Shown: positions 1 to 64,000 of the stretch, piece by piece | Position numbering within the stretch: position 1 is the stretch's first letter | Layout: each line of letters begins with the position of its first letter | Virus record (IMG/VR): IMGVR_UViG_3300027782_000037 | Coordinates: 32,001-96,000 of that record | Strand: one strand, 5' to 3' | Source: a virus | Length of the DNA stretch: 64,000 nucleotides | Notes under the pieces: generated by a model | What the model was told of the DNA's origin: nothing | The model's database searches: none | The model's input: only the letters and a program-made list of their open reading frames with translations | Translations under genes and position numbers: made by a program

Positions 1-1060
1 TAACATAATTGGTCGATTCATTTTCCTGCAATGCTGTTTGTTTGTTCGATGGATTACTATGTTTGGTGAACCATGGGATAGGGGTCGTTCTTGGCGCTGT
101 GCCTTGATACTTGATACCAATATCCTTTAGTGCTGCTACGGCAGTAAAGTCAACAAAGTCTTTTAGAATATTAGCATTGAGTCCAATAACCGGACCTTTG
201 TTAAACAAATAGTCTGCCCATTCTTTTTCTTCTCGAATAACATCTAGGTATATTTGATATACCTCGGCTTCACACTCACCCTTAATGCTGGCAAACCTAG
301 CATCTTCCTTGACAACTTGATTGATAATCCAAGCTGTCCATTCTTTGTGTAAGATTTCGTCTTGTAAAATTAAGCTGATAATATTACCATTGCCAATGAA
401 GATACGGTTCTCAACCATTGCCAAACTTGTGGCAAATGAAACCATGAAGCGAAATGCTTCAAGAGCGTAACTAGCATGTAGTGCTAACCAAATTGCTTTG
501 ATATGTTCTCTTTCATCAACAGCATATCCATTATCATTTAGCTCTTTGCGACAATTTAATCTGTGTAGATAGTCGTAGTATTTTCCAATACTTGCCGCCA
601 TGCTAATAATTTCTTGTGTATCGTGAATAGTGTTAAACACATCCTTTGGTACATTATAGATATTGCGAATAATATGGCTATACGAACGACTGTGAATGTT
701 TGTTTCAAAGAATCCCCAGTTGTACATCAGTGCTTCAAGTTCAGGAATACTACACACAGGTGTAAACACTTGCGTGGGACCGCGGCCTTGTACACTATCT
801 AATGCTGTTTGTCGCAATAAGTTACTGGTGAAGATATGTTTAACAGTATCACTAGCGTCTTTAAAATCTCCTGCGTCTTTAGTTAAAGAAATTTCCTCCG
901 GAATCCAAAAGAATCCTCTGGCTTCGGCATCAAATTTTGTTAGTTTAGGATAACGAACCTCCTCAAATCTTTGCACCGTAACAGGTCCAGCTGGATCTAA
1001 AAACATCTTACGACTGAGGTAATCTGTCTTGGTACTTAAATTATATTGCGCTTTGCTCAT
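1..1060 (-). CDS. nrdB: Ribonucleotide reductase class Ia beta subunit (3' end runs off the window; absent from the ORF track)
   Basis: Manual translation from ATG at 1060: MSKAQYNLSTKTDYLSRKMFLDPAGPVTVQRFEEVRYP...FFWIPEEISL...TALDSVQGR...FFETNIHSRSYSHII...LEAFRFMVSF...QDEILH...LQENESTNYV. Di-iron ligands and radical Tyr present; lies directly after nrdA. Confidence 0.95.
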   Translation of the reverse strand, partial: MSKAQYNLSTKTDYLSRKMFLDPAGPVTVQRFEEVRYPKLTKFDAEARGFFWIPEEISLTKDAGDFKDASDTVKHIFTSNLLRQTALDSVQGRGPTQVFTPVCSIPELEALMYNWGFFETNIHSRSYSHIIRNIYNVPKDVFNTIHDTQEIISMAASIGKYYDYLHRLNCRKELNDNGYAVDEREHIKAIWLALHASYALEAFRFMVSFATSLAMVENRIFIGNGNIISLILQDEILHKEWTAWIINQVVKEDARFASIKGECEAEVYQIYLDVIREEKEWADYLFNKGPVIGLNANILKDFVDFTAVAALKDIGIKYQGTAPRTTPIPWFTKHSNPSNKQTALQENESTNYV

Positions 1061-1101
1061 TAATATTTTCCTGTTATAAGGTCTGGTTGTTTTTCTAACA
1101 T
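1060..1101 (-). CDS. 13-aa mini-ORF (MLEKQPDLITGKY) between nrdA and nrdB; possible gene remnant or coupling peptide
   Basis: SD-like AAGGA overlapping the nrdA stop, ATG at 1101, TAA overlapping the nrdB ATG (TAATG). Confidence 0.5.
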   Translation of the reverse strand: MLEKQPDLITGKY

Positions 1102-1110
1102 TATCTATCC

Positions 1111-3438
1111 TTAAAGTTTACAGGATTCGCATGATTCTTCATCATCAAAATCAATCTGTTCAAGTGGCATATCTGGTAGTGGTCCTTCTGATTTAGACTT
1201 TGATCCTTGCTTGTTAATCAAACTATAGTATAATGTTTTCAAACCCCAGTAATGCGCCAACATTAAATTTTTAGCAATTAAGGTAGCAGGAACTTTACGT
1301 CCTTCAAAATGTGCAGGATTGTAAGGGGTATTAGTTGAAAGACTTTGATCAGCATAGGCACCGATAACTGCTGCTGTTTTCAAATAGCCAACACAGTCTT
1401 TTTGATCCCACATTAACTGATACTTAGTCTTAAGTCTATTGTATTCTGGTACTACTTGAATCAAACTTCCAGCTTTACTTTCCTTAACAGTGATCAAACT
1501 CATTGGCATTTCAATGCCGTTTGTACTGTTAATAACGACGGAACTACTTTCAACAGGAGCGACTGCCATTAGTGTAGCATTACGCACCCCGTATTGTTTC
1601 ATGTTGGTGCGTAATGTTTCCCAATCTAATTCAGGAGTGAAATCTGTTAAATCATTAACTCCGGTAGCACGAAGTTCCCATGGAAATATACCTTGTCCAT
1701 ATCGTGTTTTACTACTGTGTGTACATGCACCACGCTCTTTGGCTAGTTCAACAGTAGCTTCTGTTAGATAAAATGCTTGATGTTCCATCCATGTTTTAAC
1801 TTCTTGTAACGCATCGGCTTCACCGTATTTCAATCCACGTTTAGCATGCCAGTATGCAAGATTAGTAATACCAATACCTAGCGGCTGTATCTCGTCATTG
1901 CTTAGTTTACTTTGTATGCTTAGGAAATCTTGATAGTCAAGAATGTTACATAGACTACGCTGTAGTATGCGAGCAGCACGGCGCATATCTTCTGGATTAC
2001 GGAAAGCACCCCAGTTAAGACTACCAAGAGTACAAAGAGCGATTCGGCCTTTATCATCATCTAATCTAGCAAATGATAAAGTTGGTAATAAAATCTCCAT
2101 ACAAAGATTGCTTTGATATATGGTATGAAATTCAGGATCAAATGGTCCTTGATTCTGAACATTGTCAGTGAACATAAGATAGATTCGACCGGTATCTGTG
2201 CGCTCTTTTAATATGCCGCCTTTGAATACATCTTCAGCAGCCATAGTTTTAGTTTTTAAACCTTTTTTCTTTTCGTACTTAACATAAAGTTCTTCAAATA
2301 GTTCGGTATCTTTATAGAAAGCTTCATACAAATCTGGCACTTCATTGGGATCAAAGAAGGTTATGTTTTCTTTATTTTTGAATCTTCTCCAGAAGAAAGC
2401 ACTAAGCACAACCCCATAATCCATATGACGGACTCGGGTTTCCTCGGTTCCTTGGTTGTTCTTAAGTACGATAAGATCATCAAACTGATAATGCCAAATG
2501 GGATAAAATACTGTAGCACTAGCATTGCGGATACCTCCTTGTGAACATGATCGCAAATCTCCAAACCATTTCTTAAGAAATGGTATCATACCGGTATGAG
2601 TGACTTCACCACCGCGTATGGGACTACCAAGTGGGCGTAATCTTCCAATCTCAAGACCTATGCCGGCACGTTTGGCGGCATACTTGGCCATCATTTCCCC
2701 CGAAGCAAAGATGCTATCCAAGTTGTCATCGCTACGAATAAGGACGCAGCTACTAAACTGCTTAGTAGGAGTACCCAACCCAGCAAGGACAGGAGTAGCA
2801 AGAGTAAAGAGGCCATCAGATGCAGCATTATAATATTCCTTAATGTATTTCATACGAGCCGAGTTGGGCTCTTCTTTATGAAAGACTGTTGCCGACGCAA
2901 CCATGTAACGAATTTGTGGTGTTTCGTAAATTTCTTTTGTAGCACGATTTTTAACTAGATACTTTTCAATAAGTTGTTCGATTGCAGCATATCCATACTG
3001 CTCATCTTTTGAATGATCAATAATGTCATTCATTCGATTCCAGTCTTCTTCAGTATACCATTCTAAAAGTTCAGCAGTATAAAAACCAGACGCAACATTT
3101 TTCTTTACAATTTCATATAAGTGCGGCGGCTCATACTTACCATATACTGTTTTTCTAAGCATTGATAATCGCTGTTTGCCGGCAACATATTGATAGTTAG
3201 TATGCCCTACGTCTGGATTGGAACCTACATCAATTAAGTCTACTATTGCGCGAAGTGTGATGCCATCAATTTCTTCGGTAGTTATGCCATCGTAGAAATG
3301 TAACTGAGCTTTAATTTCAACCATTGACTGACTGACATCAGCTATACCTTTACAAATTTTTGCTATTTGCGCTTGCCATTTTTCTATTTGCAATGGCTCT
3401 CTATCGCCATTACGTTTTACAACTGTAATCTTTGTCAT
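1111..3438 (-). CDS. nrdA: Ribonucleotide reductase class Ia alpha subunit
   Basis: N-terminal ATP cone (VVKRNGDRE), FSSCVL, QSNLCMEI, ALCTLG, TLYYS and C-terminal CESCKL. Confidence 0.97.
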   Translation of the reverse strand: MTKITVVKRNGDREPLQIEKWQAQIAKICKGIADVSQSMVEIKAQLHFYDGITTEEIDGITLRAIVDLIDVGSNPDVGHTNYQYVAGKQRLSMLRKTVYGKYEPPHLYEIVKKNVASGFYTAELLEWYTEEDWNRMNDIIDHSKDEQYGYAAIEQLIEKYLVKNRATKEIYETPQIRYMVASATVFHKEEPNSARMKYIKEYYNAASDGLFTLATPVLAGLGTPTKQFSSCVLIRSDDNLDSIFASGEMMAKYAAKRAGIGLEIGRLRPLGSPIRGGEVTHTGMIPFLKKWFGDLRSCSQGGIRNASATVFYPIWHYQFDDLIVLKNNQGTEETRVRHMDYGVVLSAFFWRRFKNKENITFFDPNEVPDLYEAFYKDTELFEELYVKYEKKKGLKTKTMAAEDVFKGGILKERTDTGRIYLMFTDNVQNQGPFDPEFHTIYQSNLCMEILLPTLSFARLDDDKGRIALCTLGSLNWGAFRNPEDMRRAARILQRSLCNILDYQDFLSIQSKLSNDEIQPLGIGITNLAYWHAKRGLKYGEADALQEVKTWMEHQAFYLTEATVELAKERGACTHSSKTRYGQGIFPWELRATGVNDLTDFTPELDWETLRTNMKQYGVRNATLMAVAPVESSSVVINSTNGIEMPMSLITVKESKAGSLIQVVPEYNRLKTKYQLMWDQKDCVGYLKTAAVIGAYADQSLSTNTPYNPAHFEGRKVPATLIAKNLMLAHYWGLKTLYYSLINKQGSKSKSEGPLPDMPLEQIDFDDEESCESCKL

Positions 3439-3472
3439 TCTTTCTCTTTTGTTTTGTGTACTACTTATACCA

Positions 3473-3883
3473 CTATATGCTGGGTTTGATAAATTTGTTC
3501 TTCACTTTTTGTGATAACGGAGTATTTACTATAACTTCCGTTCCCCAATTAAGTGTATATTTTTCTTTGTTAACCAATACTAAATTACGGTCGTCATCCG
3601 TTAAAACGAGCTCTGCAGATATCAAATCTGCATGGTCCACTAAAGTTATAGTATACAGTATTCCCAGTCCGCGAGCAAGATCACAGTACGTGTTGTCACT
3701 CAAAAGCTGCCAGGGGTCGGGCCAAGTTTCACGGTCGTCCCAGTGAAGATAATACCCAGTCCATGGAGCCTGATACCACCAATTACTAATCGTCTGGAGA
3801 GCTTGTTCCAGCGACATTGATTGAACTTCTTTACGAAGGTCAGCCCATGCGGTTAGTCTGTCAGAAAAATCCTTATGCCACAT
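3473..3883 (-). CDS. Hypothetical protein, possibly transglutaminase-like cysteine protease (BTLCP/LapG) fold
   Basis: WPDPWQLLSDNTYCDLARGLGILYTI loosely resembles the W-x-TP...GDCEDYAIAKY.TL motif; coupled to the upstream gene by TAATG. Confidence 0.35.
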   Translation of the reverse strand: MWHKDFSDRLTAWADLRKEVQSMSLEQALQTISNWWYQAPWTGYYLHWDDRETWPDPWQLLSDNTYCDLARGLGILYTITLVDHADLISAELVLTDDDRNLVLVNKEKYTLNWGTEVIVNTPLSQKVKNKFIKPSI

Positions 3884-5691
3884 TAACTAAAATAACTGAT
3901 TGAGTAACTCATTTGAGATGCTGCGTTTGCTGTAGAAACATATTGTAACGATACACTTTGTCCCACTTGTATAGCTGATAATATAACACTTAAATCTTCA
4001 TTTTCAGTATAATCATCTGTATAATTAGGAGTATACTGAGTGATTACACCGCCACTAGAATATGCGTTAGCGTAAGTACTAGAGTAACTTACTGAACTTG
4101 TGCTAGGAGCAGGTGTATTACCAACTATATATGTTCCATTATATCCAGACGGAACTATTTCTGTTACCACAATTGTGCTGCTTATAGGAAAGGTAACGCT
4201 AGATCCAGAGGTAAATGATAGTGTTGAAACAGAGCCATTGCCAGTAGCACCGGTTACGTTTCCAATAGTTGGTGTGCTTGCTTTAGAAACAAATATTGTC
4301 CCAGTTCTAAATAAGGTAGAACTTTGTACTATTGAGTAATCTACTTTAAAACTCAATATACTAGTACCAACAGTTAATATTGTATCGGTGGAGTTTGCTG
4401 ATAATGTTGTTACTAATCCAGACTGAACTGTTTTTGATCCTAGCTGTATTTGTGATCCATTTGTTGTGGCAATACTTACTGAGGTTCCCAATGATATTCT
4501 GGGGTACTGAGCAGCAAATGCGTCTGATCTTTCAAACATATCACCAACACTGGCATTGTTGTCACCTATTATGCTAATTACTGATTGCTGCGGGCTTGCC
4601 GTTCCGGCAAAATGATTGGCAACGTCATAAAAAATATTGTATCCACTTATATTAAGTGATACCTCTCCAAAAGTAATACCAAAACTGTAAATGTTATCAA
4701 ACACGTTATTAGTAATGCGAGTTCCTGTTGGTCCACCACTGTCACCAAGAGCTAGTGTAACTCCTTGATACAAGATATTAAAATTACTATTGGTAACTAC
4801 TATGCCTTTTGATACATAGTTGGCACTAACACCATAAGTTGTACCGCTAAACCTACATCCATCAAATACAACGTCGGTTGTGGTTACCATGTCACTTGAC
4901 AATAATACGCACGAAGTATCGGCTATAGAAGATGTTAATGTCGAGGTAGTACCAACACTATAAAATCCCACACTCTGAAATTGACTATTAGTAGTAGAGT
5001 CAACTAAAAATATATTCATGGAATCATCTAAACTTTGAAACGCCATATTAGCGATAGTGATATCAGTTGGAGGAGTTGCTCCACCATTGCCAATATTAGC
5101 TCCTGTTTGTTGCAAACTATCAGCAGTTTGTGCTACACAAGTAGTTCCAACAGCACTACCTGTTGCTACCATTTGAATAATAGAATTGTCAGGACCTTCG
5201 CCATATAATGTAGCATACGGAGGAATATTTATAGTACCTGAAATAATATAAACTCCGGCTGGAAAGAATAGACTACGCCGAATTTGTGGATTGGCTTGTA
5301 TACAATATAATTGATTTAACGCACGATTAATGGCAGCAGTGTCATCAGTAAGTCCATCACCTTTTGCGCCGAAATCCAATACAGAAGCAAATTGATCTAA
5401 CCAGTTCTGTAAACTTAGCGTAACAGGGGTACCGGGTGTAGGGCCAGTTTGCACAGTGTAACCTGCTGCTGTTCCCTTATATGTGTAACTGGCACCTAAA
5501 TTTAGAATATCAGAAAACTCTGTTAAAATTTCAGTATTTCCGATAACAGGGGCACCTTCTGCTAACGTACCATTACCAATATAAAGCTGACGTGTATCAG
5601 TAGACCAACCCAACTCAGCGCCGGCTAATTGAGGAAGATCCGCATTTAATCCTAAACGGTTGGTGATCTGAGAGATTTGAACGATTGCCAT
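3883..5691 (-). CDS. Tailspike or tail-fibre protein with pectate-lyase-3-type beta-helix
   Basis: N-terminal anchor (LPQLAGAELGWSTDTRQLYIGNG), SVLDFGAKGDGLTDDTAAINRAL, FFPAGVYII and beta-helix repeats; TAAATA and SD upstream. Confidence 0.8.
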   Translation of the reverse strand: MAIVQISQITNRLGLNADLPQLAGAELGWSTDTRQLYIGNGTLAEGAPVIGNTEILTEFSDILNLGASYTYKGTAAGYTVQTGPTPGTPVTLSLQNWLDQFASVLDFGAKGDGLTDDTAAINRALNQLYCIQANPQIRRSLFFPAGVYIISGTINIPPYATLYGEGPDNSIIQMVATGSAVGTTCVAQTADSLQQTGANIGNGGATPPTDITIANMAFQSLDDSMNIFLVDSTTNSQFQSVGFYSVGTTSTLTSSIADTSCVLLSSDMVTTTDVVFDGCRFSGTTYGVSANYVSKGIVVTNSNFNILYQGVTLALGDSGGPTGTRITNNVFDNIYSFGITFGEVSLNISGYNIFYDVANHFAGTASPQQSVISIIGDNNASVGDMFERSDAFAAQYPRISLGTSVSIATTNGSQIQLGSKTVQSGLVTTLSANSTDTILTVGTSILSFKVDYSIVQSSTLFRTGTIFVSKASTPTIGNVTGATGNGSVSTLSFTSGSSVTFPISSTIVVTEIVPSGYNGTYIVGNTPAPSTSSVSYSSTYANAYSSGGVITQYTPNYTDDYTENEDLSVILSAIQVGQSVSLQYVSTANAASQMSYSISYFS

Positions 5692-5717
5692 TTACTTGAT
5701 TCCTTAGTATCTAGTAT

Positions 5718-6437
5718 TTAGTTAATCGTGTAATAGAGCTCCAATCGTCGCCACCATACCTGTTCCCAGCGATCAAAGTCTTTGGGGTCCAGTATAAATT
5801 CCTGATATTGTGGGCGTTCTAACGGTTCCATGGTAGTGGGATCTACAGTGGGTTTTACACACATTAGTACTACACCTTTACGGATTTTTGTTCCGTAAAC
5901 CTCGTTGTGTGCCAGAGCATACGCCACTAGCTGTATGAAATAATCATCAATCCACTCTATTTTTTTGGGTTTATTTGTCTGTTTGTAGTCAAGTATACTT
6001 TCATCGCCCAGGTGTATACCACATCCATCTGTAGTACCGGCATACAATTGTGGGAAATATAAGGGAATTTCTACTCCCCAAATTTCATTGACGTTTTTAA
6101 GTCCATCTTCAATAACAGTCTGTGCCATTTTATGGCTTGCCCAACTGTAGGGATTAGATCCCCGTTCGCTTATTACACCATTGCGTATGTAATCTTCAAG
6201 ATATTTGTGCATCCTGGTACCGCGATTAGCAGCTTCTGTAGTAATAGCTTGGGCACGTTCTGTGCCTATGGAATTGCGCCAATTTTGTAGGGCTTGCTTT
6301 TTTTCTGCTGGCTGAGTGGCACTAAGAACTGTTGTTACCGAAGGGACTCGTCGTCCGTCTGGAGTTTGATAAAGTCTTTTTCCGGATTCATCAGTAGTTC
6401 GTGATAGGTCTTTATAATCAAATTTAGGTATATACAT
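5718..6437 (-). CDS. PD-(D/E)xK exonuclease (RecB/MGME1-like)
   Basis: PSVTTVLS, RGTRMHKYLE, YAGTTDG, ILDYKQ and QLVAY motifs. Confidence 0.85.
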   Translation of the reverse strand: MYIPKFDYKDLSRTTDESGKRLYQTPDGRRVPSVTTVLSATQPAEKKQALQNWRNSIGTERAQAITTEAANRGTRMHKYLEDYIRNGVISERGSNPYSWASHKMAQTVIEDGLKNVNEIWGVEIPLYFPQLYAGTTDGCGIHLGDESILDYKQTNKPKKIEWIDDYFIQLVAYALAHNEVYGTKIRKGVVLMCVKPTVDPTTMEPLERPQYQEFILDPKDFDRWEQVWWRRLELYYTIN

Positions 6438-6443
6438 TATACT

Positions 6444-6472
6444 AGTATAACTTAGTGGAAAACAACCATCAA
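6444..6472 (-). promoter_or_regulatory. Sigma70-type promoter, predicted leaderless, for the exonuclease
   Basis: TTGATG-17 nt-TATACT-6 nt-ATG(6437); no SD. Confidence 0.7.
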
Positions 6473-6473
6473 G

Positions 6474-6800
6474 TTATATGGTGAAACTTTCTCCGCAACC
6501 GCAACGGGCTGCTTCTTTGGGATTGATAAAATCAAAGCCTTCGTTAAGACCTTTGCGTACCCAATCCATTTTCATACCTGCTAGATAGGGCATGTCTTTT
6601 GGGTTAACCCAAATGTCGACTCCATGACAGTTGTAGTTGTCATAGTCTTGTACTGTATGTAGCTGATCTACGTATTCTAATTTGTATGCCAATCCACTGC
6701 ACCCAGTGGTACGAACACCAATTAATAAACCAAGCCCAGTAGGTCTCTGTGCAAGATTAAATTTAACTTTGTTTGCTGCCGCTTCTGTTAATGTTATCAT
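6474..6800 (-). CDS. iscA: A-type Fe-S cluster carrier IscA (HesB family)
   Basis: MITLTEAAA, RTTGCSGLAY, GLNEGFDFINP, CGCGESF. Confidence 0.95.
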   Translation of the reverse strand: MITLTEAAANKVKFNLAQRPTGLGLLIGVRTTGCSGLAYKLEYVDQLHTVQDYDNYNCHGVDIWVNPKDMPYLAGMKMDWVRKGLNEGFDFINPKEAARCGCGESFTI

Positions 6801-7288
6801 CGTTTTGCCTTTTTAGCTGCCATCATAAATTTTAAATCACTTACGTAATCTTTAAATACTTTTCCATCTAAGTGATCTATTTCGTGTAGGAAACATTTAG
6901 CATCAAGTTCACTGAATACGGTACTGTGTTCCTTGCCTTGTATATCTTGCCATCGAGCATACACAAACTTGGGTCTAGCGACAGTTAATTCAACTCGAGG
7001 AAAACTTAAACAACCTTCTCTATGTTCCCACAGATCTTCGGATAATTTACTTACCGCAGGATTTACCAGCACTAACTGTTGGCCAGCATATACACCGTTT
7101 TGCACATTCATCGCTATAGCACGATATGTGACGCCTATTTGATTTGCAGCAAGCCCCAGCGCCATCTGACTATTCATAGTGTCAAGAAGATCTTGACTTA
7201 TGTTTTCAACTGGCGGATTGTTAAAGTCCCACGGTTGGCACGGTTGTAGTAGTATGGGGTCCGGCCATCTCTTGATTGGTAGTATCAT
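6797..7288 (-). CDS. def: Peptide deformylase
   Basis: GLAANQIG, EGCLS and HEIDHLDG motifs. Confidence 0.96.
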   Translation of the reverse strand: MILPIKRWPDPILLQPCQPWDFNNPPVENISQDLLDTMNSQMALGLAANQIGVTYRAIAMNVQNGVYAGQQLVLVNPAVSKLSEDLWEHREGCLSFPRVELTVARPKFVYARWQDIQGKEHSTVFSELDAKCFLHEIDHLDGKVFKDYVSDLKFMMAAKKAKR

Positions 7289-7658
7289 GTTTGCTTATAT
7301 AATCTTTTACTGCTGCTTTGATCGCATCTTCTGCGAGAATTGAGCAATGGATCTTAACGGGCGGAAGTGCCAATTCTGCGGCAATGTCTGTATTTCTAAT
7401 TCGTCCAGCATCCGCAAGAGATTTTCCTTTGACCCACTCAGTGACCAGCGATGAACTTGCAATTGCTGATCCGCAACCATATGTTTTGAAACGTGCGTCC
7501 GTAATAATGCCATTCGTCACCTTTATTTGTAACTTCATCACATCTCCACATGCAGGTGCTCCCACCATGCCTGTGCCAACGTCATCATCATCTTTAGCAA
7601 AGGACCCTACGTTTCGGGGGTTCTCATAATGATCTAGTACTTTTTCGCCGTAAGCCAT
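7221..7658 (-). CDS. iscU: Fe-S scaffold protein IscU with an approximately 20-aa C-terminal extension overlapping def
   Basis: VLDHYENPRNVGS, GAPACGDVMKLQI, FKTYGCGSAIAS, LPPVKIHCS; all cluster ligands present. Confidence 0.97.
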   Translation of the reverse strand: MAYGEKVLDHYENPRNVGSFAKDDDDVGTGMVGAPACGDVMKLQIKVTNGIITDARFKTYGCGSAIASSSLVTEWVKGKSLADAGRIRNTDIAAELALPPVKIHCSILAEDAIKAAVKDYISKHDTTNQEMAGPHTTTTVPTVGL

Positions 7659-7667
7659 ATAACTTTT

Positions 7668-7784
7668 TTATTTACCTTTAATTAATCCAGCAAGTTTTGC
7701 TTGTATGCTTTTAGCAAAGTCTGGTTGTGGGAAATTCCATCCAATAAATGCGCCTACTGCAAGCCATAATAATGTTTCAAACAT
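7668..7784 (-). CDS. 38-aa small membrane protein (MFETLLWLAVGAFIGWNFPQPDFAKSIQAKLAGLIKGK), below the ORF-track cutoff
   Basis: Strong SD AGGAGA 6 nt before ATG(7784); hydrophobic N-terminus and basic tail; fills the intergenic gap. Confidence 0.8.
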   Translation of the reverse strand: MFETLLWLAVGAFIGWNFPQPDFAKSIQAKLAGLIKGK

Positions 7785-7824
7785 GATAACTCTCCTTTTG
7801 TATTACTGTTGTACTTATACTTGA

Positions 7825-8181
7825 TTAATTTGGTACCAATATAGTAACATAACAGTTACAATTTGCATCTAAGATTTGTTCGTGATGATATCCATAGGGA
7901 GGCATAGGAGGAGGGGTATATACTGGGTTGGGCTGCACATACACAGGGGCTGGGGCATAGTACGGTGCCGCCGCCGCTGCGCCAACGAGTCCACCTATAA
8001 TTAATCCACCGATAGCAGGGGCGACCCATCCGCCTCGATAACCACCACCATTATAGCTATAACTATTGTAGTTATTATGGCCACCTCGATAGCCTCCATT
8101 TCCACCGTTGCGGTATCCATGTTGAGCCAAAGCTGAAGTTGCTGTAATTGAAAGTAATACCGTTAGGATAAGTTTTTTCAT
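7825..8181 (-). CDS. Secreted Gly/Tyr/Pro-rich protein
   Basis: Sec signal peptide MKKLILTVLLSITATSALA, GGY repeats, a glycine-zipper-like segment and PVYVQP repeats; SD GGAG. Confidence 0.75.
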   Translation of the reverse strand: MKKLILTVLLSITATSALAQHGYRNGGNGGYRGGHNNYNSYSYNGGGYRGGWVAPAIGGLIIGGLVGAAAAAPYYAPAPVYVQPNPVYTPPPMPPYGYHHEQILDANCNCYVTILVPN

Positions 8182-8212
8182 GTTAAAACTCCATTAAGTG
8201 AACGACAAGTTA

Positions 8213-8241
8213 ATTATATTTAGTTTTTAATTAATTGTCAA
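8213..8241 (-). promoter_or_regulatory. Perfect-consensus sigma70 promoter overlapping a late-type TAAATA
   Basis: TTGACA-ATTAATTAAAAACTAAA(17 nt)-TATAAT. Confidence 0.85.
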
Positions 8242-8259
8242 GTAGTTTAGCTGAATTAT

Positions 8260-8634
8260 TTACTTTAGGTTACTGGGCATTGCGGATTTGGCATTTTGTG
8301 CTACGATGTTTTGGGCATTGTTCACCGGCATTGTAGTATCCCCGGTGTCGTTATTACCTTTAAATTTAATAATTTTCGAACCTGGTTCGTATGGTAATAG
8401 TAAATTGCTTAATGGTGGACTAGCAGTTAGTGCGGCAATTTCTTCATCATCTGCATCATTATTGGGATCGATATCAAGATCGAGCCCAAGATTTTTTGCT
8501 GCATTGACGAATGCCCCCACCGATATTTCTTTTTTTGCATTAGTATCGTTAGCCCGACCTGATAGGAATTGTACCAAAGCCATTAGCTTGGTATGATCAA
8601 GAGGGGCAGAGTTTTCTACTTCAAAAATTAGCAT
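8260..8634 (-). CDS. Hypothetical protein, probably virion-associated
   Basis: 124 aa; N-terminus MLIFEVE; coupled to the upstream gene by TAATG. Confidence 0.6.
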   Translation of the reverse strand: MLIFEVENSAPLDHTKLMALVQFLSGRANDTNAKKEISVGAFVNAAKNLGLDLDIDPNNDADDEEIAALTASPPLSNLLLPYEPGSKIIKFKGNNDTGDTTMPVNNAQNIVAQNAKSAMPSNLK

Positions 8635-9689
8635 TACCGTTTAGCCCGACCTATTCCCGCTGTATCTGGCGCCGGTAATTCTTCTGGAGGTGCTTCTCCT
8701 CCGGGTGCTTCTCCACCAGGTGCTCCGCCGGGCATTCCTCCTTGGTCTGAACCGGCTCCTTGGTCTTGACCTGGAAGTGGTGAAGGTGCCGCTTGACCAG
8801 TTACAATACCCAGTGCTTGATCCATTTGCTGTTTAGCTGATTGAATATTCTGTACTAGTCCACCCAAGGCTGCTACCGCATCTTGATTAAATTGCATTGC
8901 TTGATCAACACCTACTTGGTTCTTCATTTCATCAACCAATGCTGGTAGGTCTTTAAACTGCATACTAGATACTTCTTCCAACATTTTCTGAATGTCGTCA
9001 ACCATTGCTCTAGCTGCCAGCACTACCTGGGCTTGCTGAATTTCTGATTCGCGCAGTACATTATATAACTGGCGACGAACTTTTCTACTTTCTGTTTGTA
9101 AAGCTCGCTTGGCAATTAACTTTTGTTCTTTTACTGTCAATGGTAGTCCACGCTTAACTTTAGCCATAGCCATGTTAATTTCTTGAACTTGTTGTTGACC
9201 AGGAGCCGGGGCTTGTCCTGGATTTGACGCTGATACGGCTGCTTGCATCTGCGCCGTTTGATTACCAGCTGCCTGCTGAACATTCTGTTGTTGCTGCTGA
9301 GCAGTTTTTAACTGTTGTTGTTGGGCTGCTTGTTTTACAGCATCACCAGCGGCGGCGACTGAGTTAGGTTGCGGAGCAGTGACTGCATCTTGTTGTTGGT
9401 TCTGAGTAGCACCAACTGTTGAGGCCATACCTACGGTTGGTGTTTCTTGTACTTTGGCCCGTAAAACACGTTCCATCATCATTAGTTTTAAGTAAGTAGG
9501 ATTTTGCTCGCTACTATGAAAAGCGGGAGTTGCTCGGTGTTCATTTACCAGCTTGCTTACTTTTTTCAGCATTGTACGTGCTTGACGTGTTGATATTACG
9601 TCAACGTTGATGCTGTCACCGAAGTAACTTTCAAATACCTTAGCGGCTTGTTTTGATGGCGTGGTCGCGGCCAGTTCGAACAGTTTCAT
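8634..9689 (-). CDS. Probable prohead core or internal head protein (Gln/Ala-rich, helical)
   Basis: MKLFEL start; late promoter at 9713-9718 with SD; low-complexity linkers and L/V-x-E sites. Confidence 0.55.
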   Translation of the reverse strand: MKLFELAATTPSKQAAKVFESYFGDSINVDVISTRQARTMLKKVSKLVNEHRATPAFHSSEQNPTYLKLMMMERVLRAKVQETPTVGMASTVGATQNQQQDAVTAPQPNSVAAAGDAVKQAAQQQQLKTAQQQQQNVQQAAGNQTAQMQAAVSASNPGQAPAPGQQQVQEINMAMAKVKRGLPLTVKEQKLIAKRALQTESRKVRRQLYNVLRESEIQQAQVVLAARAMVDDIQKMLEEVSSMQFKDLPALVDEMKNQVGVDQAMQFNQDAVAALGGLVQNIQSAKQQMDQALGIVTGQAAPSPLPGQDQGAGSDQGGMPGGAPGGEAPGGEAPPEELPAPDTAGIGRAKR

Positions 9690-10137
9690 TATTAAATCCT
9701 TTTTGTTGATAGTATTTAGCGTAATTTACGCATTTTGTTAATTGTTGCTCCACCTGCTTTTTATGGATAATCTTAGTTTCTAACTTGGTTTCAACAGTCT
9801 CACGGAATAGCGAATTTTTACTGCGTTCCGCTACATTTGCCCGTGTGTTAATATCATTAGTTAGATCCATTAGTTTTTTATCCAAAATTAGTATATCTCG
9901 AGCTAAGTTATAATTGGAAAACTTAGCGGCTATACACCAACTTAATGCTGTTTTTGTGCTGCTAAACGTACCTGCATCGGTAGCAGAACAATAAACACGA
10001 CATACATTTTTTTCTTTCTTAATAACATATCGACCAAATACCTCATATTCACCAGCCTCATTTTGGAAAATAAGGTTAGTAGTTATGTTAGGAAACTCTT
10101 TCCTAAAGGCTTTATCAATATCCATGTCATTCATCAT
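9640..10137 (-). CDS. Hypothetical protein (start corrected to the ATGA-coupled ATG at 10137)
   Basis: Long ORF with a C-terminal coiled coil; the track's start overlaps the upstream gene. Confidence 0.65.
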   Translation of the reverse strand: MMNDMDIDKAFRKEFPNITTNLIFQNEAGEYEVFGRYVIKKEKNVCRVYCSATDAGTFSSTKTALSWCIAAKFSNYNLARDILILDKKLMDLTNDINTRANVAERSKNSLFRETVETKLETKIIHKKQVEQQLTKCVNYAKYYQQKGFNNETVRTGRDHAIKTSR

Positions 10138-10397
10138 TTTATAATATAGTGTGCTATAAAGTATCCTACGATTGCCACTAATGTTCCAATAATCCCAACA
10201 CCCCATCCGATTAACCGATCACTGTTTTTTTCAGCCATTTTTGCCAAAGAAACTTTAACGTCGGTTATTTCAGAACAAAGATGAGTAATTTTGTCATCTA
10301 CTGTGTTTATTTTATTTTCAAGTGCGTTGTACCGCTCAGCACATAATTCAACATGCGCTTCTAGACTTTTCTTCTCAATGTCGGTGGGTTCAACCAT
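10134..10397 (-). CDS. Coiled-coil protein with a C-terminal transmembrane helix (XhlA/holin-like architecture)
   Basis: Heptad pattern followed by LIGWGVGIIGTLVAIVGYFIA; late promoter 10416-10421 and SD AAGGA. Confidence 0.6.
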   Translation of the reverse strand: MVEPTDIEKKSLEAHVELCAERYNALENKINTVDDKITHLCSEITDVKVSLAKMAEKNSDRLIGWGVGIIGTLVAIVGYFIAHYIIK

Positions 10398-10418
10398 AAT
10401 GTTTCCTTAACAGTATAT

Positions 10419-10832
10419 TTAGCTTAATAAACTAAACCATATATTTTGATCGACACCATTAACTACTAAAAATGGGGTTATATTTTCGTTATTTCCCAGT
10501 TGTATTAACATGGGAACCCCAGCACAGTCGGATAACAGCATCTCAGTGGGGTTTTCCTCAGATCCGTATACATAGGGTGTATCTACTTCAAACCCAAAAT
10601 TCCATATGCTATCAGATTTTGTCGGGTTATCTAATTTTGCTATCTGTGTGCGCAATCCAATCAATTGTGTTACAGTTTCCCAATTGCGTTGTTGATTTCT
10701 TGCATGATTCCATGAGCGTTCATCTACAATATTCTTCCCCGAAACGTCAATAAACGGAACTCTCGAGGATTTATAATGCCCGGTAACCCCGGTGGCAGTA
10801 ATATCAAACAAAGTTTTACAAGAAAATCTCAT
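10419..10832 (-). CDS. Hypothetical protein
   Basis: 137-aa ORF, ATGA-coupled. Confidence 0.7.
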   Translation of the reverse strand: MRFSCKTLFDITATGVTGHYKSSRVPFIDVSGKNIVDERSWNHARNQQRNWETVTQLIGLRTQIAKLDNPTKSDSIWNFGFEVDTPYVYGSEENPTEMLLSDCAGVPMLIQLGNNENITPFLVVNGVDQNIWFSLLS

Positions 10833-11074
10833 TCAGAGTCTTTGGATAGTTCATATAGCATTTCAGCCTGCGTGCATATATCATTAAGTGATGGATTATC
10901 TCTTCTAGCATTAAATATTTTTATCCAACGCTTATATTCAGCTTTTTCTTTGTCAAGAACTTGATCGGTGGAAAGTAAATGCCGGTGTGTATCGCCAGGT
11001 TTACGGACGTACACCGTACGTCCTCCGTCCGGGCTTTCAAAAATTGTTATTTCAGTAATTTTGCTGACCATCAT
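10829..11074 (-). CDS. Hypothetical phage protein (IFESPDGGRTVY motif)
   Basis: 81-aa ORF after late promoter 11085-11090. Confidence 0.7.
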   Translation of the reverse strand: MMVSKITEITIFESPDGGRTVYVRKPGDTHRHLLSTDQVLDKEKAEYKRWIKIFNARRDNPSLNDICTQAEMLYELSKDSE

Positions 11075-11112
11075 AATATGTGTGTATTTAACTGATTAAA
11101 ATATAGTGTCAA

Positions 11113-11137
11113 CAAAAAGCCCCTTTCGGGGCCTTTA
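11113..11137. terminator. Rho-independent terminator
   Basis: AAAAA-GCCCC-TTTC-GGGGC-CTTT hairpin; the T tract lies on the minus strand after the 83-aa gene. Confidence 0.8.
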
Positions 11138-11138
11138 A

Positions 11139-11390
11139 TTATTGCTCGCTTACAAACAGATTAAGTTTTTTAGCTTCTTCAATAATCATATCCGTACTGG
11201 GAAAGTCTGGCATTGTGGGAAATTGCAAGGCTAACTGTTCTTCAGTAGGACCTTCTACTCCAACAAAGACTTCTCGTTTGGACATAAATTCGTCCATAAG
11301 ATTTTGTCGTTTTTGGAATACTGGCTCATATAATGAATCCTTGGCCAGCTTTAGTAATTCGAGACGAATCTCGTAAGGTGTTTTGCTCAT
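11139..11390 (-). CDS. Hypothetical protein (TPYEIRLELLKLAK motif)
   Basis: 83 aa; SD AAGGAGA; flanked by two terminators, so probably monocistronic. Confidence 0.8.
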   Translation of the reverse strand: MSKTPYEIRLELLKLAKDSLYEPVFQKRQNLMDEFMSKREVFVGVEGPTEEQLALQFPTMPDFPSTDMIIEEAKKLNLFVSEQ

Positions 11391-11464
11391 AGTTTTCTCC
11401 TTGTGTGAATGTGTGTGTGTTAAAACACGAGCAATATTACTTAGTCATAGAAAAGACAGCCAAC

Positions 11465-11488
11465 AAAAAACCCGCCTAAGCGGGTTTA
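11465..11488 (-). terminator. Rho-independent terminator after the 146-aa gene
   Basis: AAACCCGC-CTAA-GCGGGTTT hairpin with a T-run on the minus strand. Confidence 0.8.
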
Positions 11489-11512
11489 GTGTTTTTAAAG
11501 ATAACTTTAAAA

Positions 11513-11953
11513 TTACGCTGCTGTTGTAGCTGTTGAAGCTAAACGGAAACCAACGTCTGTTACAGTTGCGCCAGATGCATCATAGCCTGTACCAGCAACG
11601 TTAGAACCTAACGCACGGATAGCGGCTTGTAATGTAGCTGCTGTGTAAGCTGCTGTTGGGTATAAAGCCAATGACATGTTTGTAACGTTAGCGGTAGCAG
11701 CAACTTGATAAATTGCGACTGTCGCTGTCTGCTGAATAGTTTGCAAAATTGTCTGGATTGCTCCGTTAACACCGGCTTGGGCTGAAGGATCAGCACCTAA
11801 GTCTACTCCGAAGAAGTCCAGTTTTGGACCCATGAAGTTAACTGGTACACCTGCTGGTGCGTATGTTGCGTTTGCTGCTAACTGTGGGCCGTTAAGCGTG
11901 TCAGTTGCGAATACTGGTTGTGAACCACCTGATACTAATGGAATTTGTGCCAT
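11513..11953 (-). CDS. Probable abundant virion structural protein (Ala/Thr-rich)
   Basis: Own late promoter (11993-11998), SD AGGAG, strongly biased codons and own terminator. Confidence 0.6.
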   Translation of the reverse strand: MAQIPLVSGGSQPVFATDTLNGPQLAANATYAPAGVPVNFMGPKLDFFGVDLGADPSAQAGVNGAIQTILQTIQQTATVAIYQVAATANVTNMSLALYPTAAYTAATLQAAIRALGSNVAGTGYDASGATVTDVGFRLASTATTAA

Positions 11954-12032
11954 TTTAAATCTCCTAGTTGATGGACTCTGATGTCCTACTTTTATTTAGT
12001 CAGAATATGAAAAATGGCTATTATGGGTTGAA

Positions 12033-13583
12033 TTATATGTAGTTTTGGCGATTATTGCGTGTAAATTTAAACCGATCAACTAGTTTGCTGATCCCTCCCG
12101 GTGAGGCAACTACCCATCCTTCGTGGCCAGGTTGTTGTCTATCCAACTGCTTCAATAGGTCCATTTTAATGTCATGTAATAATACAAACGCTGTGAAAGC
12201 TGCGCCCATTCCATCTAAATTAGAACTGGGACTCTGCAGGTATTCTACAATATTTCTATATTTGCGTGGAGTTACCGCATTACGCAACCACGTACCAAAT
12301 CTTGAAATCAATGTATCAGCTGTAAACCCTTCTTCATGTTCACTCTGTATCACATTGTTTATAAAATCCACACATAATCTTGGGAGATCACTTATCTGCA
12401 TCTGCCTAAGTTCTGCCGGATTAAACAACGTATCGATATCATTACCATGCAACTCTATTATACTTCGTAGTTGTTTAGATAAATCTCGATCGGTGAGTTT
12501 AACATTTTCAGTTGGTCTAACTGGATTAATAATTGTTAGCCCAGGTACTGAATTAAGTTTTATATTACCAATGGGTTGTTTAGCGGCACCATGATCTTTA
12601 TAATAGGTATGTATAGCTACACCCATATGGCTGTTGGCTATACTTTCCCCTAATTCGCTATTTGTTGGAATTTTATATTCCACGGTATTGGGCTTAAAAA
12701 CTAAAGACCCGGTGTCTTCTATAGGTTTTTCCGAGTACAATAGATCACCATGAATAAAACCTCGAAACTTCGGAGGTACAGCTCGGGCTAATAAGGGCCA
12801 TAAGAGTTCATATATAGGCGCCAGATGTTCTTTACGAGTTCCCATGTCATCGGCATCTCTGCCATCTAAATGACTGACAAGATTAGCGGGATTAGAAAAT
12901 AACCCATCGTATGTTTTAGCATTATATCCGCTAACATCGGTTAATATAAATGCACCGTCTTGATCTCGGCCAAATATAATAGCTGGTTTTCCGTCCCATT
13001 TTACCGTCGCTGAATTGGGTGCATCCTTGGACAAATGTCTAATATGAGTAAGTGCATCGGCAATCCCCGCGACACCTTTTCTAAATACTAAATCTTCGAT
13101 ATGATCTATTCCACGTGTTCTGCCACCATGAATTTCAGGTAGATCAGATTCTATTAACTTCATCATACCCCGATTTACAATTCGATCACGCAATCTAGAA
13201 AGAAAATTGATATCAGATTCGCTCTGTGGATTAGGATTCTTTATAAAACTAAAATCAGTTTGTATAAATCCCCTATTAGGATTGCCATTAATCGGGGTTT
13301 TAAAATAGATCTTTGACCCTGAATTTTTTACATATTCTTTTGAGTTAAACTCTTGACTATCGCACCAATGCCGCAATTCGGCCATTAATTGATCTGGGGA
13401 TATCTTATTAGCGTCTATATTAAGTTCTAGTTTATGTAAACTATGCTGGTCAGCATTACTGATATTGTCCAGTAGGTTTAAATCAACCATGTGCTCAAGC
13501 CATTGCACCGTTGTCTTAATGTCCGTTTGTTCGATACGTTGGGTATCCAATTTTCCTTCATTATCGTTAAACACCAGATGCAT
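12033..13583 (-). CDS. ATP-dependent ligase-superfamily nucleotidyltransferase (RNA-ligase-like) with an extra N-terminal domain
   Basis: Motif I TVKWDG, motif III HGDLLY, motif IV HEGWVV, motif V SKLVDR. Confidence 0.6.
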   Translation of the reverse strand: MHLVFNDNEGKLDTQRIEQTDIKTTVQWLEHMVDLNLLDNISNADQHSLHKLELNIDANKISPDQLMAELRHWCDSQEFNSKEYVKNSGSKIYFKTPINGNPNRGFIQTDFSFIKNPNPQSESDINFLSRLRDRIVNRGMMKLIESDLPEIHGGRTRGIDHIEDLVFRKGVAGIADALTHIRHLSKDAPNSATVKWDGKPAIIFGRDQDGAFILTDVSGYNAKTYDGLFSNPANLVSHLDGRDADDMGTRKEHLAPIYELLWPLLARAVPPKFRGFIHGDLLYSEKPIEDTGSLVFKPNTVEYKIPTNSELGESIANSHMGVAIHTYYKDHGAAKQPIGNIKLNSVPGLTIINPVRPTENVKLTDRDLSKQLRSIIELHGNDIDTLFNPAELRQMQISDLPRLCVDFINNVIQSEHEEGFTADTLISRFGTWLRNAVTPRKYRNIVEYLQSPSSNLDGMGAAFTAFVLLHDIKMDLLKQLDRQQPGHEGWVVASPGGISKLVDRFKFTRNNRQNYI

Positions 13584-13818
13584 CTGTTTTCCTTACGGTA
13601 CGGGTAAATTTAGCTGGATCGCGTAATTTAATTGCATTAATTAATTTGCGAGTAAGGTTATCTGCTTGCTCTGGGGTATACGTCTGATCTATTTGCTCTA
13701 ATAAACGAATAGCCGATGAGATTATGTTATTGGCACGGTTTTCGATAACATGACGTTGATCATATTCGATGTATATCGAGTCTAATTCTTCCAATAAACT
13801 ACGGGTTTTCTTTTGCAT
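13567..13818 (-). CDS. Hypothetical protein
   Basis: 83-aa helical ORF after TAAATA (13839-13844) and SD AAGG. Confidence 0.7.
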   Translation of the reverse strand: MQKKTRSLLEELDSIYIEYDQRHVIENRANNIISSAIRLLEQIDQTYTPEQADNLTRKLINAIKLRDPAKFTRTVRKTDASGV

Positions 13819-13871
13819 TTTAATCAGAACCTTTCTATTATTTATTACTATTCCAAATATAAGGATCCGAA

Positions 13872-15263
13872 TTAACTACTCTTAATTTGTGATAACATTT
13901 GTTTTAACTTATTACTTTGCAATTCTGCTGTAATTTTTCCTGTTTCTTCTTTATTTTCAGTATCCACTACTCTGCTTTGTGTTTTAATGTTTTCCAGTAC
14001 ATTGGGACGCTTAAATGAGCTTACTGCACTTGCATCTTCGGGCAAATCACTAATTCTCATAGTTTCTACGTTGTATTCCAACTCTACTTTTTGGCCCACA
14101 CCAGTACTACTACGCGATTTCATACACTGAATTTGATAACGGCCACGTTCTTTCATAGCCCTGCTGGTAAAAATACCAAATACATTATCTGCTGTGTTAA
14201 TCTTACTAATACCACCAGCGATATGACTATGGTCAAATTCAATTTCTTCCACTGCGCTTCGATTTAATTGCGATGCCGTTACGAATAATACGCCCAGTTC
14301 TTGCGATAAGTTGCGAAGTTCTTCTGCTACGTATTTGTCCTTGATAAACTGATCGTTGGGATTTACTTTGACAGATACTGGCATTACTAAATCCAAATAA
14401 TCCACCATGACAAAGTCAACTTTAATGCCAGTTTGCACTTGAACTTCTTTCAAATACGCACGAATATCATTAACATTGCTTTGTGCAGGTAACGCCTTGA
14501 CACGATATTGACCAGCTTTTTTGCTAAAAACTCTAACTTTCAGTTCTGCTGAATCTAGATCTTTCCTAATATCTTTAGTTGACATACCGGATAACATGGC
14601 GTCAGTTCTTAATCCAACTAGTTCTTCACTAAGTTCCAGGCTAACGTATACACCACTTAACCCCTGTTCCAACCAACTAATAGCTATGTTCATCATAACC
14701 AAAGATTTGCCTGATCCAGATCCGCCTGCAAAGATATTTAATTCGCCGCGGCTAAATCCACCATATAATATTTTATCTAGACTTGGCCATCCTGTACTTA
14801 CTTGACCACCACTGTTAAAATATTTGTCATTTCTTGCTTTGGGGCTGGCAAAATAATCTGTTCCCATATCCTTCTGCAGGCTAATCTGCACCGCATCTTT
14901 AATTAATTTTTCTACCGGGGCATATTCACCTTTTTCCAATAAGTCGGCTGATTTAAGAATAGCTCGTTCAAGTTCCTGGCGTTGAGTAAATTTCTCAAAT
15001 TCTTCCATAAACCATTCTAAACTACCATCAGGTAGATCAGGAATCGCATTTAATTTTATCCCGGTTGTGGCTGATACCTGTGCCAGAATAGGCAAAGAAC
15101 TATGGTTAGCGTAGTGTTCTTTAATAAACTCTGCTGCCGGCCTAACGCTGCGATCAAAGTTTTCTGGGTTATATATATTCTGCACACGAATAAAAGATTC
15201 AGCATCGTGTAGCATCATCTCTAAAAATAACCGTTGTGTCTCAATTCCGTAGTCGTTTAACAA
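13872..15263 (-). CDS. Replicative DnaB-family helicase (T4 gp41-like)
   Basis: Walker A GGSGSGKS, VMVDYLD, TASQLNR, MKSR. Confidence 0.93.
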   Translation of the reverse strand: MLNDYGIETQRLFLEMMLHDAESFIRVQNIYNPENFDRSVRPAAEFIKEHYANHSSLPILAQVSATTGIKLNAIPDLPDGSLEWFMEEFEKFTQRQELERAILKSADLLEKGEYAPVEKLIKDAVQISLQKDMGTDYFASPKARNDKYFNSGGQVSTGWPSLDKILYGGFSRGELNIFAGGSGSGKSLVMMNIAISWLEQGLSGVYVSLELSEELVGLRTDAMLSGMSTKDIRKDLDSAELKVRVFSKKAGQYRVKALPAQSNVNDIRAYLKEVQVQTGIKVDFVMVDYLDLVMPVSVKVNPNDQFIKDKYVAEELRNLSQELGVLFVTASQLNRSAVEEIEFDHSHIAGGISKINTADNVFGIFTSRAMKERGRYQIQCMKSRSSTGVGQKVELEYNVETMRISDLPEDASAVSSFKRPNVLENIKTQSRVVDTENKEETGKITAELQSNKLKQMLSQIKSS

Positions 15264-16212
15264 GTTGTCTTTTCCTTAATTCAATTTTAATTCTGCTGGT
15301 CTCTTTAGATTGCAATATAGTTATTAATGTTGCAATCTTACCTAATTTTATCACTGCGTCATTTACATCTTTAATACCTTCTGGCCAGTCGGGAATACTA
15401 ACTGCCCAGTTTAATTCTACTGCACGATCCACTAATTCCATGCCCGCGATATCCTGATCCGGGACCACGATTATTTCTTTACCTATATTGCGTATTAACC
15501 TAGCTTGTGCATCGCTTACTGTATTATGCATTAATGCTAATCCGTCAATACTTAATGCATCAAATATACCTTCTGTTACGATTACATATTGCCAATCTTG
15601 TTGTTGCAGGTCAGTACCAAATACATATCCTGGCTGAAAATAATTGATCCATACCGGTTTACGATCATCTAAAAATCGTACCGTACTACCAACTAATGTG
15701 TTATTATAGGTAAATGGAATAATAACCCCGGTCCGTGCGCCCTTAGTTGAGCTAATCATATAAGGATAGTCAATCGGTGCTTGCCTGCGGCGTAAGTAAT
15801 TCCAAATATCTGTATGCTCGGGAGTTACAAATTCTACACCTCCCATGTCTCTTTCTTCAAAATGTATGCCTAATATAGCATCAGCAGTTCGTTGTCTATC
15901 ATCTATCATGCCCTCAATACTACGATGCCGCAGACTTTCTAATTGAATTCTGTCGATTTCTTCTGCAGGCACATTGAGCCAAGATAAAAATTTACGTGCT
16001 TTGATGCTAAGATTGCGTCCTAATATAAAACTAGCTGTAAAATTACAATTAAAACAATGATAACTCCAGCCCTCGATACTGCCTTTAAATCCGCCACGTT
16101 GACGCCGATCTACGCTTTCACCATTATGTATGCAACAAGGTCCATTAAATGACACCCAGCCTGAGCTGGATTGTTTTCTTTTTGCAGGTAAGAAGGAGAT
16201 GATGTCAATCAT
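15241..16212 (-). CDS. DNA primase (T4 gp61-like)
   Basis: Zn-binding CCIH...HCFNC; TOPRIM VTEGIFDA and VPDQD; KDVND; overlaps the helicase gene. Confidence 0.9.
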   Translation of the reverse strand: MIDIISFLPAKRKQSSSGWVSFNGPCCIHNGESVDRRQRGGFKGSIEGWSYHCFNCNFTASFILGRNLSIKARKFLSWLNVPAEEIDRIQLESLRHRSIEGMIDDRQRTADAILGIHFEERDMGGVEFVTPEHTDIWNYLRRRQAPIDYPYMISSTKGARTGVIIPFTYNNTLVGSTVRFLDDRKPVWINYFQPGYVFGTDLQQQDWQYVIVTEGIFDALSIDGLALMHNTVSDAQARLIRNIGKEIIVVPDQDIAGMELVDRAVELNWAVSIPDWPEGIKDVNDAVIKLGKIATLITILQSKETSRIKIELRKRQLVKRLRN

Positions 16213-16217
16213 GCTAT

Positions 16218-16247
16218 AGTTTAGCAGATGTGACTACGCTAAATCAA
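16218..16247 (-). promoter_or_regulatory. Sigma70-type promoter (extended -10), predicted leaderless, for primase-helicase
   Basis: TTGATT-18 nt-TAAACT, with TG at -15/-14, then 5 nt-ATG(16212). Confidence 0.6.
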
Positions 16248-16249
16248 CT

Positions 16250-17398
16250 TTATCGGTATAATATGTTTGTAATATAGCCAGTTGATATAATGGGAAATGC
16301 ACCTTGGTTGGCAGGGGGAACAGGATATGCCCCAGGATTAATTCCGCCAGCTGGAATAGGCCAGTAACCTGCGCCGCCGTCTAAAATATTAAATCCAGTG
16401 ACAACACCATATTGATTTATTATGGATTCTACTACAGCACCAGATCCATTGCCCAAAATATCAACCTTAGGCGGGGCCAGATATCCAGCGCCACCATTTT
16501 GCACTACCATGCCGGTTAATACACCGTCGGTACAGACAGCATACGCCGATGCCGGAATCCCTGGAGGATTTGGAGTAGAGAAAAGACTATTATTAAAACA
16601 TAGTCGAAGTAATGGATACCATCCATATACGTTCATATGAATGGTGCCGGTTTTGTTCAAGTAAGTAGTAGATTCTGTGACGTTAATCCAAATACTTTCG
16701 TAATTTTGCGCCCATTGTGCTTTGATGGTTCCGGTATACCCTATCAAGTCCAGTTGAATTGTAGTTATAAAGTTTCTGGGTTCGATAAAACTTGAGAAAA
16801 ATTCTGTATTCTGATAGTTGTTGAAGAACATACTGCCATTTCCACCATAATACCAATTACCGGCCCACCCAGGATAATTTTGATATCCTGCGCCATCCAA
16901 TGAAGTCTGCGCACTTATTTTTATAGTGGGTACTGTACATGGGATAGATGGTACAAATCTTGGGAAAACAGAGTTAACTAAATCAATTGGCGCACGAGCT
17001 CCGGCTTGTGCATTTGTAAATACTGCCTGATTTAGATTGCCACTTTGCACGCTAATAGAATAGTTAGCAGGTTGAGCTACTAACTCCAGTGTATCCTGTG
17101 CCGGAACATATACTTTCACTTGCCCAGTTGCAGCATTGAGTATGGTCATTGGTTCTTGTAATAACAGAACTGTTCCAGCAGTATTTGTCACACGAAACGT
17201 AAAGGTACACCCGTTTACATTAACCGGCTTCTCATCCTGGTTAACAAAGGAAAATAGGAGTACATTATCTACCCCTAAATTAAGAGTTAGTCTTTTAGCG
17301 TACACAGGGTCGTACCTCATAGAAAAGTATTGCCCACTGCTGTCGAGCAATAGCACTTGTGTTCGTTGCTGATAAAGGTAAGCGGTGGTTGAATACAT
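16250..17398 (-). CDS. Virion structural protein (baseplate-like, beta-rich)
   Basis: BppU-like N-terminal Ig-type region, NGGAGY..PP.V repeats; late promoter at 17405-17410. Confidence 0.6.
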   Translation of the reverse strand: MYSTTAYLYQQRTQVLLLDSSGQYFSMRYDPVYAKRLTLNLGVDNVLLFSFVNQDEKPVNVNGCTFTFRVTNTAGTVLLLQEPMTILNAATGQVKVYVPAQDTLELVAQPANYSISVQSGNLNQAVFTNAQAGARAPIDLVNSVFPRFVPSIPCTVPTIKISAQTSLDGAGYQNYPGWAGNWYYGGNGSMFFNNYQNTEFFSSFIEPRNFITTIQLDLIGYTGTIKAQWAQNYESIWINVTESTTYLNKTGTIHMNVYGWYPLLRLCFNNSLFSTPNPPGIPASAYAVCTDGVLTGMVVQNGGAGYLAPPKVDILGNGSGAVVESIINQYGVVTGFNILDGGAGYWPIPAGGINPGAYPVPPANQGAFPIISTGYITNILYR

Positions 17399-17467
17399 AC
17401 ATCTTATTTAGCTAAATTTTGAAAGATGTTTTTGAACATAAATATTCAGAAGCGATAACTACATTAG

Positions 17468-17848
17468 ATGAACAAAGAAATCTTTGAAAAACTAACCGAA
17501 AAATATCCATTTATAACTCTATGCGTATACTCTACTCAGGAATATGTAGGGATAATACAAAACCGTGATGATGCGATTACCACTATGTACGACTTTGGTA
17601 GTATCATTGACATGGAAGCTAAAAAGCTATTTTTAGAACTAGCCAATGTTTGGTGGTGGGAAAGTAACAGAAGTATCCCCATTAATATATTCCTTAAAAA
17701 AGAATGGGAACCATTCAGGGGCTATATTCGTACTTTTGTTAACAAGGACCTTGAAATAATACATGGTCCGATATGTAGTCTAGCAGAATTAGCCCGCAGC
17801 AAATCAAAACGTAGATCTATTACACTTGTTCGACGGATGCCGGACTAG
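17468..17848 (+). CDS. Hypothetical protein, divergently transcribed
   Basis: 126-aa ORF (WWWESNRSIPINIFL) after + strand TAAATA at 17439-17444. Confidence 0.75.
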   Translation: MNKEIFEKLTEKYPFITLCVYSTQEYVGIIQNRDDAITTMYDFGSIIDMEAKKLFLELANVWWWESNRSIPINIFLKKEWEPFRGYIRTFVNKDLEIIHGPICSLAELARSKSKRRSITLVRRMPD

Positions 17849-18410
17849 AGTCTTCTAATAGATTCATATGTAATGCCACTAGTGCGCTGTATGAAATAGA
17901 GTGGCTTTTTTTAAACGTAAACCCTCGACTATCATCACCGTCCCAAACGCTAGCAAACACTTCTTTCCAGGGACGATTTTGCAAATGTGCTTTTCCAGGT
18001 CGTATAATTGCTATAAATGCCGCCATCCTGGTGATGGAATCGGGTTGCATACGTGCCAATAAATCAGTATATTTCCCTATATGCACAAGATTGTTAGTCC
18101 ATTCGGGATCAGTCCAAAGACGTTGCCAATTAGGTTCCTTGGCTAACAGTTGATCATACTGTTCTTGGGTCTTTATCAGCTTGTACACATTCATATTCAG
18201 CAGATCTATTTTAAAATAACCACGATCTTCGGCTTCTTTGTAGTCTATTGCTGCACATTGATGTATAGGATCGTAGGGAATGTCCGTTACATACACCCCG
18301 GAGTTATGATTCCGAACTTTTCCCTGTACTGTTTGCCTTGCGGGAACGGCTCTAATCAGTTTTAATAACTGTTCCCTATCTGCTAGGTCTAAATCAATAT
18401 CTGCTGACAT
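17820..18410 (-). CDS. Minimal family-C DNA polymerase (DnaE/Pol III alpha) catalytic fragment, 196 aa
   Basis: DIDLD, HNSGVY, GYFKIDLL, AIIRPG and FKKSHSISY occur in DnaE order; start at 18410 is TAATG-coupled. Confidence 0.8.
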   Translation of the reverse strand: MSADIDLDLADREQLLKLIRAVPARQTVQGKVRNHNSGVYVTDIPYDPIHQCAAIDYKEAEDRGYFKIDLLNMNVYKLIKTQEQYDQLLAKEPNWQRLWTDPEWTNNLVHIGKYTDLLARMQPDSITRMAAFIAIIRPGKAHLQNRPWKEVFASVWDGDDSRGFTFKKSHSISYSALVALHMNLLEDSSPASVEQV

Positions 18411-19084
18411 TACCAACCTGCCTTTTTTAATAGTTCTTGTGCCTCTGCACGATTTTCAGGATCTTCTTTTAGTTTCTTAGTCCAGATATCCGGATCAATA
18501 TATGACCATATCATTGTGCGATGTTCACTGGCAATGTCTGACAAAAACTTTTGCCCGGAGTCGGAATTATACAGTACCCATGGACTAATACGACCTGCAA
18601 TAATAGCCTGTACAATAGCATTGTGATTGCCGTACCTTAAATAATCGTGCGATGGTGCCCCTTTATCTTCACTCCAATCCAGAGAATGCTCGATTGCTCT
18701 AGTTAGGGCGTCTTCCATACGTTCTACCTTAAGGTAAAACAACAGATATTCTTCATACAATGTGTCACTGCACCAGTAATCTAATTTTTTATTTTGTTTT
18801 AATATCCATTCAATAAATCTTGCAGGATTTACCACTCGTGTATTGACACAATAGTTTCCAAATTTTACAAAAGCCTTATAGTATGGGCTATCGCAAAAGT
18901 TATCATATGTTTTAGACTTGGCTGAACCCTGAGTTAATTCATAAAATTTAAGATATGCGTTAAATCCTAATCGTACTCCTGCGTCATCTTTTACTTGTCT
19001 ACGCCGTCTTGGTTCACACGAATGCGCAGCCAAGCTAGATTCTCTTACAAAAGATTTTTTACAATACTGGCAAGTATTATTCAT
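18410..19084 (-). CDS. Hypothetical protein with an N-terminal zinc finger
   Basis: CQYCKKSFVRESSLAAHSC. Confidence 0.7.
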   Translation of the reverse strand: MNNTCQYCKKSFVRESSLAAHSCEPRRRRQVKDDAGVRLGFNAYLKFYELTQGSAKSKTYDNFCDSPYYKAFVKFGNYCVNTRVVNPARFIEWILKQNKKLDYWCSDTLYEEYLLFYLKVERMEDALTRAIEHSLDWSEDKGAPSHDYLRYGNHNAIVQAIIAGRISPWVLYNSDSGQKFLSDIASEHRTMIWSYIDPDIWTKKLKEDPENRAEAQELLKKAGW

Positions 19085-19311
19085 TCTACTCGTTCAAAAT
19101 GTCGTTCTAGTTTATGTTCTTTAATATAAGGCCATCGATCACATAACTGCGTTAGCGAAATAAACACTGGTAATAATAGTGCTACCTCATTTGCTGTGAT
19201 ATGACGTACTGGTTTGTACCGCCACCGATCGCCGTCATTGTCCAGGATAATAATTTCTTTAAGTTCAGGTACTACAGCTACTTCTTTCTTCTTCCACAAT
19301 GACCAAATCAT
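19081..19311 (-). CDS. Hypothetical protein
   Basis: 76 aa; ATGA overlaps at both ends. Confidence 0.65.
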   Translation of the reverse strand: MIWSLWKKKEVAVVPELKEIIILDNDGDRWRYKPVRHITANEVALLLPVFISLTQLCDRWPYIKEHKLERHFERVE

Positions 19312-19748
19312 TTTTTTGTCTCCTGCCCTAATTCTTTTAAATAGTTGTCCACGTCTTTTTTAGTATTAATTTTTGCCATCAAATCAATTTCATCATCTCT
19401 TAAATGAGGGAATAGTTCTGTCAGCTGTTTTTTAATACCCGTAGGTTCTTTTTTCTTGGGAGATATCCAGTTATGTCGAAATACTCCCATGCCCGGGCTT
19501 ACGCTTGTAGCGCATAGCCATTGTAATTTAGGATGTTTGGCTGTGGCGAAGAAATGTTTATTCAATCTTTCGTTAGTGGCAATTAAATAATATTCCTGCA
19601 ATTCGCTACTGCCCTGAACACTACTACCCCATCGAATCATTAGATAGTTACTGAATTTCTTACGTTCTTCATCAGTAAGGCTATCATAAAATTCACGATC
19701 CTTGCGATCAAAACAGGCCATTTCGTTTGCAATACCAAGTTTATCCAC
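19308..19748 (-). CDS. Clamp-loader small subunit (T4 gp62-like)
   Basis: FSNYLMIRW...NERLNKHFF...LQWL...WISPKKK resembles the gp62 pattern. Confidence 0.55.
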   Translation of the reverse strand: MDKLGIANEMACFDRKDREFYDSLTDEERKKFSNYLMIRWGSSVQGSSELQEYYLIATNERLNKHFFATAKHPKLQWLCATSVSPGMGVFRHNWISPKKKEPTGIKKQLTELFPHLRDDEIDLMAKINTKKDVDNYLKELGQETKK

Positions 19749-19986
19749 GTTTAATTTGTCCCGCTAATTCACTAATTTGATCTTTAATACGTGTAATATC
19801 TCGTCGCATTTTCTCAATAATCCGTACGTTGGCTTCGTTTGATGCTTGCAAATTTTTAACCATAGTTTCTAAATCAACTACCATTTTTTCCTTGACCGCC
19901 ACTCTATTGGGCAGTATAGGTTCATCACCTGGTCCATATTGATCATTAGCTGTTACCATATTAAAACGCCTTATTATAATTAACAA
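19741..19986 (-). CDS. Hypothetical coiled-coil protein (true start probably the ATG near 19959)
   Basis: Heptad repeats; fills the gap in the operon. Confidence 0.6.
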   Translation of the reverse strand: MLIIIRRFNMVTANDQYGPGDEPILPNRVAVKEKMVVDLETMVKNLQASNEANVRIIEKMRRDITRIKDQISELAGQIKRG

Positions 19987-20461
19987 TCTCGCATGTGCGA
20001 CTTATGTCTTTAACAAAATATACACAGTCGGGCTTCTTACCTTCGTTTATAGGAACACATAATAATTGACCATTTTTAAGTTTGGGTGCATACCAAGTTA
20101 CATCTTGATATACATCTAAAATTTCCACTTCCAAAAAACTTGGCCTAAAACTAGTTAGTGGGTTAAATTGAAATGCCTTAAAACCTCGATCATTGAGTGC
20201 TGACAAAGGTATTACTTCCAGGTCACCCGCCTCGGGATCACCAATTAATAACTGCCAATCAACGGGCATACGTACTCTATACTCACCTATTCGTAATACC
20301 AGTGCAGGACTATTAAAACTTTCCAGGAAGATTAGTGGAATATAATGGTAGTCGGGATCTTGTGGATTGGAATTATCCAAAATACTAAATCGCATATCAT
20401 CTATTTCTTCTGGTAGGTGATTTAAGTCATATGGTTCGTTGTCTAGGGTTAATATTTTCAT
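19961..20461 (-). CDS. Hypothetical all-beta protein, possibly a Hint (intein-like) fold
   Basis: Beta-strand spacing resembles Hint blocks, but there is no Cys1 and no terminal His-Asn. Confidence 0.45.
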   Translation of the reverse strand: MKILTLDNEPYDLNHLPEEIDDMRFSILDNSNPQDPDYHYIPLIFLESFNSPALVLRIGEYRVRMPVDWQLLIGDPEAGDLEVIPLSALNDRGFKAFQFNPLTSFRPSFLEVEILDVYQDVTWYAPKLKNGQLLCVPINEGKKPDCVYFVKDISRTCEIVNYNKAF

Positions 20462-20467
20462 ATTGTT

Positions 20468-20496
20468 ATTTTACTTTATATAGCCGCATATAGCAA
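20468..20496 (-). promoter_or_regulatory. Sigma70-type promoter, predicted leaderless, heading the operon that ends in mini-DnaE
   Basis: TTGCTA-17 nt-TAAAAT-6 nt-ATG(20461). Confidence 0.7.
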
Positions 20497-20501
20497 CCTT
20501 T

Positions 20502-21962
20502 TTATTTCCATTCCAATTTTTCTTGGGTATATGGATAGTTGGCGTCTTTGTAAAATACTTTACGTTTGGTTAAGTGACGTTTAGCAAATTTACAAGTTGA
20601 TGTTATGTCCCATATTTGCACATGGTCTTTGTCTTCAGCCTTTCTAATGCCACGCCCTATACTTTGGATAACCCTAACAAAAGATTTACCAGGCTCAATA
20701 AGCACCAGATTAAAGATCCTAGGAATATTGATGCCAACAGCGGCGACACCGTAAGTTGCCACGATAATTTTACCCGTGCTAATTGCGACCTCAGCATATT
20801 CTTCATCTCTTTTAGTTCCTTTAGTTGCCCCACTAACAAATACCGCGTGATCTCCCAGTAATTCCACTAGTGCATGACCCGCAGCAACACGGTCAACCAG
20901 CACTAATGTATTGCCCGTTAAGTTTACCTTTCCCACTAGTTTAGCTACAGTTTCTAGACGTTCTTTATTTTCCAACAAAAATTTTAGTTCGCTTTGATAG
21001 TTTGCGAACTCTGCGTGGTCAATTAATTGAACGATGTTAACATGACATTGTGCTAATACCCCTCGCTCTTGCAATTCGCTAGCTGATAACTGATTGGTAA
21101 CGGGCCCAAGACTACATGTTAATGCTTGGAATTCAAAAGGTTCCTTGGGAACAGTACCAGTTAATCCCCAGCGAATGGGGATACGACTCATTACTGTAGT
21201 GAGTAATGTTTTAAGTGCATCTGCCTTGGCCATATGTACTTCATCTACCATTACACATACTACGCCTTCCAAAAATTCTTGTATCGTAATATCTGTATTA
21301 TAGTTCTTGGTATTTTTAAGTAAATTATTTAGGCTTTGCCACGTGCATATAGTATGAGTTTTACCAATGTCTTTTCTATCACCAAAGTAAACTCCCACAT
21401 CTAATTCCAAACTTAGATAATCTCGTTCGGTTTGCGTCACCAGTGACTTATTAGGCACAATTACTATTGTTCTACCATGTGCTTCACAACGTTGGCTCAG
21501 AGCTGCGGTCATAATCGTCTTACCAGCACCAGTAGCAACTTCTTGTATAGATTGTGGATTTGTCAAAAAGTTGTTAATGATTTCAACTTGGTAGTCGCGC
21601 AGTTTAATAGGCTGACCCGCCAGTGGATGACCTTCTCCCCACATGATATGAGAAAAAGTATCTTCCGTTACACGTTCAAATGTAAAGCTAGTTGAGTAAT
21701 CTCTTTGATCATCAAGTTCGATATTATAATTAAAATTATCCAATATGGGAATAATCTCGGGCAGCAGATTCACATACGTGCTACCGCCCAATTGAAAATA
21801 TGCTACCTTACCGTCCCATCGCCCCAGTCTAACTGCTGGTTGATAACGTGCTCCTGGTACATCATATTTGAAAGTATTGACTAGTTTTCGTCTAGCATCT
21901 AACTCAAGTCCTTCGATTTTAATATTGACCTCATCCTTAACTATGATAGTGGCTGTTTTCAT
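20502..21962 (-). CDS. uvsW: SF2 DNA helicase UvsW
   Basis: LRDYQ, ATGAGKT, VDEVH, GLTGT, QSIGRGIR; T4-like recombination context. Confidence 0.9.
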   Translation of the reverse strand: MKTATIIVKDEVNIKIEGLELDARRKLVNTFKYDVPGARYQPAVRLGRWDGKVAYFQLGGSTYVNLLPEIIPILDNFNYNIELDDQRDYSTSFTFERVTEDTFSHIMWGEGHPLAGQPIKLRDYQVEIINNFLTNPQSIQEVATGAGKTIMTAALSQRCEAHGRTIVIVPNKSLVTQTERDYLSLELDVGVYFGDRKDIGKTHTICTWQSLNNLLKNTKNYNTDITIQEFLEGVVCVMVDEVHMAKADALKTLLTTVMSRIPIRWGLTGTVPKEPFEFQALTCSLGPVTNQLSASELQERGVLAQCHVNIVQLIDHAEFANYQSELKFLLENKERLETVAKLVGKVNLTGNTLVLVDRVAAGHALVELLGDHAVFVSGATKGTKRDEEYAEVAISTGKIIVATYGVAAVGINIPRIFNLVLIEPGKSFVRVIQSIGRGIRKAEDKDHVQIWDITSTCKFAKRHLTKRKVFYKDANYPYTQEKLEWK

Positions 21963-22411
21963 AGCTGTACATCTTCCATTCCCGCTGCTCTAAGTCGCAC
22001 AACATGTCCTAACATAAAATTTTTGGATTCAAGTGATTTCATAATGCCCAAATAACGATTGCGTAGCAACGCAACTTCATTGATAAGTGTTTCAAAATCA
22101 ATAACGTCATCTTCGCCATCGACATATTTTTCAGCATCTCGACTGGTCAATGCGCGAGCGTAACCTTCTAAATATTTCTGAAAGAATTTTCGACGTATTT
22201 TACGTAGTTGTAGATTAAGAAAGTTTAATACTGCTTCTATTTCTTGTAATTGGTTAAACCTATGCTCAGTGATGCCCGGTAGGGCAGTAACATTCTTTTC
22301 AATAATACCCCCTATCTGGCAATCCTGTTTGGCTTTTACGAGTTCGGCTTCATAATGTGAGATAAAATCTGGTATCACACTTAAATCTGCCGCAACACGA
22401 CTATACCACAT
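21959..22411 (-). CDS. uvsY: Recombination mediator UvsY
   Basis: Size, helical pattern (DAEKYVDGEDD...KNFML...RAAG) and position between uvsX and uvsW. Confidence 0.7.
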   Translation of the reverse strand: MWYSRVAADLSVIPDFISHYEAELVKAKQDCQIGGIIEKNVTALPGITEHRFNQLQEIEAVLNFLNLQLRKIRRKFFQKYLEGYARALTSRDAEKYVDGEDDVIDFETLINEVALLRNRYLGIMKSLESKNFMLGHVVRLRAAGMEDVQL

Positions 22412-22413
22412 GC

Positions 22414-22668
22414 TTAGTCCTCATAACCGTCATCTTCGTCCCAGTCAAGGGTATCTTCTTCGTCTTCATCATCTGGGTGATCTTTAAGATAACTGGTAAG
22501 AGCACGTTTGATATCCGAGTCGCCTTTAAACGTATCTTTAATATCATCGGCAGAAATATCATTGTCAATTAAAACTGACACTATTGTTTCTGCCGCTTCA
22601 TCACGATCGACTGTATTAACGAAACGCTTTAATTCATTATAAATTTCTCTTGCTAAATCTACTGACAT
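22414..22668 (-). CDS. Small acidic hypothetical protein
   Basis: 84 aa with a D/E-rich C-terminal tail; SD GGAGG. Confidence 0.7.
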   Translation of the reverse strand: MSVDLAREIYNELKRFVNTVDRDEAAETIVSVLIDNDISADDIKDTFKGDSDIKRALTSYLKDHPDDEDEEDTLDWDEDDGYED

Positions 22669-22670
22669 TG

Positions 22671-23729
22671 TTATTCCTCCGTGGTTATGTCTTCAATACT
22701 TACTGTTGCTGGATGTTTTCCAAAGGTTTCCATAATTTTATCTAGACAACCATCTTCATTTGCTTCCCATTTTTTGCGAAATTGTTTGATAACTTCGCCG
22801 TCCGGGGTAACAAACACTAGACTGTTGCCTTCTTTTTTCAACATTTGTCGTTTTTCAGCTAGGTCAACCATGCCGCTGTATGGATTCATGCCGGTTTCAT
22901 AAGGGATCTTAATCTGCATACCTTCAAATGGTTTTGCGTATCGTGTTTTCATTACTTTACATCCAGCACGAATACCCATAACATCACCAATTTTATTGCC
23001 ATCTTCATCTTCTTTCAACTTCATTTTCTTCATAGCAACAACAATACTAGAAGCATAGATAAAGCCTTGCCCACCTGAGATTTTATCATCGGGGTCAAAC
23101 ATATCTTGACTTGCATATGTATGATTGGTACATACCATACCCACGTTATAACTACCAAACATGTTTACACAATTACGAACTAGTGATGTAAGTGCTTTAG
23201 GTTTGCGACCCATGTCACCTTTCATATCACCATCATCAAACTGCTTAACATCAGTTGGAGTTAACAACATACCCAGTGAGTCAATAACAAACAAGACCTT
23301 AGGACGTTCGCCTTCTGCGAGTGTTTTGTAATCGCTCATAAATGTTGCGATTGTCTTGGCTACATCATCTATCATAGCCATGTTGAGTTTAAGTAACTTG
23401 CTTTCATCAGTATCAACGCCAAGTGCTTGTAACCAAGATTCATCTAATGCGTTTTCTGAGTCAATTAATACGACAAAAATGCCTTGATCTTGTGCGTTTT
23501 TAACGATGTTACCTGAACAAATGTAACTCTTACCAGCACCTGATTCACCGGCAAATACTGTTACCTTACCCAAGGGAATACCTTTGTTAAAGTCCCCACT
23601 AATAAGATAATTTAAGGCAAAATTGCCTGTACTGATCCAATCTGTCGGATCATTATATCCGATTGACATACCTTCAATTGATTTGGTAATATCTCGACGG
23701 AACTTACTGAAGTCATACGGCTTAGCCAT
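22671..23729 (-). CDS. uvsX: RecA-like recombinase UvsX
   Basis: ISTG, GESGAGKS, IDSENA, VIDSLG, SGGQGFIYAS, KTR. Confidence 0.93.
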   Translation of the reverse strand: MAKPYDFSKFRRDITKSIEGMSIGYNDPTDWISTGNFALNYLISGDFNKGIPLGKVTVFAGESGAGKSYICSGNIVKNAQDQGIFVVLIDSENALDESWLQALGVDTDESKLLKLNMAMIDDVAKTIATFMSDYKTLAEGERPKVLFVIDSLGMLLTPTDVKQFDDGDMKGDMGRKPKALTSLVRNCVNMFGSYNVGMVCTNHTYASQDMFDPDDKISGGQGFIYASSIVVAMKKMKLKEDEDGNKIGDVMGIRAGCKVMKTRYAKPFEGMQIKIPYETGMNPYSGMVDLAEKRQMLKKEGNSLVFVTPDGEVIKQFRKKWEANEDGCLDKIMETFGKHPATVSIEDITTEE

Positions 23730-23757
23730 GGTTAATCCTTATTTTTTTCATAGATAT

Positions 23758-23787
23758 AATAACATAAGGGTTGCCCCCTATGTTATT
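23758..23787 (-). terminator. 13-bp stem with a GCAA tetraloop between ssb and uvsX (terminator or processing/stability hairpin)
   Basis: Minus strand: AATAACATAGGGG-GCAA-CCCTTATGTTATT. Confidence 0.7.
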
Positions 23788-23801
23788 GAACGGCCAACTG
23801 C

Positions 23802-24788
23802 TTATGTCTTTTGGCGTGCTTTGATTCTAGCTAAGATGTCTGCCGGATTCATTGGAGCAGCCGCAGCAGCAGCTACTGGTGCTGTTGGCATGTCATCGTC
23901 ATCATCAAAACTACTTGAAGTAGCGGCAGGAGTTGGCTTTGTAGGCACAAATTCTTCATCATCTGCTGGCGCTGCTGCTGGTGCCGAAGATTGTGATGCT
24001 GGTGCTTGTAAGCCTGCTGGGCGGAAATACTGTCCCCAACGTTCTGCATCATAGCTTTGCCCATCAACTGAAGCTTCAAACATTTCTGCAATAACTTTAA
24101 GTTCGATTTCTGTTGGACGCTTTGGTAAAAATGTTGACAGGTCAAACAATCCATACTGTTCAATTGCCGCTTGTTCAGCTGCTAATAGAGCTGATTCTTT
24201 ACGTGCCCATTTAGATGAACTGTAGTCAGCAAAGCCACCTTTGGAGCCCTTGGTAACACGGAAGTCCAAGCCACGCAGATAGTCTGTTGGCAATTCTTCT
24301 AGTTCAGGATCCATCAATGCTGATTTGATTGAAGTAAAGATTTGTGGTCCAATAATAAAACGACGGATTGGATTTTCTGGAGTCTTGTCGTCGGCGAGAG
24401 GATTCTCACGAACAAAGCCTTGGAAAATGTAATCACGCTTTTTCCAATACTTGCGACCCATTTCTTCCATTGATTTATCTTTAAACCAATTGCGTACTTC
24501 GCTTAAGATTGGGCAAGTATCGCCCCACATTTCTACACATGGAACACGTACTTGTACTTGTTTTGATTCTACTTCGCCCTTAATGCCAGCGAATGGTAAC
24601 CGAATCATAGCACGTTCTTGCCAGAAGAAAGTGTTCTTTGAATTACCGTCTGGGATAAAGCGTAGTGTCGCGGCAGTACCTTCTGCAATGTTCCAGTGTG
24701 GATAAATTGCGTTGTCGCCTTGAGATTGGTTTGTGTTTTTTGCTTCTGTTTGTGCTAAACGAGCACGGATTTCTGCTAATGATGCCAT
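23802..24788 (-). CDS. Single-stranded DNA-binding protein (T4 gp32-like)
   Basis: ATLRFIPD, CVEMWGDTCPI, GLDFRVTK, ADYSSSKW and an acidic tail. Confidence 0.88.
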   Translation of the reverse strand: MASLAEIRARLAQTEAKNTNQSQGDNAIYPHWNIAEGTAATLRFIPDGNSKNTFFWQERAMIRLPFAGIKGEVESKQVQVRVPCVEMWGDTCPILSEVRNWFKDKSMEEMGRKYWKKRDYIFQGFVRENPLADDKTPENPIRRFIIGPQIFTSIKSALMDPELEELPTDYLRGLDFRVTKGSKGGFADYSSSKWARKESALLAAEQAAIEQYGLFDLSTFLPKRPTEIELKVIAEMFEASVDGQSYDAERWGQYFRPAGLQAPASQSSAPAAAPADDEEFVPTKPTPAATSSSFDDDDDMPTAPVAAAAAAPMNPADILARIKARQKT

Positions 24789-24950
24789 TTTATGATGCCT
24801 TTCTAAGTTAAGTAAAATGTGATGCCTATCTAAATGATTAGATTATTAGTTGCTTGCCTATTAATTATACACATCTAGGTCTGTGTTTACTAACAAAACG
24901 ACAAACAAACTAAGGTTAAGTTTGCCGTTCTATTCGTATGTCTTATTTAT

Positions 24951-26945
24951 CTATTTTGTAATTCCTGCTAGAAATTTAATGCGATCCATCATGTCTGCGT
25001 CTACACCCTCTACAGATTGCATTCTGCCAGAGTGACCATATGCACCAGCAAGTGCGCTGCGATCGCCAGTCGTTTCCATCATGCTTTCTTCAAAATCATC
25101 GGGACGGTCTGAATGGTATCCGCGATGGTGATGATACTCGGCTGCTTTATCTAAAGCGTCAGGATTTTCTTTTGATGCTAACATTTTTTTAAGTTCGGCA
25201 ATTCTTGCTTCACGTGCCTTGCCTTGTTTCCATTCTCTGTGATCATCACTCATAGCATAATAAGGATCAGCGGCTGCTGCTGCTTCTAATTTTGCTAATT
25301 CTTCTTCTGGTGATAGTTCGGCTTGTACAGGTGGTTTCCATTTGTTAACGGGGGTCTTCCCTGCATTGTCCAGTACTCTCCGTACGAATGATGCAAAGTT
25401 ATGTTCGTGTCCGCCTATCAATCTCCAGAGTTTACCGGACTTAGTGGTAATCACAACATCATTATCAGCGTCTTTTTCGTAAGTTCCGTATGGTTTACCA
25501 TCTAATTCAATTTCACCATTACTAAATTTTATTACATGCCCATTTTGTGAATATTCTTTATCATCCATATTTTCTGTTATAGTAACACCTGCTAGTTTGG
25601 CCATTTCACTTAGTGCATTTTGGTCTGCTGCCGGTGCGGGCGGTGCCGCTGGGGCTGGTGCCGCTGGGGGCGTTGTCCCAGTATTATCAGTTGATTTTGC
25701 CATTTGTCCCAACACTTGTGCTATGGCAGGATTATCTTTTAATTCTTCCAGACGATCTTTAATAACTTTTCTGGCATCTGCATTAGGATTTTCTTTGGCC
25801 ATTTGTTTTAATTTTTCATTTAACTTGTCATCAACAAATATATCAGCCAGTTGAGAAATAACATTGAACCCATCCGCACCCACTGCTAATTCGGTACTTA
25901 ATAACTTGATCAGTTCGGCTTGTTGTTCCTTGGACTCGGGAAATTTTTGCTCCTTGGCATCGTCATTATCCTCAACTACAAAGTTTACCCATTGTTCAAA
26001 TATATTAGCTTCTTTCATTTTTTGTTCCTGTTGTAGTTTTGCCAGTAAGGGTAGTGCTTGTTCAACACGTGAATCAATATTTTTTTCAACAAACATATGA
26101 CGCAAATCTTCTATAATAACATCTTCATCTGTTATTTCGGCTGGATCCCATGATTCAAAATACTTTGTGTACCCTGTTTTTGTACATAGACTTTTTAAAT
26201 TATGCTGTAGTGTTTCGTAGTATAAGTTGGCACTTTCAACTAAGTTTGCCGTGTCGCCTTCAAATATTCTTCCCTGATTAGCTCGTTTAAATCTACTGAG
26301 TAAATTCATTTCTTGAACTATAGTAACAATATGATTACCACGAAGGTCGTAAGGTTTGCCACCTTGTCTAACATGTTCTATCATGGCGCGGCCAGCTGCC
26401 AGCTTTGTAAATGGTAATTTAAATCTTTCACCGTCGGCTGTTTCTACATACAGTGATTCAATATAACGGAAACGAGCATCATTTTCACCAATAACACGCT
26501 TATGTTTGATCATTAATCGTGCTTCTGTTTCGACACCGTTCCAGGATTGCGTTTTTGTTCCGGCCCAGCTTTCGCTAAGAGCAGTTTGCCCTTGCATGGT
26601 ATATTTCAGTTTGCTTAAATCTTGTGCATTAAATCCGCCGGGTATATTCTCACGAACAGCAAAATTCTTCAACTGGTTTAGGAAAGAAAACCAACCGTCT
26701 TTGTCGTCGGATTCCATGGTTTTACCCAGATTATCCCCAAAGAAAAGAGTTAGTCCTTCGTCACTTATAGAAACAACCGCAGTCCCGTAATTCTTATTTG
26801 ACTGCCCCTTATACTCAAAGGAAAAAGATACCGCCTGAGAGGGCGGGACATCTTTTTTTATTCCGCCGGCGGCACGGCCCACAGGATTAAAATCTCTGGT
26901 GACCAATAAATCATGTAAATGCTGGTTAACGTTGTCGGCTTTCAT
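24951..26945 (-). CDS. Large hypothetical protein, probably a prohead or internal protein
   Basis: 664 aa; late promoter 26953-26958; low-complexity linkers; two xxLAG motifs; adjacent to the terminase. Confidence 0.6.
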   Translation of the reverse strand: MKADNVNQHLHDLLVTRDFNPVGRAAGGIKKDVPPSQAVSFSFEYKGQSNKNYGTAVVSISDEGLTLFFGDNLGKTMESDDKDGWFSFLNQLKNFAVRENIPGGFNAQDLSKLKYTMQGQTALSESWAGTKTQSWNGVETEARLMIKHKRVIGENDARFRYIESLYVETADGERFKLPFTKLAAGRAMIEHVRQGGKPYDLRGNHIVTIVQEMNLLSRFKRANQGRIFEGDTANLVESANLYYETLQHNLKSLCTKTGYTKYFESWDPAEITDEDVIIEDLRHMFVEKNIDSRVEQALPLLAKLQQEQKMKEANIFEQWVNFVVEDNDDAKEQKFPESKEQQAELIKLLSTELAVGADGFNVISQLADIFVDDKLNEKLKQMAKENPNADARKVIKDRLEELKDNPAIAQVLGQMAKSTDNTGTTPPAAPAPAAPPAPAADQNALSEMAKLAGVTITENMDDKEYSQNGHVIKFSNGEIELDGKPYGTYEKDADNDVVITTKSGKLWRLIGGHEHNFASFVRRVLDNAGKTPVNKWKPPVQAELSPEEELAKLEAAAAADPYYAMSDDHREWKQGKAREARIAELKKMLASKENPDALDKAAEYHHHRGYHSDRPDDFEESMMETTGDRSALAGAYGHSGRMQSVEGVDADMMDRIKFLAGITK

Positions 26946-26960
26946 AATATATTATTTATG

Positions 26961-28523
26961 CTAATACATGGCGGCGATGAAAGGTAATGGGGGAGTAATA
27001 TTTTCTCCATGATCCCTCATTTGCGTATCCATATCGGGGTGATACGTCTGTAATAGGATCATCATCCGTGTAACCAATATAGTGGCCATGACCAAATCAT
27101 CCGCAGACCCTGTTTTTGCTGCGTATCCAATGCCAGTTGCCACAAAGGTTTTAAGCTCAGATATTAGCGAACGACTGGTTATCGTCATCCTATTGGATTC
27201 TATCAAAGTTTTTAATTTGGCACAGGCTGTTAGTTTATTTTTATGGCTGGTATTGAATCCTTTGCGATATCTACCAGCGCCGCGAGTAGGATCTGACAAG
27301 AAATATCCCTTGATATTCTCTTCTCCGAACTGTTCAATAGATATAAGAGCTGCTTCACCAATAGTGTTGTTCTCTACCGAATAGTATATTGACTCTTCGT
27401 CCTTGGTAAACCCATAGATATACTTTACTACATCCGCAAGTATGCGCACCTGTTCGGGAATAGGGGTTCTATTGTGCTTCCATTCACCTATTTGATGAGT
27501 AGTATTAGCTTCAAAAATTTGTATAGCAGCAGTATCACCACCAGTACCCAAGGATGGATCAAGACCCACACAGTACATCTTACCGGCTTCTGGTTGTTTA
27601 TACCAACGTACTTGTGCAGTCTTGTAAATGGGCTCAATCCCTTCAAGTTCTATAAGTTTAGCCGGCGCAATCAGGGTCTCATCGTTAATAATGAACTCGC
27701 AGTCCATCTCCCGACGGAAGCGATCCTCACCTAATTGTGAACGTTGCTCTGCTGCCCACTTGTCATCTCTATCAGGATGCTCACGCCAATAGCTACGGAA
27801 AGCACGAAAGCCATTTATCCCCACTTGTTGGGGATTACCATGGCTGTCTTCCATTTTATTGGCACCTTTCCACAATAATGCAAACTGATCTTCGTCACTG
27901 TTTGGAGTGGAAGTTATAATACATTTACCACCAGTTGCTAATGTTGGGCTAATTGATGTCCAGAATTCCTGGGCGACACTGGGTCGTACGTGTGCGAACT
28001 CATCCGCATACAGTAGTGATATACTCATACCACGACCAGTGTTTTCAGTAGTGGTAGCTGATATAATGCGTGAGCCATTGTCAAAATCTATAGAGCCCAA
28101 GTTGTAGTTAGTGGCACCTGCACGAATATGATTGGGACAAAGCTCGTAAGCAAAACGAACACGCTTCATAATCTCTTGCGAACCATCATACTTGTGTGCT
28201 GATATAAGAATTGTTGAATCGGGTATAAACATAGCATACCATAGCAAGTATCCTGCTGCTGATGTGGACTTACCTGTTTGGCGCGGCATCATGGCAATAG
28301 CAAAACGATAGTTATGATACGAATCAATTAAGCGTACTTGGTATTCAAACGGACTATATAATTGACGACCCTGTGTAGGATGCTGAATATAGAAAAAGTT
28401 GCGCATGAAGTACTCGGGGCCGGTTACCGGATCAGCACATAGCGAAAATTCTTGCAGTTGTTTTTCTGTATATACTTCTTTTTTATAAGGCGTTTTTGCC
28501 AACGCCTGTGAATCATAACCCAT
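26961..28523 (-). CDS. terL: Terminase large subunit (T4 gp17-like; start corrected to 28523)
   Basis: PRQTGKST, LLYADEFA, TSTPN, GLDPSLGTGGD, DDLVMA; SD GGAGA before ATG(28523). Confidence 0.95.
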   Translation of the reverse strand: MGYDSQALAKTPYKKEVYTEKQLQEFSLCADPVTGPEYFMRNFFYIQHPTQGRQLYSPFEYQVRLIDSYHNYRFAIAMMPRQTGKSTSAAGYLLWYAMFIPDSTILISAHKYDGSQEIMKRVRFAYELCPNHIRAGATNYNLGSIDFDNGSRIISATTTENTGRGMSISLLYADEFAHVRPSVAQEFWTSISPTLATGGKCIITSTPNSDEDQFALLWKGANKMEDSHGNPQQVGINGFRAFRSYWREHPDRDDKWAAEQRSQLGEDRFRREMDCEFIINDETLIAPAKLIELEGIEPIYKTAQVRWYKQPEAGKMYCVGLDPSLGTGGDTAAIQIFEANTTHQIGEWKHNRTPIPEQVRILADVVKYIYGFTKDEESIYYSVENNTIGEAALISIEQFGEENIKGYFLSDPTRGAGRYRKGFNTSHKNKLTACAKLKTLIESNRMTITSRSLISELKTFVATGIGYAAKTGSADDLVMATILVTRMMILLQTYHPDMDTQMRDHGENITPPLPFIAAMY

Positions 28524-28524
28524 G

Positions 28525-28791
28525 TTATCTTCTCCGTGGAAAAAGAGCGTACCACGCGGGTGTACCGGGACGTATACCTGTAGATTTTGCGTATTCAAGT
28601 TCTGGAGATATTTTGGCCTTTTGTCTCTCGGCTGTGATACGATTGTATTCGGCTAATCGTGCTTGGCTACCTAATCCACCTAATTGCCCAGCAATCAATA
28701 ATTCATGTATAGGGTCATCTGGTTCAAGGTAGCAATCATTGTCACTACTTTGCACCAAATTTTCTGTTGTAATCCTATATTGTTTAGTCAT
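28525..28791 (-). CDS. Hypothetical protein (C-terminal GIRPGTPAWY motif)
   Basis: 88-aa ORF from ATG 28791, overlapping the nuclease stop. Confidence 0.7.
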   Translation of the reverse strand: MTKQYRITTENLVQSSDNDCYLEPDDPIHELLIAGQLGGLGSQARLAEYNRITAERQKAKISPELEYAKSTGIRPGTPAWYALFPRRR

Positions 28792-29596
28792 TGGAACCAC
28801 ACTTAGCACGTTTTGCCTGTGTTAATTTACCATAATCTACGGGCCATTCTTTGCCCGGGGCTAATTCGGTAGCGGTTGTTGGGAACGCATACTTAACTCC
28901 GGCGGTCTGCATAATCTGTGCCACGGAAACACGAAATTTAGTTAGGTCATTTCCTAAATTAGGATAAGGGGCAACATGCGGAAACTCCCATGCGGCAACT
29001 TCATTTGTTTGATTATTGATAACAATTTTATAAAAGCCATGTGGGACAACTACGCCATTGCCAATAGTTTTATTACCGGGTCCGTATAGTCCGCCAGTTA
29101 TAACAGTATATGATTGATTAAGTTGCACTGTCCATCCACGTATAGATGCTTCAAGTAATTTCCAAATTCCACGATTCAATGATCCTGCTTGCGGGCTCAT
29201 GTTGGTCATTAGGAACGATTCAAATTCAACTTGTGTGTCCCAGGATAAATCACCATCAGGTGCCATGTGTCCCTTATCATATCCAGTTGCTATGTAATCG
29301 TCGGGTCGAGGCCCGTTTGGTATAGATTGGTCAGTAACAAAAGCATTAGTGCGTGCGACACAACCCAATGCGTTAGGTGGGGTAAGTTCGTACATTACAA
29401 ACTCTGGTATTTTAGCTGCTGCGTCATATCCCACTAGGTACGCTTGTCTGCAAATTGGTTGCAGTTGTCTAGAACTTTGCGGAAATCCGTATGGGGCATG
29501 TACTTGGCACGCTGACACTGTGTTAGGCTCACGTTGGTTCCAGGCAAATACAGTAGATGACAATACTGCTAGTAATACAACAACTATTTTTTTCAT
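28784..29596 (-). CDS. Secreted DNA/RNA non-specific endonuclease (NucA/EndoG family)
   Basis: Signal peptide MKKIVVVLLAVLSSTVFA; YDKGHMAP, TNMSPQ, LNRGIWKLLE, VPHGFYKIV. Confidence 0.92.
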   Translation of the reverse strand: MKKIVVVLLAVLSSTVFAWNQREPNTVSACQVHAPYGFPQSSRQLQPICRQAYLVGYDAAAKIPEFVMYELTPPNALGCVARTNAFVTDQSIPNGPRPDDYIATGYDKGHMAPDGDLSWDTQVEFESFLMTNMSPQAGSLNRGIWKLLEASIRGWTVQLNQSYTVITGGLYGPGNKTIGNGVVVPHGFYKIVINNQTNEVAAWEFPHVAPYPNLGNDLTKFRVSVAQIMQTAGVKYAFPTTATELAPGKEWPVDYGKLTQAKRAKCGSND

Positions 29597-29611
29597 ATAT
29601 GCTCTACGGTC

Positions 29612-30445
29612 TTAGGGTTTAAAATGTTGCCTATTTTTAAGCCATTCAGCTTCTGCTTGTCGTCGTATTGCATCTCGTTCTGCTTCGGCCTTGGCGTCAG
29701 CTGCTCGTTTCTTGGGCAGTTCATTTTGATACCAATCAATATAACTAAGCGCAGTATTATTTAAGTACCACGCAACATCTTTATATGTTTTTAATTTTTC
29801 AAACGCCTTGGGATCTATTTTTCTAAATGGTCCATCTTTTTTAGCTATCAGTGTTTTGTTCTCTTTACCAGCAAATTTAGTGAAAAATTGTTCCAGGTCC
29901 AGTTGATAATATGTATTGCAATCGAATATTAGTTCATTTTTAATAAACTCCGTGGGCCAAGCATGTACATATGTTGCCGCCCATTTTTCTGCGTCGTCCA
30001 CCATTGAGCCTGTATTATTCTGCATACGAATTCTTTCTTCTTCGGAGGGATCTAATAAAGATTGGCCACCTAAATCCACAATCCTAGGACTCCAGTAGGG
30101 TGTAACATCATCCACGGGAATAAAGATACCTGCACGCCCATGGAATTGAAATATATTGTCATGCGGAGTCATCTGCGTGAACACCGGATATTTTATGTCC
30201 AATAGACTTAATATTGCATCCTGCCCTCTTTTACCCATACCGCCTTTTATTCCGGCAAACTGAGTGTCACTATTATCTACTTTAAGTAGCAATACTTCTG
30301 CAACTCTATGTTTGAATGCACGGAATAACAGCGGGTGGTTGCCTATTCGTTCGCATAATTGTGCTGCCACCTTGATACGATTTTTAAAATGTTCGATATC
30401 ATCCGCACGATTAATTAATTCTGGTAAAAATTCTCTTGATCTCAT
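29612..30445 (-). CDS. Probable internal head protein; candidate ADP-ribosyltransferase fold
   Basis: Capsid-targeting-like start MRSREFLPE; LLFRA...VFT...HG..IFIP...YWSP.IVDL...NELIF.C..YY pattern. Confidence 0.45.
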   Translation of the reverse strand: MRSREFLPELINRADDIEHFKNRIKVAAQLCERIGNHPLLFRAFKHRVAEVLLLKVDNSDTQFAGIKGGMGKRGQDAILSLLDIKYPVFTQMTPHDNIFQFHGRAGIFIPVDDVTPYWSPRIVDLGGQSLLDPSEEERIRMQNNTGSMVDDAEKWAATYVHAWPTEFIKNELIFDCNTYYQLDLEQFFTKFAGKENKTLIAKKDGPFRKIDPKAFEKLKTYKDVAWYLNNTALSYIDWYQNELPKKRAADAKAEAERDAIRRQAEAEWLKNRQHFKP

Positions 30446-30843
30446 CTTCTTTTGTAGCCTTTAAATGCTACCACTGGGCTTTTTAGAACGGTATCCGTTA
30501 ACTCATCGCTGGTTTTAGTACTTACCAATTTTTTGTCAGATGCCGGTAATCCCATGTCTTTGAGTGCCATATCAATCCATTTACCAATATCGGGATCAGA
30601 TGATATAACGATTTCGTTTTCTCCCCAACTAGATGTAGGATCAAACTCTGGATCGCCTTCTGCTTTTCTTGCTGCTTTTCCCTTAGCACCGGCCAGTGCT
30701 ACACTAAATCTATATTGCATGTAAGCGTTTTGATTTTGTAGTGCTGGAATAATATAGGTTGCAGGTAAACTACGGGCGACATCTGCGTGTATAGATCCCT
30801 TGTCAAAACTTGCATCTTCCGAGATAAATTCACGGGCTCTCAT
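30442..30843 (-). CDS. Probable internal head protein, paralog of the next gene
   Basis: MRAREFISE start; ends SPVVAFKGYKRR. Confidence 0.65.
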   Translation of the reverse strand: MRAREFISEDASFDKGSIHADVARSLPATYIIPALQNQNAYMQYRFSVALAGAKGKAARKAEGDPEFDPTSSWGENEIVISSDPDIGKWIDMALKDMGLPASDKKLVSTKTSDELTDTVLKSPVVAFKGYKRR

Positions 30844-31217
30844 CTGCGTTTATATCCTTTAAATGCTACTACTGGACTTTCCGTGTTTGTTGATGCTAAT
30901 TCTTCACTATCTAAATCACCGTCATTTAAATCTTCATACTCTACTCCGGCAGCTTTATATGCCAATTTAAGCATAGCCTGTTCTTCTTTAGTATAGGCAT
31001 GCGCAGTATTGTGTTTACCTACCCAACTTTCAGCATCCATTTTTATAGGATTTATTCCATCACTACTTGCTACCGCCATCATTACACGATTTAAATCATA
31101 TAGTTTATCATAGGTATCCATTCTCTTTGCGAACACATTTAACCCGCGAGTAGATTGTTGTTGGCGTTTGCTAATTTTGCCGGAGGCATTCTCAGCAATA
31201 AACTCACAGGCTCGCAT
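30840..31217 (-). CDS. Probable internal head protein
   Basis: MRACEFIAE start (compare T4 IPIII MKTYQEFIAE); ends SPVVAFKGYKRR. Confidence 0.65.
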   Translation of the reverse strand: MRACEFIAENASGKISKRQQQSTRGLNVFAKRMDTYDKLYDLNRVMMAVASSDGINPIKMDAESWVGKHNTAHAYTKEEQAMLKLAYKAAGVEYEDLNDGDLDSEELASTNTESPVVAFKGYKRR

Positions 31218-31219
31218 AA

Positions 31220-31708
31220 TTAGCTTTGCCCGTTTACGCCTGCGGTAGCAGATGAAGCAGTTCCTAATTCACGAGCAGTAAAGTTAGCACCAGTGATGGT
31301 CAAGTAATTACCAGCACCGACAAAAATCTGTTGACGACTATTTGCTGATATTTGTGGTGCAGCAGAATATAAATTACCGTTAGGTGGTGTAGTCACAGTA
31401 AAGACATTGGTGGCATTTGCGGTAGCATTAGCACTTAGGGTCACACTGGTAAATGGAATCTGCGAAGCTATAGTTGCTCCGCCAGGAATTCCAGTGCCAG
31501 AAATTGCACTACCTGCAGGCAATGTCATCGCTGCACTGGTAGTGATAACATTGCTGAGATTAGCAGTAGTGCCACTAAATGTAATTTGTGGTGGCAACGC
31601 AACCTGATAAACGTTATATGTGACAGCAGTATTGCCTGTAACAATTTCACATTTATCAGTGTACCAAATTACATTTGATGCCGATGTTAGTACATTTGCC
31701 TGTGCCAT
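31220..31708 (-). CDS. Virion structural protein (Thr/Ala-rich, beta)
   Basis: SD GGAG; contains an ISGTGIPGGATI-type beta module. Confidence 0.6.
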   Translation of the reverse strand: MAQANVLTSASNVIWYTDKCEIVTGNTAVTYNVYQVALPPQITFSGTTANLSNVITTSAAMTLPAGSAISGTGIPGGATIASQIPFTSVTLSANATANATNVFTVTTPPNGNLYSAAPQISANSRQQIFVGAGNYLTITGANFTARELGTASSATAGVNGQS

Positions 31709-34700
31709 TTATACTCCCTTATTTTCTATCGCAGAAATAGTTTTATACAAATCTATCATACGTTCGCCTTCAGTTACATGACTATGTAAACGTTTGACCT
31801 GACTCGCCACAACAGGTGTTGTTGTCTGCCCAGTTGTTTTGGCACCGTTTAATCCACCTGAAAGATTTTGTGTCATCATCCGTGTATCGGCTTTAACCTG
31901 ATTAGTTGGATAGTCTGGAGCGTTTGTTGTAACTGGAGCAACCGCTTCTGCAATACCAGCTAACTCACGTAACCGTTGGTTTTCTGAGTTACGCTGTATT
32001 GATTCCGACGTTGGTGCATTAGCTTGAGAGCCTGTATATTGTTGCTTAATAAGTCTGTCAGCGGTTTCTTTAGGACCGGCGCCGGCAAAGTATCCTATGT
32101 CTTCTGGGAACCAAGCAGCAGTTCCTCGAATAGTTTTATATACGTAACGTTTACCTTTAATCCAGAATGGAACCTTTTTATCAGCTTGTGGTGGGATTTC
32201 TTCTGGTTTAGTTACCTGGGTAGCGTTGAATGGAATACTAGGGCCTCCTGTATCCGGACCGTCGGCGGCATCCGCTGTCGCGGCCGCCATGTTGGCAGCA
32301 TCATAGCCCGCACCAGCACCGCCACCACCAGGGCCGCTTGTATCCGGACCGTCTGCGGCGCCTGCGGTAGCGGCAGCTTGTGCAGCATCGGCAGCTCTGT
32401 TAGCACCTACTTGCATCGCGGCACCTGCATCGGCATCTGCCGCGTCAGCAGAAGCACCAGCTTGATCTGCACTGCTACTGGCTGTGCTACCTGTTGGGAA
32501 TAGACCATGATATTGATTAATTAAAGAACTAAGTTCTGGATCAGGTTGTTCAGTGTTACCTAACTCCTTGTACAGGGTCTCTATTTCTTTCTTTTCCGCA
32601 TCATTCAAATCTTCCAGCAATCTCATTTTATTAAGGAAATGACTAATACTTTCGGTATAACCTTGAGGCGTCGCTGCGTTAAACGGTTCAGCTGGCGCTG
32701 GGGGAGTTGATGGATTTCCAGGATAGGTTCCAGGATTATAATGGGGATCAGATGCTGCGGCCGCAGTTATAGAATCAGGACGTTTGCGTGCTTGCGCCAA
32801 TAGTTCCTTGAATCGTGCAATCTTGTCAGCTTGTGACTTAGCGGCTGGTGCTGCGGCTGGTGCTGCGGCTGGTGCTGCGGCTGGTGCTGCGGCTGGTGCT
32901 GCGGCTGGTGCTGCGGCTGAAACTTTTGCCATTTTTGCTTTAGACTCTGGTCCCCAAATACCGTCTGGTGCTGCGCCTATTTCATTTTGTTTTGCCACAA
33001 CAGCGGCTTTAGTTTTTTGTCCAAAGTCACCATCTTGGTCTTCGGGTTTCATTCCTAGCAGTTTCTGCAGAGCCTTAACTTCCGGACCTTTACTTCCCAC
33101 TGCCAACAAACCACCAGCTGCTGCTGGGGCTGCTGGTTTCGCTGCGGCTGCTGGCGCTGCTGTCTGACCGCGTGGGCCTTGATTAACTCCGTCAGCGGCA
33201 CCAGCAACAGCCTGCGCCTGAGCCTGTGGGGTAACCTTGGCACTACCATCAGGATTAGCATCGTTAATACCTGCGGCACGACCCCAGCCACTACCGTCCG
33301 CCATTGCACTAATAATATGCTGATCGGTAGGATCTGCGCCGCCAATCTTTTGTTTCATTTGCGGACTTAATTTAGCATAGGCGGCTGCTTGCGGGCTACC
33401 AGCAGGCCAGGGACCGTTTGGGCCCGTAGCTGCCGGCGCTGCTTCATCTATTTCTATGAAATCGGAAGGCATACCTTGTGATCCATGCATGTGTTCCGCA
33501 TCATCATCGCCGCCGACACCCATGCTGTGCAGTAATTCTTTAATACGAGCAACATCATCACCACTTACATCGATAGTAATGTGTTCATCTTCTTCACCTT
33601 CGTCACCTTTGGTTGAATTGGTTGTGATGTTGATACTTTCAGATAGCATAGTGTTGTACTTACGATTCCATGAATCATAAATTCCTTTACCTACACTCAT
33701 GCCACCTGAAGATTTGCCACCTGCCGCTGGAGCCACCGAACCGGAAGTTGTTGTTTCTTCAACTTTCTTTTCTTTTTTATCTTTCTTTTTGCCGCCTTCT
33801 TCATCCTTACCTAAACGACCAGCAACAACATCACCTCGTGTTACTTTGTCATAGGGTTTAGCATTATTCGCTAAATTACCATCGCCTTTGCCTTCTTCAG
33901 TTTTTTTAGCTGGTTTATCACCTTCCTTGGCTTTTTTGGTAGGCTTATCACTGCCCTTGGCCGGCGCGGCAGGCTTGGCTGGTGACTTAGACTTGTTGGC
34001 TTTGATAGCTTTGTCTACTGACCCAGCATGTTCTGCTTTGCCAGATTCTTTTTTGCCATCACCATCGTAGTCTTTTTTAGCTTTAGCACCGCCAACTACT
34101 TTGGCTATGCCGGCTGCTTTTCTAGCAGCAGGAGCTACGTTATTCACAAAATGACCCATACCTTGTTTTACAGCTTCTAAATCAATTTCACGACCTCGAC
34201 CATGCCCTGGCATTGATTGGCCACAATGTGGACATTCGCCACGACCTTCATCCATTTCTTTTGATCGAGCATGTTTAGGAACGTGTGTACCCGCTAAACG
34301 AGCACCACCACCGCCTTTACTGCCAGCAGGACGTCCACGCTTACGGGGGCCATCTGAACTTGCTACTGGTTTTTCAACTTCATCGCTGTCAAACGGAACT
34401 TCTTTGCGCTTACGTGTGTAAACTGTTCCGCCTGCTGGGCTTCTGTCACGACTATATGCAGAATCTAAATCAGCAGTTGGCTTTCCAAATTTTGAATCAT
34501 ATTCATCTGATCCTGGGAACATACTTCCTTCAAATTCCATGCCATTGTGTGCATCAGCAGCACCCGGACGGCCATTGTATGGGCGACTGGTTGAACGCGA
34601 TTTTGGATTAGCAGGTGCAATTTTATTTTTTAAATAACTTAAAATATCCTCTTCTGATTCGTCCAGAGGAGCAGGTTGGTTCTTAGGTTCGTCGTTACAA

Positions 34701-36082
34701 TGCACTGGGCATTCATCTTGTCCCAATGTCTTGCAGCAGCACTTGAGTTTGGCTTTCTTGCCAGCGCCAGTCTTTTTCATTGACTCGGATAGTGATCTAG
34801 GTTTACTGCCGGATGCCACGACTTCGTAATCATCAGGATCTGTATCGAAATGTTTTCCACATAGTCTGTCTATCGCATGGCCTACCGATTGCCCAAGAAC
34901 ATTTCTTGCTACTAATTTCCAGGACGGCATTCCATGGCGTTCGGTCCACATATAAATGTCTTTCAACTCATTATAGTCATGTGTTTCGTCTAGGTCAGTC
35001 ATAACTGGCGGCTGACCAGTGTCTCTCTGGCCAACACGTCTCTTTGCTGTACGTTGATTCTTTTGCGCTCGCAGTCTGGCAATTGCCGCATCATCCCAGT
35101 CTTTATTTCTAGGATTCATATCTTTTGGTTGTTCACCGTGCATATCACATTCTCCCATGGCACATTCCGCACATTCCTCACCTTCTGCCATACCTTGTTG
35201 GCCACCTTTTGCTCGGGCTTGTTCTCTAGTAGGACTGAATCCTTCTGCTCGTGCTTGTGCATGTTGGCTAGGATAAACTGATGCTTTCATTAACTTACCA
35301 TCTATAACGATATACCAGTCAGATGGATCTAGATCATGACGCTCATCATCTTCTCGATCTCTTGCGCCGCCAACACCACGGAAACCACGGTCTGCTTCAT
35401 CAATATTACCATGTCTGTTATCATGCATATGTCGGTCGTTCATACCCACAAGAATTTCTTCAACTACACTAGCAGAACAATCTAAATCCATAGCAATAAT
35501 ATCTGTTAATTCGCCAATGGCCTCATCTGATATAGGGAATTCTATGCCCTTGTGTTTTACTGCCTGCTCTACCTCAGAATACCAAGAGTCCACCAACTCT
35601 GCATGTTGATCATCAGGATCTCTATCGTAGTCGCCGCCGCCTTGATGCCAAATAGAGTTTGGATCAGATAATTCTCTGGGATCATGCCCCCATTCGTTAA
35701 CTTTTTTCTTACCTTTGCCTTGTATGTTAAGGGCAAAGTTAGCACGTTTCTTTTCTAGAGGAGTACCCGATTTCTTAAGACTGTTTAATTTTTTGTCGCC
35801 AATTTTCTTGTCTTGTGGAATACCTTCTTGCTTATGTAAGGCACCTTTCTTGACTGTTGTAGCAGCTTTGCTCAATGACTTGTCTTTTGCTTCTAGAGTA
35901 TTGCTACCATACGCACCGCCGGTGCCATCTTCCATAAGACTACGTAAGTCTGTACGTAATGCTTCTTCAAGTGTCTTTTTAGCAGGTGATTTGGCGGCAA
36001 CAGTTCGTGTTTCAACTAATGGTGTCTTGGGTTCAGCACCGATGCTGGTTAGTCTTTTGTTTAGGTCATAAAATGGGTTCAT
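31709..36082 (-). CDS. 1457-aa modular prohead-core or internal protein with a peptidoglycan-binding domain
   Basis: PG-binding-1 (LAVGSKGPEVKALQKLL...DGDFGQKT...DGIWGPES), AT-hook RKRGRP, DYDGDG motif, Cys clusters and many hydrophobic-x-E sites. Confidence 0.65.
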   Translation of the reverse strand: MNPFYDLNKRLTSIGAEPKTPLVETRTVAAKSPAKKTLEEALRTDLRSLMEDGTGGAYGSNTLEAKDKSLSKAATTVKKGALHKQEGIPQDKKIGDKKLNSLKKSGTPLEKKRANFALNIQGKGKKKVNEWGHDPRELSDPNSIWHQGGGDYDRDPDDQHAELVDSWYSEVEQAVKHKGIEFPISDEAIGELTDIIAMDLDCSASVVEEILVGMNDRHMHDNRHGNIDEADRGFRGVGGARDREDDERHDLDPSDWYIVIDGKLMKASVYPSQHAQARAEGFSPTREQARAKGGQQGMAEGEECAECAMGECDMHGEQPKDMNPRNKDWDDAAIARLRAQKNQRTAKRRVGQRDTGQPPVMTDLDETHDYNELKDIYMWTERHGMPSWKLVARNVLGQSVGHAIDRLCGKHFDTDPDDYEVVASGSKPRSLSESMKKTGAGKKAKLKCCCKTLGQDECPVHCNDEPKNQPAPLDESEEDILSYLKNKIAPANPKSRSTSRPYNGRPGAADAHNGMEFEGSMFPGSDEYDSKFGKPTADLDSAYSRDRSPAGGTVYTRKRKEVPFDSDEVEKPVASSDGPRKRGRPAGSKGGGGARLAGTHVPKHARSKEMDEGRGECPHCGQSMPGHGRGREIDLEAVKQGMGHFVNNVAPAARKAAGIAKVVGGAKAKKDYDGDGKKESGKAEHAGSVDKAIKANKSKSPAKPAAPAKGSDKPTKKAKEGDKPAKKTEEGKGDGNLANNAKPYDKVTRGDVVAGRLGKDEEGGKKKDKKEKKVEETTTSGSVAPAAGGKSSGGMSVGKGIYDSWNRKYNTMLSESINITTNSTKGDEGEEDEHITIDVSGDDVARIKELLHSMGVGGDDDAEHMHGSQGMPSDFIEIDEAAPAATGPNGPWPAGSPQAAAYAKLSPQMKQKIGGADPTDQHIISAMADGSGWGRAAGINDANPDGSAKVTPQAQAQAVAGAADGVNQGPRGQTAAPAAAAKPAAPAAAGGLLAVGSKGPEVKALQKLLGMKPEDQDGDFGQKTKAAVVAKQNEIGAAPDGIWGPESKAKMAKVSAAAPAAAPAAAPAAAPAAAPAAAPAAKSQADKIARFKELLAQARKRPDSITAAAASDPHYNPGTYPGNPSTPPAPAEPFNAATPQGYTESISHFLNKMRLLEDLNDAEKKEIETLYKELGNTEQPDPELSSLINQYHGLFPTGSTASSSADQAGASADAADADAGAAMQVGANRAADAAQAAATAGAADGPDTSGPGGGGAGAGYDAANMAAATADAADGPDTGGPSIPFNATQVTKPEEIPPQADKKVPFWIKGKRYVYKTIRGTAAWFPEDIGYFAGAGPKETADRLIKQQYTGSQANAPTSESIQRNSENQRLRELAGIAEAVAPVTTNAPDYPTNQVKADTRMMTQNLSGGLNGAKTTGQTTTPVVASQVKRLHSHVTEGERMIDLYKTISAIENKGV
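32841..32919. repeat. 12-bp tandem repeat (GCGGCTGGTGCT x6.6) encoding a (PAAA)n linker
   Basis: Perfect tandem copies visible directly in the sequence. Confidence 0.95.
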
Positions 36083-36087
36083 TACTA

Positions 36088-36699
36088 TTATCCTTTAGTT
36101 TTTGCGCCGGTTGCTGGGCGTTTGGGTCTTTTTTCTGCATGAGTTAGTGGACTAGTATTGCCCATTTTCAAGTCATTCGTTGTTTCCGCTGCCTTAGGGC
36201 TACCGCCGGCAATAGTAAAGTTTGAACGATATGCATTTTTTAATACAGCGTGATCATACGGATCAGCCGAATAATCTTTCTTCTGTTCTTTCTGTGCTTT
36301 GTCATCTGCTGGATAATCAGTATCATCTAGCAATGATGGCGGTTGATCTGCCAGTTTTTTCTGATAGTCATCGTTATTATCATCATATACAGATGTCTGC
36401 ATAACAATTTTATTTTCATCTAACCCAAGTAAACGAGCGATCTGTTTGATCTGTGGCTCAATTGCTGGGTAACGAAACATAACATCTATACTGGTGACTT
36501 TATCGTTTTCAAATGCTGGAAAATCAGCAGGCTTTGCTTGAATGGGCGTGGATTTTTCAGTACCAATTTTAAGTGGATCAAATTGTTCCAGACGTCCCTT
36601 CAGCGCATCGTAGAAACCCGAGGGCAATTCACCTACTATCTTAATGCGATAGTTATAGGTTCTTTCGCTTTCTGCCAAATACTCTTTAAAATTTTTCAT
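36088..36699 (-). CDS. Probable virion protein with a capsid-targeting-like N-terminus
   Basis: MKNFKEYLAE; late promoter 36717-36722; SD AGGA. Confidence 0.65.
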   Translation of the reverse strand: MKNFKEYLAESERTYNYRIKIVGELPSGFYDALKGRLEQFDPLKIGTEKSTPIQAKPADFPAFENDKVTSIDVMFRYPAIEPQIKQIARLLGLDENKIVMQTSVYDDNNDDYQKKLADQPPSLLDDTDYPADDKAQKEQKKDYSADPYDHAVLKNAYRSNFTIAGGSPKAAETTNDLKMGNTSPLTHAEKRPKRPATGAKTKG

Positions 36700-36724
36700 G
36701 ATTAATTCCTATAGTATATTTATG

Positions 36725-37225
36725 TCATTTGTCTTTTTGTGCTCGATCCCCAATTAGGCGATCCAGCAGGTCATTGCGGGTTAATACCTGCCCCTGAGCT
36801 GTTGGTAAGTTATCCAAATTGCCGGTTCGCTTGGCTGCGTCTTGATCCAACTTCAGTTTCCTAAGCTGTAAATCAATCATCTTTAATTTCTTGTTTAATT
36901 TGGTTGTTTTTGCTGTCAGAGCGTGCCCCAGCATAGTACCAGCTACTGCAAATAGCTCTGCAGAGTAGCGACTATCCACATTCATACCTAAATCACTTAA
37001 ATCTTGATAGCTTTGTTTAGCCAGGTCTGCTATATCGTCCAATTCTCTATCAGATGCCATCAAGTCCCGTATTGCGGGTAACGCTTCGTCAATCTTATCT
37101 ATAGTGCTGTCAATGTTAACTATCGCGGTACGTGTTTCTTCCATGGTCATGTTTTCCACAACTGGAATATCTTCTGAATCTTCCAGTTGGTCGAAACCAA
37201 AAAGCTGCTCTAATTTTTTTGTCAT
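36725..37225 (-). CDS. Helical protein, possibly terminase small subunit (gp16-like)
   Basis: Size and long helices with SRYSAELF; TAAATA-5 nt-ATG. Confidence 0.4.
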   Translation of the reverse strand: MTKKLEQLFGFDQLEDSEDIPVVENMTMEETRTAIVNIDSTIDKIDEALPAIRDLMASDRELDDIADLAKQSYQDLSDLGMNVDSRYSAELFAVAGTMLGHALTAKTTKLNKKLKMIDLQLRKLKLDQDAAKRTGNLDNLPTAQGQVLTRNDLLDRLIGDRAQKDK

Positions 37226-37257
37226 ACTGTTATTTACAGTATTTTACGGGAGACCAT

Positions 37258-37692
37258 TTACTTTTTACGTCCAGAATGAAAGATATCATTTTCTGTGATG
37301 ACTCGAAAACCTAGTCCATTTTGTTTGGCCCAACTTTGCGCTGCGGCCCATTTTGAATAGTTGATAGCTATAGTGGCTCGTTGACTATCTTTCATATTTT
37401 CCACAAGTATACTTTGATTACGTGGTTTTATTTCTATTAATTCGGCTTTGTTAGTATTTTGCGGCCCACGGTATACTACAATAAAATCAGGCACATACAT
37501 GGTCATCTTGCCATGTAAGGGGTGTCGGTAGGGAATTCTAACAGGTTCACTCGCCCAGTTTACCACATTTTCATTGTGATCACAAAAATGCATGAATGTC
37601 TGTTCCCAACCTGAACGATAACGAGGCTTTCCCTTGCCCACATACTTGTGAGCGTTGGTTACTTCGTATAATCCTTGACGAAAACTGGGCAT
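37258..37692 (-). CDS. Head-completion nuclease (T4 gp4, TnsA-like)
   Basis: YRSGWE, WASEP..IPY, YVPDF, IEIKP, KWAAA, FRVITE. Confidence 0.9.
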   Translation of the reverse strand: MPSFRQGLYEVTNAHKYVGKGKPRYRSGWEQTFMHFCDHNENVVNWASEPVRIPYRHPLHGKMTMYVPDFIVVYRGPQNTNKAELIEIKPRNQSILVENMKDSQRATIAINYSKWAAAQSWAKQNGLGFRVITENDIFHSGRKK

Positions 37693-37694
37693 AA

Positions 37695-38054
37695 TTATTG
37701 TCTAACGTTATGGGCAGCGTAATAGTTTGGTATCACAGTTGCCTGAATACCTAACATAGTTGCACGACTCTGAAATGTATTAAGATAATAGGCAAATACC
37801 AGTGTTACCTGAGGGCCTGATAAGCCTTCGATGGATTGTAACAATTGCATAACAGGAATTCCTGATGCAGCCGCAATTCGAAACATTGTTGTTGTGAAAT
37901 TATTTGCCTGTGCTGTGGTACCAAATACCGATAATAGATAACTACGCACCGCATCATATTCCTGTGCAGGCACAGCCTGTTGATAGTCGTTGAACCTATC
38001 AAATATTTGTACGGTTAAATCAATAGCAGAATTAATAGCATTAATAGTGGCCAT
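37695..38054 (-). CDS. Hypothetical protein in the tail module
   Basis: 119-aa ORF; SD AAGGA. Confidence 0.7.
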   Translation of the reverse strand: MATINAINSAIDLTVQIFDRFNDYQQAVPAQEYDAVRSYLLSVFGTTAQANNFTTTMFRIAAASGIPVMQLLQSIEGLSGPQVTLVFAYYLNTFQSRATMLGIQATVIPNYYAAHNVRQ

Positions 38055-38063
38055 GAGTAATCC

Positions 38064-39335
38064 TTAACCGTAACTTGGATTATCTGGAGTGCCGACAAAG
38101 TTAACGCCCGCCTTTGCCTCATATTCTGAATTAAACACACTTTGAGCTACATTTGCTGATGCAACTGGAAAAATCATGCCATTTGGTGAATTAACCGCAG
38201 CCCTGGTTGCATCGGGTAAACTTTGCAACGCCTGTGAAATAGCGTCATACTGTAAAGCTGGTTGTACAATGCTTAGTCGATCTACGTTACTAAATGTATT
38301 GTATACAGCTGATGCAGCTTGCACAGCACCAATAACGTTTTGTAATCCGTTTTGTCCTGTGTTAAGTGCCTGCAGATCTTGAATAGATCCATTACGTGAA
38401 CTCACTAATCCGCCCTGGCCAAATACACTTTCGTTACCGCCCGGACGAGTAATGCCAGAAGGTATAGTGTCGTAGTGTGAGGGATCGGCAAATCCAGTTA
38501 CGTTAGTCGACGGTTGTCTTGCACCAATAGCGCCACTCATATATTTTACAGTTTCATATTCTATTGATACATCATTTTTCATGGTGCCGGAACCTTCGCC
38601 GTAATCATACGTGTCACTGCTCCAGCTGGTGATAACGGGATTAATCAATATCCATGCAGCAAATTTCTTTTGACTCATTCCATAAATTGTGATGTCACGG
38701 AAGAACGGTGGTTTACCATTAGGTGCAAATAGGTTATTTGTACCGCTGGAATAAGTTTCTCCCGCATACCCCCAGTCAGCAGTCTGCAGGATATCATTAT
38801 ATATAGAATCTTGGTAATTAAATCCATTACTAATACCCATAACTTGCCCTAGTGTTCCATTTATATTGGGAACTCGACCAGTTGGTACGTTTTGATATTG
38901 TTGAGTCGCATCTTTATAGTAATATGTGAAGTAGTTATACCACATATTGCGTATTAAATCCGATTGATCGTCATGAAAAGATATTCTACTGGCTTCATAT
39001 CGAATTTTACTTTGTACTATTCTTTTGCGATTATACTGATTCATCACCGCAGTATCAATTTTAAACTTTGGGAGGTCAATACTTTTAACCATCATACCAA
39101 TAGTTTCCACGGTGCCTGATCCGTATGCAGCCTGTAGTTGTGGAATTTGCCCGGTGTTTATATTGAAATAAACATGATATAAAAATTTAAGACGTGGAGT
39201 TAATTGATACCCATTGGGTATAAAAGTTCTTGCTGCGTGGGTATAGTCTTTTAGACCGGGTACACTTTCTATACCCTGCCCAAATCCCTGTAATAAACTG
39301 CTACCCTGGCCAAAATAACCTGTACCTACGCTCAT
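38064..39335 (-). CDS. Tail-tube-like baseplate or tube initiator (gp48/gp54-like)
   Basis: VKSIDLPKF, NQYNRKRIVQ, FHDD, LINPVITSW; follows the tail tube gene. Confidence 0.65.
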   Translation of the reverse strand: MSVGTGYFGQGSSLLQGFGQGIESVPGLKDYTHAARTFIPNGYQLTPRLKFLYHVYFNINTGQIPQLQAAYGSGTVETIGMMVKSIDLPKFKIDTAVMNQYNRKRIVQSKIRYEASRISFHDDQSDLIRNMWYNYFTYYYKDATQQYQNVPTGRVPNINGTLGQVMGISNGFNYQDSIYNDILQTADWGYAGETYSSGTNNLFAPNGKPPFFRDITIYGMSQKKFAAWILINPVITSWSSDTYDYGEGSGTMKNDVSIEYETVKYMSGAIGARQPSTNVTGFADPSHYDTIPSGITRPGGNESVFGQGGLVSSRNGSIQDLQALNTGQNGLQNVIGAVQAASAVYNTFSNVDRLSIVQPALQYDAISQALQSLPDATRAAVNSPNGMIFPVASANVAQSVFNSEYEAKAGVNFVGTPDNPSYG

Positions 39336-39340
39336 ATAGA

Positions 39341-39997
39341 TTAGAATGCGTTAGTATTTACAGTCCCTGTCCCAGTAGCAAGAGTGCCCACTGTACGGGA
39401 GATTGTCTGACCAACGCCGTTGGGCTCACCAGCAGTATTAACTTGAATAGCATTGTCAAAGGTTATGGTCAATGCAATTTTTACAGCTTCGGATGTATTA
39501 TAATCCATTTTACCGTAGTCAGCAGATTTCAAATAACAGCCAAGTACGTCCCATTCTTCCAATACGGTTGGCTCATTTGCGCCATTGCCACCATCAAGGA
39601 CTTGTAGTTGTATTGTGAATTTATAATCGATTGCAGATGCAGCTGAACTTTGTTCCATAAAATCTAATTGTTTCTGTAGCTGTTCACCAACTAATCGACT
39701 TATATTGCCCTGTGCATCATCACGTAATGAACAGGTCATATCACCCCATGAATGTTTTCCAGCCAGTTTAATTGTACTGTTGTAAATTGGTAATTTAATT
39801 TCAGTGAAATCAACTTTTGGTCGGGAAATATCCATAACTTGTTTAGATAATTCCGTAGTAGGTGTACTAACTCCGAAGTTATTGAAGAACACACGGAAGC
39901 GGTACGACAACTTGGGCATTAACATACCCTGTGTTGATGCACTTTGCCCGTCTGCGCCCAGTGGAACAGTCATGTTAGTTAGTGAGGATGTTGCCAT
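39341..39997 (-). CDS. Tail tube protein (gp19-like)
   Basis: YRFRV, SRPKV, KLAGKHSW, WDVLGCY, LTITFD; follows the sheath gene; own late promoter 40019-40024. Confidence 0.85.
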   Translation of the reverse strand: MATSSLTNMTVPLGADGQSASTQGMLMPKLSYRFRVFFNNFGVSTPTTELSKQVMDISRPKVDFTEIKLPIYNSTIKLAGKHSWGDMTCSLRDDAQGNISRLVGEQLQKQLDFMEQSSAASAIDYKFTIQLQVLDGGNGANEPTVLEEWDVLGCYLKSADYGKMDYNTSEAVKIALTITFDNAIQVNTAGEPNGVGQTISRTVGTLATGTGTVNTNAF

Positions 39998-40030
39998 TTC
40001 TTAATCTCCGATATACTTTATTTAGTTAAT

Positions 40031-40056
40031 AAAGTTGGGCGTTTCGCCCAACTTTC
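40031..40056 (-). terminator. Terminator hairpin after the tail sheath gene
   Basis: AAAGTTGGGCG-TTT-CGCCCAACTTT inverted repeat. Confidence 0.8.
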
Positions 40057-40057
40057 T

Positions 40058-43000
40058 TTAAGCAGCAGCCTGCGCCGCAATTGCTCCAGTGTTTTCAATA
40101 CGTAATGGAATATAAATAAATTCCACTGCTTTAACTGGTTCAATTGCAATATCAACCCATAACTGATTTTGATCAATTGTAGTTGGTGTATTGTTAGTAT
40201 TATCACACACCACCAGATAATCATAAAGTCCACGTTTGGCCACCAGATCAATCATCAAACTCACAATTGTATTGCTAATTTCAGTACGTGTAATCTGATC
40301 ATTGGGTTCAAACAGATATTGTTTACCAATTTGGTTAAGTCGGGTACGTAGATAGCAAACCAGACGAGATACGTTGATACGATCCAATGCTGTGTTAGTT
40401 CCCTGTAATGTTTTGTTACCAAAGTTAGTAATTCCCACACCTGGAATAAAGGTAATTGGATTAATATTTCTTGGATACAGAACGTCACGCAGACCTTGTC
40501 CCACACTCAATGTTTCAAATGCACCTGTAGTAGGATTTAAATATCCCAATTGGAAAGCATTATCAACTAACCCGCGACGTGTACCAGCAGGGGCTAACCA
40601 GGGGTAAGAAACCTCATCACTGCGAATAATTGTACGGATCATCATATGACTTGGATACGTAACTGCCTCATTTCCAGTTAAATCGGTAGTCTTACAACTT
40701 GGATAGAATGTTGCGCTGTAACTATCACCTGTGGCCAAATTACCGTCGCCAGTTGGTAATCCTAATCCACCGTTATTAGATGCCCAGATAGCAATGTTAT
40801 TAGGTGTCAAACGCAAAGGTGTATCAATAATGGCAAAAGCTACATTATTAATTTCATTGTTTAATGCCCTAACATTTAGAGCGCATTCTGGATAACCAGT
40901 AACTGCAATCAGGTTATACGCATTTTGCTCTTCACGAATCTGTGTATTTGAATCCAGTGACGCTTTCATAGCAGCAACGATAATTGCTCGCTGTGCATGA
41001 CGTCCCATATATGGTGCTCCATCTGAGCGATTTCCAGTAGCCGAAACCCACGTATTAGTTACTGTTTGGATTGACCAATAAGTAGGACTACTGCTGGGCA
41101 CATTATTCGTGCTATTTAGAATACATGCATACACAACACCACTATATTGGACATATTGGCCAATGGTGTATGCGGTAGTTGACGACCAGTCGTAAGTTGG
41201 ATATGCTTGATTATTCCAAGCATCTAATTCAAATGTTTTAACATTAAAACCTGAACGACGAGTATTCCATAATAGAATACCGGTTGGTGACAGGTCTGCG
41301 TTAGGTGCATCTGGATCCAGGTAATTACTGGTTAACAAACTTTCAATTGTTGGCAATGCATCACTTACTGGATCTGTAGTGCCATTAGGTGCCCAACGTG
41401 CATCAGCAAATATAATTCCACTTGATTCTGTTGCATCTGCATTATTAAGTTGTACCCATTGCGGTACTCCTTCAATATTTTCCCAACGATATAATGCCGG
41501 ATAATTTTCCAAATCGTTTGAGTCAACCCATAAGTCACCATATACTAACGGACTTTGTGATTGATCTGTTTGTGTTGTTGGTGCGTCAGTACTGATGATA
41601 GGACCTGCAGCATTACATAGTGTTAAGTTGTACCCACGAGCATCAGAAGTCACTGTTTGGTAACCGACCCATTCACCATTGCTCTGAATCATAATGTCAA
41701 CTTGAGTAGGATCACTGTAATACCAGTATGTACCAGTAGCAGGATTCTCATTTGGAGTTGAATTAGATGCAACGTAAGTAAACGTTGGATCACTTACCCA
41801 GTTACTTAATCTGATACCAGCATTAATTCCATCAACGTAGTTCTGGCTACACAGGAATGTACTGGTTGTAAAGCCCGCTGTAGTAATAGGAGTACCGGTA
41901 ACATTGGTAAGAACAATATCACCACCTGCGCTGTGTGTGAACACAATAGCACCTGTACTGGCAATAGTAGCACTAACATAAGGAATAGCCGCAGAGCTTA
42001 CTGCTGCTATGAAATCACTTGGTGTGGTTCCTGATATTGTACAGGTTACTGTAGTATTACTGGCTGTCTCTGGTTGTGTTGCTATAATAGTAAATTCGTT
42101 ACCCGACACAAAGGTTTGTGAAGTTTCATCACCAGTAACAATAGTCGGACCTGCTACGTAACGTTCATAAATTGTAAACCCAGCCGTACCATTATCAAAT
42201 GGGTCATAACGACCATATAGCGTACCGGCAGAGATATTTTCACCACCTCCCGATGGGTCCAATCCATAAATCGCCAGCGCATTGTCAGCATAATTTGTCA
42301 CCGGCTGAACAACAAATATACCCAGTGTAGCACTGAATTTTTTCATTACTAGGTTTGCACCTTTATTTACGGCATTAGTTTTTTGCCATACTGATCCGGT
42401 TACCCCAATAGCAGTTGTTCCTCCCTGGCTCCATGTTGGAACTTGGTAGCTAGGTGATGCTTGGTAGAATGGAATATAATTTGTACCCGCTGTGATACCC
42501 AACGTAGTAAGAACCGTGCCTGTACCAGCAGCTATAACGACTGTACCTGTAGGAGCGCCAACTCGACCACCACTAACATAGGCAGCAGTAGTAGAAGAAT
42601 CGTAACTTACTGAGGTTGTTGTACATGCGGTAACTGTATATTCTCCATTGTATCCAGCTGGGGACATGTTGCTTACCGAAATTTTGCTACCAACAGCGTA
42701 AGGAGCACTAGCCTGTGTAGCAAATGTTAACGTTGCTGTTCCAGAGCTACCCGATGCTCCAGTTACTGCAATGGTTACACCAGCTGCGGTGTCATCAGCA
42801 TAAATGCTTAATTGGCCACCTACATTACCTGCATATACGCCAACTAAAGCAGCAGAAGTAATCGCATTAGCGATACCAGTAACTGTATTATTTGGACTTG
42901 CTGGAACTGTAATAACTGTGCCGTTAACTATAAATGTTTCTGCGGCAGTTATACTTGACGGAGTATTAACACCCTGTACTGTTGCCCAGGAAGATTGCCA

Positions 43001-43693
43001 TTCAGTACTACCCAGTAATACCCATGTATTATATAAAGAATTGATTCTAGAATCGTTTGATTGCGTAGATGTCGGACCACCACGTTTAAAGTAAACGGGA
43101 TTGGAAGTATATGTTGCTGTTACCGCATAATTTCCAATACTACCATAACTTTGTAGCGGCACCGATGAACTAGGATTTAAATATTCAACGTCTGTTATTA
43201 CAGTTGGAATTTGGTTAGTAAATGTGCTGGTAACATCATTCCATTGGAACAATCCCCAGGCGGTATTTGCTGTGTCTAACCAATAAGAACCACCAACTGG
43301 ATTACCCGTTGGGCGAGTTAAACTGGCACTAAGCGCAGCCAGGTCAATATCAGCACGTAGCACATAACATTGATTAGTAACACCAAGAGCAGAATAAGCA
43401 GCTAATAAGCCGTATTCATTAAGCTCGTATCCATTGATAGGAGTACCATTTGTAGTGGTATAGAAGAATGGGACTCCGTAGTTTGCGGACAATGCACGTT
43501 GGCTAGATGCCAAGAACAATTGATTAGCATTGGCGGCCGTTGTACCAGGAGCGACCCCTGTACCATCTGAAGATAGTTTATTTGCCGCGGTGGCAATAAC
43601 CATCAGCGGCACTGAATTTGTTGCGGCGGGTAGGTACTGACTTTGGTCAACTACCGTAACTTTTACACCTGGGGATACTAATGTGCTAGACAT
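40058..43693 (-). CDS. Tail sheath protein (gp18-like) with large insertions
   Basis: LVSPGVKVTVVDQS, PWLAPAGTRRG, INPI, FGNKT, DRINVSRL, FEPND, EPVKAVEFIYI. Confidence 0.95.
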   Translation of the reverse strand: MSSTLVSPGVKVTVVDQSQYLPAATNSVPLMVIATAANKLSSDGTGVAPGTTAANANQLFLASSQRALSANYGVPFFYTTTNGTPINGYELNEYGLLAAYSALGVTNQCYVLRADIDLAALSASLTRPTGNPVGGSYWLDTANTAWGLFQWNDVTSTFTNQIPTVITDVEYLNPSSSVPLQSYGSIGNYAVTATYTSNPVYFKRGGPTSTQSNDSRINSLYNTWVLLGSTEWQSSWATVQGVNTPSSITAAETFIVNGTVITVPASPNNTVTGIANAITSAALVGVYAGNVGGQLSIYADDTAAGVTIAVTGASGSSGTATLTFATQASAPYAVGSKISVSNMSPAGYNGEYTVTACTTTSVSYDSSTTAAYVSGGRVGAPTGTVVIAAGTGTVLTTLGITAGTNYIPFYQASPSYQVPTWSQGGTTAIGVTGSVWQKTNAVNKGANLVMKKFSATLGIFVVQPVTNYADNALAIYGLDPSGGGENISAGTLYGRYDPFDNGTAGFTIYERYVAGPTIVTGDETSQTFVSGNEFTIIATQPETASNTTVTCTISGTTPSDFIAAVSSAAIPYVSATIASTGAIVFTHSAGGDIVLTNVTGTPITTAGFTTSTFLCSQNYVDGINAGIRLSNWVSDPTFTYVASNSTPNENPATGTYWYYSDPTQVDIMIQSNGEWVGYQTVTSDARGYNLTLCNAAGPIISTDAPTTQTDQSQSPLVYGDLWVDSNDLENYPALYRWENIEGVPQWVQLNNADATESSGIIFADARWAPNGTTDPVSDALPTIESLLTSNYLDPDAPNADLSPTGILLWNTRRSGFNVKTFELDAWNNQAYPTYDWSSTTAYTIGQYVQYSGVVYACILNSTNNVPSSSPTYWSIQTVTNTWVSATGNRSDGAPYMGRHAQRAIIVAAMKASLDSNTQIREEQNAYNLIAVTGYPECALNVRALNNEINNVAFAIIDTPLRLTPNNIAIWASNNGGLGLPTGDGNLATGDSYSATFYPSCKTTDLTGNEAVTYPSHMMIRTIIRSDEVSYPWLAPAGTRRGLVDNAFQLGYLNPTTGAFETLSVGQGLRDVLYPRNINPITFIPGVGITNFGNKTLQGTNTALDRINVSRLVCYLRTRLNQIGKQYLFEPNDQITRTEISNTIVSLMIDLVAKRGLYDYLVVCDNTNNTPTTIDQNQLWVDIAIEPVKAVEFIYIPLRIENTGAIAAQAAA

Positions 43694-43792
43694 AATTTAA
43701 ATCCTTATAATTAATATACAATATTTAGTTCATAACTGAAAAAGACACTGATAACCGTACCCTACTTAGTAGGTTTTGTGGTAAATATCAGT

Positions 43793-44140
43793 ATGAGACC
43801 TATTTGTAACGTCTGCAATCAGCGGCCCAGAGCTGTGGCATACCATAAACCTGATGGTAGCGTGCAATATCGACGACTTTGTGAATATTGTATACGGCGT
43901 GGCCGTAAATTGAAACCTGCGGTACCCAAATGGACGCAGGCAGGATATAAAAAGAAGGCGGTGTGTGACCGATGCGGCTTCAGATCAAGGTGGGCCGCTC
44001 AGCTATTAGTATTTCACATGGATGGGAATTTAAATAACAATAAAGTTAGCAATTTAAAAACTATTTGTCAGAACTGTGTGGTGGATGTGGCTAAGTCTGA
44101 TCTACCTTGGCGGCCTGGAGATCTTGAATCAGATGTTTGA
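43793..44140 (+). CDS. Zn-binding HNH-like protein (start corrected to 43793)
   Basis: Four CxxC pairs; HMDGNLNNN..NLKTICQNC; TAAATA-5 nt-ATG. Confidence 0.7.
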   Translation: MRPICNVCNQRPRAVAYHKPDGSVQYRRLCEYCIRRGRKLKPAVPKWTQAGYKKKAVCDRCGFRSRWAAQLLVFHMDGNLNNNKVSNLKTICQNCVVDVAKSDLPWRPGDLESDV

Positions 44141-44729
44141 CCTGTGAGTATAAATTATCAAGGCCGTCAGCATTATTATCAACAACAGCATCAAAATTAG
44201 TTCCAATCCAGCTCCATTCACTAGGATGTACATCCGATCTAAAGTTCATGGCTGCTGAGATGCCAGCATTTGTATCAACCGCCTCTTGATACCATTCAGG
44301 CTCGGGGCCGCGAACTACCCTAATAACAATACCACCCGCACTTCTAATAGCGGCTATTTCATTGGGAAAACGACAATCAGAAATAACAATATCATCATGT
44401 GTGGTACGTAGTTTATTTTCCAATGATGCTATCCAAATATTATCATCAAAGCCTTTTCTACATACCTCTGTGCCCCAGTACTGTAGTACCCAGCGTGGAG
44501 TGATATTCCTACCAAGTCTTTCACTCCACCATTCATCTCGCTGTTCTCGCCATTCTCTACTTTCACGAGTGCGACCTTCGAGTAATTCTCGATTCCAGCC
44601 AAATACAGCGGCAACTGCATCCTTCAGTGTATGCGCGAAAGATTCACGACGAAATTGATGTATATTCTGTAGGTAATCAGCAATAGTGTCTTTACCGCTG
44701 CCGATAAGGCCGCAAATTCCTATAATCAT
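44091..44729 (-). CDS. Deoxynucleoside monophosphate kinase (T4 gp1-like)
   Basis: IIGICGLIGSGKDT, FAHTLK, TPRWVLQYWGTE, ISDCRFPNE, HPSE. Confidence 0.93.
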   Translation of the reverse strand: MIIGICGLIGSGKDTIADYLQNIHQFRRESFAHTLKDAVAAVFGWNRELLEGRTRESREWREQRDEWWSERLGRNITPRWVLQYWGTEVCRKGFDDNIWIASLENKLRTTHDDIVISDCRFPNEIAAIRSAGGIVIRVVRGPEPEWYQEAVDTNAGISAAMNFRSDVHPSEWSWIGTNFDAVVDNNADGLDNLYSQVKHLIQDLQAAKVDQT

Positions 44730-45202
44730 ATATTGTCCTTTAGTACATCTGATGTCATTAAATACCAGCCCTGGCGGTAAGATCCTAATTGTGTAAATCC
44801 TAAATCATTATAAAATTTGGGAATTTCTGTTGTAACTATAATTACTCTGTCCCGAATATGTGCAAATTTTACAGCTTTTTCGGTTATACGTTTTCCCAAT
44901 CCCTGATTACGATAAGCAGGGTCAACACATACCCAGGTCAAGTCATAAAAGTATTGTAAGTTAGATTCGCTGACAATACCAAACCCCACTAATTTGTCAC
45001 CATCCTGGGCTATTACATACCATTTAGGTTCTTCAATTAGGTTTATTAGGTATTTTACTTTTTCAACTTCGATACGATGCTCTACATCTTTTGATATTAA
45101 TGACGGCATTTCTCCGGCGGGAGTGTAAACGAACGATTGTTTGAGTAATTCACCTACCGCAGTCGGGTTAGGCAAATGGTTATATACTTCTACAGTAATC
45201 AT
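44726..45202 (-). CDS. GNAT-family acetyltransferase
   Basis: VCVDPAYRNQGLGK acetyl-CoA motif; FYNDLGF. Confidence 0.85.
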   Translation of the reverse strand: MITVEVYNHLPNPTAVGELLKQSFVYTPAGEMPSLISKDVEHRIEVEKVKYLINLIEEPKWYVIAQDGDKLVGFGIVSESNLQYFYDLTWVCVDPAYRNQGLGKRITEKAVKFAHIRDRVIIVTTEIPKFYNDLGFTQLGSYRQGWYLMTSDVLKDNI

Positions 45203-45723
45203 CGTATTTTTTTAATACCTATCTGTCGAAAAGTTTCTTGCAACATATCTATTTGCCGCTGGCAATCTTTTAAAGCATGATGTTCCGCGGGAGGTTTTGG
45301 ACAATCAGGCCATAGACTGTAGATGGTGCGAGCATCGCGAATTTTGTAATATTGCCAAGGAATGTGTTTACCACGGCTTTTAAAAGCATGTTCCAGGATT
45401 GTGGCGTCATAAGTTGGGCCATTCATCCAGATAAAATCAGCGTGCCAACATATTTTATGTAGCCCATCTAGGGATTCTTCCAGGGAAACACGATTATCTT
45501 CCGCAAATGCCTCGGCAGCGGCTTGTGGTTGAGTAGCCCACCATTCAACAGTGGCATCGTCAATTATTCTATCATCTTGGCTTTCAATGGTAACACGAGA
45601 ATAGAAATCTTCTTTAAGATATCCCCGGCCAAATGGATCAAAGGCTTGTGCTGCTATGGTTAAAATAGCAGCAGCTGGTGTAGTTGCCAGTCCCTCGATG
45701 TCGATCATTATATGTTTTGCCAT
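45199..45723 (-). CDS. DEDDh 3'-5' exonuclease (DexA-like)
   Basis: IMIDIE, NGPTYD, RDART, HHALKD. Confidence 0.85.
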   Translation of the reverse strand: MAKHIMIDIEGLATTPAAAILTIAAQAFDPFGRGYLKEDFYSRVTIESQDDRIIDDATVEWWATQPQAAAEAFAEDNRVSLEESLDGLHKICWHADFIWMNGPTYDATILEHAFKSRGKHIPWQYYKIRDARTIYSLWPDCPKPPAEHHALKDCQRQIDMLQETFRQIGIKKIR

Positions 45724-45729
45724 ACAATA

Positions 45730-45758
45730 AGTATAGCAAGATACTAGATATTAGTCAA
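45730..45758 (-). promoter_or_regulatory. Sigma70-type promoter (extended -10), predicted leaderless
   Basis: TTGACT-17 nt-TATACT, with TG at -15/-14, then 6 nt-ATG(45723). Confidence 0.75.
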
Positions 45759-46227
45759 TGTCTTTTACTTGGTTTGGGCGAAAAATCCATTCATACCGTG
45801 TATCTACATCACCAACAGCTCTACCAAACTTCCAATCAGGGCCCAATAATTGATTGAAGAATCTGACAGCATACTTGTCGTATAAACTTACACGACTGTC
45901 TTCGTTATTATGGGCATGGAACCAAATGAAGGTTGGACCAAGTTGATTTACCATTGGTGGCAATCGTTTTTTTAAAATTTGTGCTACTGTGCTGAAGATT
46001 CTAAACTGATCTCCTTCGCCTGTTATGTCCGTACTACCATTAACCTTAAACACAATATCTATTGCCCAACCTTGGTTAGTCCATATCCCTTCCAGCAAAA
46101 CTTCTATTTTGCCATCCTTGGTAGTAATTATTTTAAAATCTTTTGCGCCATGTTCTATTTTGAATGGATAGGGGTTGTTACCCAACTCAGTTAAGTTAGA
46201 TTCGGCTACGATTTCACTAAATCGCAT
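45751..46227 (-). CDS. Probable internal head protein (start corrected to 46227)
   Basis: MRFSEIVAE start TAATG-coupled to the gp13-like gene; TGEGDQFRIFSTV...SRVSLY motif. Confidence 0.6.
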   Translation of the reverse strand: MRFSEIVAESNLTELGNNPYPFKIEHGAKDFKIITTKDGKIEVLLEGIWTNQGWAIDIVFKVNGSTDITGEGDQFRIFSTVAQILKKRLPPMVNQLGPTFIWFHAHNNEDSRVSLYDKYAVRFFNQLLGPDWKFGRAVGDVDTRYEWIFRPNQVKDID

Positions 46228-46997
46228 TATCCAATTACCCAAGTTAAGGGTTGTGATCCATCCACATAGTCCACTAAATCCTTAAGACATTGGGCAAACA
46301 TTTCCTTGGCTTCCGCTTTCATAGTAGTACCATTTAGGGTGCTACCGCCCTGGGGGCCGGCTATAGTACCAAACTTTTCACGAGCTTCACCAATAATCAT
46401 CTTGCAATTGGCATGCATCCAGTTTCGTATCCACTGGCGAATTTGGTAGTCGCTTAATAAGTTCACTTCAGGTTTTAGGTTGTAGGTCCATAGTAGAACG
46501 TTTTCTCCCACACCCTTGGGATCACGTATCAATTGCAGCTTTTTCGTTACTGGATTCCACGTATAGTTCATATACGCACCAAACATACGACCAGCTAGCT
46601 CAACATACTGACTGTAAAAGTCATACGTTGCCAAGCCCCCTGCCACGTTGAAGTTCATCAAATACACATTCATTGAAGCTTGGCTGAATGGGTCAAAATT
46701 GCTGGCATACGGGCCGGTTGAATCACCAAAAGTACGTCTAAAAATCTGACGAACCTGGATAACTTCATCGGGTAAATCATAAATGTTTACGTTGGTAACT
46801 AACTCCATGAAGGTGTAGCTTTCTTCGTAAGCATTTTGTGCTCGCTGTCGGTATGTTCCTATAGCATTACGATAAGCAGACTCAAAATGAGCGGCATCCA
46901 ACTCTATATCAACAATCTGATCTGCTAGTTGCAGTCGTACATATTCAATTAGATTCTGCTTTAATGTTTCTAGGGTGCTTTCTGATTGCTCGGCCAT
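46227..46997 (-). CDS. Neck protein (gp13-like)
   Basis: VRLQLADQIVDIELD; GEAREKFGTIAGPQGGSTLNG; late promoter 47016-47021. Confidence 0.85.
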   Translation of the reverse strand: MAEQSESTLETLKQNLIEYVRLQLADQIVDIELDAAHFESAYRNAIGTYRQRAQNAYEESYTFMELVTNVNIYDLPDEVIQVRQIFRRTFGDSTGPYASNFDPFSQASMNVYLMNFNVAGGLATYDFYSQYVELAGRMFGAYMNYTWNPVTKKLQLIRDPKGVGENVLLWTYNLKPEVNLLSDYQIRQWIRNWMHANCKMIIGEAREKFGTIAGPQGGSTLNGTTMKAEAKEMFAQCLKDLVDYVDGSQPLTWVIG

Positions 46998-47027
46998 ATG
47001 GACTCCATGTCCATATATTTAGCCGAG

Positions 47028-48170
47028 TTACCAAGCCTTTAGGATAACCAAATTATCATTGCCACGCCCATTCCACTTGATTTCTGTGGCCTTGATATCC
47101 TTAAATGCCTTTCTAGCAGCAGGTTTACCCACGCTCATAATGGCCTTTAATTGCTCCTTGGGCTTGCGCAGAGTCTTTTGTACCGTGGTAACAGCATCAA
47201 ATGCAAGTAGGGTCGCTCCTTTGATGGTGAAAGTACCTGCATGTGAATCTGCGGTAACGTGTACCAATTTACGTTTAGCAGTATCGTATAAGAACGCTTC
47301 TGTTGCACCAACCAGGCTAACCGGAGATTGTGATTTAAGTCCTAATTCTGCAAATTCCTTAAGGTATTTAAAATTCATTGCAATACGCTCGGGACTCTGC
47401 GCCTTTTTAGCACGTGGCTTACGTTCTACTTTCTTCAGAGAAATATAGGATTGGCAGTCAGCCAGGAGAGCTTCACAGAATTTTACACAGTTTCGCAGTT
47501 GTACCTTGCTAAGGTGGCTATAGCCTTCCACCAGTTGAGAATCCTTGCCTTCCACAACTTCTTCCAGTTCCGCTAACCGCAATTTCCACGGGGCGGTGAT
47601 AAAACCAATCATGTTAGGTGCAATATTCATACCACGAATTAAGGGCATATGCTTGACGTTGGCTGTCATTTTTGCGCCAGATTCAATAAAATCATCGTAC
47701 ATAGCTTCAAGTTCTGCTGCACATTCCGATGCTTTTTCACGCAGATGATCCTGGATTGTCAGCTTTTTCTGGGCAGCAACATCCTGACTTGATGCAGCAA
47801 CTTCTTGTTGTTTAGCAGCCAATAGTTTAGTAAGATGCTCATCCAAGATAGATTGTTCATGTTCGTTGAGAACCAATCCCATAAGCGACATTCTGCAGAT
47901 CCAGCCGGTAGTGGTTAATACGTGGGCGTCGGAGATGCCGCGTAACAGTTTCACTTCCCGAGTTTTCTTGTGCCATTCCAGGTAATGGATAATCATTTCC
48001 CTAGCATCCTTACGGGTGCAGGAATAATTATACCAATTAAGTGCTTTACTTAGGGCACCTACTCGATCTTCATCCTTGGGTTGCGTAACCCATTCTGGCT
48101 CGGGACCGGTAAATTTGGCGTCCTCGCCTCTATTGATAATACGTTTAAGTGTGGGTAGTGTCTTTGCCAT
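47028..48170 (-). CDS. Conserved hypothetical protein of T4-like phages
   Basis: ALNWYNY...FLYDTAKRKL...KTLRKP...NGRGN; SD AAGG. Confidence 0.75.
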   Translation of the reverse strand: MAKTLPTLKRIINRGEDAKFTGPEPEWVTQPKDEDRVGALSKALNWYNYSCTRKDAREMIIHYLEWHKKTREVKLLRGISDAHVLTTTGWICRMSLMGLVLNEHEQSILDEHLTKLLAAKQQEVAASSQDVAAQKKLTIQDHLREKASECAAELEAMYDDFIESGAKMTANVKHMPLIRGMNIAPNMIGFITAPWKLRLAELEEVVEGKDSQLVEGYSHLSKVQLRNCVKFCEALLADCQSYISLKKVERKPRAKKAQSPERIAMNFKYLKEFAELGLKSQSPVSLVGATEAFLYDTAKRKLVHVTADSHAGTFTIKGATLLAFDAVTTVQKTLRKPKEQLKAIMSVGKPAARKAFKDIKATEIKWNGRGNDNLVILKAW

Positions 48171-48200
48171 GATGTATTGTACCTTTAAAGTTAAAAAATG

Positions 48201-48482
48201 TCAACGTAATAGTAATGCAAGAGTAATGTGTTGTTCCAAACTACTCAACAGAATGTCAGTTGATACTAATAAATCTCGATATCGGTTGGTTTCCTTTTTG
48301 AGGCGTCTACATTCTACCGACTCCCTACTTATTTCCCGCATAACTGAATCAATATTTACGATCATTTTCTTCAGATCCCGCAGAGCCACTTTGTTTTTTA
48401 CCCTAACCAGCTGATTTTCCGCTGTTGATAATCGTTCCATCAAATCATGTTGTCCGTAATTGAAAGTGTTTATTTCATCCAT
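48201..48482 (-). CDS. Hypothetical helical protein (start corrected to 48482)
   Basis: The ATG lies 6 nt after a perfect -10 element; the track's start falls inside the promoter. Confidence 0.7.
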   Translation of the reverse strand: MDEINTFNYGQHDLMERLSTAENQLVRVKNKVALRDLKKMIVNIDSVMREISRESVECRRLKKETNRYRDLLVSTDILLSSLEQHITLALLLR

Positions 48483-48488
48483 ATAGTA

Positions 48489-48517
48489 ATTATACATATT
48501 TGGGTATTAAATGTCAA
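48489..48517 (-). promoter_or_regulatory. Perfect sigma70 promoter, predicted leaderless; back-to-back with a + strand late promoter (TAAATA 48531-48536)
   Basis: TTGACA-17 nt-TATAAT-6 nt-ATG. Confidence 0.85.
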
Positions 48518-48543
48518 ATGGTATTTTAGCTAAATACTCGACT

Positions 48544-49896
48544 ATGCCTAGACTCAGCCTATACCGCCCAAATCGAACCTACGACTATCAATTTTTGGAT
48601 AGAACCATATCCGAAAAGTATACTGTTGGTGGCGTCGACGTATTTGTACACAAATACATGGGGCCGATTGTGGACACAACCGACAATCCCGGCAACGCCG
48701 ATGCCACTTTGCCCGTGTACACTTCTGAAAATCCTTTGTTTATTGAGGACTTATTGCTGCTGGAAAACCGAGACAGAGCGTACGACCCCAACATTTACAT
48801 CATGCGGGGCGTCTATACACACCAGGATATCAATTTTGATTTGACTCAATTTGGATTGTTCCTGCAGAACGACACGCTATATATTACGTTTCACTACAAC
48901 GATATGATTGATTCGTATGGGCGTAAATTGATGACTGGTGACGTGCTGGAATTACCAAATTTGAAAGATTACTATCCCTTAAACAGTAATATTACTAGAG
49001 CATTGCCCAAATATTATGTTATACAAGGTGCTGATTACGCTACTGAAGGCATGAGTCAAACGTGGTTGCCACACACTTGGCGAGTCAAGGCCACTCCCAT
49101 GGTGAACGCACAAGAATACAAGCAGATCATGGATCAAACACTGATGCCGGACAATATCTGGGATAACGGAAACTTTTACCCCCAGGGTATGGTAGTGAAC
49201 AACGGGGGAAAATATTATGAAGCCACACTCAATGTTCCTCCCGGTACTGACATTACCGATCCTAAATACTGGGCGTTGATTGAGAAACCAACTACCCTAG
49301 GTGACGTCAATTCAACACGCAACAAAGACCTACAGATCAATGATGCGCTGGTAGTACAGGCTAATATAGATGTGCCTCAGTCAGGTTACGACAATACTGC
49401 GTTTTATATATTACCCACTACCCCCAGCGGAGAACCCAGCAGTGAAGGGCTAAGTGCTGATCAAACTGGGCCCACTGTAGATGGAACGGAATCAGGTGAA
49501 GGTACAACGCCACGTAGTTTTGGATGGACCATGGGATACTTGACTGGTGATAACAAGGCGCCCAACGGACTGCCAGTTACTCCCGGAGCCAGCTTCCCGT
49601 TAGTGCCCGCAGCCGGTGATTATTGCTTGAGAATGGATTATTTTCCTAATCGACTGTTCCGTTTCAACGGCACAGCGTGGATTGCCATCAGTGATGATGT
49701 GCGTACACCATTAGATTGGGGTCCGGAAAATCTTACACAACGCAGTTCGTTTGTCAATAATACATATACTGTACCCACTAAAGATCAAGGTAATATTCCT
49801 TCCCGTCAGTCGTTATCCGAATTACTTAAACCACAAGCTGATAATGGTGACCAAGGTGGAAACTTACCACCTAACCCAAGACCTCCAGGTCGATAA
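48544..49896 (+). CDS. Neck or head-closure protein (gp14-like) with a CBM5/12-like insert (start corrected to 48544)
   Basis: GGVDVFVHKY, DLTQFGLFL, GDVLELP; insert WDNGNFYPQGMVV...KYW. Confidence 0.75.
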   Translation: MPRLSLYRPNRTYDYQFLDRTISEKYTVGGVDVFVHKYMGPIVDTTDNPGNADATLPVYTSENPLFIEDLLLLENRDRAYDPNIYIMRGVYTHQDINFDLTQFGLFLQNDTLYITFHYNDMIDSYGRKLMTGDVLELPNLKDYYPLNSNITRALPKYYVIQGADYATEGMSQTWLPHTWRVKATPMVNAQEYKQIMDQTLMPDNIWDNGNFYPQGMVVNNGGKYYEATLNVPPGTDITDPKYWALIEKPTTLGDVNSTRNKDLQINDALVVQANIDVPQSGYDNTAFYILPTTPSGEPSSEGLSADQTGPTVDGTESGEGTTPRSFGWTMGYLTGDNKAPNGLPVTPGASFPLVPAAGDYCLRMDYFPNRLFRFNGTAWIAISDDVRTPLDWGPENLTQRSSFVNNTYTVPTKDQGNIPSRQSLSELLKPQADNGDQGGNLPPNPRPPGR

Positions 49897-49907
49897 GGAG
49901 AATTAAA

Positions 49908-51308
49908 ATTCAAAGTTATTTCTACGACGGACAAATACGCCGCTACCTAACACAATTCGCCCGTATGTTTTCAGGATTCCAAGTGGAATTCGGGCGCAAC
50001 GAAGCTGGTGCAGCCAATACAGGTGACACATTATACCGTGTGCCGATTAGATACGGCGACAGTACACGGCAAGCTCAGACTATTTTACAAGAGAATAGTG
50101 CTAGTAATATGCCAGCTACTCCCTTGATGACATTTTGGATTACAGGCTTGGACTTTGATCGTCCTCGTATGCAGAATCCCACGTATGTGGACAACAAATC
50201 TATTCGTCAACGCGAATATGATCCCACCACCGGCTTGTATGAAACAACACAGGGCAATGCATTTACAGTCGAACGGTATATGCCTGCACCATACAAACTA
50301 TCCATCAATCTTGATATTTGGACATCAAATACCAATCAGAAGATGCAGATTTTAGAACAGATTTTACCCTTGTTTAACCCCAGTTTGGAAATACAAAGTA
50401 CAGATAATTATTTGGACTGGACTAGTTTAAGTATTGTGGAATTAGTATCGGCTGGGTGGAGTAGTAAACAAATTCCCGTAGGAACAGAAGATCCTATTGA
50501 GATCAGCACTATTAAATTTGTACTGCCAGTATGGTTATCCTTACCCGCCAAGGTCAAGAAGCTGGGCGTGGTGGAAACTATTATTGCTTCAATATATGAC
50601 GGATCAGGTGATTTAGTCAACGCTATCGCCGACAGTGATCTACTACTGGGCACACGTCAGTACATTACGCCTTTTGGTTATCAAGTAGTGCTAATTGGCA
50701 ATAAATTACAAGTACTGACACAGTCTGCGGTGGTTGATTCGACCAATAATCAGTTGACACCGCCTGATCCTGTTGAGCCCAGCAATGTATTATGGACACC
50801 AGTTTTAAATATGTATGGTGGAATTCGGCAGGGAATTAGTTTGATAGCACTACGTCAGGAAGATGGTAGTCAAGTCTATGGTACTATAACTTTTGATCCC
50901 ACTAATGACCAATTTCTACTGTATTCCGTAATCGAAGACAGCGTTCCTGCCAATACACTTGCACCAGTTAACTCGGTAATTAATCCTCGTGTCAGTGGTC
51001 CCGGTCAAGGATTGCCTACTGCTGCGGCTGGTCAACGTTATCTATTAACTGAATCTACCGGCAGTGACAATGGGTACGCACAAGCCTGGGCAGGTTCCAT
51101 GGGACAGATATTAGTCGCCCATCCCAATGACATTATAGAATATGATGGCGCACAATGGATAGTTTCTTTTAATGGTGACTCTAGTCCTGTAAATACTCAG
51201 TACGTGGCCAATATAACTACAGAGATCCAATATCGGTGGACAGGTTATAATTGGGTCAAGTCATATCAAGGGTTATATCCAGGTGGAGAATGGAGTCTTA
51301 TAATTTAA
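49908..51308 (+). CDS. Tail sheath stabilizer/terminator (gp15-like), probable ATT start
   Basis: SD AAGGAG-7 nt-ATT giving (M)QSYFYDGQIRRYLTQFARMFS; RVPIRYG, MPAPY, QILEQILPLFNP. Confidence 0.85.
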   Translation: MQSYFYDGQIRRYLTQFARMFSGFQVEFGRNEAGAANTGDTLYRVPIRYGDSTRQAQTILQENSASNMPATPLMTFWITGLDFDRPRMQNPTYVDNKSIRQREYDPTTGLYETTQGNAFTVERYMPAPYKLSINLDIWTSNTNQKMQILEQILPLFNPSLEIQSTDNYLDWTSLSIVELVSAGWSSKQIPVGTEDPIEISTIKFVLPVWLSLPAKVKKLGVVETIIASIYDGSGDLVNAIADSDLLLGTRQYITPFGYQVVLIGNKLQVLTQSAVVDSTNNQLTPPDPVEPSNVLWTPVLNMYGGIRQGISLIALRQEDGSQVYGTITFDPTNDQFLLYSVIEDSVPANTLAPVNSVINPRVSGPGQGLPTAAAGQRYLLTESTGSDNGYAQAWAGSMGQILVAHPNDIIEYDGAQWIVSFNGDSSPVNTQYVANITTEIQYRWTGYNWVKSYQGLYPGGEWSLII

Positions 51309-51739
51309 AAACTGTTTCAGCAGTTGGTATTTGGTTTTATAGCCAAGCCACAAATCGTTATCTATATCTTATTCGCAATGACCCCAAACATCCAGATTCC
51401 TGGGGATTACCCGGGGGTAAAATAGAATCAGGTGAAAGTATCATGGCCGCCATGGTACGTGAATGTGAAGAAGAACTGGGGGCAATGCCTGATTATATTC
51501 GACTGATACCTCTGGAAAAATTTACATCAGCTGATAATGGATTTTGTTATAACACATTTTTCTGTGTGGTCACTGGTGAATTTACTCCGGTATTGAATGA
51601 CGAACACTTGGGTTATGCTTGGATTGATTCGGGCACATGGCCCAAACCACTTCACCCTGGGCTATGGAGTACCGTAAATTTTGAAGCAGTGCGCAGTAAA
51701 ATAGCGGTGATTCAATCACAACTTCAGACATCACAGTGA
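51290..51739 (+). CDS. NUDIX hydrolase
   Basis: Nudix box WGLPGGKIESGESIMAAMVRECEEELG. Confidence 0.92.
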   Translation: MESYNLKTVSAVGIWFYSQATNRYLYLIRNDPKHPDSWGLPGGKIESGESIMAAMVRECEEELGAMPDYIRLIPLEKFTSADNGFCYNTFFCVVTGEFTPVLNDEHLGYAWIDSGTWPKPLHPGLWSTVNFEAVRSKIAVIQSQLQTSQ

Positions 51740-52386
51740 CAGACAAAGTCCCTATGATCCATGGTGCGGGTGTTGGGTAGAGATAACCAATCGGCGGGCA
51801 TATTATGTTTATTACCCACAAAAGTAAATATTGTGTTGCTGTATGACTCTACAATCCCTGTAACTTGTCTTATCCAGTCGCTAGTTCCCGAGGGCATTTC
51901 TTTGTTGTACCCTAGGGTATAAATTTCCGTGTGTCCGTCAAATGCTGCAAGGTAAATGGGTAATACTTCCGTACATATTGCGGGCTGTAGTGGAATCAAA
52001 TAAAATTCGCCAGGTTGACGAATACAATTTCTAGAGGTGGTATATACAATATTACTGGCGGAATATTGATTTTCCACCAAGGGCTGTAGGTTGTTGATGT
52101 CAGTATCTACTGTAAAATCCAATCGCATCTGCTGTGCAATTTTGGCTGTCCCATATGTCTGTAGCTTTAAACTACCCAGCAACCCACCACGATGAGTTGA
52201 TAATACTCGATGATTGAATTTTTCTTGGTCATCATCACTGCCTATAGCCACGGCACGACCCGAGATATGTTGATTAACAATCGGGTTATCAATCCATGCT
52301 TGGGTTATCTGTTTTTTACCACCAGAAAATTTAGTTTCTGTAATTACCAACTCGCCTGGATAATCCTTTCTGTATCTAGCTTCCAT
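51724..52386 (-). CDS. Hypothetical protein with a Rossmann-like glycosyltransferase/MptE-like pattern, apparently degenerate (start 52386)
   Basis: AVAIGS...LQTYG...YLAAFDGHTEIYTLGY. Confidence 0.5.
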   Translation of the reverse strand: MEARYRKDYPGELVITETKFSGGKKQITQAWIDNPIVNQHISGRAVAIGSDDDQEKFNHRVLSTHRGGLLGSLKLQTYGTAKIAQQMRLDFTVDTDINNLQPLVENQYSASNIVYTTSRNCIRQPGEFYLIPLQPAICTEVLPIYLAAFDGHTEIYTLGYNKEMPSGTSDWIRQVTGIVESYSNTIFTFVGNKHNMPADWLSLPNTRTMDHRDFVCHCDV

Positions 52387-52387
52387 A

Positions 52388-52768
52388 TTATTGAATATAC
52401 TCAACCCATGATAATGTTGCTTCATCCCAATAATATAAATTTCCATCAGTGGGATATGGAACTGGTGACGACCATAACCAAGTTGGGGCTGATATACTCC
52501 AACTAGGATAAGGTTGTGGAGCATAAAATACATCATTTATGTCGTCATATGTGTATCCAATTCCAGCATAATTTGCCCGTAATGCTTTAGATTGATCAGG
52601 GCCAGGTTCTCTGGGATAAACATTTGGAACGTAATAAATTCCACCTTCAGTATTATAACTGGTTTGTACCCAAAGTTCACCTGTTGATGAGTACGATGAA
52701 GATTGTTCTTCAGTAACTGACATTACTTCAGTTACTATGTTATTTTCTACTTTAGCGTAATATGGCAT
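52388..52768 (-). CDS. Tail-fibre-associated small protein (start 52768)
   Basis: YAKVENNIVTEV, WVQTSYN, RANYAGIGYTYD, PQPYPSW; follows a Gly-rich fibre gene. Confidence 0.7.
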   Translation of the reverse strand: MPYYAKVENNIVTEVMSVTEEQSSSYSSTGELWVQTSYNTEGGIYYVPNVYPREPGPDQSKALRANYAGIGYTYDDINDVFYAPQPYPSWSISAPTWLWSSPVPYPTDGNLYYWDEATLSWVEYIQ

Positions 52769-52784
52769 TTTAATTTCCGTATCT

Positions 52785-53855
52785 TTATGCTGTGTAAACA
52801 GTATTAGCAGTAAATCCCAGCACAATAGCTGTGCCTGTGTTGGCGTATGTATACGTTCCGCTTACATTACCATTACCCGGATAATTAGCGATAGGAATAG
52901 ATATAACTATAACACCAGATCCGCCAGCACCGCCTGTGCCGTTGTTAGCACCACCACCACCACCACCGGTGTTGACTGTGCCTGCTACTCCGGTATTTCC
53001 CCCGCCACCGTTACCGCCTGTACTAGTTGTCGCTGATCCTGCTGCTCCGCCGCCTGCTAGCCAGTAGTTACCAGAGATTAATTGGCCAGCTGTTGAACCT
53101 GGAATCTGATTAATTATGCCAACTCCACCTGACGCTGTACTTGCTCCATTTGCACCTACACCACCTGCACCACCACCGCCGCAGAATACTGCACTGGAGT
53201 TTGATCCACCATTAAAACCTTGGCCAGGAATTCCAGGACTTAATGCTCCATACGAGCCATAGTTATTTTGACCGCCTAACCCGCCGCCAGAACCTCCTAC
53301 GTTTGCCCCTGGCCCAGCGCCGGATCCACCACCACCTGATCCGCCAATTGCTGTGATTCGTGATAATGATCCTGTTCCAAATGTACTATTTGATCCAGCT
53401 GTGCCAGGACCCGATGATGTGCCACCTGCACCGCCTGCTCCTATGTTGGCAGTATAAGCAGTACCTGGATTTAATGTGTATGCTGCAAAAGACGCGACAC
53501 CGCCTGCTCCGCCACCGCCACCTAAAAATGCACCACCGCCTCCACCACCTGCGACTACAGCCACAATTATATTGTAAGCTGCTGCGCCGGTATTAATATT
53601 TGCCCACGCTCCGTTGGTATACGCTTCTAGTAAGTTTGATGTGTTACTATATCTAATCATACCGTTAGCAGGACTTGCGGGTCGTTGTGCTGTATTACCC
53701 ACGTTTAGAGTAATAGCACCTGTGCTGTTTGCCGTAATATTTTGACTATTATTGATATGTAATGCTGCTGTTCCGTTAGTTTGAAACTGTAAATTACCAC
53801 TGTTATCTACAGTTTCTACTAAACCTGAACTATTTGCGTTGATTATTGTTGTCAT
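52785..53855 (-). CDS. Glycine-rich tail fibre or adhesin
   Basis: N-terminal anchor (GNTAQRP...GMIRY) followed by VAGGGGGG...GGSGVIVI polyglycine domain. Confidence 0.75.
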   Translation of the reverse strand: MTTIINANSSGLVETVDNSGNLQFQTNGTAALHINNSQNITANSTGAITLNVGNTAQRPASPANGMIRYSNTSNLLEAYTNGAWANINTGAAAYNIIVAVVAGGGGGGAFLGGGGGAGGVASFAAYTLNPGTAYTANIGAGGAGGTSSGPGTAGSNSTFGTGSLSRITAIGGSGGGGSGAGPGANVGGSGGGLGGQNNYGSYGALSPGIPGQGFNGGSNSSAVFCGGGGAGGVGANGASTASGGVGIINQIPGSTAGQLISGNYWLAGGGAAGSATTSTGGNGGGGNTGVAGTVNTGGGGGGANNGTGGAGGSGVIVISIPIANYPGNGNVSGTYTYANTGTAIVLGFTANTVYTA

Positions 53856-54130
53856 GATATATTAGCCCATGCTGAATTTATATATCCTTCAAGTTTTGAC
53901 GTAGTGGTATTGTATCTAATCATACCATTTGCTGCGGGGGAAGGACGTTGTGCTGTATTACCAACTGGAACTGTAAATGCACCTGTTGAGTTGAATATTA
54001 TGTTTTGACTTGTGTTAATTGTTAATGCTGTGTTACCATTTGTTTGAAGTGTGAGGTTACCAGTGGCATCTCCTGATTTGGTAAGAGTGCCAACAGTTGC
54101 GTCTGATTGTAAGTTTATAATTGATGCCAT
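53852..54130 (-). CDS. Stand-alone fibre anchor module, paralog of the N-terminus of the neighbouring gene
   Basis: Shares QTNG..AL.IN.SQNI..NSTGA..VGNTAQRP..ANGMIRY..AWANI; TAAATA-5 nt-ATG. Confidence 0.75.
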   Translation of the reverse strand: MASIINLQSDATVGTLTKSGDATGNLTLQTNGNTALTINTSQNIIFNSTGAFTVPVGNTAQRPSPAANGMIRYNTTTSKLEGYINSAWANIS

Positions 54131-54182
54131 ACTGGTATTTAGCTGATATTAGCTGGATTAATTATTACTGCCTTATACAAAA

Positions 54183-55745
54183 TTATACAAAAAAGAAGAA
54201 GTTTGTAGAATTACTGGTTGTAAACACTATCACAATGGCGCCGCCGCCGCCAGCACCACCGCCCAAGATGGTGCCACCCCCGCCGCCACCAAAGCTACCG
54301 CCTGTGCCCCCAGGATAACCGCCACCGCCGCCTCCTGCACCTGCGCCAGCACCTGCTGAAGTTAGTTCTGTGCCTGCGGCACCTGAGCCCGCCGCGGTGA
54401 AACCGGAGACACCTGCACCACCAAGACTTCCACCTCCACCATTACCACCGTTGTTTGTGCCAGTTGCAGGTCCTCCTGCTTGTCCAGCTCCCAATGAACT
54501 GGCAGCTCCCCCACCTCCACCTGTTTTATTTGGTGTAGCAGCACTAGCAATACCATCACCACCAGCCCCGCCATTGAATGTGGCACCAATACCGCCAGCA
54601 CCTCCTGCAAATGTGGCACCCTGAACGCCGCCACCGCCACCACCAGCGGAATATGCACCAGCGTTAAATGTCGTGGACCCACCAGCACTACCATTGGCCA
54701 CGGTCGAGGGCGCCGCCCCACCAACTCCTATGCTGTAGGTAATTGTTGCTCCTGGAGTTGCAACAAAATTATTGATAACTGTACATCCACCGCCACCTCC
54801 ACCTGATGCTCCTGTGGTGGTGAGGTTAAATTGCTTCTGGGCTCCACTGCCACCGGCACCAAATAAAATAATTTGATTTTTATTGCTCCAATCATTGGGC
54901 ACCACAAAAGAAGAACCAGAGTCAAACAATGAGTTTGAAAAGTACGTAATTACAATAAGACCAGAGCTGGCACCACTTGGATTAGTTCCAGACCCAATAC
55001 CTCCGCCATATAAGCCAGAGGCACCAGCAAATGAAAAATTTGACGGTGAACCAAACCTTCCGCCGCCACCACCACCGCCAGATCCATAGTTTGTTGAGCC
55101 AGAAGACGTAGGGATAGTTGCAATATCAATACCATAACCGCCAGTTCCCGGAAACGCAGATTGACCAGAAGTCGTTGAATAACCCGCACCACCGCCTGCG
55201 CCGTTTGCGCCATTGCCTCCAAAACGATCTCCAGCAACACCACCTAATGTTCCATTAACAGAAGTACCTCCTCGACCTCCAGGATATGTATTTCCATTTC
55301 CACCTGCAGTGCCTCCTCCGTTGCCTCCGCCGCCGCCACCGTAAGTTCCACCTGCGCCACCTGCCCCACCAACTCCGCCGGGGCCACCCGCACCGCCACC
55401 ACCACCGCCTATCCCTGCCCCACCCGCACCGCCATTGAATGTGGATCCAATTCCTCCGGTTCCGTCGGCTTGCCCGCCTCCGGCTGACCATATGCCTAAG
55501 GTGGTGGCTGCACCATTGGTGTTGGCAGTTAGTAGGGAGCTCGTAGCGGAAAAATTTAAAACAGTTCCGGGTGTTAGTACTGCGTTAACTACACGAGTAT
55601 AACCACCGCCGCCTGCGCCATTGCTGTTTGCTGGAGGACAACCCCCTTGACCTATTAATTGAATAGTATTGTTAGTGTTGTTCCAGTCACCCGGTACAGT
55701 CCACGTCCCAGAACTTGATACAAGCACTACGTATCTAGTACTCAT
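54183..55745 (-). CDS. Glycine-rich fibre or adhesin with two tandem polyglycine domains
   Basis: SGTWTVPGDWN...GQGG and SGSSFVVPNDWS...GAGG; locally higher GC. Confidence 0.75.
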   Translation of the reverse strand: MSTRYVVLVSSSGTWTVPGDWNNTNNTIQLIGQGGCPPANSNGAGGGGYTRVVNAVLTPGTVLNFSATSSLLTANTNGAATTLGIWSAGGGQADGTGGIGSTFNGGAGGAGIGGGGGGAGGPGGVGGAGGAGGTYGGGGGGNGGGTAGGNGNTYPGGRGGTSVNGTLGGVAGDRFGGNGANGAGGGAGYSTTSGQSAFPGTGGYGIDIATIPTSSGSTNYGSGGGGGGGRFGSPSNFSFAGASGLYGGGIGSGTNPSGASSGLIVITYFSNSLFDSGSSFVVPNDWSNKNQIILFGAGGSGAQKQFNLTTTGASGGGGGGCTVINNFVATPGATITYSIGVGGAAPSTVANGSAGGSTTFNAGAYSAGGGGGGVQGATFAGGAGGIGATFNGGAGGDGIASAATPNKTGGGGGAASSLGAGQAGGPATGTNNGGNGGGGSLGGAGVSGFTAAGSGAAGTELTSAGAGAGAGGGGGGYPGGTGGSFGGGGGGTILGGGAGGGGAIVIVFTTSNSTNFFFFV

Positions 55746-56014
55746 TAAAAATTTTCCATGTATTGAGTGTAAAACGAATCAATAGTTTCATCATTTATTT
55801 CTGGTGTGTTTTCTTTAACTAATATTGTGAATTCTTCTTTGGTTAAAGGTACAGGCGCTAAAAATGGATTACCGTCCCATATTTCTCCGATTCTAACTAT
55901 AGCGTTACGCGGAACATCAATATATAAGTACGCAGTATCTTTTGCTGATTCATGCACTGCTACCACATGATTTTCAATCATATTAGTCATTTTGTTAATT
56001 ATTGCAACTGTCAT
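55745..56014 (-). CDS. Small tail-fibre-associated protein
   Basis: AIIN...IENHVV...IGEIWDG..F; SD AAGGA. Confidence 0.65.
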   Translation of the reverse strand: MTVAIINKMTNMIENHVVAVHESAKDTAYLYIDVPRNAIVRIGEIWDGNPFLAPVPLTKEEFTILVKENTPEINDETIDSFYTQYMENF

Positions 56015-56023
56015 AATTTTTCC

Positions 56024-56566
56024 TTACGAAGAAACTGTTACAGCAACAACGTCCCAAAACGCTACTTGAGAATTGTAGAGACAACCAATGTAATGTGTTT
56101 GCGTAATAACAGTGGTAGTAGGCAATGTTACTCCCACTGCTCTATACGCACCTGAAGTTGTTGTCCAAGTTAACGCTCTTGCTGTACCATCATCTTTAAT
56201 ACGTATCATTAATCTTTGCCCATCAGATGGTGTGCCTGATGGTGCTGCAATTGTTGCAGCAGTTGCCAATGCTGTTACGTTATATTGTGCAGATGTTGCT
56301 GTTGGTGTTATTGTTGTACTAGATGCAATTGAATTAATAACAGGAATAAAAACACCAGTTATAGTTCCAGTCGCTGATATATTGCCAGTGGTCGCCACTG
56401 TATTGTTAACGTTCATCAATACCTGTGATGAGGTTACGGAAGATCCACTCACAGCAACTTGCTTGTACAATCTATTTGTACTGACATCAAACCATTCGTC
56501 GCCCAGTTGTTGCCCACTGGGCTGAGTGTTGGCAGTACGATTTACAATATAAGCTCTACTGCTCAT
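56024..56566 (-). CDS. Virion fibre-type protein (start 56566)
   Basis: PSGQQLGDEWFD anchor; GTPSDGQRLMIRIKDDGTARALTW beta-sandwich. Confidence 0.7.
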   Translation of the reverse strand: MSSRAYIVNRTANTQPSGQQLGDEWFDVSTNRLYKQVAVSGSSVTSSQVLMNVNNTVATTGNISATGTITGVFIPVINSIASSTTITPTATSAQYNVTALATAATIAAPSGTPSDGQRLMIRIKDDGTARALTWTTTSGAYRAVGVTLPTTTVITQTHYIGCLYNSQVAFWDVVAVTVSS

Positions 56567-56577
56567 TATCCGTGTCC

Positions 56578-59421
56578 TTAAGCCTGGCTTTCTGTCCAAC
56601 CTAAACGAGCATTGACTGTATTGGTTGTGACTGCTGTAATATTGGTAGCACACAATGTCAATACATCTGGGCCATCTGGATACTTGCCTTGATCAGCAGT
56701 GGGTACGTTATTGTTGATACCACCACCTAGAATACTAGTTCCCAAATCCCTAACGCCAAGCAAATCAGTATCAGTTACACCCGGAGTAGTGGTAAAGAAT
56801 CCAAAAATGTTTTCTCCACCTGATATGGTTTGCCCAGCAGTATGAAACGCAATCTGACTCAAGCTGGAGCCGCCAAGGTTTTGAAATGTCCCACCACTAA
56901 CACGACCGTTAAGACGTCCAGTAATTAGTAAAGTCATACCAGTGCCTGTACTGTAAACCCCGCATTGCTTCAACACCAACTGCATACGATTTTGAAGTTC
57001 GCGTATGCCCATTGTACCCACCAGACCTGAATCTACGCTGGGTGCTACACGTAGACTGATTAGGGGTTGTGTGACGCTTGCGCCAATGTTGGCAATGGAG
57101 GTTTGCATACCTGCCACAAACTCAAATTGCTTGTCATCGTCAAATCCACCATCCATAATCACTGAGCTACCCCAGTGATTGATAGCAGGGGCACATTGCG
57201 GACTGTACTGTTCTACTTTGATGGGTGCTGTTGCACTATATGTAAATGTAGTGGCTGATGTGCCGCCAGTTTGTGCTCTAGTTAATCCGGTAAATGTTGT
57301 GGCTGTTTTACCTGTATAAGCTATGTACTCTATAGCACCAGTTGTGGCTGCTGCGGTGACTACTAGTGTGCCTGATGAAGCAAACTGTGTAGTATCGGCT
57401 ACAGTCATGGTTGTTGTCTCAGCTGAACTTAGGGTAGCTGTCAAGTTAGTATAATAAGGCAAACTGCTGGATTCGTATCTTGCCGGTAAGTTACCCGAAC
57501 GGAAATAAGCTTCTGTATTAATGTTGTTGTTTATTATACGATGGCAGTAAATCACTTCACCACGATTATTTTTGAATCCAAATCGCACAGAACCTGCTCC
57601 ATACCAGCTGTAGTCCATGTAGAACATCTGTATTTTGGTAAGATTGATGTTGTAAAAGCTGGCACCTGTACCATCACAACGATCAATGTTCCAGTTGGTC
57701 TGGGAAAAACGTGTGTCTACTGTTCTACTGAGTACACAGTTGGTAGCTGTAGCACCACGATATTCTGGATAGATAGTCATGCTGGTATCAGATGTTATAT
57801 GTTGTACTATATAGCTTTGTCCACGTATTACAACAAAATCACCCGGCTTAAATTCACTGGAAAACTTAGTTACAGTACCAGTAACAGTGGGACTGTCTTG
57901 AGTGAGTGACGATGTTCCAGATGTTTGCAAGGTACTACTGCGCCGCACTACCCACAAAGTTTGTCCATCAAATTCAAAAAATGCTCCATTCTGACTGTCA
58001 AACATGCCTATGCGAATCGGAGCTCCGTACCAAGCGTTGGGTGCTACTGTAATACCGTTGCCGGTAGCAGGTGATGCTGATGGAGTGCTTAAAGCTGTAA
58101 AGGTAAACACATATAAGGTTGTTACTGCGGTAACAGTAAATGTACCATTGTAAGCCGACTGATCAGCTCCAGTAATAGTTACGGTAGCACCTACTCCTAG
58201 CCCATGGCTAAGGCGAGTAGTAACTGTAACTGTGGTACCAGAACTGGTTATGTTGTTTATAGTCAAGTTTGGTTTCATGATACTGCCGGTACTGAACTGT
58301 ATGGCTTTACCAGACTGATAGCGGAACTGTCGTCTTGACTGACGTATAACCTGACTGCCGTGATACGGTAGTTGATTACTGCTTTGAACACCACCATCAA
58401 AAGGTCTATGTTCTATATAACCCAAAGTTCTTGTATAAAGTGAAGCGTTAAGAACTGCGGTGATTGTTCCTGTCGCCGTACAGGCAAAAGTAAATGTGTT
58501 GGCAGTTGGAGTTGTCGCTACTACCCAACTGGAGTTAAGTCTACCAGTAGCACCTGTGGTACCAATTATGAAAATACCACCGCCTACACGTAGTCCATGT
58601 GGATTAGTAGTGGTCACTGTGCCTATAGTACCATTCAATACAATTGCACCGGTGCCAGCAGGAATGGCAGCGCCTGTGAAAAAGTCTGCAATAAACAAAT
58701 AAGTCTTGGTGGCATCAAACAACGCTGCGGCCGGAGCTGTGATCGTGCTGTAGGTAAAGTTGGTGTTGGCAGAAACACTTTCTACTATCCACCATCCGTC
58801 AGCATAGGCCGTATCTAGCGTTCCTTGTATGAATATAGGTCTGCCCACAGTAATACCAGTGGTGTTGTTGATAGTTACTGTGACTGTAGTAGTACTGGCA
58901 GTCACGTTGGTAATTTGATAAGAACCCGAGGCACCACGATATGAGGGTGTGCTGGACACGTTACTGATACCCTGACTGGAATCGTAGAATGATGATGGAC
59001 GATTATTGTACAGAGTCTGACTTTCCCATTTTGTAGGTTGAATACCATATTCAAAGTCTGTGTCAATCATTGCTGTTGGTGTACTAACCCGAAGTTTGTC
59101 TACGGGATCACGATAAGTTTCACTGGCTTTGATTTCTGTGTAGGATTCTTCAACCATGATTGAAATCTTGTCAGTTGAAGTCATGGCCGATGTATTATAA
59201 GCCAGAATAATAGTGGTAGTTTCTAAGCCAGTTGTAGTACTAACCTCATTAGTATAAGAAGTGGCTCCTAAACTAGGATCACTAAAGTTATAAATCACTG
59301 TGTCTGTAGTAGTGTTGGTAATCAACAACAGTTGTTCCCTACGGATATTTTTACCTATAACCTGTACTGTTCTGGTTGAGGGGGTAAAAACATACCGCTC
59401 AATAATTACATTTTTTGCCAT
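56578..59421 (-). CDS. Large virion structural protein with repeated beta-barrel inserts
   Basis: LLITNTT..VIYNFSD, KLRVS.P..MIDTDFEYG.QPTKWE, RQSRRQFRYQSGK, DYSWYGAG, HWGSSVIMDG. Confidence 0.75.
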   Translation of the reverse strand: MAKNVIIERYVFTPSTRTVQVIGKNIRREQLLLITNTTTDTVIYNFSDPSLGATSYTNEVSTTTGLETTTIILAYNTSAMTSTDKISIMVEESYTEIKASETYRDPVDKLRVSTPTAMIDTDFEYGIQPTKWESQTLYNNRPSSFYDSSQGISNVSSTPSYRGASGSYQITNVTASTTTVTVTINNTTGITVGRPIFIQGTLDTAYADGWWIVESVSANTNFTYSTITAPAAALFDATKTYLFIADFFTGAAIPAGTGAIVLNGTIGTVTTTNPHGLRVGGGIFIIGTTGATGRLNSSWVVATTPTANTFTFACTATGTITAVLNASLYTRTLGYIEHRPFDGGVQSSNQLPYHGSQVIRQSRRQFRYQSGKAIQFSTGSIMKPNLTINNITSSGTTVTVTTRLSHGLGVGATVTITGADQSAYNGTFTVTAVTTLYVFTFTALSTPSASPATGNGITVAPNAWYGAPIRIGMFDSQNGAFFEFDGQTLWVVRRSSTLQTSGTSSLTQDSPTVTGTVTKFSSEFKPGDFVVIRGQSYIVQHITSDTSMTIYPEYRGATATNCVLSRTVDTRFSQTNWNIDRCDGTGASFYNINLTKIQMFYMDYSWYGAGSVRFGFKNNRGEVIYCHRIINNNINTEAYFRSGNLPARYESSSLPYYTNLTATLSSAETTTMTVADTTQFASSGTLVVTAAATTGAIEYIAYTGKTATTFTGLTRAQTGGTSATTFTYSATAPIKVEQYSPQCAPAINHWGSSVIMDGGFDDDKQFEFVAGMQTSIANIGASVTQPLISLRVAPSVDSGLVGTMGIRELQNRMQLVLKQCGVYSTGTGMTLLITGRLNGRVSGGTFQNLGGSSLSQIAFHTAGQTISGGENIFGFFTTTPGVTDTDLLGVRDLGTSILGGGINNNVPTADQGKYPDGPDVLTLCATNITAVTTNTVNARLGWTESQA

Positions 59422-59426
59422 TTTTC

Positions 59427-59915
59427 TTAATCTCCTAGTGCGATTGTTTCGGGCGAATACGGATACCTGCGTGTTGATACTGTAGTTGAATTACTTATGA
59501 TAGTTACAGTGGCTTGATCACCAATTGCCGGTGAATTGTAAATGATTAGATTACTACTTACTGAGTCGCTTTTTACCCTGAATCCACGATAAGAATCATA
59601 TGGTGTAAAAAATGGACCTACAAATGGCCAGTCGGCAAGAGTAACATAAGGTGATAATGTTTGTCCACCCACAACAACTTGTAAGTCTGAACTGGATACA
59701 ATACTAGTCACATTAGCCTGTTCATTTCTCAGAGCAAATACCGAGGTAATGTTATCAAATTGATTAGAAATGTTATTTAACATCACAGCGGGTTTTGCAA
59801 CACCGGTTAGCTGGCTACCATTACCAGTTATGTTTCCAGAGGCACTAATATTGACACTAGAGACATCGCCCGTAGGTGCTGATATACCCGTTGTTCCGTC
59901 TATAATAACAGCCAT
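59427..59915 (-). CDS. Virion structural protein
   Basis: MAVIIDGTTGI; GNGSQLTG motif shared with the 63406 gene. Confidence 0.65.
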   Translation of the reverse strand: MAVIIDGTTGISAPTGDVSSVNISASGNITGNGSQLTGVAKPAVMLNNISNQFDNITSVFALRNEQANVTSIVSSSDLQVVVGGQTLSPYVTLADWPFVGPFFTPYDSYRGFRVKSDSVSSNLIIYNSPAIGDQATVTIISNSTTVSTRRYPYSPETIALGD

Positions 59916-59989
59916 TATGTCTTATCCGTGTATAATTGTGCGGCAAAATCAGCGGTACTGTTTACTGACAAATTGTTATAAATGTTCAT
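59915..59989 (-). CDS. 24-aa leader mini-ORF (MNIYNNLSVNSTADFAAQLYTDKT)
   Basis: Late promoter 60008-60013, SD GAGG, and a TAATG overlap with the next gene. Confidence 0.55.
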   Translation of the reverse strand: MNIYNNLSVNSTADFAAQLYTDKT

Positions 59990-60048
59990 TTAAAATCCTC
60001 TTACACTTATTTATTGTTGTTTGCGTTTTTAGTATAAGTTGAAGGGTT

Positions 60049-60291
60049 CTATGTATCAATTGGATTAATTATTGCGGTGGAAGTTGGTCTATCTATAGTC
60101 ATAATACCCTGACAAGTGACATTCCAGTTTTCTGATGTGCCGTCTCGCTCACTCGTACTAGGCACATTTAGCACGAAATGCTTGAACAGGTACTCTTTAC
60201 CATTATTTTCAAACACACGCCAAACGTGTTCTGGTGTTCCTCTTCCCGGTTGCCCTCGTGTTTGATTGAATCTGATCGAATATTTGTTCAT
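60049..60291 (-). CDS. Hypothetical protein
   Basis: 80 aa (IRFNQTRGQPGRGT.EHVWRVFE); ATGA-coupled to the oxygenase. Confidence 0.7.
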   Translation of the reverse strand: MNKYSIRFNQTRGQPGRGTPEHVWRVFENNGKEYLFKHFVLNVPSTSERDGTSENWNVTCQGIMTIDRPTSTAIINPIDT

Positions 60292-60923
60292 ATCACTTCA
60301 ACTTGCGGAAGTTGACAAGATTGATTGTTGGCTATTCTCAGCGCCTGAATGTTGATGTGAACAAACTTAACCAACTCATCAGATTGATTTGCGGTAATAG
60401 AGTGTGCTAACCAAGCCGGAGTCAAAATTAACTGCCCCGCTCGTGGGTTTAGTACTACAAATTTAGAACCATGTGTAACTTGAGTCGTATCTGATTCATC
60501 TAGATCCATTTGAACTTTGCCTGCACGTGGGTCGTGTAAGAGTAGTTGAATGGATTTTTCCGGAACTTCTAAAAAATAAAAACCAACGATTTGATTACCA
60601 TTTCCGTGTGTATGGTGTTCCATGTATGAATGTTTTTCATAGGTTTGAAGCCACATAGATTCATATACAGTTTGGTAATTTTCCATCAAGTAACCTTGAC
60701 GTTTTAAAATGTTCCAAGATGTCTGTAGTATGTATTTTGCAAAATCAAAAATTCTTTCGTCATGAAAAAATGTACCAGACATTTGTTTATTGGATTGGTT
60801 GTGATATTCGGAGTCTTCAGCAACCGTCTTTACCAAATCAACATTGTCTAAATCAAACGCTGAGTATATTGGCGTAGAAAACAGAAGATTTTCATCAAAA
60901 TCATTTTTGTCAATACTATTCAA
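60288..60923 (-). CDS. 2OG-Fe(II) dioxygenase (TIGR02466-like)
   Basis: LFSTPIY, HHTH, GFYFLEVP, HDPR, PAWLAHSI; TTG start. Confidence 0.8.
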   Translation of the reverse strand: MNSIDKNDFDENLLFSTPIYSAFDLDNVDLVKTVAEDSEYHNQSNKQMSGTFFHDERIFDFAKYILQTSWNILKRQGYLMENYQTVYESMWLQTYEKHSYMEHHTHGNGNQIVGFYFLEVPEKSIQLLLHDPRAGKVQMDLDESDTTQVTHGSKFVVLNPRAGQLILTPAWLAHSITANQSDELVKFVHINIQALRIANNQSCQLPQVEVI

Positions 60924-60936
60924 AATTAAATTCTCT

Positions 60937-61221
60937 TTATGGTGCGTTAGATACTGGGTTGGTAATACCTAATTCTGCCATTCTTTGTGCTTCGGCAGCA
61001 ATTTGTTCATCAGTTGGAATCCAACCATAGGATGTCCAGATAGTTTTGTTATACTGTAATTGTAATTCAGAGGTAAATGCATCACCAACCGCAAATGTTT
61101 TGGAATCATCTTGTGCTAGTGTGTCATAAGTTCCTGTTGCTTGAGCAGGAGTTGGTGTTGCCTCTTGAGTAACTATTTGCTTTACAGCACCGTTTTCTAT
61201 GAATAACCAGTTTTTAAACAT
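60937..61221 (-). CDS. Small fibre-associated hypothetical protein (start 61221)
   Basis: MFKNWLFIENGAVKQIV; SD AAGGG. Confidence 0.65.
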   Translation of the reverse strand: MFKNWLFIENGAVKQIVTQEATPTPAQATGTYDTLAQDDSKTFAVGDAFTSELQLQYNKTIWTSYGWIPTDEQIAAEAQRMAELGITNPVSNAP

Positions 61222-61790
61222 TGTGTGTTTCCCTTTTTTAAATTTTCTAAATGTAGTACTTCGTAATTTTGTGGAAGTGCTGAGGTATTTAAATTTACTA
61301 TTTGTAGTACTTCTTCTAGCAAAAGACCCTGTTGTATACACATATCTAGTGCGGGTTTATGCTTTATAATACGTCTTGCGGTTTCTTCACTTAGTCTTCC
61401 TGATGAGAGAATCTGTGACTGTGCCTGTCGCACCAAGCGAAGTTTTAATTCATCAAAAAAATTGATTTCGTACATTTCATCATCTGTTTTACCTGGAATA
61501 CGAGTTTTTTCAGCCTCGTCCGAAAGTGCTGCTTCAAAATCAGTTAAAAAATCAATTTCGTTAACACAATCTTGAATGTTTTTTTGATTGTGTGGTTTAT
61601 TTAATAGATATTGTTTGTACTCGTAAGAATCTTTGTCTAGTGTTGTTTCACTATGTTCTTCACTTAATTCTGCAAGGGCTAATGCTAGTTTTTTTTGTTC
61701 TAGTTGATTACGAACAACTCGTAGCTTTTCCCATACAGTTTCACCCTCTAAATCGTAAATATATTGTGCGTTATGATTTTGTCTTGACAT
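61197..61790 (-). CDS. Helical hypothetical protein, possibly a fibre chaperone
   Basis: 197 aa; late promoter 61817-61822; SD GGAG; directly downstream of the propeller gene. Confidence 0.65.
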   Translation of the reverse strand: MSRQNHNAQYIYDLEGETVWEKLRVVRNQLEQKKLALALAELSEEHSETTLDKDSYEYKQYLLNKPHNQKNIQDCVNEIDFLTDFEAALSDEAEKTRIPGKTDDEMYEINFFDELKLRLVRQAQSQILSSGRLSEETARRIIKHKPALDMCIQQGLLLEEVLQIVNLNTSALPQNYEVLHLENLKKGNTQCLKTGYS

Positions 61791-61851
61791 TTAGTTTATG
61801 CTCCGGTATTGTCAAATATTTAGTGTATGCTTTGTCAAGTGTATATTTAAT

Positions 61852-62871
61852 TTATAGTCCAGCTCCAGCCAGAGCATATCTCGCTGTTCCCGCATTTGTT
61901 TGGCAACCAACTAGTGCTCCGCACGCATTGATACGAGTTACTAAATCAGAAAGACTGCGACCTATTCCACCATAAAACAATCCATTTGCGCCAACCGCAG
62001 CTCCAGCCAGCCCAAATCTTACTGTTCCCACATTTGTTTCAGAACCAACCAGTGCACCACATGCATTGATTCTTGTTACTAGGTTGCTTTGACTGCAGCC
62101 AGAGCCAGCATAAAACAATCCATTTGCACCAACCGCAGCTCCAGCCAAATATCGTCTTGCTGTTCCCACATTAGTTTGCGAACCTACTAGTGCGCCACAG
62201 GCATTAATTCTGGTTACGAGATTGCTGGAGCTACCGCAAATCTGTCCACCATAAAACAATCCGTTTGCACCAACAGTGGCACCAGCAAGACCGATCCTTC
62301 CTGTTCCCACATTTGTTTGGGAACCAACCAGTGCACCACATGCATTGATTCTTGTTACTAGGTTGCTGGCTGTGCCGGTACAGCCAGCATAAAACAATCC
62401 ATTTGCACCAACAGTGGCACCAGCTAGATAATATCTTGCTGTTCCAACATTAGTTTGCGAACCTACTAGTGCGCCACATGCATTGATTCTGGTTGCTAGG
62501 TTAGTGTAGCAACCACCAAATCCACCATAAAATAATCCATTTGATCCTACTTTTGTCCCAGCAGGATATGTTCTTGCTGTTCCCACATTCGTTTGAGAAC
62601 CAACCAGTGCGCCACAAGCATTAATTCTGGTTACTAGGTTGCTGTCAGCAAAGTTAGAGCCAGCATAAAACAATCCCACAGTGGTACCGCTTGACTTACC
62701 ATAAAAGTTAGTAGGCATAGTGATTGCGCCGGTTTCTACACCTGCCAGTGTTCTTACTGTAGCACAGTTCAAACTAATCTGAGTTGTGCCAGTTCCGCCA
62801 AGTTCAAGTTGAACTGACTGTCCTGCGGTAGTTCCGCCTAATGATATTGGACCTGATGCATTTAATGCCAT
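61852..62871 (-). CDS. Six-bladed Kelch-like beta-propeller fibre-tip protein
   Basis: Anchor MALNASGPISLG...FYGKS followed by six 46-47-aa repeats GLFYxG-var-NLVTRINACGALVGSQTNVGTAR-var-LAGA.VGAN. Confidence 0.75.
   Translation of the reverse strand: MALNASGPISLGGTTAGQSVQLELGGTGTTQISLNCATVRTLAGVETGAITMPTNFYGKSSGTTVGLFYAGSNFADSNLVTRINACGALVGSQTNVGTARTYPAGTKVGSNGLFYGGFGGCYTNLATRINACGALVGSQTNVGTARYYLAGATVGANGLFYAGCTGTASNLVTRINACGALVGSQTNVGTGRIGLAGATVGANGLFYGGQICGSSSNLVTRINACGALVGSQTNVGTARRYLAGAAVGANGLFYAGSGCSQSNLVTRINACGALVGSETNVGTVRFGLAGAAVGANGLFYGGIGRSLSDLVTRINACGALVGCQTNAGTARYALAGAGL
61855..62680. repeat. Six tandem 138-141-bp coding repeats
   Basis: Recurring CCATAAAACAATCC and GTGCxCCACAxGCATTxATTC blocks. 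Confidence 0.9.
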
Positions 62872-62880
62872 ATCTTATAC

Positions 62881-63396
62881 CTATGGTGTACCGAACGCAG
62901 TAACGTTATTTGCAGCAATGAGATTTCCGGTGCTGTTCAAACTAAGAATATTTGCTCCACCATAACTGAATACTAATTTTGTGCCAACAGCAGTGATTGT
63001 AAAACCACCAACGACAACAATGTTACCAGCTGTCATATTGTTACCGGTAATATTTCCGGTAGAAGAAATTGCGCCAGCTGTTAAAATATTGCCAGTACTT
63101 GACATTAATCCAGCTGTTAAAATATTTCCGTGTATCGCATTACCAGTACTTGACATTAATCCAGCTGTTAAAATATTTCCGTGTATCGCATTACCAGTAC
63201 TTGACATTAAACCGGCAGTTAAAATATTACCGCCAGTTATGTTGCCACTGGCACTATTCACACCGGTAACCAATAATCCGGTGCTAGTAACAGTAGCGAT
63301 AGATACCGCATTACTTTGCAATACCAAATTACCAGTGAGATCACCAGTTTGGACTAAACTTGTTGTGGTTGAGGTTCCGGCTGATATATTACTCAT
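62881..63396 (-). CDS. Fibre shaft protein with 17-aa repeats
   Basis: GNILTAGLMSSTGNAIH repeats. Confidence 0.75.
   Translation of the reverse strand: MSNISAGTSTTTSLVQTGDLTGNLVLQSNAVSIATVTSTGLLVTGVNSASGNITGGNILTAGLMSSTGNAIHGNILTAGLMSSTGNAIHGNILTAGLMSSTGNILTAGAISSTGNITGNNMTAGNIVVVGGFTITAVGTKLVFSYGGANILSLNSTGNLIAANNVTAFGTP
63074..63232. repeat. 51-bp tandem repeat, also present in the next gene (about 63770-63840)
   Basis: CCAGTACTTGACATTAATCCAGCTGTTAAAATATTTCCGTGTATCGCATTA starting at 63092 and 63143, partial at 63194. Confidence 0.9.
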
Positions 63397-63405
63397 ATTT
63401 TCTCT

Positions 63406-64000
63406 TTAGATAATTACCCAACGTTGCCCAGCGGTAACTGTGACAACTACACCACTATTAGTAGTAATTGGTCCCACACTAAATCCATTTGTACCTGCTG
63501 CTATAGTATAATTAGCTGTTACATTGCTACCGTTAACTAAAATTCCGTTTGTGGCTGCTACAACAGGAGCACTTATTCCAGATGAAGTAAATGTCGCTAC
63601 GTTAGCTGTACCCGCAACACCAACAGTTACATTACCGCCGCTTGTGGTAATGCTTACATTACTTGTACCATTACTTATGTTTGAGCTACTACCAGTACTG
63701 ATACCAGTCAGTTGACTGCCGTTACCCAGTATGAAGCTACCTGTAATATTGCCAGTTGCCGATACAATACCGGCTGTTAAAATATTTCCGTGTATAGCAT
63801 TGCCAGTACTTGACATTAATCCGGCTGTTAGGATATTTCCACCAGTTACGTTACCAGTTACAGATAAATTACTAACAATGCTTATATTACTTGTGGCGTT
63901 ACTTGTTCCTGCTGCTATGGATAACGGATAAAAACTATTAGCACCAATATATAATACGCTGTTGTCAACTTGGTTGATAAAACCACCAGTACCATTTGAT
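63406..64000 (-). CDS. Fibre or structural protein (5' end outside the window)
   Basis: Frame is open to the window edge; GNITG repeats; C-terminal NGFSVGPIT...VTVTAGQRWVII. Confidence 0.75.
   Translation of the reverse strand, partial: SNGTGGFINQVDNSVLYIGANSFYPLSIAAGTSNATSNISIVSNLSVTGNVTGGNILTAGLMSSTGNAIHGNILTAGIVSATGNITGSFILGNGSQLTGISTGSSSNISNGTSNVSITTSGGNVTVGVAGTANVATFTSSGISAPVVAATNGILVNGSNVTANYTIAAGTNGFSVGPITTNSGVVVTVTAGQRWVII

Follow-up and report, generated by a model that had tools for sequence, protein, structure and literature searches.

The window analysed here, a 64,000-nt stretch, derives from the 157-kb contig of an uncultured freshwater jumbo myovirus (IMGVR_UViG_3300027782_000037), whose nearest cultured relatives are PA5oct and Atu_ph07. 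Its portal and sheath proteins share 47-55% and 35-42% identity, respectively, with those of PA5oct, Atu_ph07 and Rak2-like jumbo phages. A first-pass annotation had listed 11 starts in the window at which a promoter element of one of two classes, sigma70-type (termed early here) or TAAATA (termed late here), stands directly ahead of an ATG with no SD sequence. All 11 were found as described when read directly from the sequence, and we added a twelfth, absent from the earlier list, at position 48170 (Table 1). None of the 12 sites has room for an SD sequence, the gap between the promoter element and the ATG being 4-7 nt, and at nine of them no in-frame upstream ATG, GTG or TTG occurs before a stop codon.

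Table 1. Promoter-adjoining starts and SD-led starts in the window (window positions; gap, end of promoter element to ATG).
Feature	Positions	Strand	Start	Gap or leader	Elements
Early promoter, exonuclease (239 aa, phrog_298)	6435..6472	(-)	ATG 6437	6 nt gap	-35 6472-6467, 17-nt spacer, -10 6449-6444
Early promoter, DNA primase (323 aa, phrog_47)	16210..16247	(-)	ATG 16212	5 nt gap	-35 16247-16242, 18-nt spacer, -10 16223-16218
Early promoter, 166-aa protein (phrog_11279)	20459..20496	(-)	ATG 20461	6 nt gap	-35 20496-20491, -10 20473-20468
Early promoter, exonuclease (174 aa, phrog_255)	45721..45758	(-)	ATG 45723	6 nt gap	10/12 consensus matches, TG ahead of -10
Early promoter, 380-aa protein (phrog_11903)	48168..48204	(-)	ATG 48170	5 nt gap	11/12 consensus matches: TTGACA, 17 nt, TACAAT
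Early promoter, 93-aa protein	48480..48517	(-)	ATG 48482	6 nt gap	12/12 consensus matches (perfect consensus)
TAAATA, 382-aa virion-type protein	17396..17410	(-)	ATG 17398	6 nt gap	element 17410-17405
TAAATA, 664-aa virion structural protein	26943..26958	(-)	ATG 26945	7 nt gap	element 26958-26953
TAAATA, 166-aa protein	37223..37236	(-)	ATG 37225	5 nt gap	element 37236-37231
TAAATA, HNH endonuclease (115 aa)	43782..43795	(+)	ATG 43793	5 nt gap	element 43782-43787
TAAATA, 450-aa virion/neck-type protein (phrog_11591)	48531..48546	(+)	ATG 48544	7 nt gap	element 48531-48536
TAAATA, 92-aa protein	54128..54141	(-)	ATG 54130	5 nt gap	element 54141-54136
Contrast: TAAATA, tail tube	39995..40024	(-)	ATG 39997	21-nt leader	SD core GGAG
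Contrast: TAAATA, tail sheath	43691..43727	(-)	ATG 43693	28-nt leader	SD core AAGGA
gp15-like tail sheath stabiliser	49894..49910	(+)	ATT 49908		strong SD

The early sites, all on the minus strand, comprise a -35 element starting with TTG, a 17-18-nt spacer and a -10 element of the form TAnnnT; the six match the consensus at 8 to 12 of 12 positions, with the spacer within 16-18 nt. Between 45000 and 49000, the top three sigma70-like sites found by an independent consensus scanner are the promoters of 48482, 48170 and 45723. The promoters of 48482 and of the late gene at 48544 are divergent, and this opposite-strand pattern is retained in 37 of 50 leaderless-type loci; an alternative upstream ATG (48497) falls within the -10 hexamer and is not conserved. 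The contig (G000) was compared with four relatives (G001-G004) and, for two genes, with upstream regions from IMG/VR. The exonuclease at 45723 has the -10 element 5-6 nt ahead of its ATG in all four orthologs, and the 48170 arrangement recurs in G001, G002 and G003, with an SD leader instead in G004. In the G001 ortholog of the primase, a better -10 hexamer than that of the 16212 site lies 6 nt ahead of the ATG. The arrangement at the 6437 exonuclease is present in the G003 ortholog and absent from the G001 ortholog. Among the relatives, the -35, the -10 and the spacer length of the early sites are conserved, while the spacer sequence varies.

TAAATA stands ahead of portal, neck, baseplate, sheath, tube and fibre genes and, judging by these gene types, is presumably a late element. 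Consistent with the two promoter classes of the first-pass annotation, the contig encodes a gp55-type late sigma factor (contig positions 141620-142588, minus strand; phrog_12791, E 5e-69; phrog_234, E 2e-22), a homologue of which is also present in G001, G002 and G004. The 26945 arrangement occurs with a 7-nt gap in all four relatives, that of 17398 in G001 (6 nt) and G003 (5 nt), and that of 43793 in G002 (5 nt) and G004 (4 nt); at 37225 the gap is 4 nt in G001, G002 and G004, and G003 has a strong SD leader. Orthologs of the 54130 product align poorly at the N-terminus. At 7658 and 11074 in the window, TAAATA lies 10 nt from the ATG, which counts against a leaderless reading. Abundant structural genes, which had been said to keep SD sequences, do so in the case of tail sheath and tail tube, where TAAATA is followed by a leader with a strong SD. 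In some relatives, the combination of SD and ATT seen at 49908 stands in place of the leaderless ATG.

The proposal that this placement is systematic was supported by the spacing of TAAATA, which is enriched at 5-7 nt relative to its base permutations. Among the 15 hexamers that these bases can form, TAAATA is the least frequent over the contig as a whole (130 copies). Counting long-ORF ATGs (those opening 60 or more codons), 13 of the 130 copies lie at 5-7 nt, compared with 40 of 3406 (~1%) for the other permutations (binomial p 6e-9); none has a gap of 0-4 nt and two have a gap of 8-12 nt. The corresponding figures for G001 are 20 of 189 copies and 71 of 4895 (p 8e-12), and the spacing there is bimodal: 28 sites fall at 4-8 nt, hardly any at 9-16 nt, and a second, SD-led mode follows at 17-28 nt. 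In an unbiased hexamer test, TAAATA was the only non-SD hexamer enriched 4-8 nt ahead of first ATGs (30x in G000, 39x in G001), and this enrichment was absent in T4, PA5oct and Atu_ph07. When sigma70-type matches with at most 2 mismatches were pooled over four clade genomes, 26 of 616 lay at 5-6 nt, versus 31 in 15 flanking distance bins (p 2e-10); for PA5oct and T4 together the count at 5-6 nt was 1 of 534. Across G000-G004, the early elements cluster sharply at 5-6 nt from the ATG and the late elements at 4-7 nt. The early class most often has a gap of 6 nt, and the late class one of 5 nt, as at 33 of 79 pooled late sites.

A rival reading is that transcripts begin further upstream and that the motifs are A/U-rich translation enhancers or mere AT-rich sequence. 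AT-richness is general ahead of start codons, and the degenerate pattern TTGnnn/TAnnnT did not separate from controls on this contig alone, so the early class rests on match quality and conservation. However, permutations of equal composition are not enriched, and TAAATA is also found 17-40 nt upstream of SD-led genes, which indicates that the element is not bound to the start codon; in relatives that gained an SD leader, it often persists upstream of the inserted leader. Given also the full -35 at a conserved 16-18 nt in the early sites of relatives, the matching late sigma factor and the strict use of ATG, which suits the known requirement of leaderless initiation, we consider more distant transcription starts highly improbable.

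The use of ATG was followed in two genes. For the late gene at 48544, TAAATA lies 4-7 nt ahead of the start in 50 of 62 distinct upstream regions, and for the early gene at 20461, 47 of the 52 distinct upstream regions from IMG/VR have the -10 element 5-6 nt ahead of an ATG. ATG is the sole start codon in the leaderless-type regions of both genes (50/50 and 47/47), whereas 11 of the 17 leadered variants begin with ATT, GTG or TTG. In the late gene, ATG is found in only 5 of 12 leadered variants (Fisher p 1.6e-6 versus the leaderless type), although the relatives are phylogenetically non-independent, so that fewer independent events lie behind such locus-level p-values than they imply. Exceptions to the leaderless arrangement have a leader with an SD. 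Protein conservation begins at residue 1 and PHROG profiles align from their start: residues 1-154 of the 20461 product align with positions 1-154 of phrog_11279, and the phrog_11591 profile begins at residue 3 of the 48544 reading. Family searches in environmental data returned at least ~600 matching stretches each. The arrangement is kept across hundreds of relatives despite sequence turnover, and the leaderless geometry with its two classes, -10 and TAAATA, extends over dozens of lytic-cycle genes in a large clade.

Where transcription starts, how ribosomes engage the message and what purpose the arrangement serves are inferred from sequence. The sigma70 -10 hexamer spans positions -12 to -7. 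The late box of T4 extends from -13 to -6 (PMC2988020). With gaps of 6 nt at early and 5 nt at late sites, these box positions predict a +1 that coincides with the A of the ATG, in line with the earlier proposal. Late sites with a 7-nt gap have conserved A(-5) and A(-3)C(-2)T(-1); the A at -3 suggests that these transcripts may carry a leader of 2-3 nt, with a start perhaps at -3. We propose that host RNA polymerase with sigma70 would open the early promoters adjoining the ATG, and that polymerase with the phage gp55-type sigma would open the TAAATA promoters. With the -10-type element 4-7 nt ahead of the ATG, transcription would start at its A, and the 5'-terminal AUG would be bound directly by ribosomes without SD pairing, like other leaderless mRNAs. 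Translation would be tied to the gene's own promoter: in read-through RNA the same ATG would be internal and without an SD, and should therefore be poorly read.

According to PHROG matches, the leaderless-type genes encode portal, neck and baseplate wedge proteins, homing endonucleases, exonucleases and primase. The use of this start by such putatively low-copy genes, with abundant virion proteins being SD-led, points to low-output and promoter-tied functions, the leaderless start possibly serving proteins required in small amounts. This rationale of low output and insulation would hold to the extent that the PHROG function labels do. In relatives, the evolutionary alternative is a strong SD combined with a weak start codon, often ATT. 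Altogether, it is likely that many first genes of transcription units are leaderless or near-leaderless, with a probable low-output, promoter-tied role. The genes downstream had been said to rely on ATGA/TAATG coupling, and this stood in part: among 67 window genes (rough gene calls, with some small genes missed), 11 overlap the upstream stop codon by 4 or 1 nt, but 7 of these 11 also have an SD. An SD core of at least 4 nt is present in 38 of the 67.

The choice of start could also be a host-driven default, in which host ribosomes read 5'-terminal AUGs well and the phage follows, saving intergenic space, without any particular regulatory purpose. Efficient use of 5'-terminal AUGs is known in Deinococcus-Thermus, Actinobacteria and some Alphaproteobacteria, and transcripts of Thermus phages are mostly leaderless, like those of their hosts. 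The late design is also found in HTVC008M, a phage of Pelagibacter, a host with a streamlined genome, and bS21, a gene for which was found in the clade, and tmRNA, found in G001, are common to the clade and the pelagiphage group. Within one genome, however, the choice tracks gene type, the abundant virion proteins keep their SDs as do the majority of genes, and the switches between leaderless and SD-led starts in relatives often involve weak start codons, which argues for output tuning. A host default is possible but rather unlikely. The first-pass annotation had favoured a bypass, in which leaderless starts sustain phage proteins when SD-dependent initiation is impaired by phage shut-off or host defence. 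Leaderless mRNAs are translated by 70S ribosomes and withstand certain blocks of canonical initiation, and the phage-encoded ribosomal protein bS21 would fit such a role. Nevertheless, the phage relies on SDs for its most abundant proteins (sheath, tube and fibres) and so cannot do without canonical initiation, and searches of five clade genomes for homologues of IF3, S1 or other initiation factors found only bS21. The early leaderless genes would moreover be expressed before phage products could act, and the gene types involved better match low, promoter-linked output than a bypass, which we regard as improbable. IF3 opposes both leaderless AUG and AUU starts. Since the same genes have, in the course of evolution, switched between a 5'-terminal AUG and an AUU behind a strong SD, their output would follow the initiation state of the ribosomes; it is conceivable, if far-fetched, that the clade keeps a gene set on IF3-disfavoured starts as a phage-wide translational switch, perhaps shifted by its own bS21.

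Leaderless mRNAs are well known, and their phage-wide use is already documented for the Thermus phages phiYS40 and Lalka27a, most transcripts of which are leaderless. Like the contig phage, they have promoters abutting the start codon phage-wide and in more than one temporal class. They differ in infecting Thermus, where leaderless mRNAs are the norm, and in having non-gp55-type late promoters with another -10 element; the 5' ends of their transcripts were mapped, whereas those of the contig phage are predicted. In the contig phage, furthermore, only about one-third to one-half of the recognisable promoters appear leaderless, and SD-led genes predominate. In phage lambda, the cI mRNA from PRM has its sigma70 +1 at the A of the AUG, and this 5'-terminal AUG is translated (PMC10491246); such cases concern single regulatory genes of temperate phages, unlike the dozens of lytic-cycle genes in the clade.

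TAAATA would resemble T4 late promoters in being a putative -10-type box without a -35, presumably read by a gp55-family sigma. Its 6-nt core is invariant and the two preceding bases vary, compared with TATAAATA in T4, whose 32 copies all keep more than 12 nt away from long-ORF ATGs, 24 of them being 13-34 nt away. T4 reaches a comparable outcome for e, soc and I-TevI, which are translated from late transcripts only, by hairpins that hide the RBS and not by leaderless RNA. The leaderless pattern was absent in T4, cyanophage Syn9, PA5oct and Atu_ph07. PA5oct, Atu_ph07 and Rak2-like phages share the phrog_12791 late sigma with the contig phage, but PA5oct and Atu_ph07 have no leaderless peak in either promoter class; PA5oct depends on the host polymerase, with promoters TTGAC / TATAATA (PMC7318152). 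Outside the clade, the pattern is present in HTVC008M (NC_020484), in which TAAATA, 5 nt and ATG occur at 12-17 deposited CDS starts, among them those of the tape measure, gp2-like end protector, head closure, tube cap, baseplate wedge and head-tail adaptor. This phage encodes gp55, and also bS21 (PMC9723584). It differs from the clade in its much smaller genome (147 kb, GC 33%) and in having neither a clear sigma70-type leaderless peak nor a clear second, SD-led mode. A literature search found no paper describing its late leaderless design, no leaderless report for T4-type, gp55-driven late promoters, and none for PA5oct / Atu_ph07 / Rak2 jumbo phages or pelagimyophages.

The pattern is common in environmental data, and start prediction that relies on SDs would misplace such starts, as at 48511 instead of the supported 48544. 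Because HTVC008M is cultured, the prediction can be tested directly. Genes that have switched from one state to the other, leaderless AUG or SD-led weak start codon, constitute a natural experiment, which bears on how phages set protein stoichiometry and on the possibility of tying translation to a single promoter.

The first-pass annotation had listed eleven ATG codons placed directly behind a promoter, five with sigma70-type sites (early class) and six with TAAATA (late class). We inspected the 70 nt upstream of each claimed start and recomputed all coordinates. The eleven starts were borne out, and a twelfth, not on that list, was found at 48170. The five listed early sites have 5-6 nt between the end of the -10 hexamer and the ATG, and the 48482 promoter is a perfect sigma70 consensus; a separate consensus scanner returned the promoters of 48482, 48170 and 45723 as its top three sites in 45000-49000. 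Of the twelve ATGs, nine have no canonical start codon further upstream in frame; the in-frame upstream ATGs of 48544 and 48482 each sit within the neighbouring promoter and are not kept in relatives. The products of 48544 and 20461 align with PHROG profiles from their first residues.

Start codons with their upstream signals. Early: TTG-initial -35 hexamer, 17-18 nt spacer and TAnnnT -10 hexamer; late: TAAATA with 5-7 nt between its end and the ATG. Positions are those of the window or, where named, of phage HTVC008M.
Start	Strand	Signal and remarks
6437	-	early
16212	-	early
20461	-	early
45723	-	early
48482	-	early
48170	-	11/12 sigma70-type promoter, 5 nt before ATG
17398		late
26945		late
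37225		late
43793		late
48544	+	late
54130		late
49908 (ATT; 49894-49910)	+	strong SD; gp15-like tail sheath stabiliser; PHROG alignment from residue 2-3
HTVC008M 11972		TAAATA, 5 nt, ATG
HTVC008M 16007		TAAATA, 5 nt, ATG
HTVC008M 18916		TAAATA, 5 nt, ATG
HTVC008M 18943		TAAATA, 5 nt, ATG
HTVC008M 19456		TAAATA, 5 nt, ATG
HTVC008M 49760		TAAATA, 5 nt, ATG

Three of the leaderless-type starts fall within 380 bp at 48170-48546, the two early ones on the minus strand and the late one on the plus strand; 13 nt separate the late TAAATA from an early -35 hexamer on the other strand. This arrangement is kept in most relatives, and early and late polymerases may compete for the short region. At 7658 and 11074 (minus strand), TAAATA stands exactly 10 nt before an ATG without a Shine-Dalgarno (SD) sequence; their spacing is intermediate and places these two sites in neither of the two modes, leaderless or SD-led.

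Counted from the motif, TAAATA lies 5-7 nt before an ATG in excess of same-base permutations (13 of 130 copies versus 40 of 3406 for the other permutations, p 6e-9). The ATGs counted open ORFs of at least 60 codons; no copy on the contig has a spacing of 0-4 nt, and two have one of 8-12 nt. Among the 15 possible orderings of its bases, TAAATA is the least frequent on the contig and the second least frequent in the related genome G001, which suggests selection against stray late promoters. In G001, whose 48544 product shares ~68% protein identity with that of the contig, 5, 9, 4, 7 and 3 copies lie at 4, 5, 6, 7 and 8 nt, respectively; counts are near zero between 9 and 16 nt, and a second mode, with SDs, spans 17-28 nt. 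When all hexamers ending 4-8 nt ahead of first ATGs were counted without bias, SD-type words and TAAATA alone stood out in the study contig and G001; in T4, PA5oct and Atu_ph07, SD-type words alone did so.

For the early class, the degenerate pattern TTGnnn/TAnnnT, plotted against distance on the contig alone, was not clearly separated from scrambled controls, at low power, and a scan relaxed to 3 mismatches was noisy. Both were superseded by strict matches (at most 2 mismatches, five genomes) and by conservation. In G001, 4 strict matches fell at 5 nt and another 11 at 6 nt; in four clade genomes pooled, 26 lay at 5-6 nt versus 31 in 15 neighbouring bins (p 2e-10), and in PA5oct and T4 the figure at 5-6 nt was 1 of 534.

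TAAATA precedes virion genes, and sigma70-type sites precede exonucleases, primase and unknown genes. Because TAAATA is also found 18-39 nt upstream of SD-led virion genes (e.g. sheath, tube and the gene at 46997), it behaves, by position, like a promoter element rather than a signal coupled to the start codon. A gp55-family late sigma gene lies at contig 141620-142588 (phrog_12791, E 5e-69; phrog_234, E 2e-22) and occurs also in the related genomes G001, G002 and G004. The region upstream of this gene (contig 142588-142650, minus strand, ~46.6 kb past the window end) carries a near-consensus sigma70-type promoter, and the gene starts at a GTG behind a leader with an SD, a design opposite to that of the leaderless early genes. 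Since the T4 late box occupies -13 to -6 (PMC2988020), a gap of 5 nt makes the A of the ATG the predicted +1; among late sites of the five clade genomes this spacing is the most frequent (33 of 79). With sigma70, 6 intervening nt likewise place the predicted +1 on this A, and 6 nt is the sharp early mode. The polymerase would most likely start at the ATG, and the 5'-terminal AUG would then be read without an SD. The 7-nt late sites pooled from the five genomes (26945 and 48544 in the window) share A(-5) and the triplet A(-3)C(-2)T(-1) in 15-17 of 19 sites, and the 5-nt class shows no such conservation. These shared bases may reflect a start at -3, with a leader of 3 nt, or recognition in a second register.

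We compared 62 distinct IMG/VR regions upstream of the 48544 late gene among the matches listed (products 66-96% identical). Among these matches, TAAATA stands at 4, 6 or 7 nt from the start in 50 of 62, with changing intervening bases, and all 50 starts are ATG, versus ATG in 5, ATT in 3, GTG in 3 and TTG in 1 of the 12 exceptions, which mostly have an SD (Fisher p 1.6e-6). For the 20461 early gene, 52 distinct upstream regions among the matches listed comprise 46 with both hexamers and the -10 exactly 6 nt before the ATG, one at 5 nt, one with a perfect promoter 9 nt before the ATG, and four with an SD and ATT (3) or TTG (1). Because all these loci are related by descent, the counts overstate independent events; even so, the exceptions are spread over several lineages. 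In G001-G004, orthologs of most of the leaderless genes retain the design and a few have switched to SD leaders.

A strong SD followed by AAA stands ahead of the ATT starts of the 49908 gene, of loci L009, L024 and L071 in the 48544 family, and of L280, L319 and L321 in the 20461 family. Judged by sequence, an SD-plus-ATT module substitutes for the predicted leaderless ATG in several relatives at two unrelated genes. These ATT codons are genuine starts. The ATT genes of the 48544 family and the 49908 gene have no canonical in-frame start upstream, and the next one lies 17-38 codons into the conserved N-terminus. ATT as a genome-wide start habit was ruled out, as there is about one per genome.

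Among other phages, the cultured pelagimyophage HTVC008M (NC_020484) has a sharp TAAATA peak at 5 nt (12 sites); TAAATA, 5 nt (often GTAnn) and ATG occur at 12-17 deposited CDS starts of late-type genes, the same late design as in the study clade. Given this peak, the predicted trait is common to a freshwater jumbo clade and a pelagimyophage. T4 has 32 TATAAATA copies, of which 24 are 13-34 nt from a long-ORF ATG and none is within 12 nt of one; PA5oct, Atu_ph07 and cyanophage Syn9 show no 4-8 nt peak. Leaderless transcripts are absent from phiKZ (PMC8244752), and the 5' UTRs of AR9 range from 26 to 491 nt (PMC5312081). The PA5oct paper gives promoters and does not mention leaderless RNA (PMC7318152), and the Melnitz paper lists late promoters without remarking on the arrangement. 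The known case is that of Thermus phages YS40 and Lalka27a, whose transcripts are mostly leaderless. We found no description of the design in the literature on jumbo phages, late promoters, cyanophages and SAR11 phages, nor any mention of it for HTVC008M.

The window spans bases 32001-96000 of an IMG/VR contig of 157,276 bp (45% complete by CheckV), and large ORFs have matches to ribonucleotide reductase, helicase, tail sheath and virion proteins. Megablast with 20 kb as query gave no match in a phage collection; judged by the sheath (35-42% identity) and by the portal (47-55%), the nearest are the Proteobacteria jumbo phages PA5oct, Atu_ph07, Phosso, XaC1 and the Rak2-like group. From these relatives and from G001 (317 kb, 89% complete), the study virus is an uncultured jumbo myovirus with a genome of roughly 350 kb. 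Its relatives are very common in IMG/VR, with at least ~600 stretches in each of two gene-family searches. G001 has a tmRNA gene (L116:14202-14640) and no tRNA genes; tmRNA genes are also reported in Melnitz and its relatives (Melnitz paper).

A bS21 gene (PF01165, 62 bits) lies at contig 19853-20074, minus strand (L163:1453-1674), ~12 kb before the window start and directly downstream of a ClpX-like ATPase gene; bS21 is also present in G001 and G003, and in the pelagimyophage group (PMC9723584). The phages with bS21 in Chen et al. 2022 belong to another clade, with a GC of 31-34%, many tRNAs and hosts in Bacteroidetes, and a Bacteroidetes host was ruled out by the TTGACA/TATAAT-type promoters and common SDs. 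The phage bS21 is 40-51% identical to those of many genomes of one sampled bacterial class, and among bacterial genomes scanned with ClpX the matches were scattered over MAGs, at 47% at most; no host was assigned from either. Searches of the five clade genomes for IF3_C and S1 domains found none, and the earlier suggestion that leaderless starts bypass a shut-off of host initiation is without support here. Stop-start coupling, proposed for downstream genes, holds for 11 of 67 called genes and not for the rest, most genes having SDs.

The leaderless-type genes encode the portal, a neck-type protein, a gp25-like wedge, two homing endonucleases, exonucleases and primase, and SDs are retained by sheath, tube and fibres. 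This split by gene type fits a low-output start, with which the repeated swap of a leaderless ATG for an SD and a weak start codon is also in line. Several leaderless late genes follow another gene on the same strand at a distance of 15-52 nt. Read-through RNA would carry their ATG internally and with no SD, so that translation of these genes may depend on their own promoters.

Follow-up and report, generated by a model that had tools for sequence, protein, structure and literature searches.

A minimal split DNA polymerase III alpha has been described from sequence in the group 2.2 jumbo phages, the RaK2/PA5oct-like phages of T4 type (Iyer, Anantharaman, Krishnan, Burroughs & Aravind 2021, Viruses 13:63, PMC7824862). 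These phages encode a family-B polymerase alongside the split enzyme, for which a part in repair or in synthesizing one strand has been suggested (PMC7824862). The C-terminal unit is annotated as 'DnaE-like DNA polymerase III alpha' or as 'DNA polymerase' in Phosso, Paride, RaK2, PBECO4, Atu_ph07 and other phages. No biochemistry of the split minimal enzyme later than 2021 was found in the literature searched. We know of no demonstration that a family-C polymerase can function when two unlinked chains share its active site. A parallel is known from cyanobacteria, where the break in a full-size DnaE falls in the fingers and the two parts, DnaE-n and DnaE-c, are covalently rejoined by a split intein.

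We identified a C-terminal unit of the phage type at positions 17820 to 18410, on the minus strand, of the window (the whole stretch of 64,000 nucleotides analyzed here), which belongs to an uncultured jumbo phage lineage. The ORF is intact and encodes 196 aa, running from the ATG at 18410 to the TAA stop at 17820–17822. Its PHROG and profile matches, predicted fold and dN/dS values make it almost certain that this gene, which we refer to as mini-DnaE, belongs to the split minimal Pol III alpha family and specifies its C-terminal half, the half that binds metal and template.

The first-pass annotation, made from the letters of this DNA, listed five motifs in DnaE order with the intervening sequence largely deleted, and all five are found in that order in the intact ORF. 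DIDLD (residues 4–8, containing D4, D6 and D8; positions 18387–18401) is the equivalent of the PDFDVDF strand of E. coli DnaE, on which D401 and D403 lie. HNSGVY (residues 35–40, containing H35 and G38; positions 18291–18308) lies on the palm strand that follows the point of the absent DnaE thumb. The third catalytic aspartate is in KIDLL (residues 67–71, containing K67 and D69; positions 18198–18212), the equivalent of E. coli K553/D555. Two finger motifs follow, IRPG (residues 136–139, containing R137 and P138; positions 17994–18005), which aligns with LFRPG at 637–641 of the E. coli protein, and FKKSHSISY (residues 166–174, containing K167 and H170; positions 17889–17915), which aligns with FNKSHSAAY at 754–762. 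All of these lie on the minus strand.

The mini-DnaE protein is a full-length match to PHROG 11778, 'DNA polymerase' (E 5.9e-57, residues 3–187 on profile positions 7–193 of 197), and it also matches the DnaE family PHROG 405 (E 9e-6). Searches with the single sequence give less. With Pfam, no DnaE domain scores above its cut-off for the 196-aa chain (DNA_pol3_finger gives 14.1 bits), and the match to E. coli Pol III alpha is weak (E 0.8) but falls at the right places. A family profile (A1) was built from 82 diverse homologues with 27–64% identity. Against 177,635 PDB sequences, the only matches of this profile are Pol III alpha chains, those of E. coli, Thermus and Mycobacterium (E 3e-6 to 1e-4).

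The A1 HMM alignment pairs K67/D69 with E. coli K553/D555, IRPG with FRPG at 638–641, and FKKSH with FNKSH at 754–758. From earlier work we take D401, D403 and D555 to be the catalytic aspartates of E. coli Pol III alpha. The aspartates of the PDxDxD and KxD motifs had been said to be kept, as indeed they are: D4, D6 and D69 are invariant among the 82 homologues, together with K67 and P138. D8, H35, G38, R137, K140, K167 and H170 are each kept in at least 90% of them.

The predicted structure agrees with the profiles. An AlphaFold model of mini-DnaE built on A1 is confident (pLDDT 94.6, pTM 0.88), and in a Foldseek search of the PDB its top 16 matches are all family-C polymerases. With VIA-align, the model aligns with PolC (3f2b; Z 10.2, rmsd 3.4 Å), with Taq Pol III alpha (3e0d; Z 9.7) and with the E. 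coli enzyme (2hnh; Z 7.9), the last alignment extending from E. coli residue 399 to 789. Between 177 and 195 of the 196 residues are covered in these three alignments, and the next unrelated fold has a Z of 3.6. Superposition on the DnaE palm, which had been proposed as a check, is thus obtained with a confident model, and the DnaE likeness of the protein is far above chance.

The profile and fold alignments together indicate that the 196 residues stand for a stretch of 391 residues in DnaE, from the strand with the first two aspartates to just beyond the KSH finger helix. Neither alignment has a counterpart of the thumb or of the part of the fingers that links RPG to KSH. The absence of the PHP, OB and clamp-binding regions and of GRGS, noted in the first pass, is borne out, since the chain covers E. 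coli DnaE 399–789 and nothing else; the thumb can be added to that list. Compared with bacterial DnaE and PolC (2hnh, 3e0d and the Geobacillus PolC 3f2b), mini-DnaE shares the palm strands with the three aspartates and the RPG and (N/K)KSH finger helices. However, it is about one-sixth the size of these proteins, which exceed 1000 aa, and it is without the PHP domain, the thumb, the clamp-binding region, the OB domain and the tau-binding tail. The GRGS loop is also missing from the chain and in relatives sits on another polypeptide. A further difference is that bacterial DnaE or PolC serves as sole replicase, whereas mini-DnaE would accompany a family-B polymerase, as its counterpart does in a relative with a PolB gene (G001, below).

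The first-pass annotation had proposed a split polymerase, with this protein as one half and a GRGS-bearing partner encoded elsewhere. This holds in relatives. A tblastn search with a fused form of the two halves (P0176, below) found 188 places in 96 phage records, two per record, and a separate gene with a GVGRGS motif, the N-half, co-occurs with the C-half in 92 of the 96. The four records with one place include known partial ones, such as a 109-kb Klebsiella phage contig. The N-half is about 170–177 aa long, its GVGRGS is invariant, and it scores 25.4 bits against PF07733, for which the cut-off is 23.9. All 32 aligned N-halves have the same C-terminal end, ...EFLR.

The two genes lie far apart. 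Pseudomonas phage Paride has its N-half as gene 0087 (58804–59313) and its C-half 43 kb away, at 15226–15828. In Sinorhizobium phage Phosso, where each half is annotated as 'DnaE-like DNA polymerase III alpha', they are separated by 224 kb (N-half 97210–97743, C-half 321328–321903). In three close relatives of the phage studied here (G001, G002 and G003) the distance from N-half to C-half is about 105 kb. The first of these is a 344-kb genome with terminal repeats, estimated at 100% completeness. The halves are on the same strand in G001 and G002; in G003, a 154-kb IMG/VR contig (loci L093 and L096), they are on opposite strands and 104 kb apart, which suggests either an inversion or a difference of assembly.

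Natural fusions of the two halves also occur. Three metagenomic proteins of 375–376 aa (P0176, P0272 and P0273) consist of an N-half and a C-half joined by a 10-residue linker. P0176, which came from an exhaustive search of representatives, has 375 aa; the mini-protein corresponds to its residues 190–372, and the upstream domain carries the GRGS loop GVGRGSSSASLL. The other two are further diverged fused forms, 78–81% identical. PF07733 is found in all three, and in P0176 the match spans the junction (E 4.8e-16). An unbroken alignment of P0176 with a true PHP-containing DnaE protein (E 1e-13) extends from the GRGS loop across PDFDIDF, which pairs with DFDID of the fused form. Judged by these alignments, the fused proteins are Rosetta-stone evidence linking the N-half to the C-half.

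The nearest relatives of the C-part of the fused forms are stand-alone C-halves (51–59% identical), so the fusion looks secondary. No fused forms were found among the longer homologues of the window protein or in a scan of viral contigs. The contigs that encode the fused forms are short (2.4–5.9 kb). An AlphaFold model of the fused form (pLDDT 54, with the C-half below 50) is too poor to show an assembled active site.

The N-half ends where the fused forms run by way of the linker into DFDID, which places the cut inside the Pol-beta-like palm. On this sequence evidence, the break point lies between the GRGS phosphate-binding helix and the metal-binding strand of the palm. Like the cyanobacterial intein-split DnaE, the phage protein would form a family-C polymerase from two distant genes. 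However, the phage cut separates the GRGS helix from the DxD strand within the palm rather than falling in the fingers, and there are no intein residues. The N-halves end in ...EFLR without an extension and the C-half aligns with DnaE from residue 1. Trans-splicing by an intein can thus be ruled out, as neither end carries intein residues.

The window is part of a 157-kb viral contig that is estimated to be 45% complete. We searched this contig for PF07733, PHP, PolB, PolA, PHROG 405, the fused form and two N-halves, and found only the mini-gene. A scan of all contig ORFs for the GRGS motif returned only glycine-rich structural proteins and the Walker loop of DnaB. The suggested genome search for a GRGS ORF and a PolB gene is thus negative on the 157-kb contig but positive in relatives, with a GRGS ORF in G001, G002 and G003 and a PolB gene in G001.

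The contig is collinear with G001, though inverted relative to it, and the distance from the gene for the large subunit of ribonucleotide reductase (RNR) to the mini-gene is 15.0 kb here and 15.2 kb in G001. In G001 the N-half is at 257 kb and PolB, an 889-aa ORF, is at 291 kb. By synteny, the N-half and PolB of this phage are expected at least 54 kb beyond the left end of the contig. Because the N-half is absent from a contig that is 45% complete, its presence in this phage is inferred from synteny.

The mini-DnaE gene is surrounded by a T4-type replication and recombination module, with a gp32-like SSB, UvsX, UvsY, a UvsW-like helicase, a Toprim primase and a DnaB-like helicase. The gene order is large terminase, gp32-like SSB, UvsX, UvsY, UvsW-like helicase, three small genes, a zinc-finger gene, mini-DnaE, a convergent PHROG 11637 gene, a structural protein, Toprim primase and DnaB-like helicase. 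The same order around mini-DnaE is found in Paride and Phosso, so that the gene lies within the replication module in three deeply diverged lineages. Two of the conserved small genes between the UvsW-like helicase and the zinc-finger gene belong to PHROGs 11758 and 11279 (19308–19748 and 19961–20461, both minus strand). Readings of these two as a clamp-loader small subunit or a Hint fold are neither supported nor refuted by Pfam or PHROGs. Beside the DnaB-like helicase is a 516-aa protein (12033–13583, minus strand) that matches Pfam DUF6267 (E 3.6e-31) and PHROG 455.

Directly upstream of mini-DnaE is a gene for a 224-aa protein (18410–19084, minus strand) that belongs to PHROG 11058 (E 1.6e-53). 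Its N-terminus contains CxxC...HxxC, and there is a weak match to zf-C2H2 that is below the cut-off (E 0.0028). The TAA stop of this gene and the ATG of mini-DnaE share one base (TAATG), and the two genes are therefore probably translationally coupled. The protein is 35% identical to the product of the gene directly upstream of mini-DnaE in Paride. As a candidate for the GRGS partner the zinc-finger gene was rejected, as it has neither a GS motif nor similarity to DnaE.

On the other side is a convergent gene for a 126-aa protein (17468–17848, plus strand) of PHROG 11637 (E 3.8e-33), the 3' end of which overlaps that of mini-DnaE by 29 bases. This tail-to-tail neighbor is kept in Paride (42% identity) and in Phosso (50%). 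Its identity to these two homologues is higher than that of mini-DnaE itself (39–40%). The protein has no match in Pfam or in the protein atlas. It may be a functional partner or a regulator of mini-DnaE.

[quoted passage not shown] It is 37–40% identical to the C-units of cultured phages. We found nothing different in kind; what differs is that the lineage is uncultured, its closest IMG/VR contigs being 70–94% identical. The first-pass annotation expected related jumbo phages to have similar short genes and knew of no function shown for them, which fits the published description of the family (PMC7824862) and our finding no tests of function in the literature searched. The split enzyme was already described in 2021, and the window gene adds an uncultured lineage to it. 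The additions made here beyond that description (PMC7824862) are modest: the natural fused forms, the exact break point, figures for selection, a confident fold match and the deeply conserved attachment of two neighboring genes.

We consider it likely that mini-DnaE encodes the C-half of a two-chain minimal polymerase, which would be a poorly processive auxiliary beside a family-B replicase. The C-half would bring the metal-binding residues D4, D6 and D69 together with reduced finger helices carrying RPG and KKSH. In DnaE these two finger motifs face the incoming nucleotide and the template. The N-half, of about 170 aa, would complete the palm by adding its first strand and helix, on which the GRGS phosphate-binding loop sits. 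The two chains would then dock and rebuild one nucleotidyltransferase active site; given the lack of an intein, non-covalent association is the most likely arrangement.

Our data show the identity, fold, conservation and purifying selection of the C-half, the N-half and PolB in relatives, and the fused forms; we infer formation of a heterodimer, polymerase activity and the biological role, to which different degrees of confidence apply. An active nucleotidyltransferase made of two chains is likely, and templated DNA synthesis as its activity is somewhat favored. A protein without PHP, thumb, clamp-binding and OB domains is expected to be a poorly processive auxiliary polymerase. The enzyme would thus act distributively, in support of PolB, in repair, gap filling or primer extension. 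With no thumb and without most of the fingers, it may need further subunits to grip primer-template DNA. The first-pass annotation also offered primer synthesis as a function, but the dedicated Toprim primase encoded 1.6 kb away makes this unlikely; a DnaB-like helicase is also nearby.

A variant in which the two conserved neighbors take part is conceivable, though we regard it as unlikely. The proteins of PHROG 11058 and PHROG 11637 would here be further subunits of a true heterodimeric family-C polymerase, with an active site made of two unlinked chains, and would replace the thumb or the DNA-holding domains. Such an enzyme might have a specialized task, for example taking over RNA primers before PolB.

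The chain lacks a thumb, every domain for binding DNA or the clamp, and most of the fingers (196 aa for a stretch of 391 residues in DnaE), and PolB is present in relatives. Both facts would also suit an active two-chain enzyme of Pol-beta fold that is not a templated polymerase. Its reaction could be terminal addition, the making of a nucleotide signal, or a step in DNA modification or in counter-defense, and the Pol-beta-like fold is common to many non-polymerase transferases. However, the RPG and KKSH motifs, which are conserved to the same degree as the aspartates, are specific to C-family polymerases, the fold matches above Z 4 are to C-family polymerases only, and the gene resides in the replication module in all three of the deeply diverged lineages. 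A transferase of this kind is therefore improbable.

It is highly improbable that the C-half acts alone or with its neighbors as a DNA-binding or regulatory replisome protein, in which the aspartates bind metal without catalyzing polymerization. The distance to the N-half gene in relatives (43–224 kb) and the constant presence of the adjoining genes, the zinc-finger gene with its stop/start overlap and the PHROG 11637 gene, are consistent with such a protein. However, the halves co-occur in 92 of 96 records, the other four including partial records, and the natural fusions join the C-half to the N-half and never to a neighbor. In addition, the break divides a single structural domain, which leaves the C-half alone with an incomplete palm.

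The two-chain polymerase, if it forms, would be of interest for its size. A pair totaling about 370 aa would be the smallest C-family core known, and it could be a useful model for the minimum needs of the fold and for the origin of Pol III.

Comparison of the gene among its relatives had been suggested as a further check, with frameshifts or loss of the aspartates as signs of decay. We found neither in 80 relatives, which speaks for a working protein. At all 80 IMG/VR loci (70–94% identical) the ORF is full length, the start codon is in the same position and all key residues are retained. D4/D6/D8, H35, G38, K67, D69, K167 and H170 are present in every one of 81 close relatives. For the four closest relatives the dN/dS against the window gene is 0.06–0.08; across 131 unsaturated pairs its median is 0.099. 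The gene is thus under strong purifying selection, with dN/dS of about 0.06–0.10 as the comparison across relatives had been meant to gauge. With 80 of 80 ORFs intact, dN/dS near 0.1 and the catalytic residues retained, a pseudogene is ruled out.

The chain lacks about half of the matching region of DnaE and no Pfam DnaE domain is found at cut-off, as might be expected of a decaying remnant of a full-length phage DnaE, but this reading is vanishingly improbable given the purifying selection, the intact relatives with their shared start and full set of catalytic residues, the compact and confident model that superposes on the DnaE palm, and the more than 7,800 clusters of near-identical length, at 90% identity, into which the family falls in metagenomes. 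The family is thus very abundant in environmental phages, and its strong constraint shows that it does something important beside PolB. At 50% identity, the family has 361 known representatives.

What the first reader, a model, noticed from the sequence alone, without database searches (positions are those of the whole stretch)
29612..31217. Cassette-like array of capsid-tagged cargo proteins
Seen: three ATGA-coupled genes start MRACEFIAE, MRAREFISE and MRSREFLPE. The first two end in the identical peptide SPVVAFKGYKRR, so the junction DNA (CCAGTxGTAGCATTTAAAGGxTAxAAAxGxAGATGAGA) is a direct repeat at about 30440-30480 and 30838-30878. Similar N-termini occur at 36699 (MKNFKEYLAE), 46227 (MRFSEIVAE) and more weakly at 9689 and 8634. 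Established: T4 internal proteins carry a capsid-targeting sequence (IPIII MKTYQEFIAE) that the prohead protease cuts after Glu, and the T-even IPI locus is a variable anti-defence cassette. Inference: this is an expandable locus of packaged, co-injected effectors that can be swapped by recombination at the repeated junctions.
Basis: partly seen in the sequence, partly recalled or inferred. Interest (0 to 1): 0.8.

Follow-up and report, generated by a model that had tools for sequence, protein, structure and literature searches.

The report
T4-style capsid-loading tags, giant phage
Three back-to-back genes of an uncultured giant T4-like phage start with the same nine-residue peptide, very like the tag phage T4 uses to load proteins into its head and trim them, so they are probably head-packaged proteins, although nobody has shown packaging or cutting.

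Summary
Observation confirmed. On the minus strand, three ATGA-coupled genes (125, 133 and 277 aa) begin MRACEFIAE, MRAREFISE and MRSREFLPE. The first two end in SPVVAFKGYKRR, which gives a 64-nt junction repeat.

Interpretation partly supported.
- The tag M-R-A-x-E-F-[ILV]-x-E is real. It is kept at peptide level, since all synonymous codons are used.
- It is near-invariant in over 100 distinct family members and heads at least 37 unrelated proteins in other viral contigs.
- Large related genomes carry 2-6 copies each; the reversed-pattern control gave none.
- Its core, EF[IL]xE, matches the T4 capsid-targeting sequence MKTYQEFIAE.
- This genome and five tagged relatives all encode a gp21-type (S77) prohead protease.
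- Where the 277-aa body lies inside longer proteins, h-x-E is kept at the joint in 7 of 7 cases.

- The first two genes are not swappable cargo. They are old paralogs, a conserved pair upstream of the large terminase in 73 of 87 analysed loci, from a family of over 4,100 clusters.
- The pair was still replaced as a block by recombination, with breakpoints at the tag junctions.
- The stretch between the pair and the terminase varies in gene content.

Packaging, cleavage and any anti-defence role are untested. This scan has found similar tags before on other phage DNA.

The parts
30840..31217 (-). Gene p125 (125 aa): tag MRACEFIAE, predicted disordered linker, small alpha/beta core, acidic linker, tail SPVVAFKGYKRR
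   Evidence: ORF. Paralog of p133. AF2 model with pLDDT 60.5 shows helix 4-9 and a core at about 22-99. Only generic ferredoxin-like fold matches, Z up to 7.9.
30442..30843 (-). Gene p133 (133 aa): tag MRAREFISE and the same C-terminal tail; paralog of p125
   Evidence: ORF. About 30% identity over the full length to p125; E 1e-8 for this pair and down to 1e-15 with relatives' copies.
29612..30445 (-). Gene p277 (277 aa): tag MRSREFLPE on an unrelated body; accessory tagged gene
   Evidence: ORF. Homologs keep M-[RK]-x-x-E-h-h-x-E with E9 invariant. 52 representative clusters, some with the body inside longer proteins. No fold match.
31191..31217 (-). Tag-coding 27 nt of p125
   Evidence: Pattern match; 0 expected by shuffling.
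30817..30843 (-). Tag-coding 27 nt of p133
30419..30445 (-). Tag-coding 27 nt of p277
30817..30880 (.). Junction repeat copy 2: the p125 tail codons, the ATGA overlap and the p133 tag
   Evidence: the repeat finder family D1, 78% identity.
30419..30482 (.). Junction repeat copy 1: the p133 tail codons, the ATGA overlap and the p277 tag
36088..36699 (-). p203, N-terminus MKNFKEYLAE (10-residue, T4-like form)
   Evidence: Homolog of PA5oct gp282, which is annotated as a virion protein by ESI-MS/MS. Weak hit to phrog_14802, virion structural protein. The PA5oct homolog lacks the LxE.
45751..46227 (-). p158, N-terminus MRFSEIVAE (looser tag)
   Evidence: No family hit.
31220..31708 (-). p162, the conserved upstream neighbour of the pair in group A loci
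28784..29596 (-). Endonuclease_NS gene with signal peptide; part of the variable stretch between the pair and TerL
   Evidence: Pfam PF01223, E 1.8e-39. Present in only some relatives.
26961..28523 (-). Large terminase (T4 type), the downstream anchor of the locus
   Evidence: Pfam Terminase_6N and 6C. 52.6% identity to PA5oct TerL.

Best explanation
The nine N-terminal residues M-R-[AS]-x-E-F-[ILV]-x-E are this phage lineage's version of the T4 capsid-targeting sequence. As a short amphipathic helix, the tag docks the newly made protein onto the scaffolding core of the assembling prohead. After the shell closes, the gp21-type (S77) prohead protease cuts behind Glu9 at its [L/I/V]-x-E site. 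The small propeptide leaves and the body stays in the head with the DNA. The 125-aa and 133-aa proteins are an old paralogous pair of such internal head proteins. They are a core feature of a very large group of uncultured aquatic T4-like and giant phages, and they carry a second conserved peptide at the C-terminus (SP-V-x-x-F-K-G-Y-K-R-R) that is probably a second contact, to DNA or to the shell. The 277-aa protein is an unrelated accessory cargo with the same tag. The locus between this pair and the large terminase is a recombination hot spot. The pair itself has been replaced as a block, with breakpoints at the tag-coding junctions, and the genes behind it differ from phage to phage. Shown here: the motif, its peptide-level conservation, its spread over unrelated proteins, the presence of the head machinery, and the mosaic structure. 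Inferred: docking, cleavage, retention in the head and delivery into the host.
For: (1) Motif: 3 hits in the window against 0 in shuffles. Positions 1, 2, 3, 5, 6, 7 and 9 are near-invariant in 62 p125-type and 51 p133-type distinct sequences, while positions 4 and 8 vary. (2) Every synonymous codon is used at the conserved positions (Arg AGA/CGA/AGG/CGT/CGG, all four Ala codons, both Glu, both Phe, three Ile), so selection acts on the peptide, not the DNA. (3) The same tag sits on unrelated bodies. Of 129 ORFs starting MRA[RS]EFIxE in viral contigs, 37 belong to neither the pair nor p277. They include GNAT acetyltransferases, GH19 and SLT cell-wall hydrolases with LysM, an RNA-ligase-like protein and very basic small proteins. 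(4) Dose per genome resembles T4. Five large related genomes have 2-6 strict tags each, with 0 in the reversed-pattern control. All 21 MRAxEF starts in those genomes carry h-x-E within 11 residues. (5) Positive control: the 10-residue form of the pattern hits T4 only three times, at ipII, ipIII and 61.1. The T4 capsid-targeting sequence is MKTYQEFIAE, cut once by the head protease (PMC8442874; PMC5694885). (6) Machinery: Peptidase_S77 is present in this genome (phrog_207, E 1e-57) and in 5 of 5 tagged large genomes. The genome also has a Gp23-type capsid protein with a roughly 53-residue N-terminal extension holding several L-x-E motifs, and a scaffold-like protein whose N-terminus contains EFVTE. 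(7) Where the p277 body is internal in longer proteins, the residues aligned to tag positions 7-9 are I-D-E, L-S-E, V-K-E, F-N-E, V-T-E, V-T-E and F-S-E, that is 7 of 7, while the MRAxEF part is gone. (8) The AF2 model of p125 gives helix 4-9 followed by a low-confidence stretch at 9-22, which would be an accessible cut site. (9) The array lies in the late structural block: sheath, tube, head closure, virion proteins, terminase. (10) Mosaicism: against relatives L002 and L004, nucleotide identity is roughly 75-100% in the flanks and 59-74% between 31217 and 30445. Against L002, dS is 1.14 for p125 and saturated for p133, versus 0.15-0.36 in the flanks.
Against: There are no proteomic, cleavage or packaging data for this uncultured phage or any close relative. 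The closest cultured relative with a virion proteome, PA5oct, has no strict tag, and its homolog of p203 lacks the L-x-E. S77 proteases occur in all T4-like phages, so co-occurrence with the tag does not discriminate. The mature proteins are not basic like the T4 internal proteins (pI 6.8-8.4). One tagged protein in another contig has a Tat export signal directly after the tag, which fits export rather than packaging. In the p277 family, E9 and the hydrophobic residue at position 7 could be part of the fold rather than a cut site. Both structure models are of middling confidence (pLDDT about 60).
Confidence: 0.55

Rival explanations
1. The tagged proteins, above all the conserved p125/p133 pair, are prohead core or scaffold accessory proteins, like T4 gp67 and gp68. 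They are loaded and cut by the protease but then degraded or expelled. On this reading they are assembly factors, not delivered effectors.
For: The pair is a conserved core feature next to the packaging genes in 73 of 87 analysed loci and belongs to a family of over 4,100 clusters. That fits an essential assembly role better than an accessory effector. The scaffold-like protein carries the same EFVTE core. T4 core proteins gp67 and gp68 are also small and cut by gp21 (PMC5694885).
Against: The pair was replaced by a very divergent allele between otherwise near-identical phages, which is unusual for a tightly fitted scaffold part. Other tagged bodies are enzymes (GNAT, cell-wall hydrolases), which make sense only if they are kept and delivered.
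Confidence: 0.2
2. The tag is the recognition site of a different partner, such as a modifying enzyme, a chaperone or an export or degradation system, and has nothing to do with the capsid. The resemblance to the T4 sequence is convergent.
For: An earlier case in this scan (e1-127136) showed that a shared phage N-terminal leader can belong to a radical-SAM enzyme rather than to capsid sorting. One tagged protein has a Tat signal after the tag. In loci L006 and L007, tagged genes sit beside phage DnaK, GroES and GroEL genes rather than head genes.
Against: The core E-F-[IL]-x-E is identical to that of the T4 sequence and ends in the gp21 cleavage motif. h-x-E is kept at internal joints in 7 of 7 cases. 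All tagged genomes tested have the S77 protease. I did not look for a candidate alternative enzyme near the tagged genes.
Confidence: 0.15
3. No function: the shared ends are left over from tandem duplication and translational coupling, and the junction repeat is only paralogy.
For: p125 and p133 are paralogs. The ATGA overlap forces part of the junction sequence.
Against: The tag also heads p277 and dozens of unrelated proteins. It is held constant while synonymous sites are saturated. Chance expectation is 0.
Confidence: 0.03

Closest known systems
Capsid-targeting sequence (CTS) of phage T4 internal proteins IPII and IPIII (MKTYQEFIAE), removed by the gp21 prohead protease (PMC8442874; PMC5694885; Mullaney and Black 1996, as cited there)
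   Same: A short N-terminal peptide on unrelated proteins. The core E-F-[IL]-x-E is identical and ends in the protease motif [L/I]-x-E. There are only a few tagged genes per genome. The head module is of the same type: a Gp23-family capsid protein, an S77 protease and a scaffold.
   Different: Nine residues rather than ten, and M-R-A in place of M-K-T-Y. The bodies have no sequence similarity to T4 internal proteins and are not basic. The two main carriers also have a conserved C-terminal peptide, for which I know of no T4 counterpart. Function is untested here.
T-even internal-protein loci as variable sets of defence-countering proteins that share only the CTS (PMC3012670)
   Same: Allelic replacement with breakpoints at the tag-coding junctions, and variable gene content next to the tagged genes among relatives.
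   Different: The two main genes here are conserved in a large share of the sampled uncultured contigs rather than accessory. No anti-defence activity or target is indicated.
Long N-terminal propeptides of ejection proteins in giant phages SPN3US and phiKZ (PMC5694885; PMC10052503)
   Same: Giant phages that load many proteins into the head and trim them with a related protease. Paralogous head proteins there also share N-termini.
   Different: Those propeptides are 100 residues or longer, with an A/S/G-x-E motif. Here the tag is T4-sized.
Pseudomonas phage PA5oct (closest cultured relative by large terminase, 52.6% identity)
   Same: Same order of sheath, tube, head-closure, virion-protein and terminase genes. 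Its gp282 and gp281 correspond to p203 and p1457.
   Different: PA5oct has nothing between gp281 and TerL, and no strict tag anywhere in its genome.

Membership tests
T4-type capsid-targeting sequence (CTS) proteins | N-terminal peptide of about 10 residues ending in [L/I]-x-E | tested here: met
   MRACEFIAE, MRAREFISE and MRSREFLPE. Near-invariant in over 100 family members.
T4-type capsid-targeting sequence (CTS) proteins | The same peptide heads proteins whose bodies are unrelated | tested here: met
   p277 matches p125 and p133 only in the 9 tag residues. 37 further unrelated bodies in other contigs.
T4-type capsid-targeting sequence (CTS) proteins | The genome encodes a gp21-type (Peptidase_S77) prohead protease and a gp23-type shell | tested here: met
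   PF03420, E 1.8e-26, and PF07068, E 7.9e-97. 5 of 5 tagged large genomes have S77.
T4-type capsid-targeting sequence (CTS) proteins | The peptide is cut off after the Glu by the prohead protease | not testable with these tools
   Indirect only: h-x-E is kept at internal joints in 7 of 7 cases, and the model shows a low-confidence linker after Glu9.
T4-type capsid-targeting sequence (CTS) proteins | The peptide is sufficient to load a protein into the prohead | not testable with these tools
   Needs a reporter fusion in a cultured phage.
T4 internal proteins IPI, IPII, IPIII | Sequence or fold relationship to the T4 proteins | tested here: not met
   tblastn of the three proteins against 50,697 phage records gave no match. 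No Pfam or PHROG family.
T4 internal proteins IPI, IPII, IPIII | Small, highly basic mature proteins | tested here: not met
   Mature pI 6.95, 6.80 and 8.37. Only the last residues (KRR) are basic.
Variable internal-protein cassette locus (T-even type) | Locus content or alleles differ between close relatives while the flanks are conserved | tested here: met
   Identity drops from roughly 75-100% in the flanks to 59-74% between 31217 and 30445. dS against L002 is 1.14 or saturated, versus 0.15-0.36 in the flanks. One to six different genes lie between the pair and TerL.
Variable internal-protein cassette locus (T-even type) | The products counter host defence | not tested

The most novel reading that the evidence does not exclude
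M-R-A-x-E-F-h-x-E is a portable capsid-loading and cleavage address used across a very large clade of uncultured aquatic giant T4-like phages. If so, the set of proteins each phage packs and delivers, including acetyltransferases, cell-wall hydrolases and basic DNA-binding modules, could be read from sequence alone. The abundant p125/p133 pair would then be a new class of two-ended internal head protein: an N-terminal loading tag plus a C-terminal FKGYKRR anchor. The tag-coding junctions would also serve as recombination joints for exchanging cargo.
Probability: 0.4. Interest if true: 0.7.

Novelty: new variant of a known kind. Interest (0 to 1): 0.55.

Why it matters
If the tag works as in T4, a nine-residue motif would let the packaged and probably injected proteins of hundreds of uncultured giant phages be predicted from sequence. 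It would also give a first functional handle on a protein family with more than 4,100 sequence clusters and no annotation. The tag would be a candidate tool for loading foreign proteins into large capsids. Finally, the locus shows that short conserved tag and tail sequences coincide with recombination breakpoints, which is a concrete way such cargo sets could be shuffled.

Tried and rejected
- Cultured phages: no DNA or protein match for the locus or any of the three proteins in 50,697 phage records.
- Families: no Pfam or PHROG family for the three proteins. A profile of the pair family found nothing meaningful among solved structures (E 0.93). The ESM Atlas gave only unnamed viral clusters at a chance-level score.
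- Folds: the p277 model (pLDDT 61) had no Foldseek match at E 0.001 or better and VIA Z of 4.4 at most. Faint PARP/ART and 2H-phosphoesterase rows were not followed because their probabilities were 0.06 or lower, and my by-eye reading of the conserved residues did not fit R-S-E or H-x-T/S signatures. The p125 model gave only generic ferredoxin-like matches, Z 7.9 at most.
- Late promoter: the T4 late-promoter word TATAAATA is not enriched and does not lie near the array. The sigma-70 and terminator scans were at chance level. Timing of expression is therefore inferred only from position in the structural block.
- PA5oct as proteomic support: it has no strict tag, so it gives none. PA5oct gp279 (MKLFEV...) is not a homolog of the window's MKLFEL protein.
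- Small terminase idea: the predicted fold of the pair is alpha/beta rather than the helical fold I would expect of a small terminase (my own knowledge, not tested), so I dropped it.
- Literature: searches for MRAREF, MRASEF and MRAKEF found nothing relevant.

Full report
**1. Observation**

The three genes lie on the minus strand. They run 31217-30840 (125 aa, called p125 here), 30843-30442 (133 aa, p133) and 30445-29612 (277 aa, p277). They begin MRACEFIAE, MRAREFISE and MRSREFLPE, and both junctions are ATGA overlaps. p125 and p133 end in the identical SPVVAFKGYKRR. The tail codons plus the next tag form a 64-nt direct repeat of 78% identity at 30419-30482 and 30817-30880. A degenerate pattern for M-R-x-x-E-F-h-x-E matches the window three times, exactly at these starts, against none in 100 shuffles.

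**2. Context**

- The window is part of a 157-kb IMG/VR viral contig, estimated 45% complete.
- Its large terminase is T4-type and 52.6% identical to that of the Pseudomonas jumbo phage PA5oct.
- Reading along the minus strand, the order is: tail sheath, tube proteins, head closure, p203 (a homolog of PA5oct virion protein gp282), a 1457-aa protein with a peptidoglycan-binding region, p162, the three tagged genes, a secreted-type Endonuclease_NS, an 88-aa ORF, TerL, then a 664-aa virion protein.
- PA5oct has nothing between gp281 and TerL.
- Outside the window, the genome encodes a 216-aa Peptidase_S77 prohead protease. Next to it lie a coiled-coil, scaffold-like protein of 365 aa and a Gp23-family capsid protein (PF07068, E 7.9e-97). 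The Pfam domain of that capsid protein starts at residue 54, behind an N-terminal stretch with several L-x-E motifs.

**3. What the genes are**

p125 and p133 are full-length paralogs: about 30% identity, E 1e-8 for this pair and down to 1e-15 with relatives' copies. They are therefore not two different cargoes, and the conserved tail and tag that make up the junction repeat follow from this paralogy.

- The family is very large. A profile search found 4,108 clusters (90% identity) at E 0.01 or better, on contigs up to 358 kb, all without a Pfam domain.
- It has no match in 50,697 deposited phage genomes.
- The AF2 model (pLDDT 60.5) gives a short helix at 4-9, a low-confidence stretch at 9-22, a small alpha/beta core (about 22-99) with only generic ferredoxin-like matches, then an acidic flexible linker and the C-terminal peptide.
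- In the 87 related viral loci I analysed, the two genes sit side by side in 73, and TerL lies downstream wherever the contig reaches that far. In 25 loci the order is p203, p1457, p162, p125, p133, variable genes, TerL. In 48 loci the order is reversed: p133, p125, a protein of about 230 aa, variable genes, TerL.

p277 is unrelated to the pair except for the nine tag residues. Its family has 52 representative clusters. It occurs in this position only in the closest relatives and elsewhere sits among other tagged genes. Its model (pLDDT 61) matched no known fold.

**4. The tag**

- Conservation: across 62 distinct p125-type and 51 p133-type sequences, positions 1, 2, 3, 5, 6, 7 and 9 (M, R, A, E, F, I/V/L, E) are near-invariant, while positions 4 and 8 vary freely.
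- Level of selection: all synonymous codons are used at the conserved positions, so the constraint is on the peptide, not on DNA or mRNA.
Of 129 ORFs starting with the tag, 92 belong to the pair family and 37 are other proteins of 21-626 aa.
- Kinds of tagged protein: several GNAT acetyltransferases; GH19 and SLT cell-wall hydrolases with LysM; DUF6934 and DUF6321 proteins; an RNA-ligase-like protein; and small, very basic proteins.
- Dose per genome: five large related genomes (191-353 kb) hold 2-6 strict tags each, and the reversed-pattern control holds none.
- Unbiased check of positions 7-9: with only MRAxEF specified there are 21 starts. Nineteen have h-x-E at positions 7-9, and the other two have it shifted by one or two residues.
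- Positive control: the ten-residue form of the pattern hits the T4 genome three times, at ipIII, ipII and gene 61.1. The published T4 capsid-targeting sequence is MKTYQEFIAE, cut once by the head protease (PMC8442874). T4 internal head proteins use it to join the scaffolding core (PMC5694885). The T-even internal proteins are described as a diverse set that shares only this sequence (PMC3012670).
- The core E-F-[IL]-x-E is the same in T4 and here.

**5. Link to the protease**

- All five tagged large genomes encode Peptidase_S77, as does this one.
- The scaffold-like protein begins with a stretch containing EFVTE.
- The most telling result concerns longer proteins in which the p277 body is internal. 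The residues aligned with tag positions 7-9 are I-D-E, L-S-E, V-K-E, F-N-E, V-T-E, V-T-E and F-S-E. That is 7 of 7, while the M-R-A-x-E-F part is absent. This is what a module boundary defined by an [L/I/V/F]-x-E cleavage site would look like.
- Those longer proteins themselves mostly start with tag-like N-termini.
- Modules also move. A 106-aa tagged protein in locus L119 consists of the tag plus a basic module that is 76% identical to the C-terminal extension of a p277 homolog.

**6. Locus dynamics**

- Against the close relatives L002 and L004, nucleotide identity is roughly 75-100% in the flanks (89-100% for L002) and falls to 59-74% between 31217 and 30445, which spans the two small genes.
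- Against L002, synonymous divergence is 1.14 for p125 and saturated for p133, versus 0.15-0.36 for p203, p162, p277 and TerL. The pair was therefore replaced by a distant allele through recombination; it did not simply evolve faster in place.
- In L004, whose p277 and TerL are about 94% identical to the window's, the pair is in reversed order and only 33-38% identical to the window's copies.
- Between the pair and TerL, relatives carry one to six different genes, some of them with tag-like N-termini.

It is not supported for the two small genes as independent cassettes.

**7. Proposed mechanism**

- Shown: a peptide-level conserved N-terminal motif; its presence on unrelated bodies; the T4-type head machinery; retention of h-x-E at internal joints; and a mosaic locus.
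- Inferred: the tag helix binds the scaffolding core; the S77 protease cuts after Glu9; the bodies stay in the head and enter the host with the DNA; and the C-terminal FKGYKRR peptide of the pair is a second contact. I put the capsid-loading and trimming reading at about 0.55.

**8. Rivals**

- (a) The pair are core or scaffold accessory proteins that are loaded, cut and discarded, like T4 gp67 and gp68. Their conservation favours this; the allelic replacement and the enzyme cargoes argue against it as a general account.
- (b) The tag serves another partner. A Tat signal follows the tag in one contig. Some arrays sit beside phage chaperone genes. An earlier case in this scan (e1-127136) shows that shared leaders can belong to other systems.
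- (c) Pure paralogy with no function. contradict this.

**9. Comparison and novelty**

The thing works like the T4 capsid-targeting sequence and meets every sequence-level criterion of that class. [quoted passage not shown] Text searches for MRAREF, MRASEF and MRAKEF found no relevant description of the tag. Other agents of this scan have reported similar T4-style tags in other uncultured giant phages, so it is a recurring feature of such genomes rather than a peculiarity of this window. I rate it a new variant of a known kind.

**10. Limits**

- Both structure models are of middling confidence.
- No expression, proteome or cleavage data exist for this phage.

Noticed in passing
window 28525-28791 (-): An 88-aa ORF lies directly in front of the TerL ATG (28523) and ends in ...WYALFPRRR, an aromatic-plus-basic C-terminus reminiscent of the FKGYKRR tail. 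Many related loci have a gene of about 90 aa in this position. It could be a small terminase or another packaging factor.
   Followed up: partly
window 28784-29596 (-): A DNA/RNA non-specific endonuclease (PF01223, E 1.8e-39) with an N-terminal signal peptide sits inside the late structural block. It is present in only some relatives.
   Followed up: partly
window 31709-36082 (-): A 1457-aa low-complexity protein with Ala/Pro repeats and a peptidoglycan-binding region around residues 916-1075. It corresponds in position to the PA5oct virion protein gp281 and is a candidate ejected cell-wall-binding protein.
   Followed up: partly
L090 (phage T4) 18966-19130 (-): T4 gene 61.1 (54 aa) starts MKTFKEFIKE. 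Apart from ipII and ipIII it is the only T4 hit to the 10-residue tag pattern.
   Followed up: no
L141:413-1294 (+): A LysM plus SLT protein starts with the tag MRASEFIAE, directly followed by a twin-arginine (Tat) export signal. This combination does not fit simple capsid loading.
   Followed up: no
L119:4086-4403 (-) and protein P0004 residues 315-373: A basic module (ENFADGK...WLANMKAGRAKKNK) occurs both as a stand-alone tagged protein and fused behind a p277-family body (76% identity over 59 aa). A second recurring module ends ...PDKAICKARRRWNC. Both look like shuffled DNA-binding-like pieces.
   Followed up: partly
L006 about 1578-5943 and L007 about 2258-6618 (+): Phage-encoded DnaK-, GroES-, GroEL- and small-heat-shock-like genes (by my reading of the ORF translations) lie a few genes upstream of an array of tagged genes that includes a p277 homolog.
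   Followed up: no
p125/p133 family, alignment A4: Besides the two terminal peptides, a third invariant short motif, S-x-E (p125 residues 104-106), lies in the predicted flexible C-terminal linker. Its meaning is unknown.
   Followed up: no
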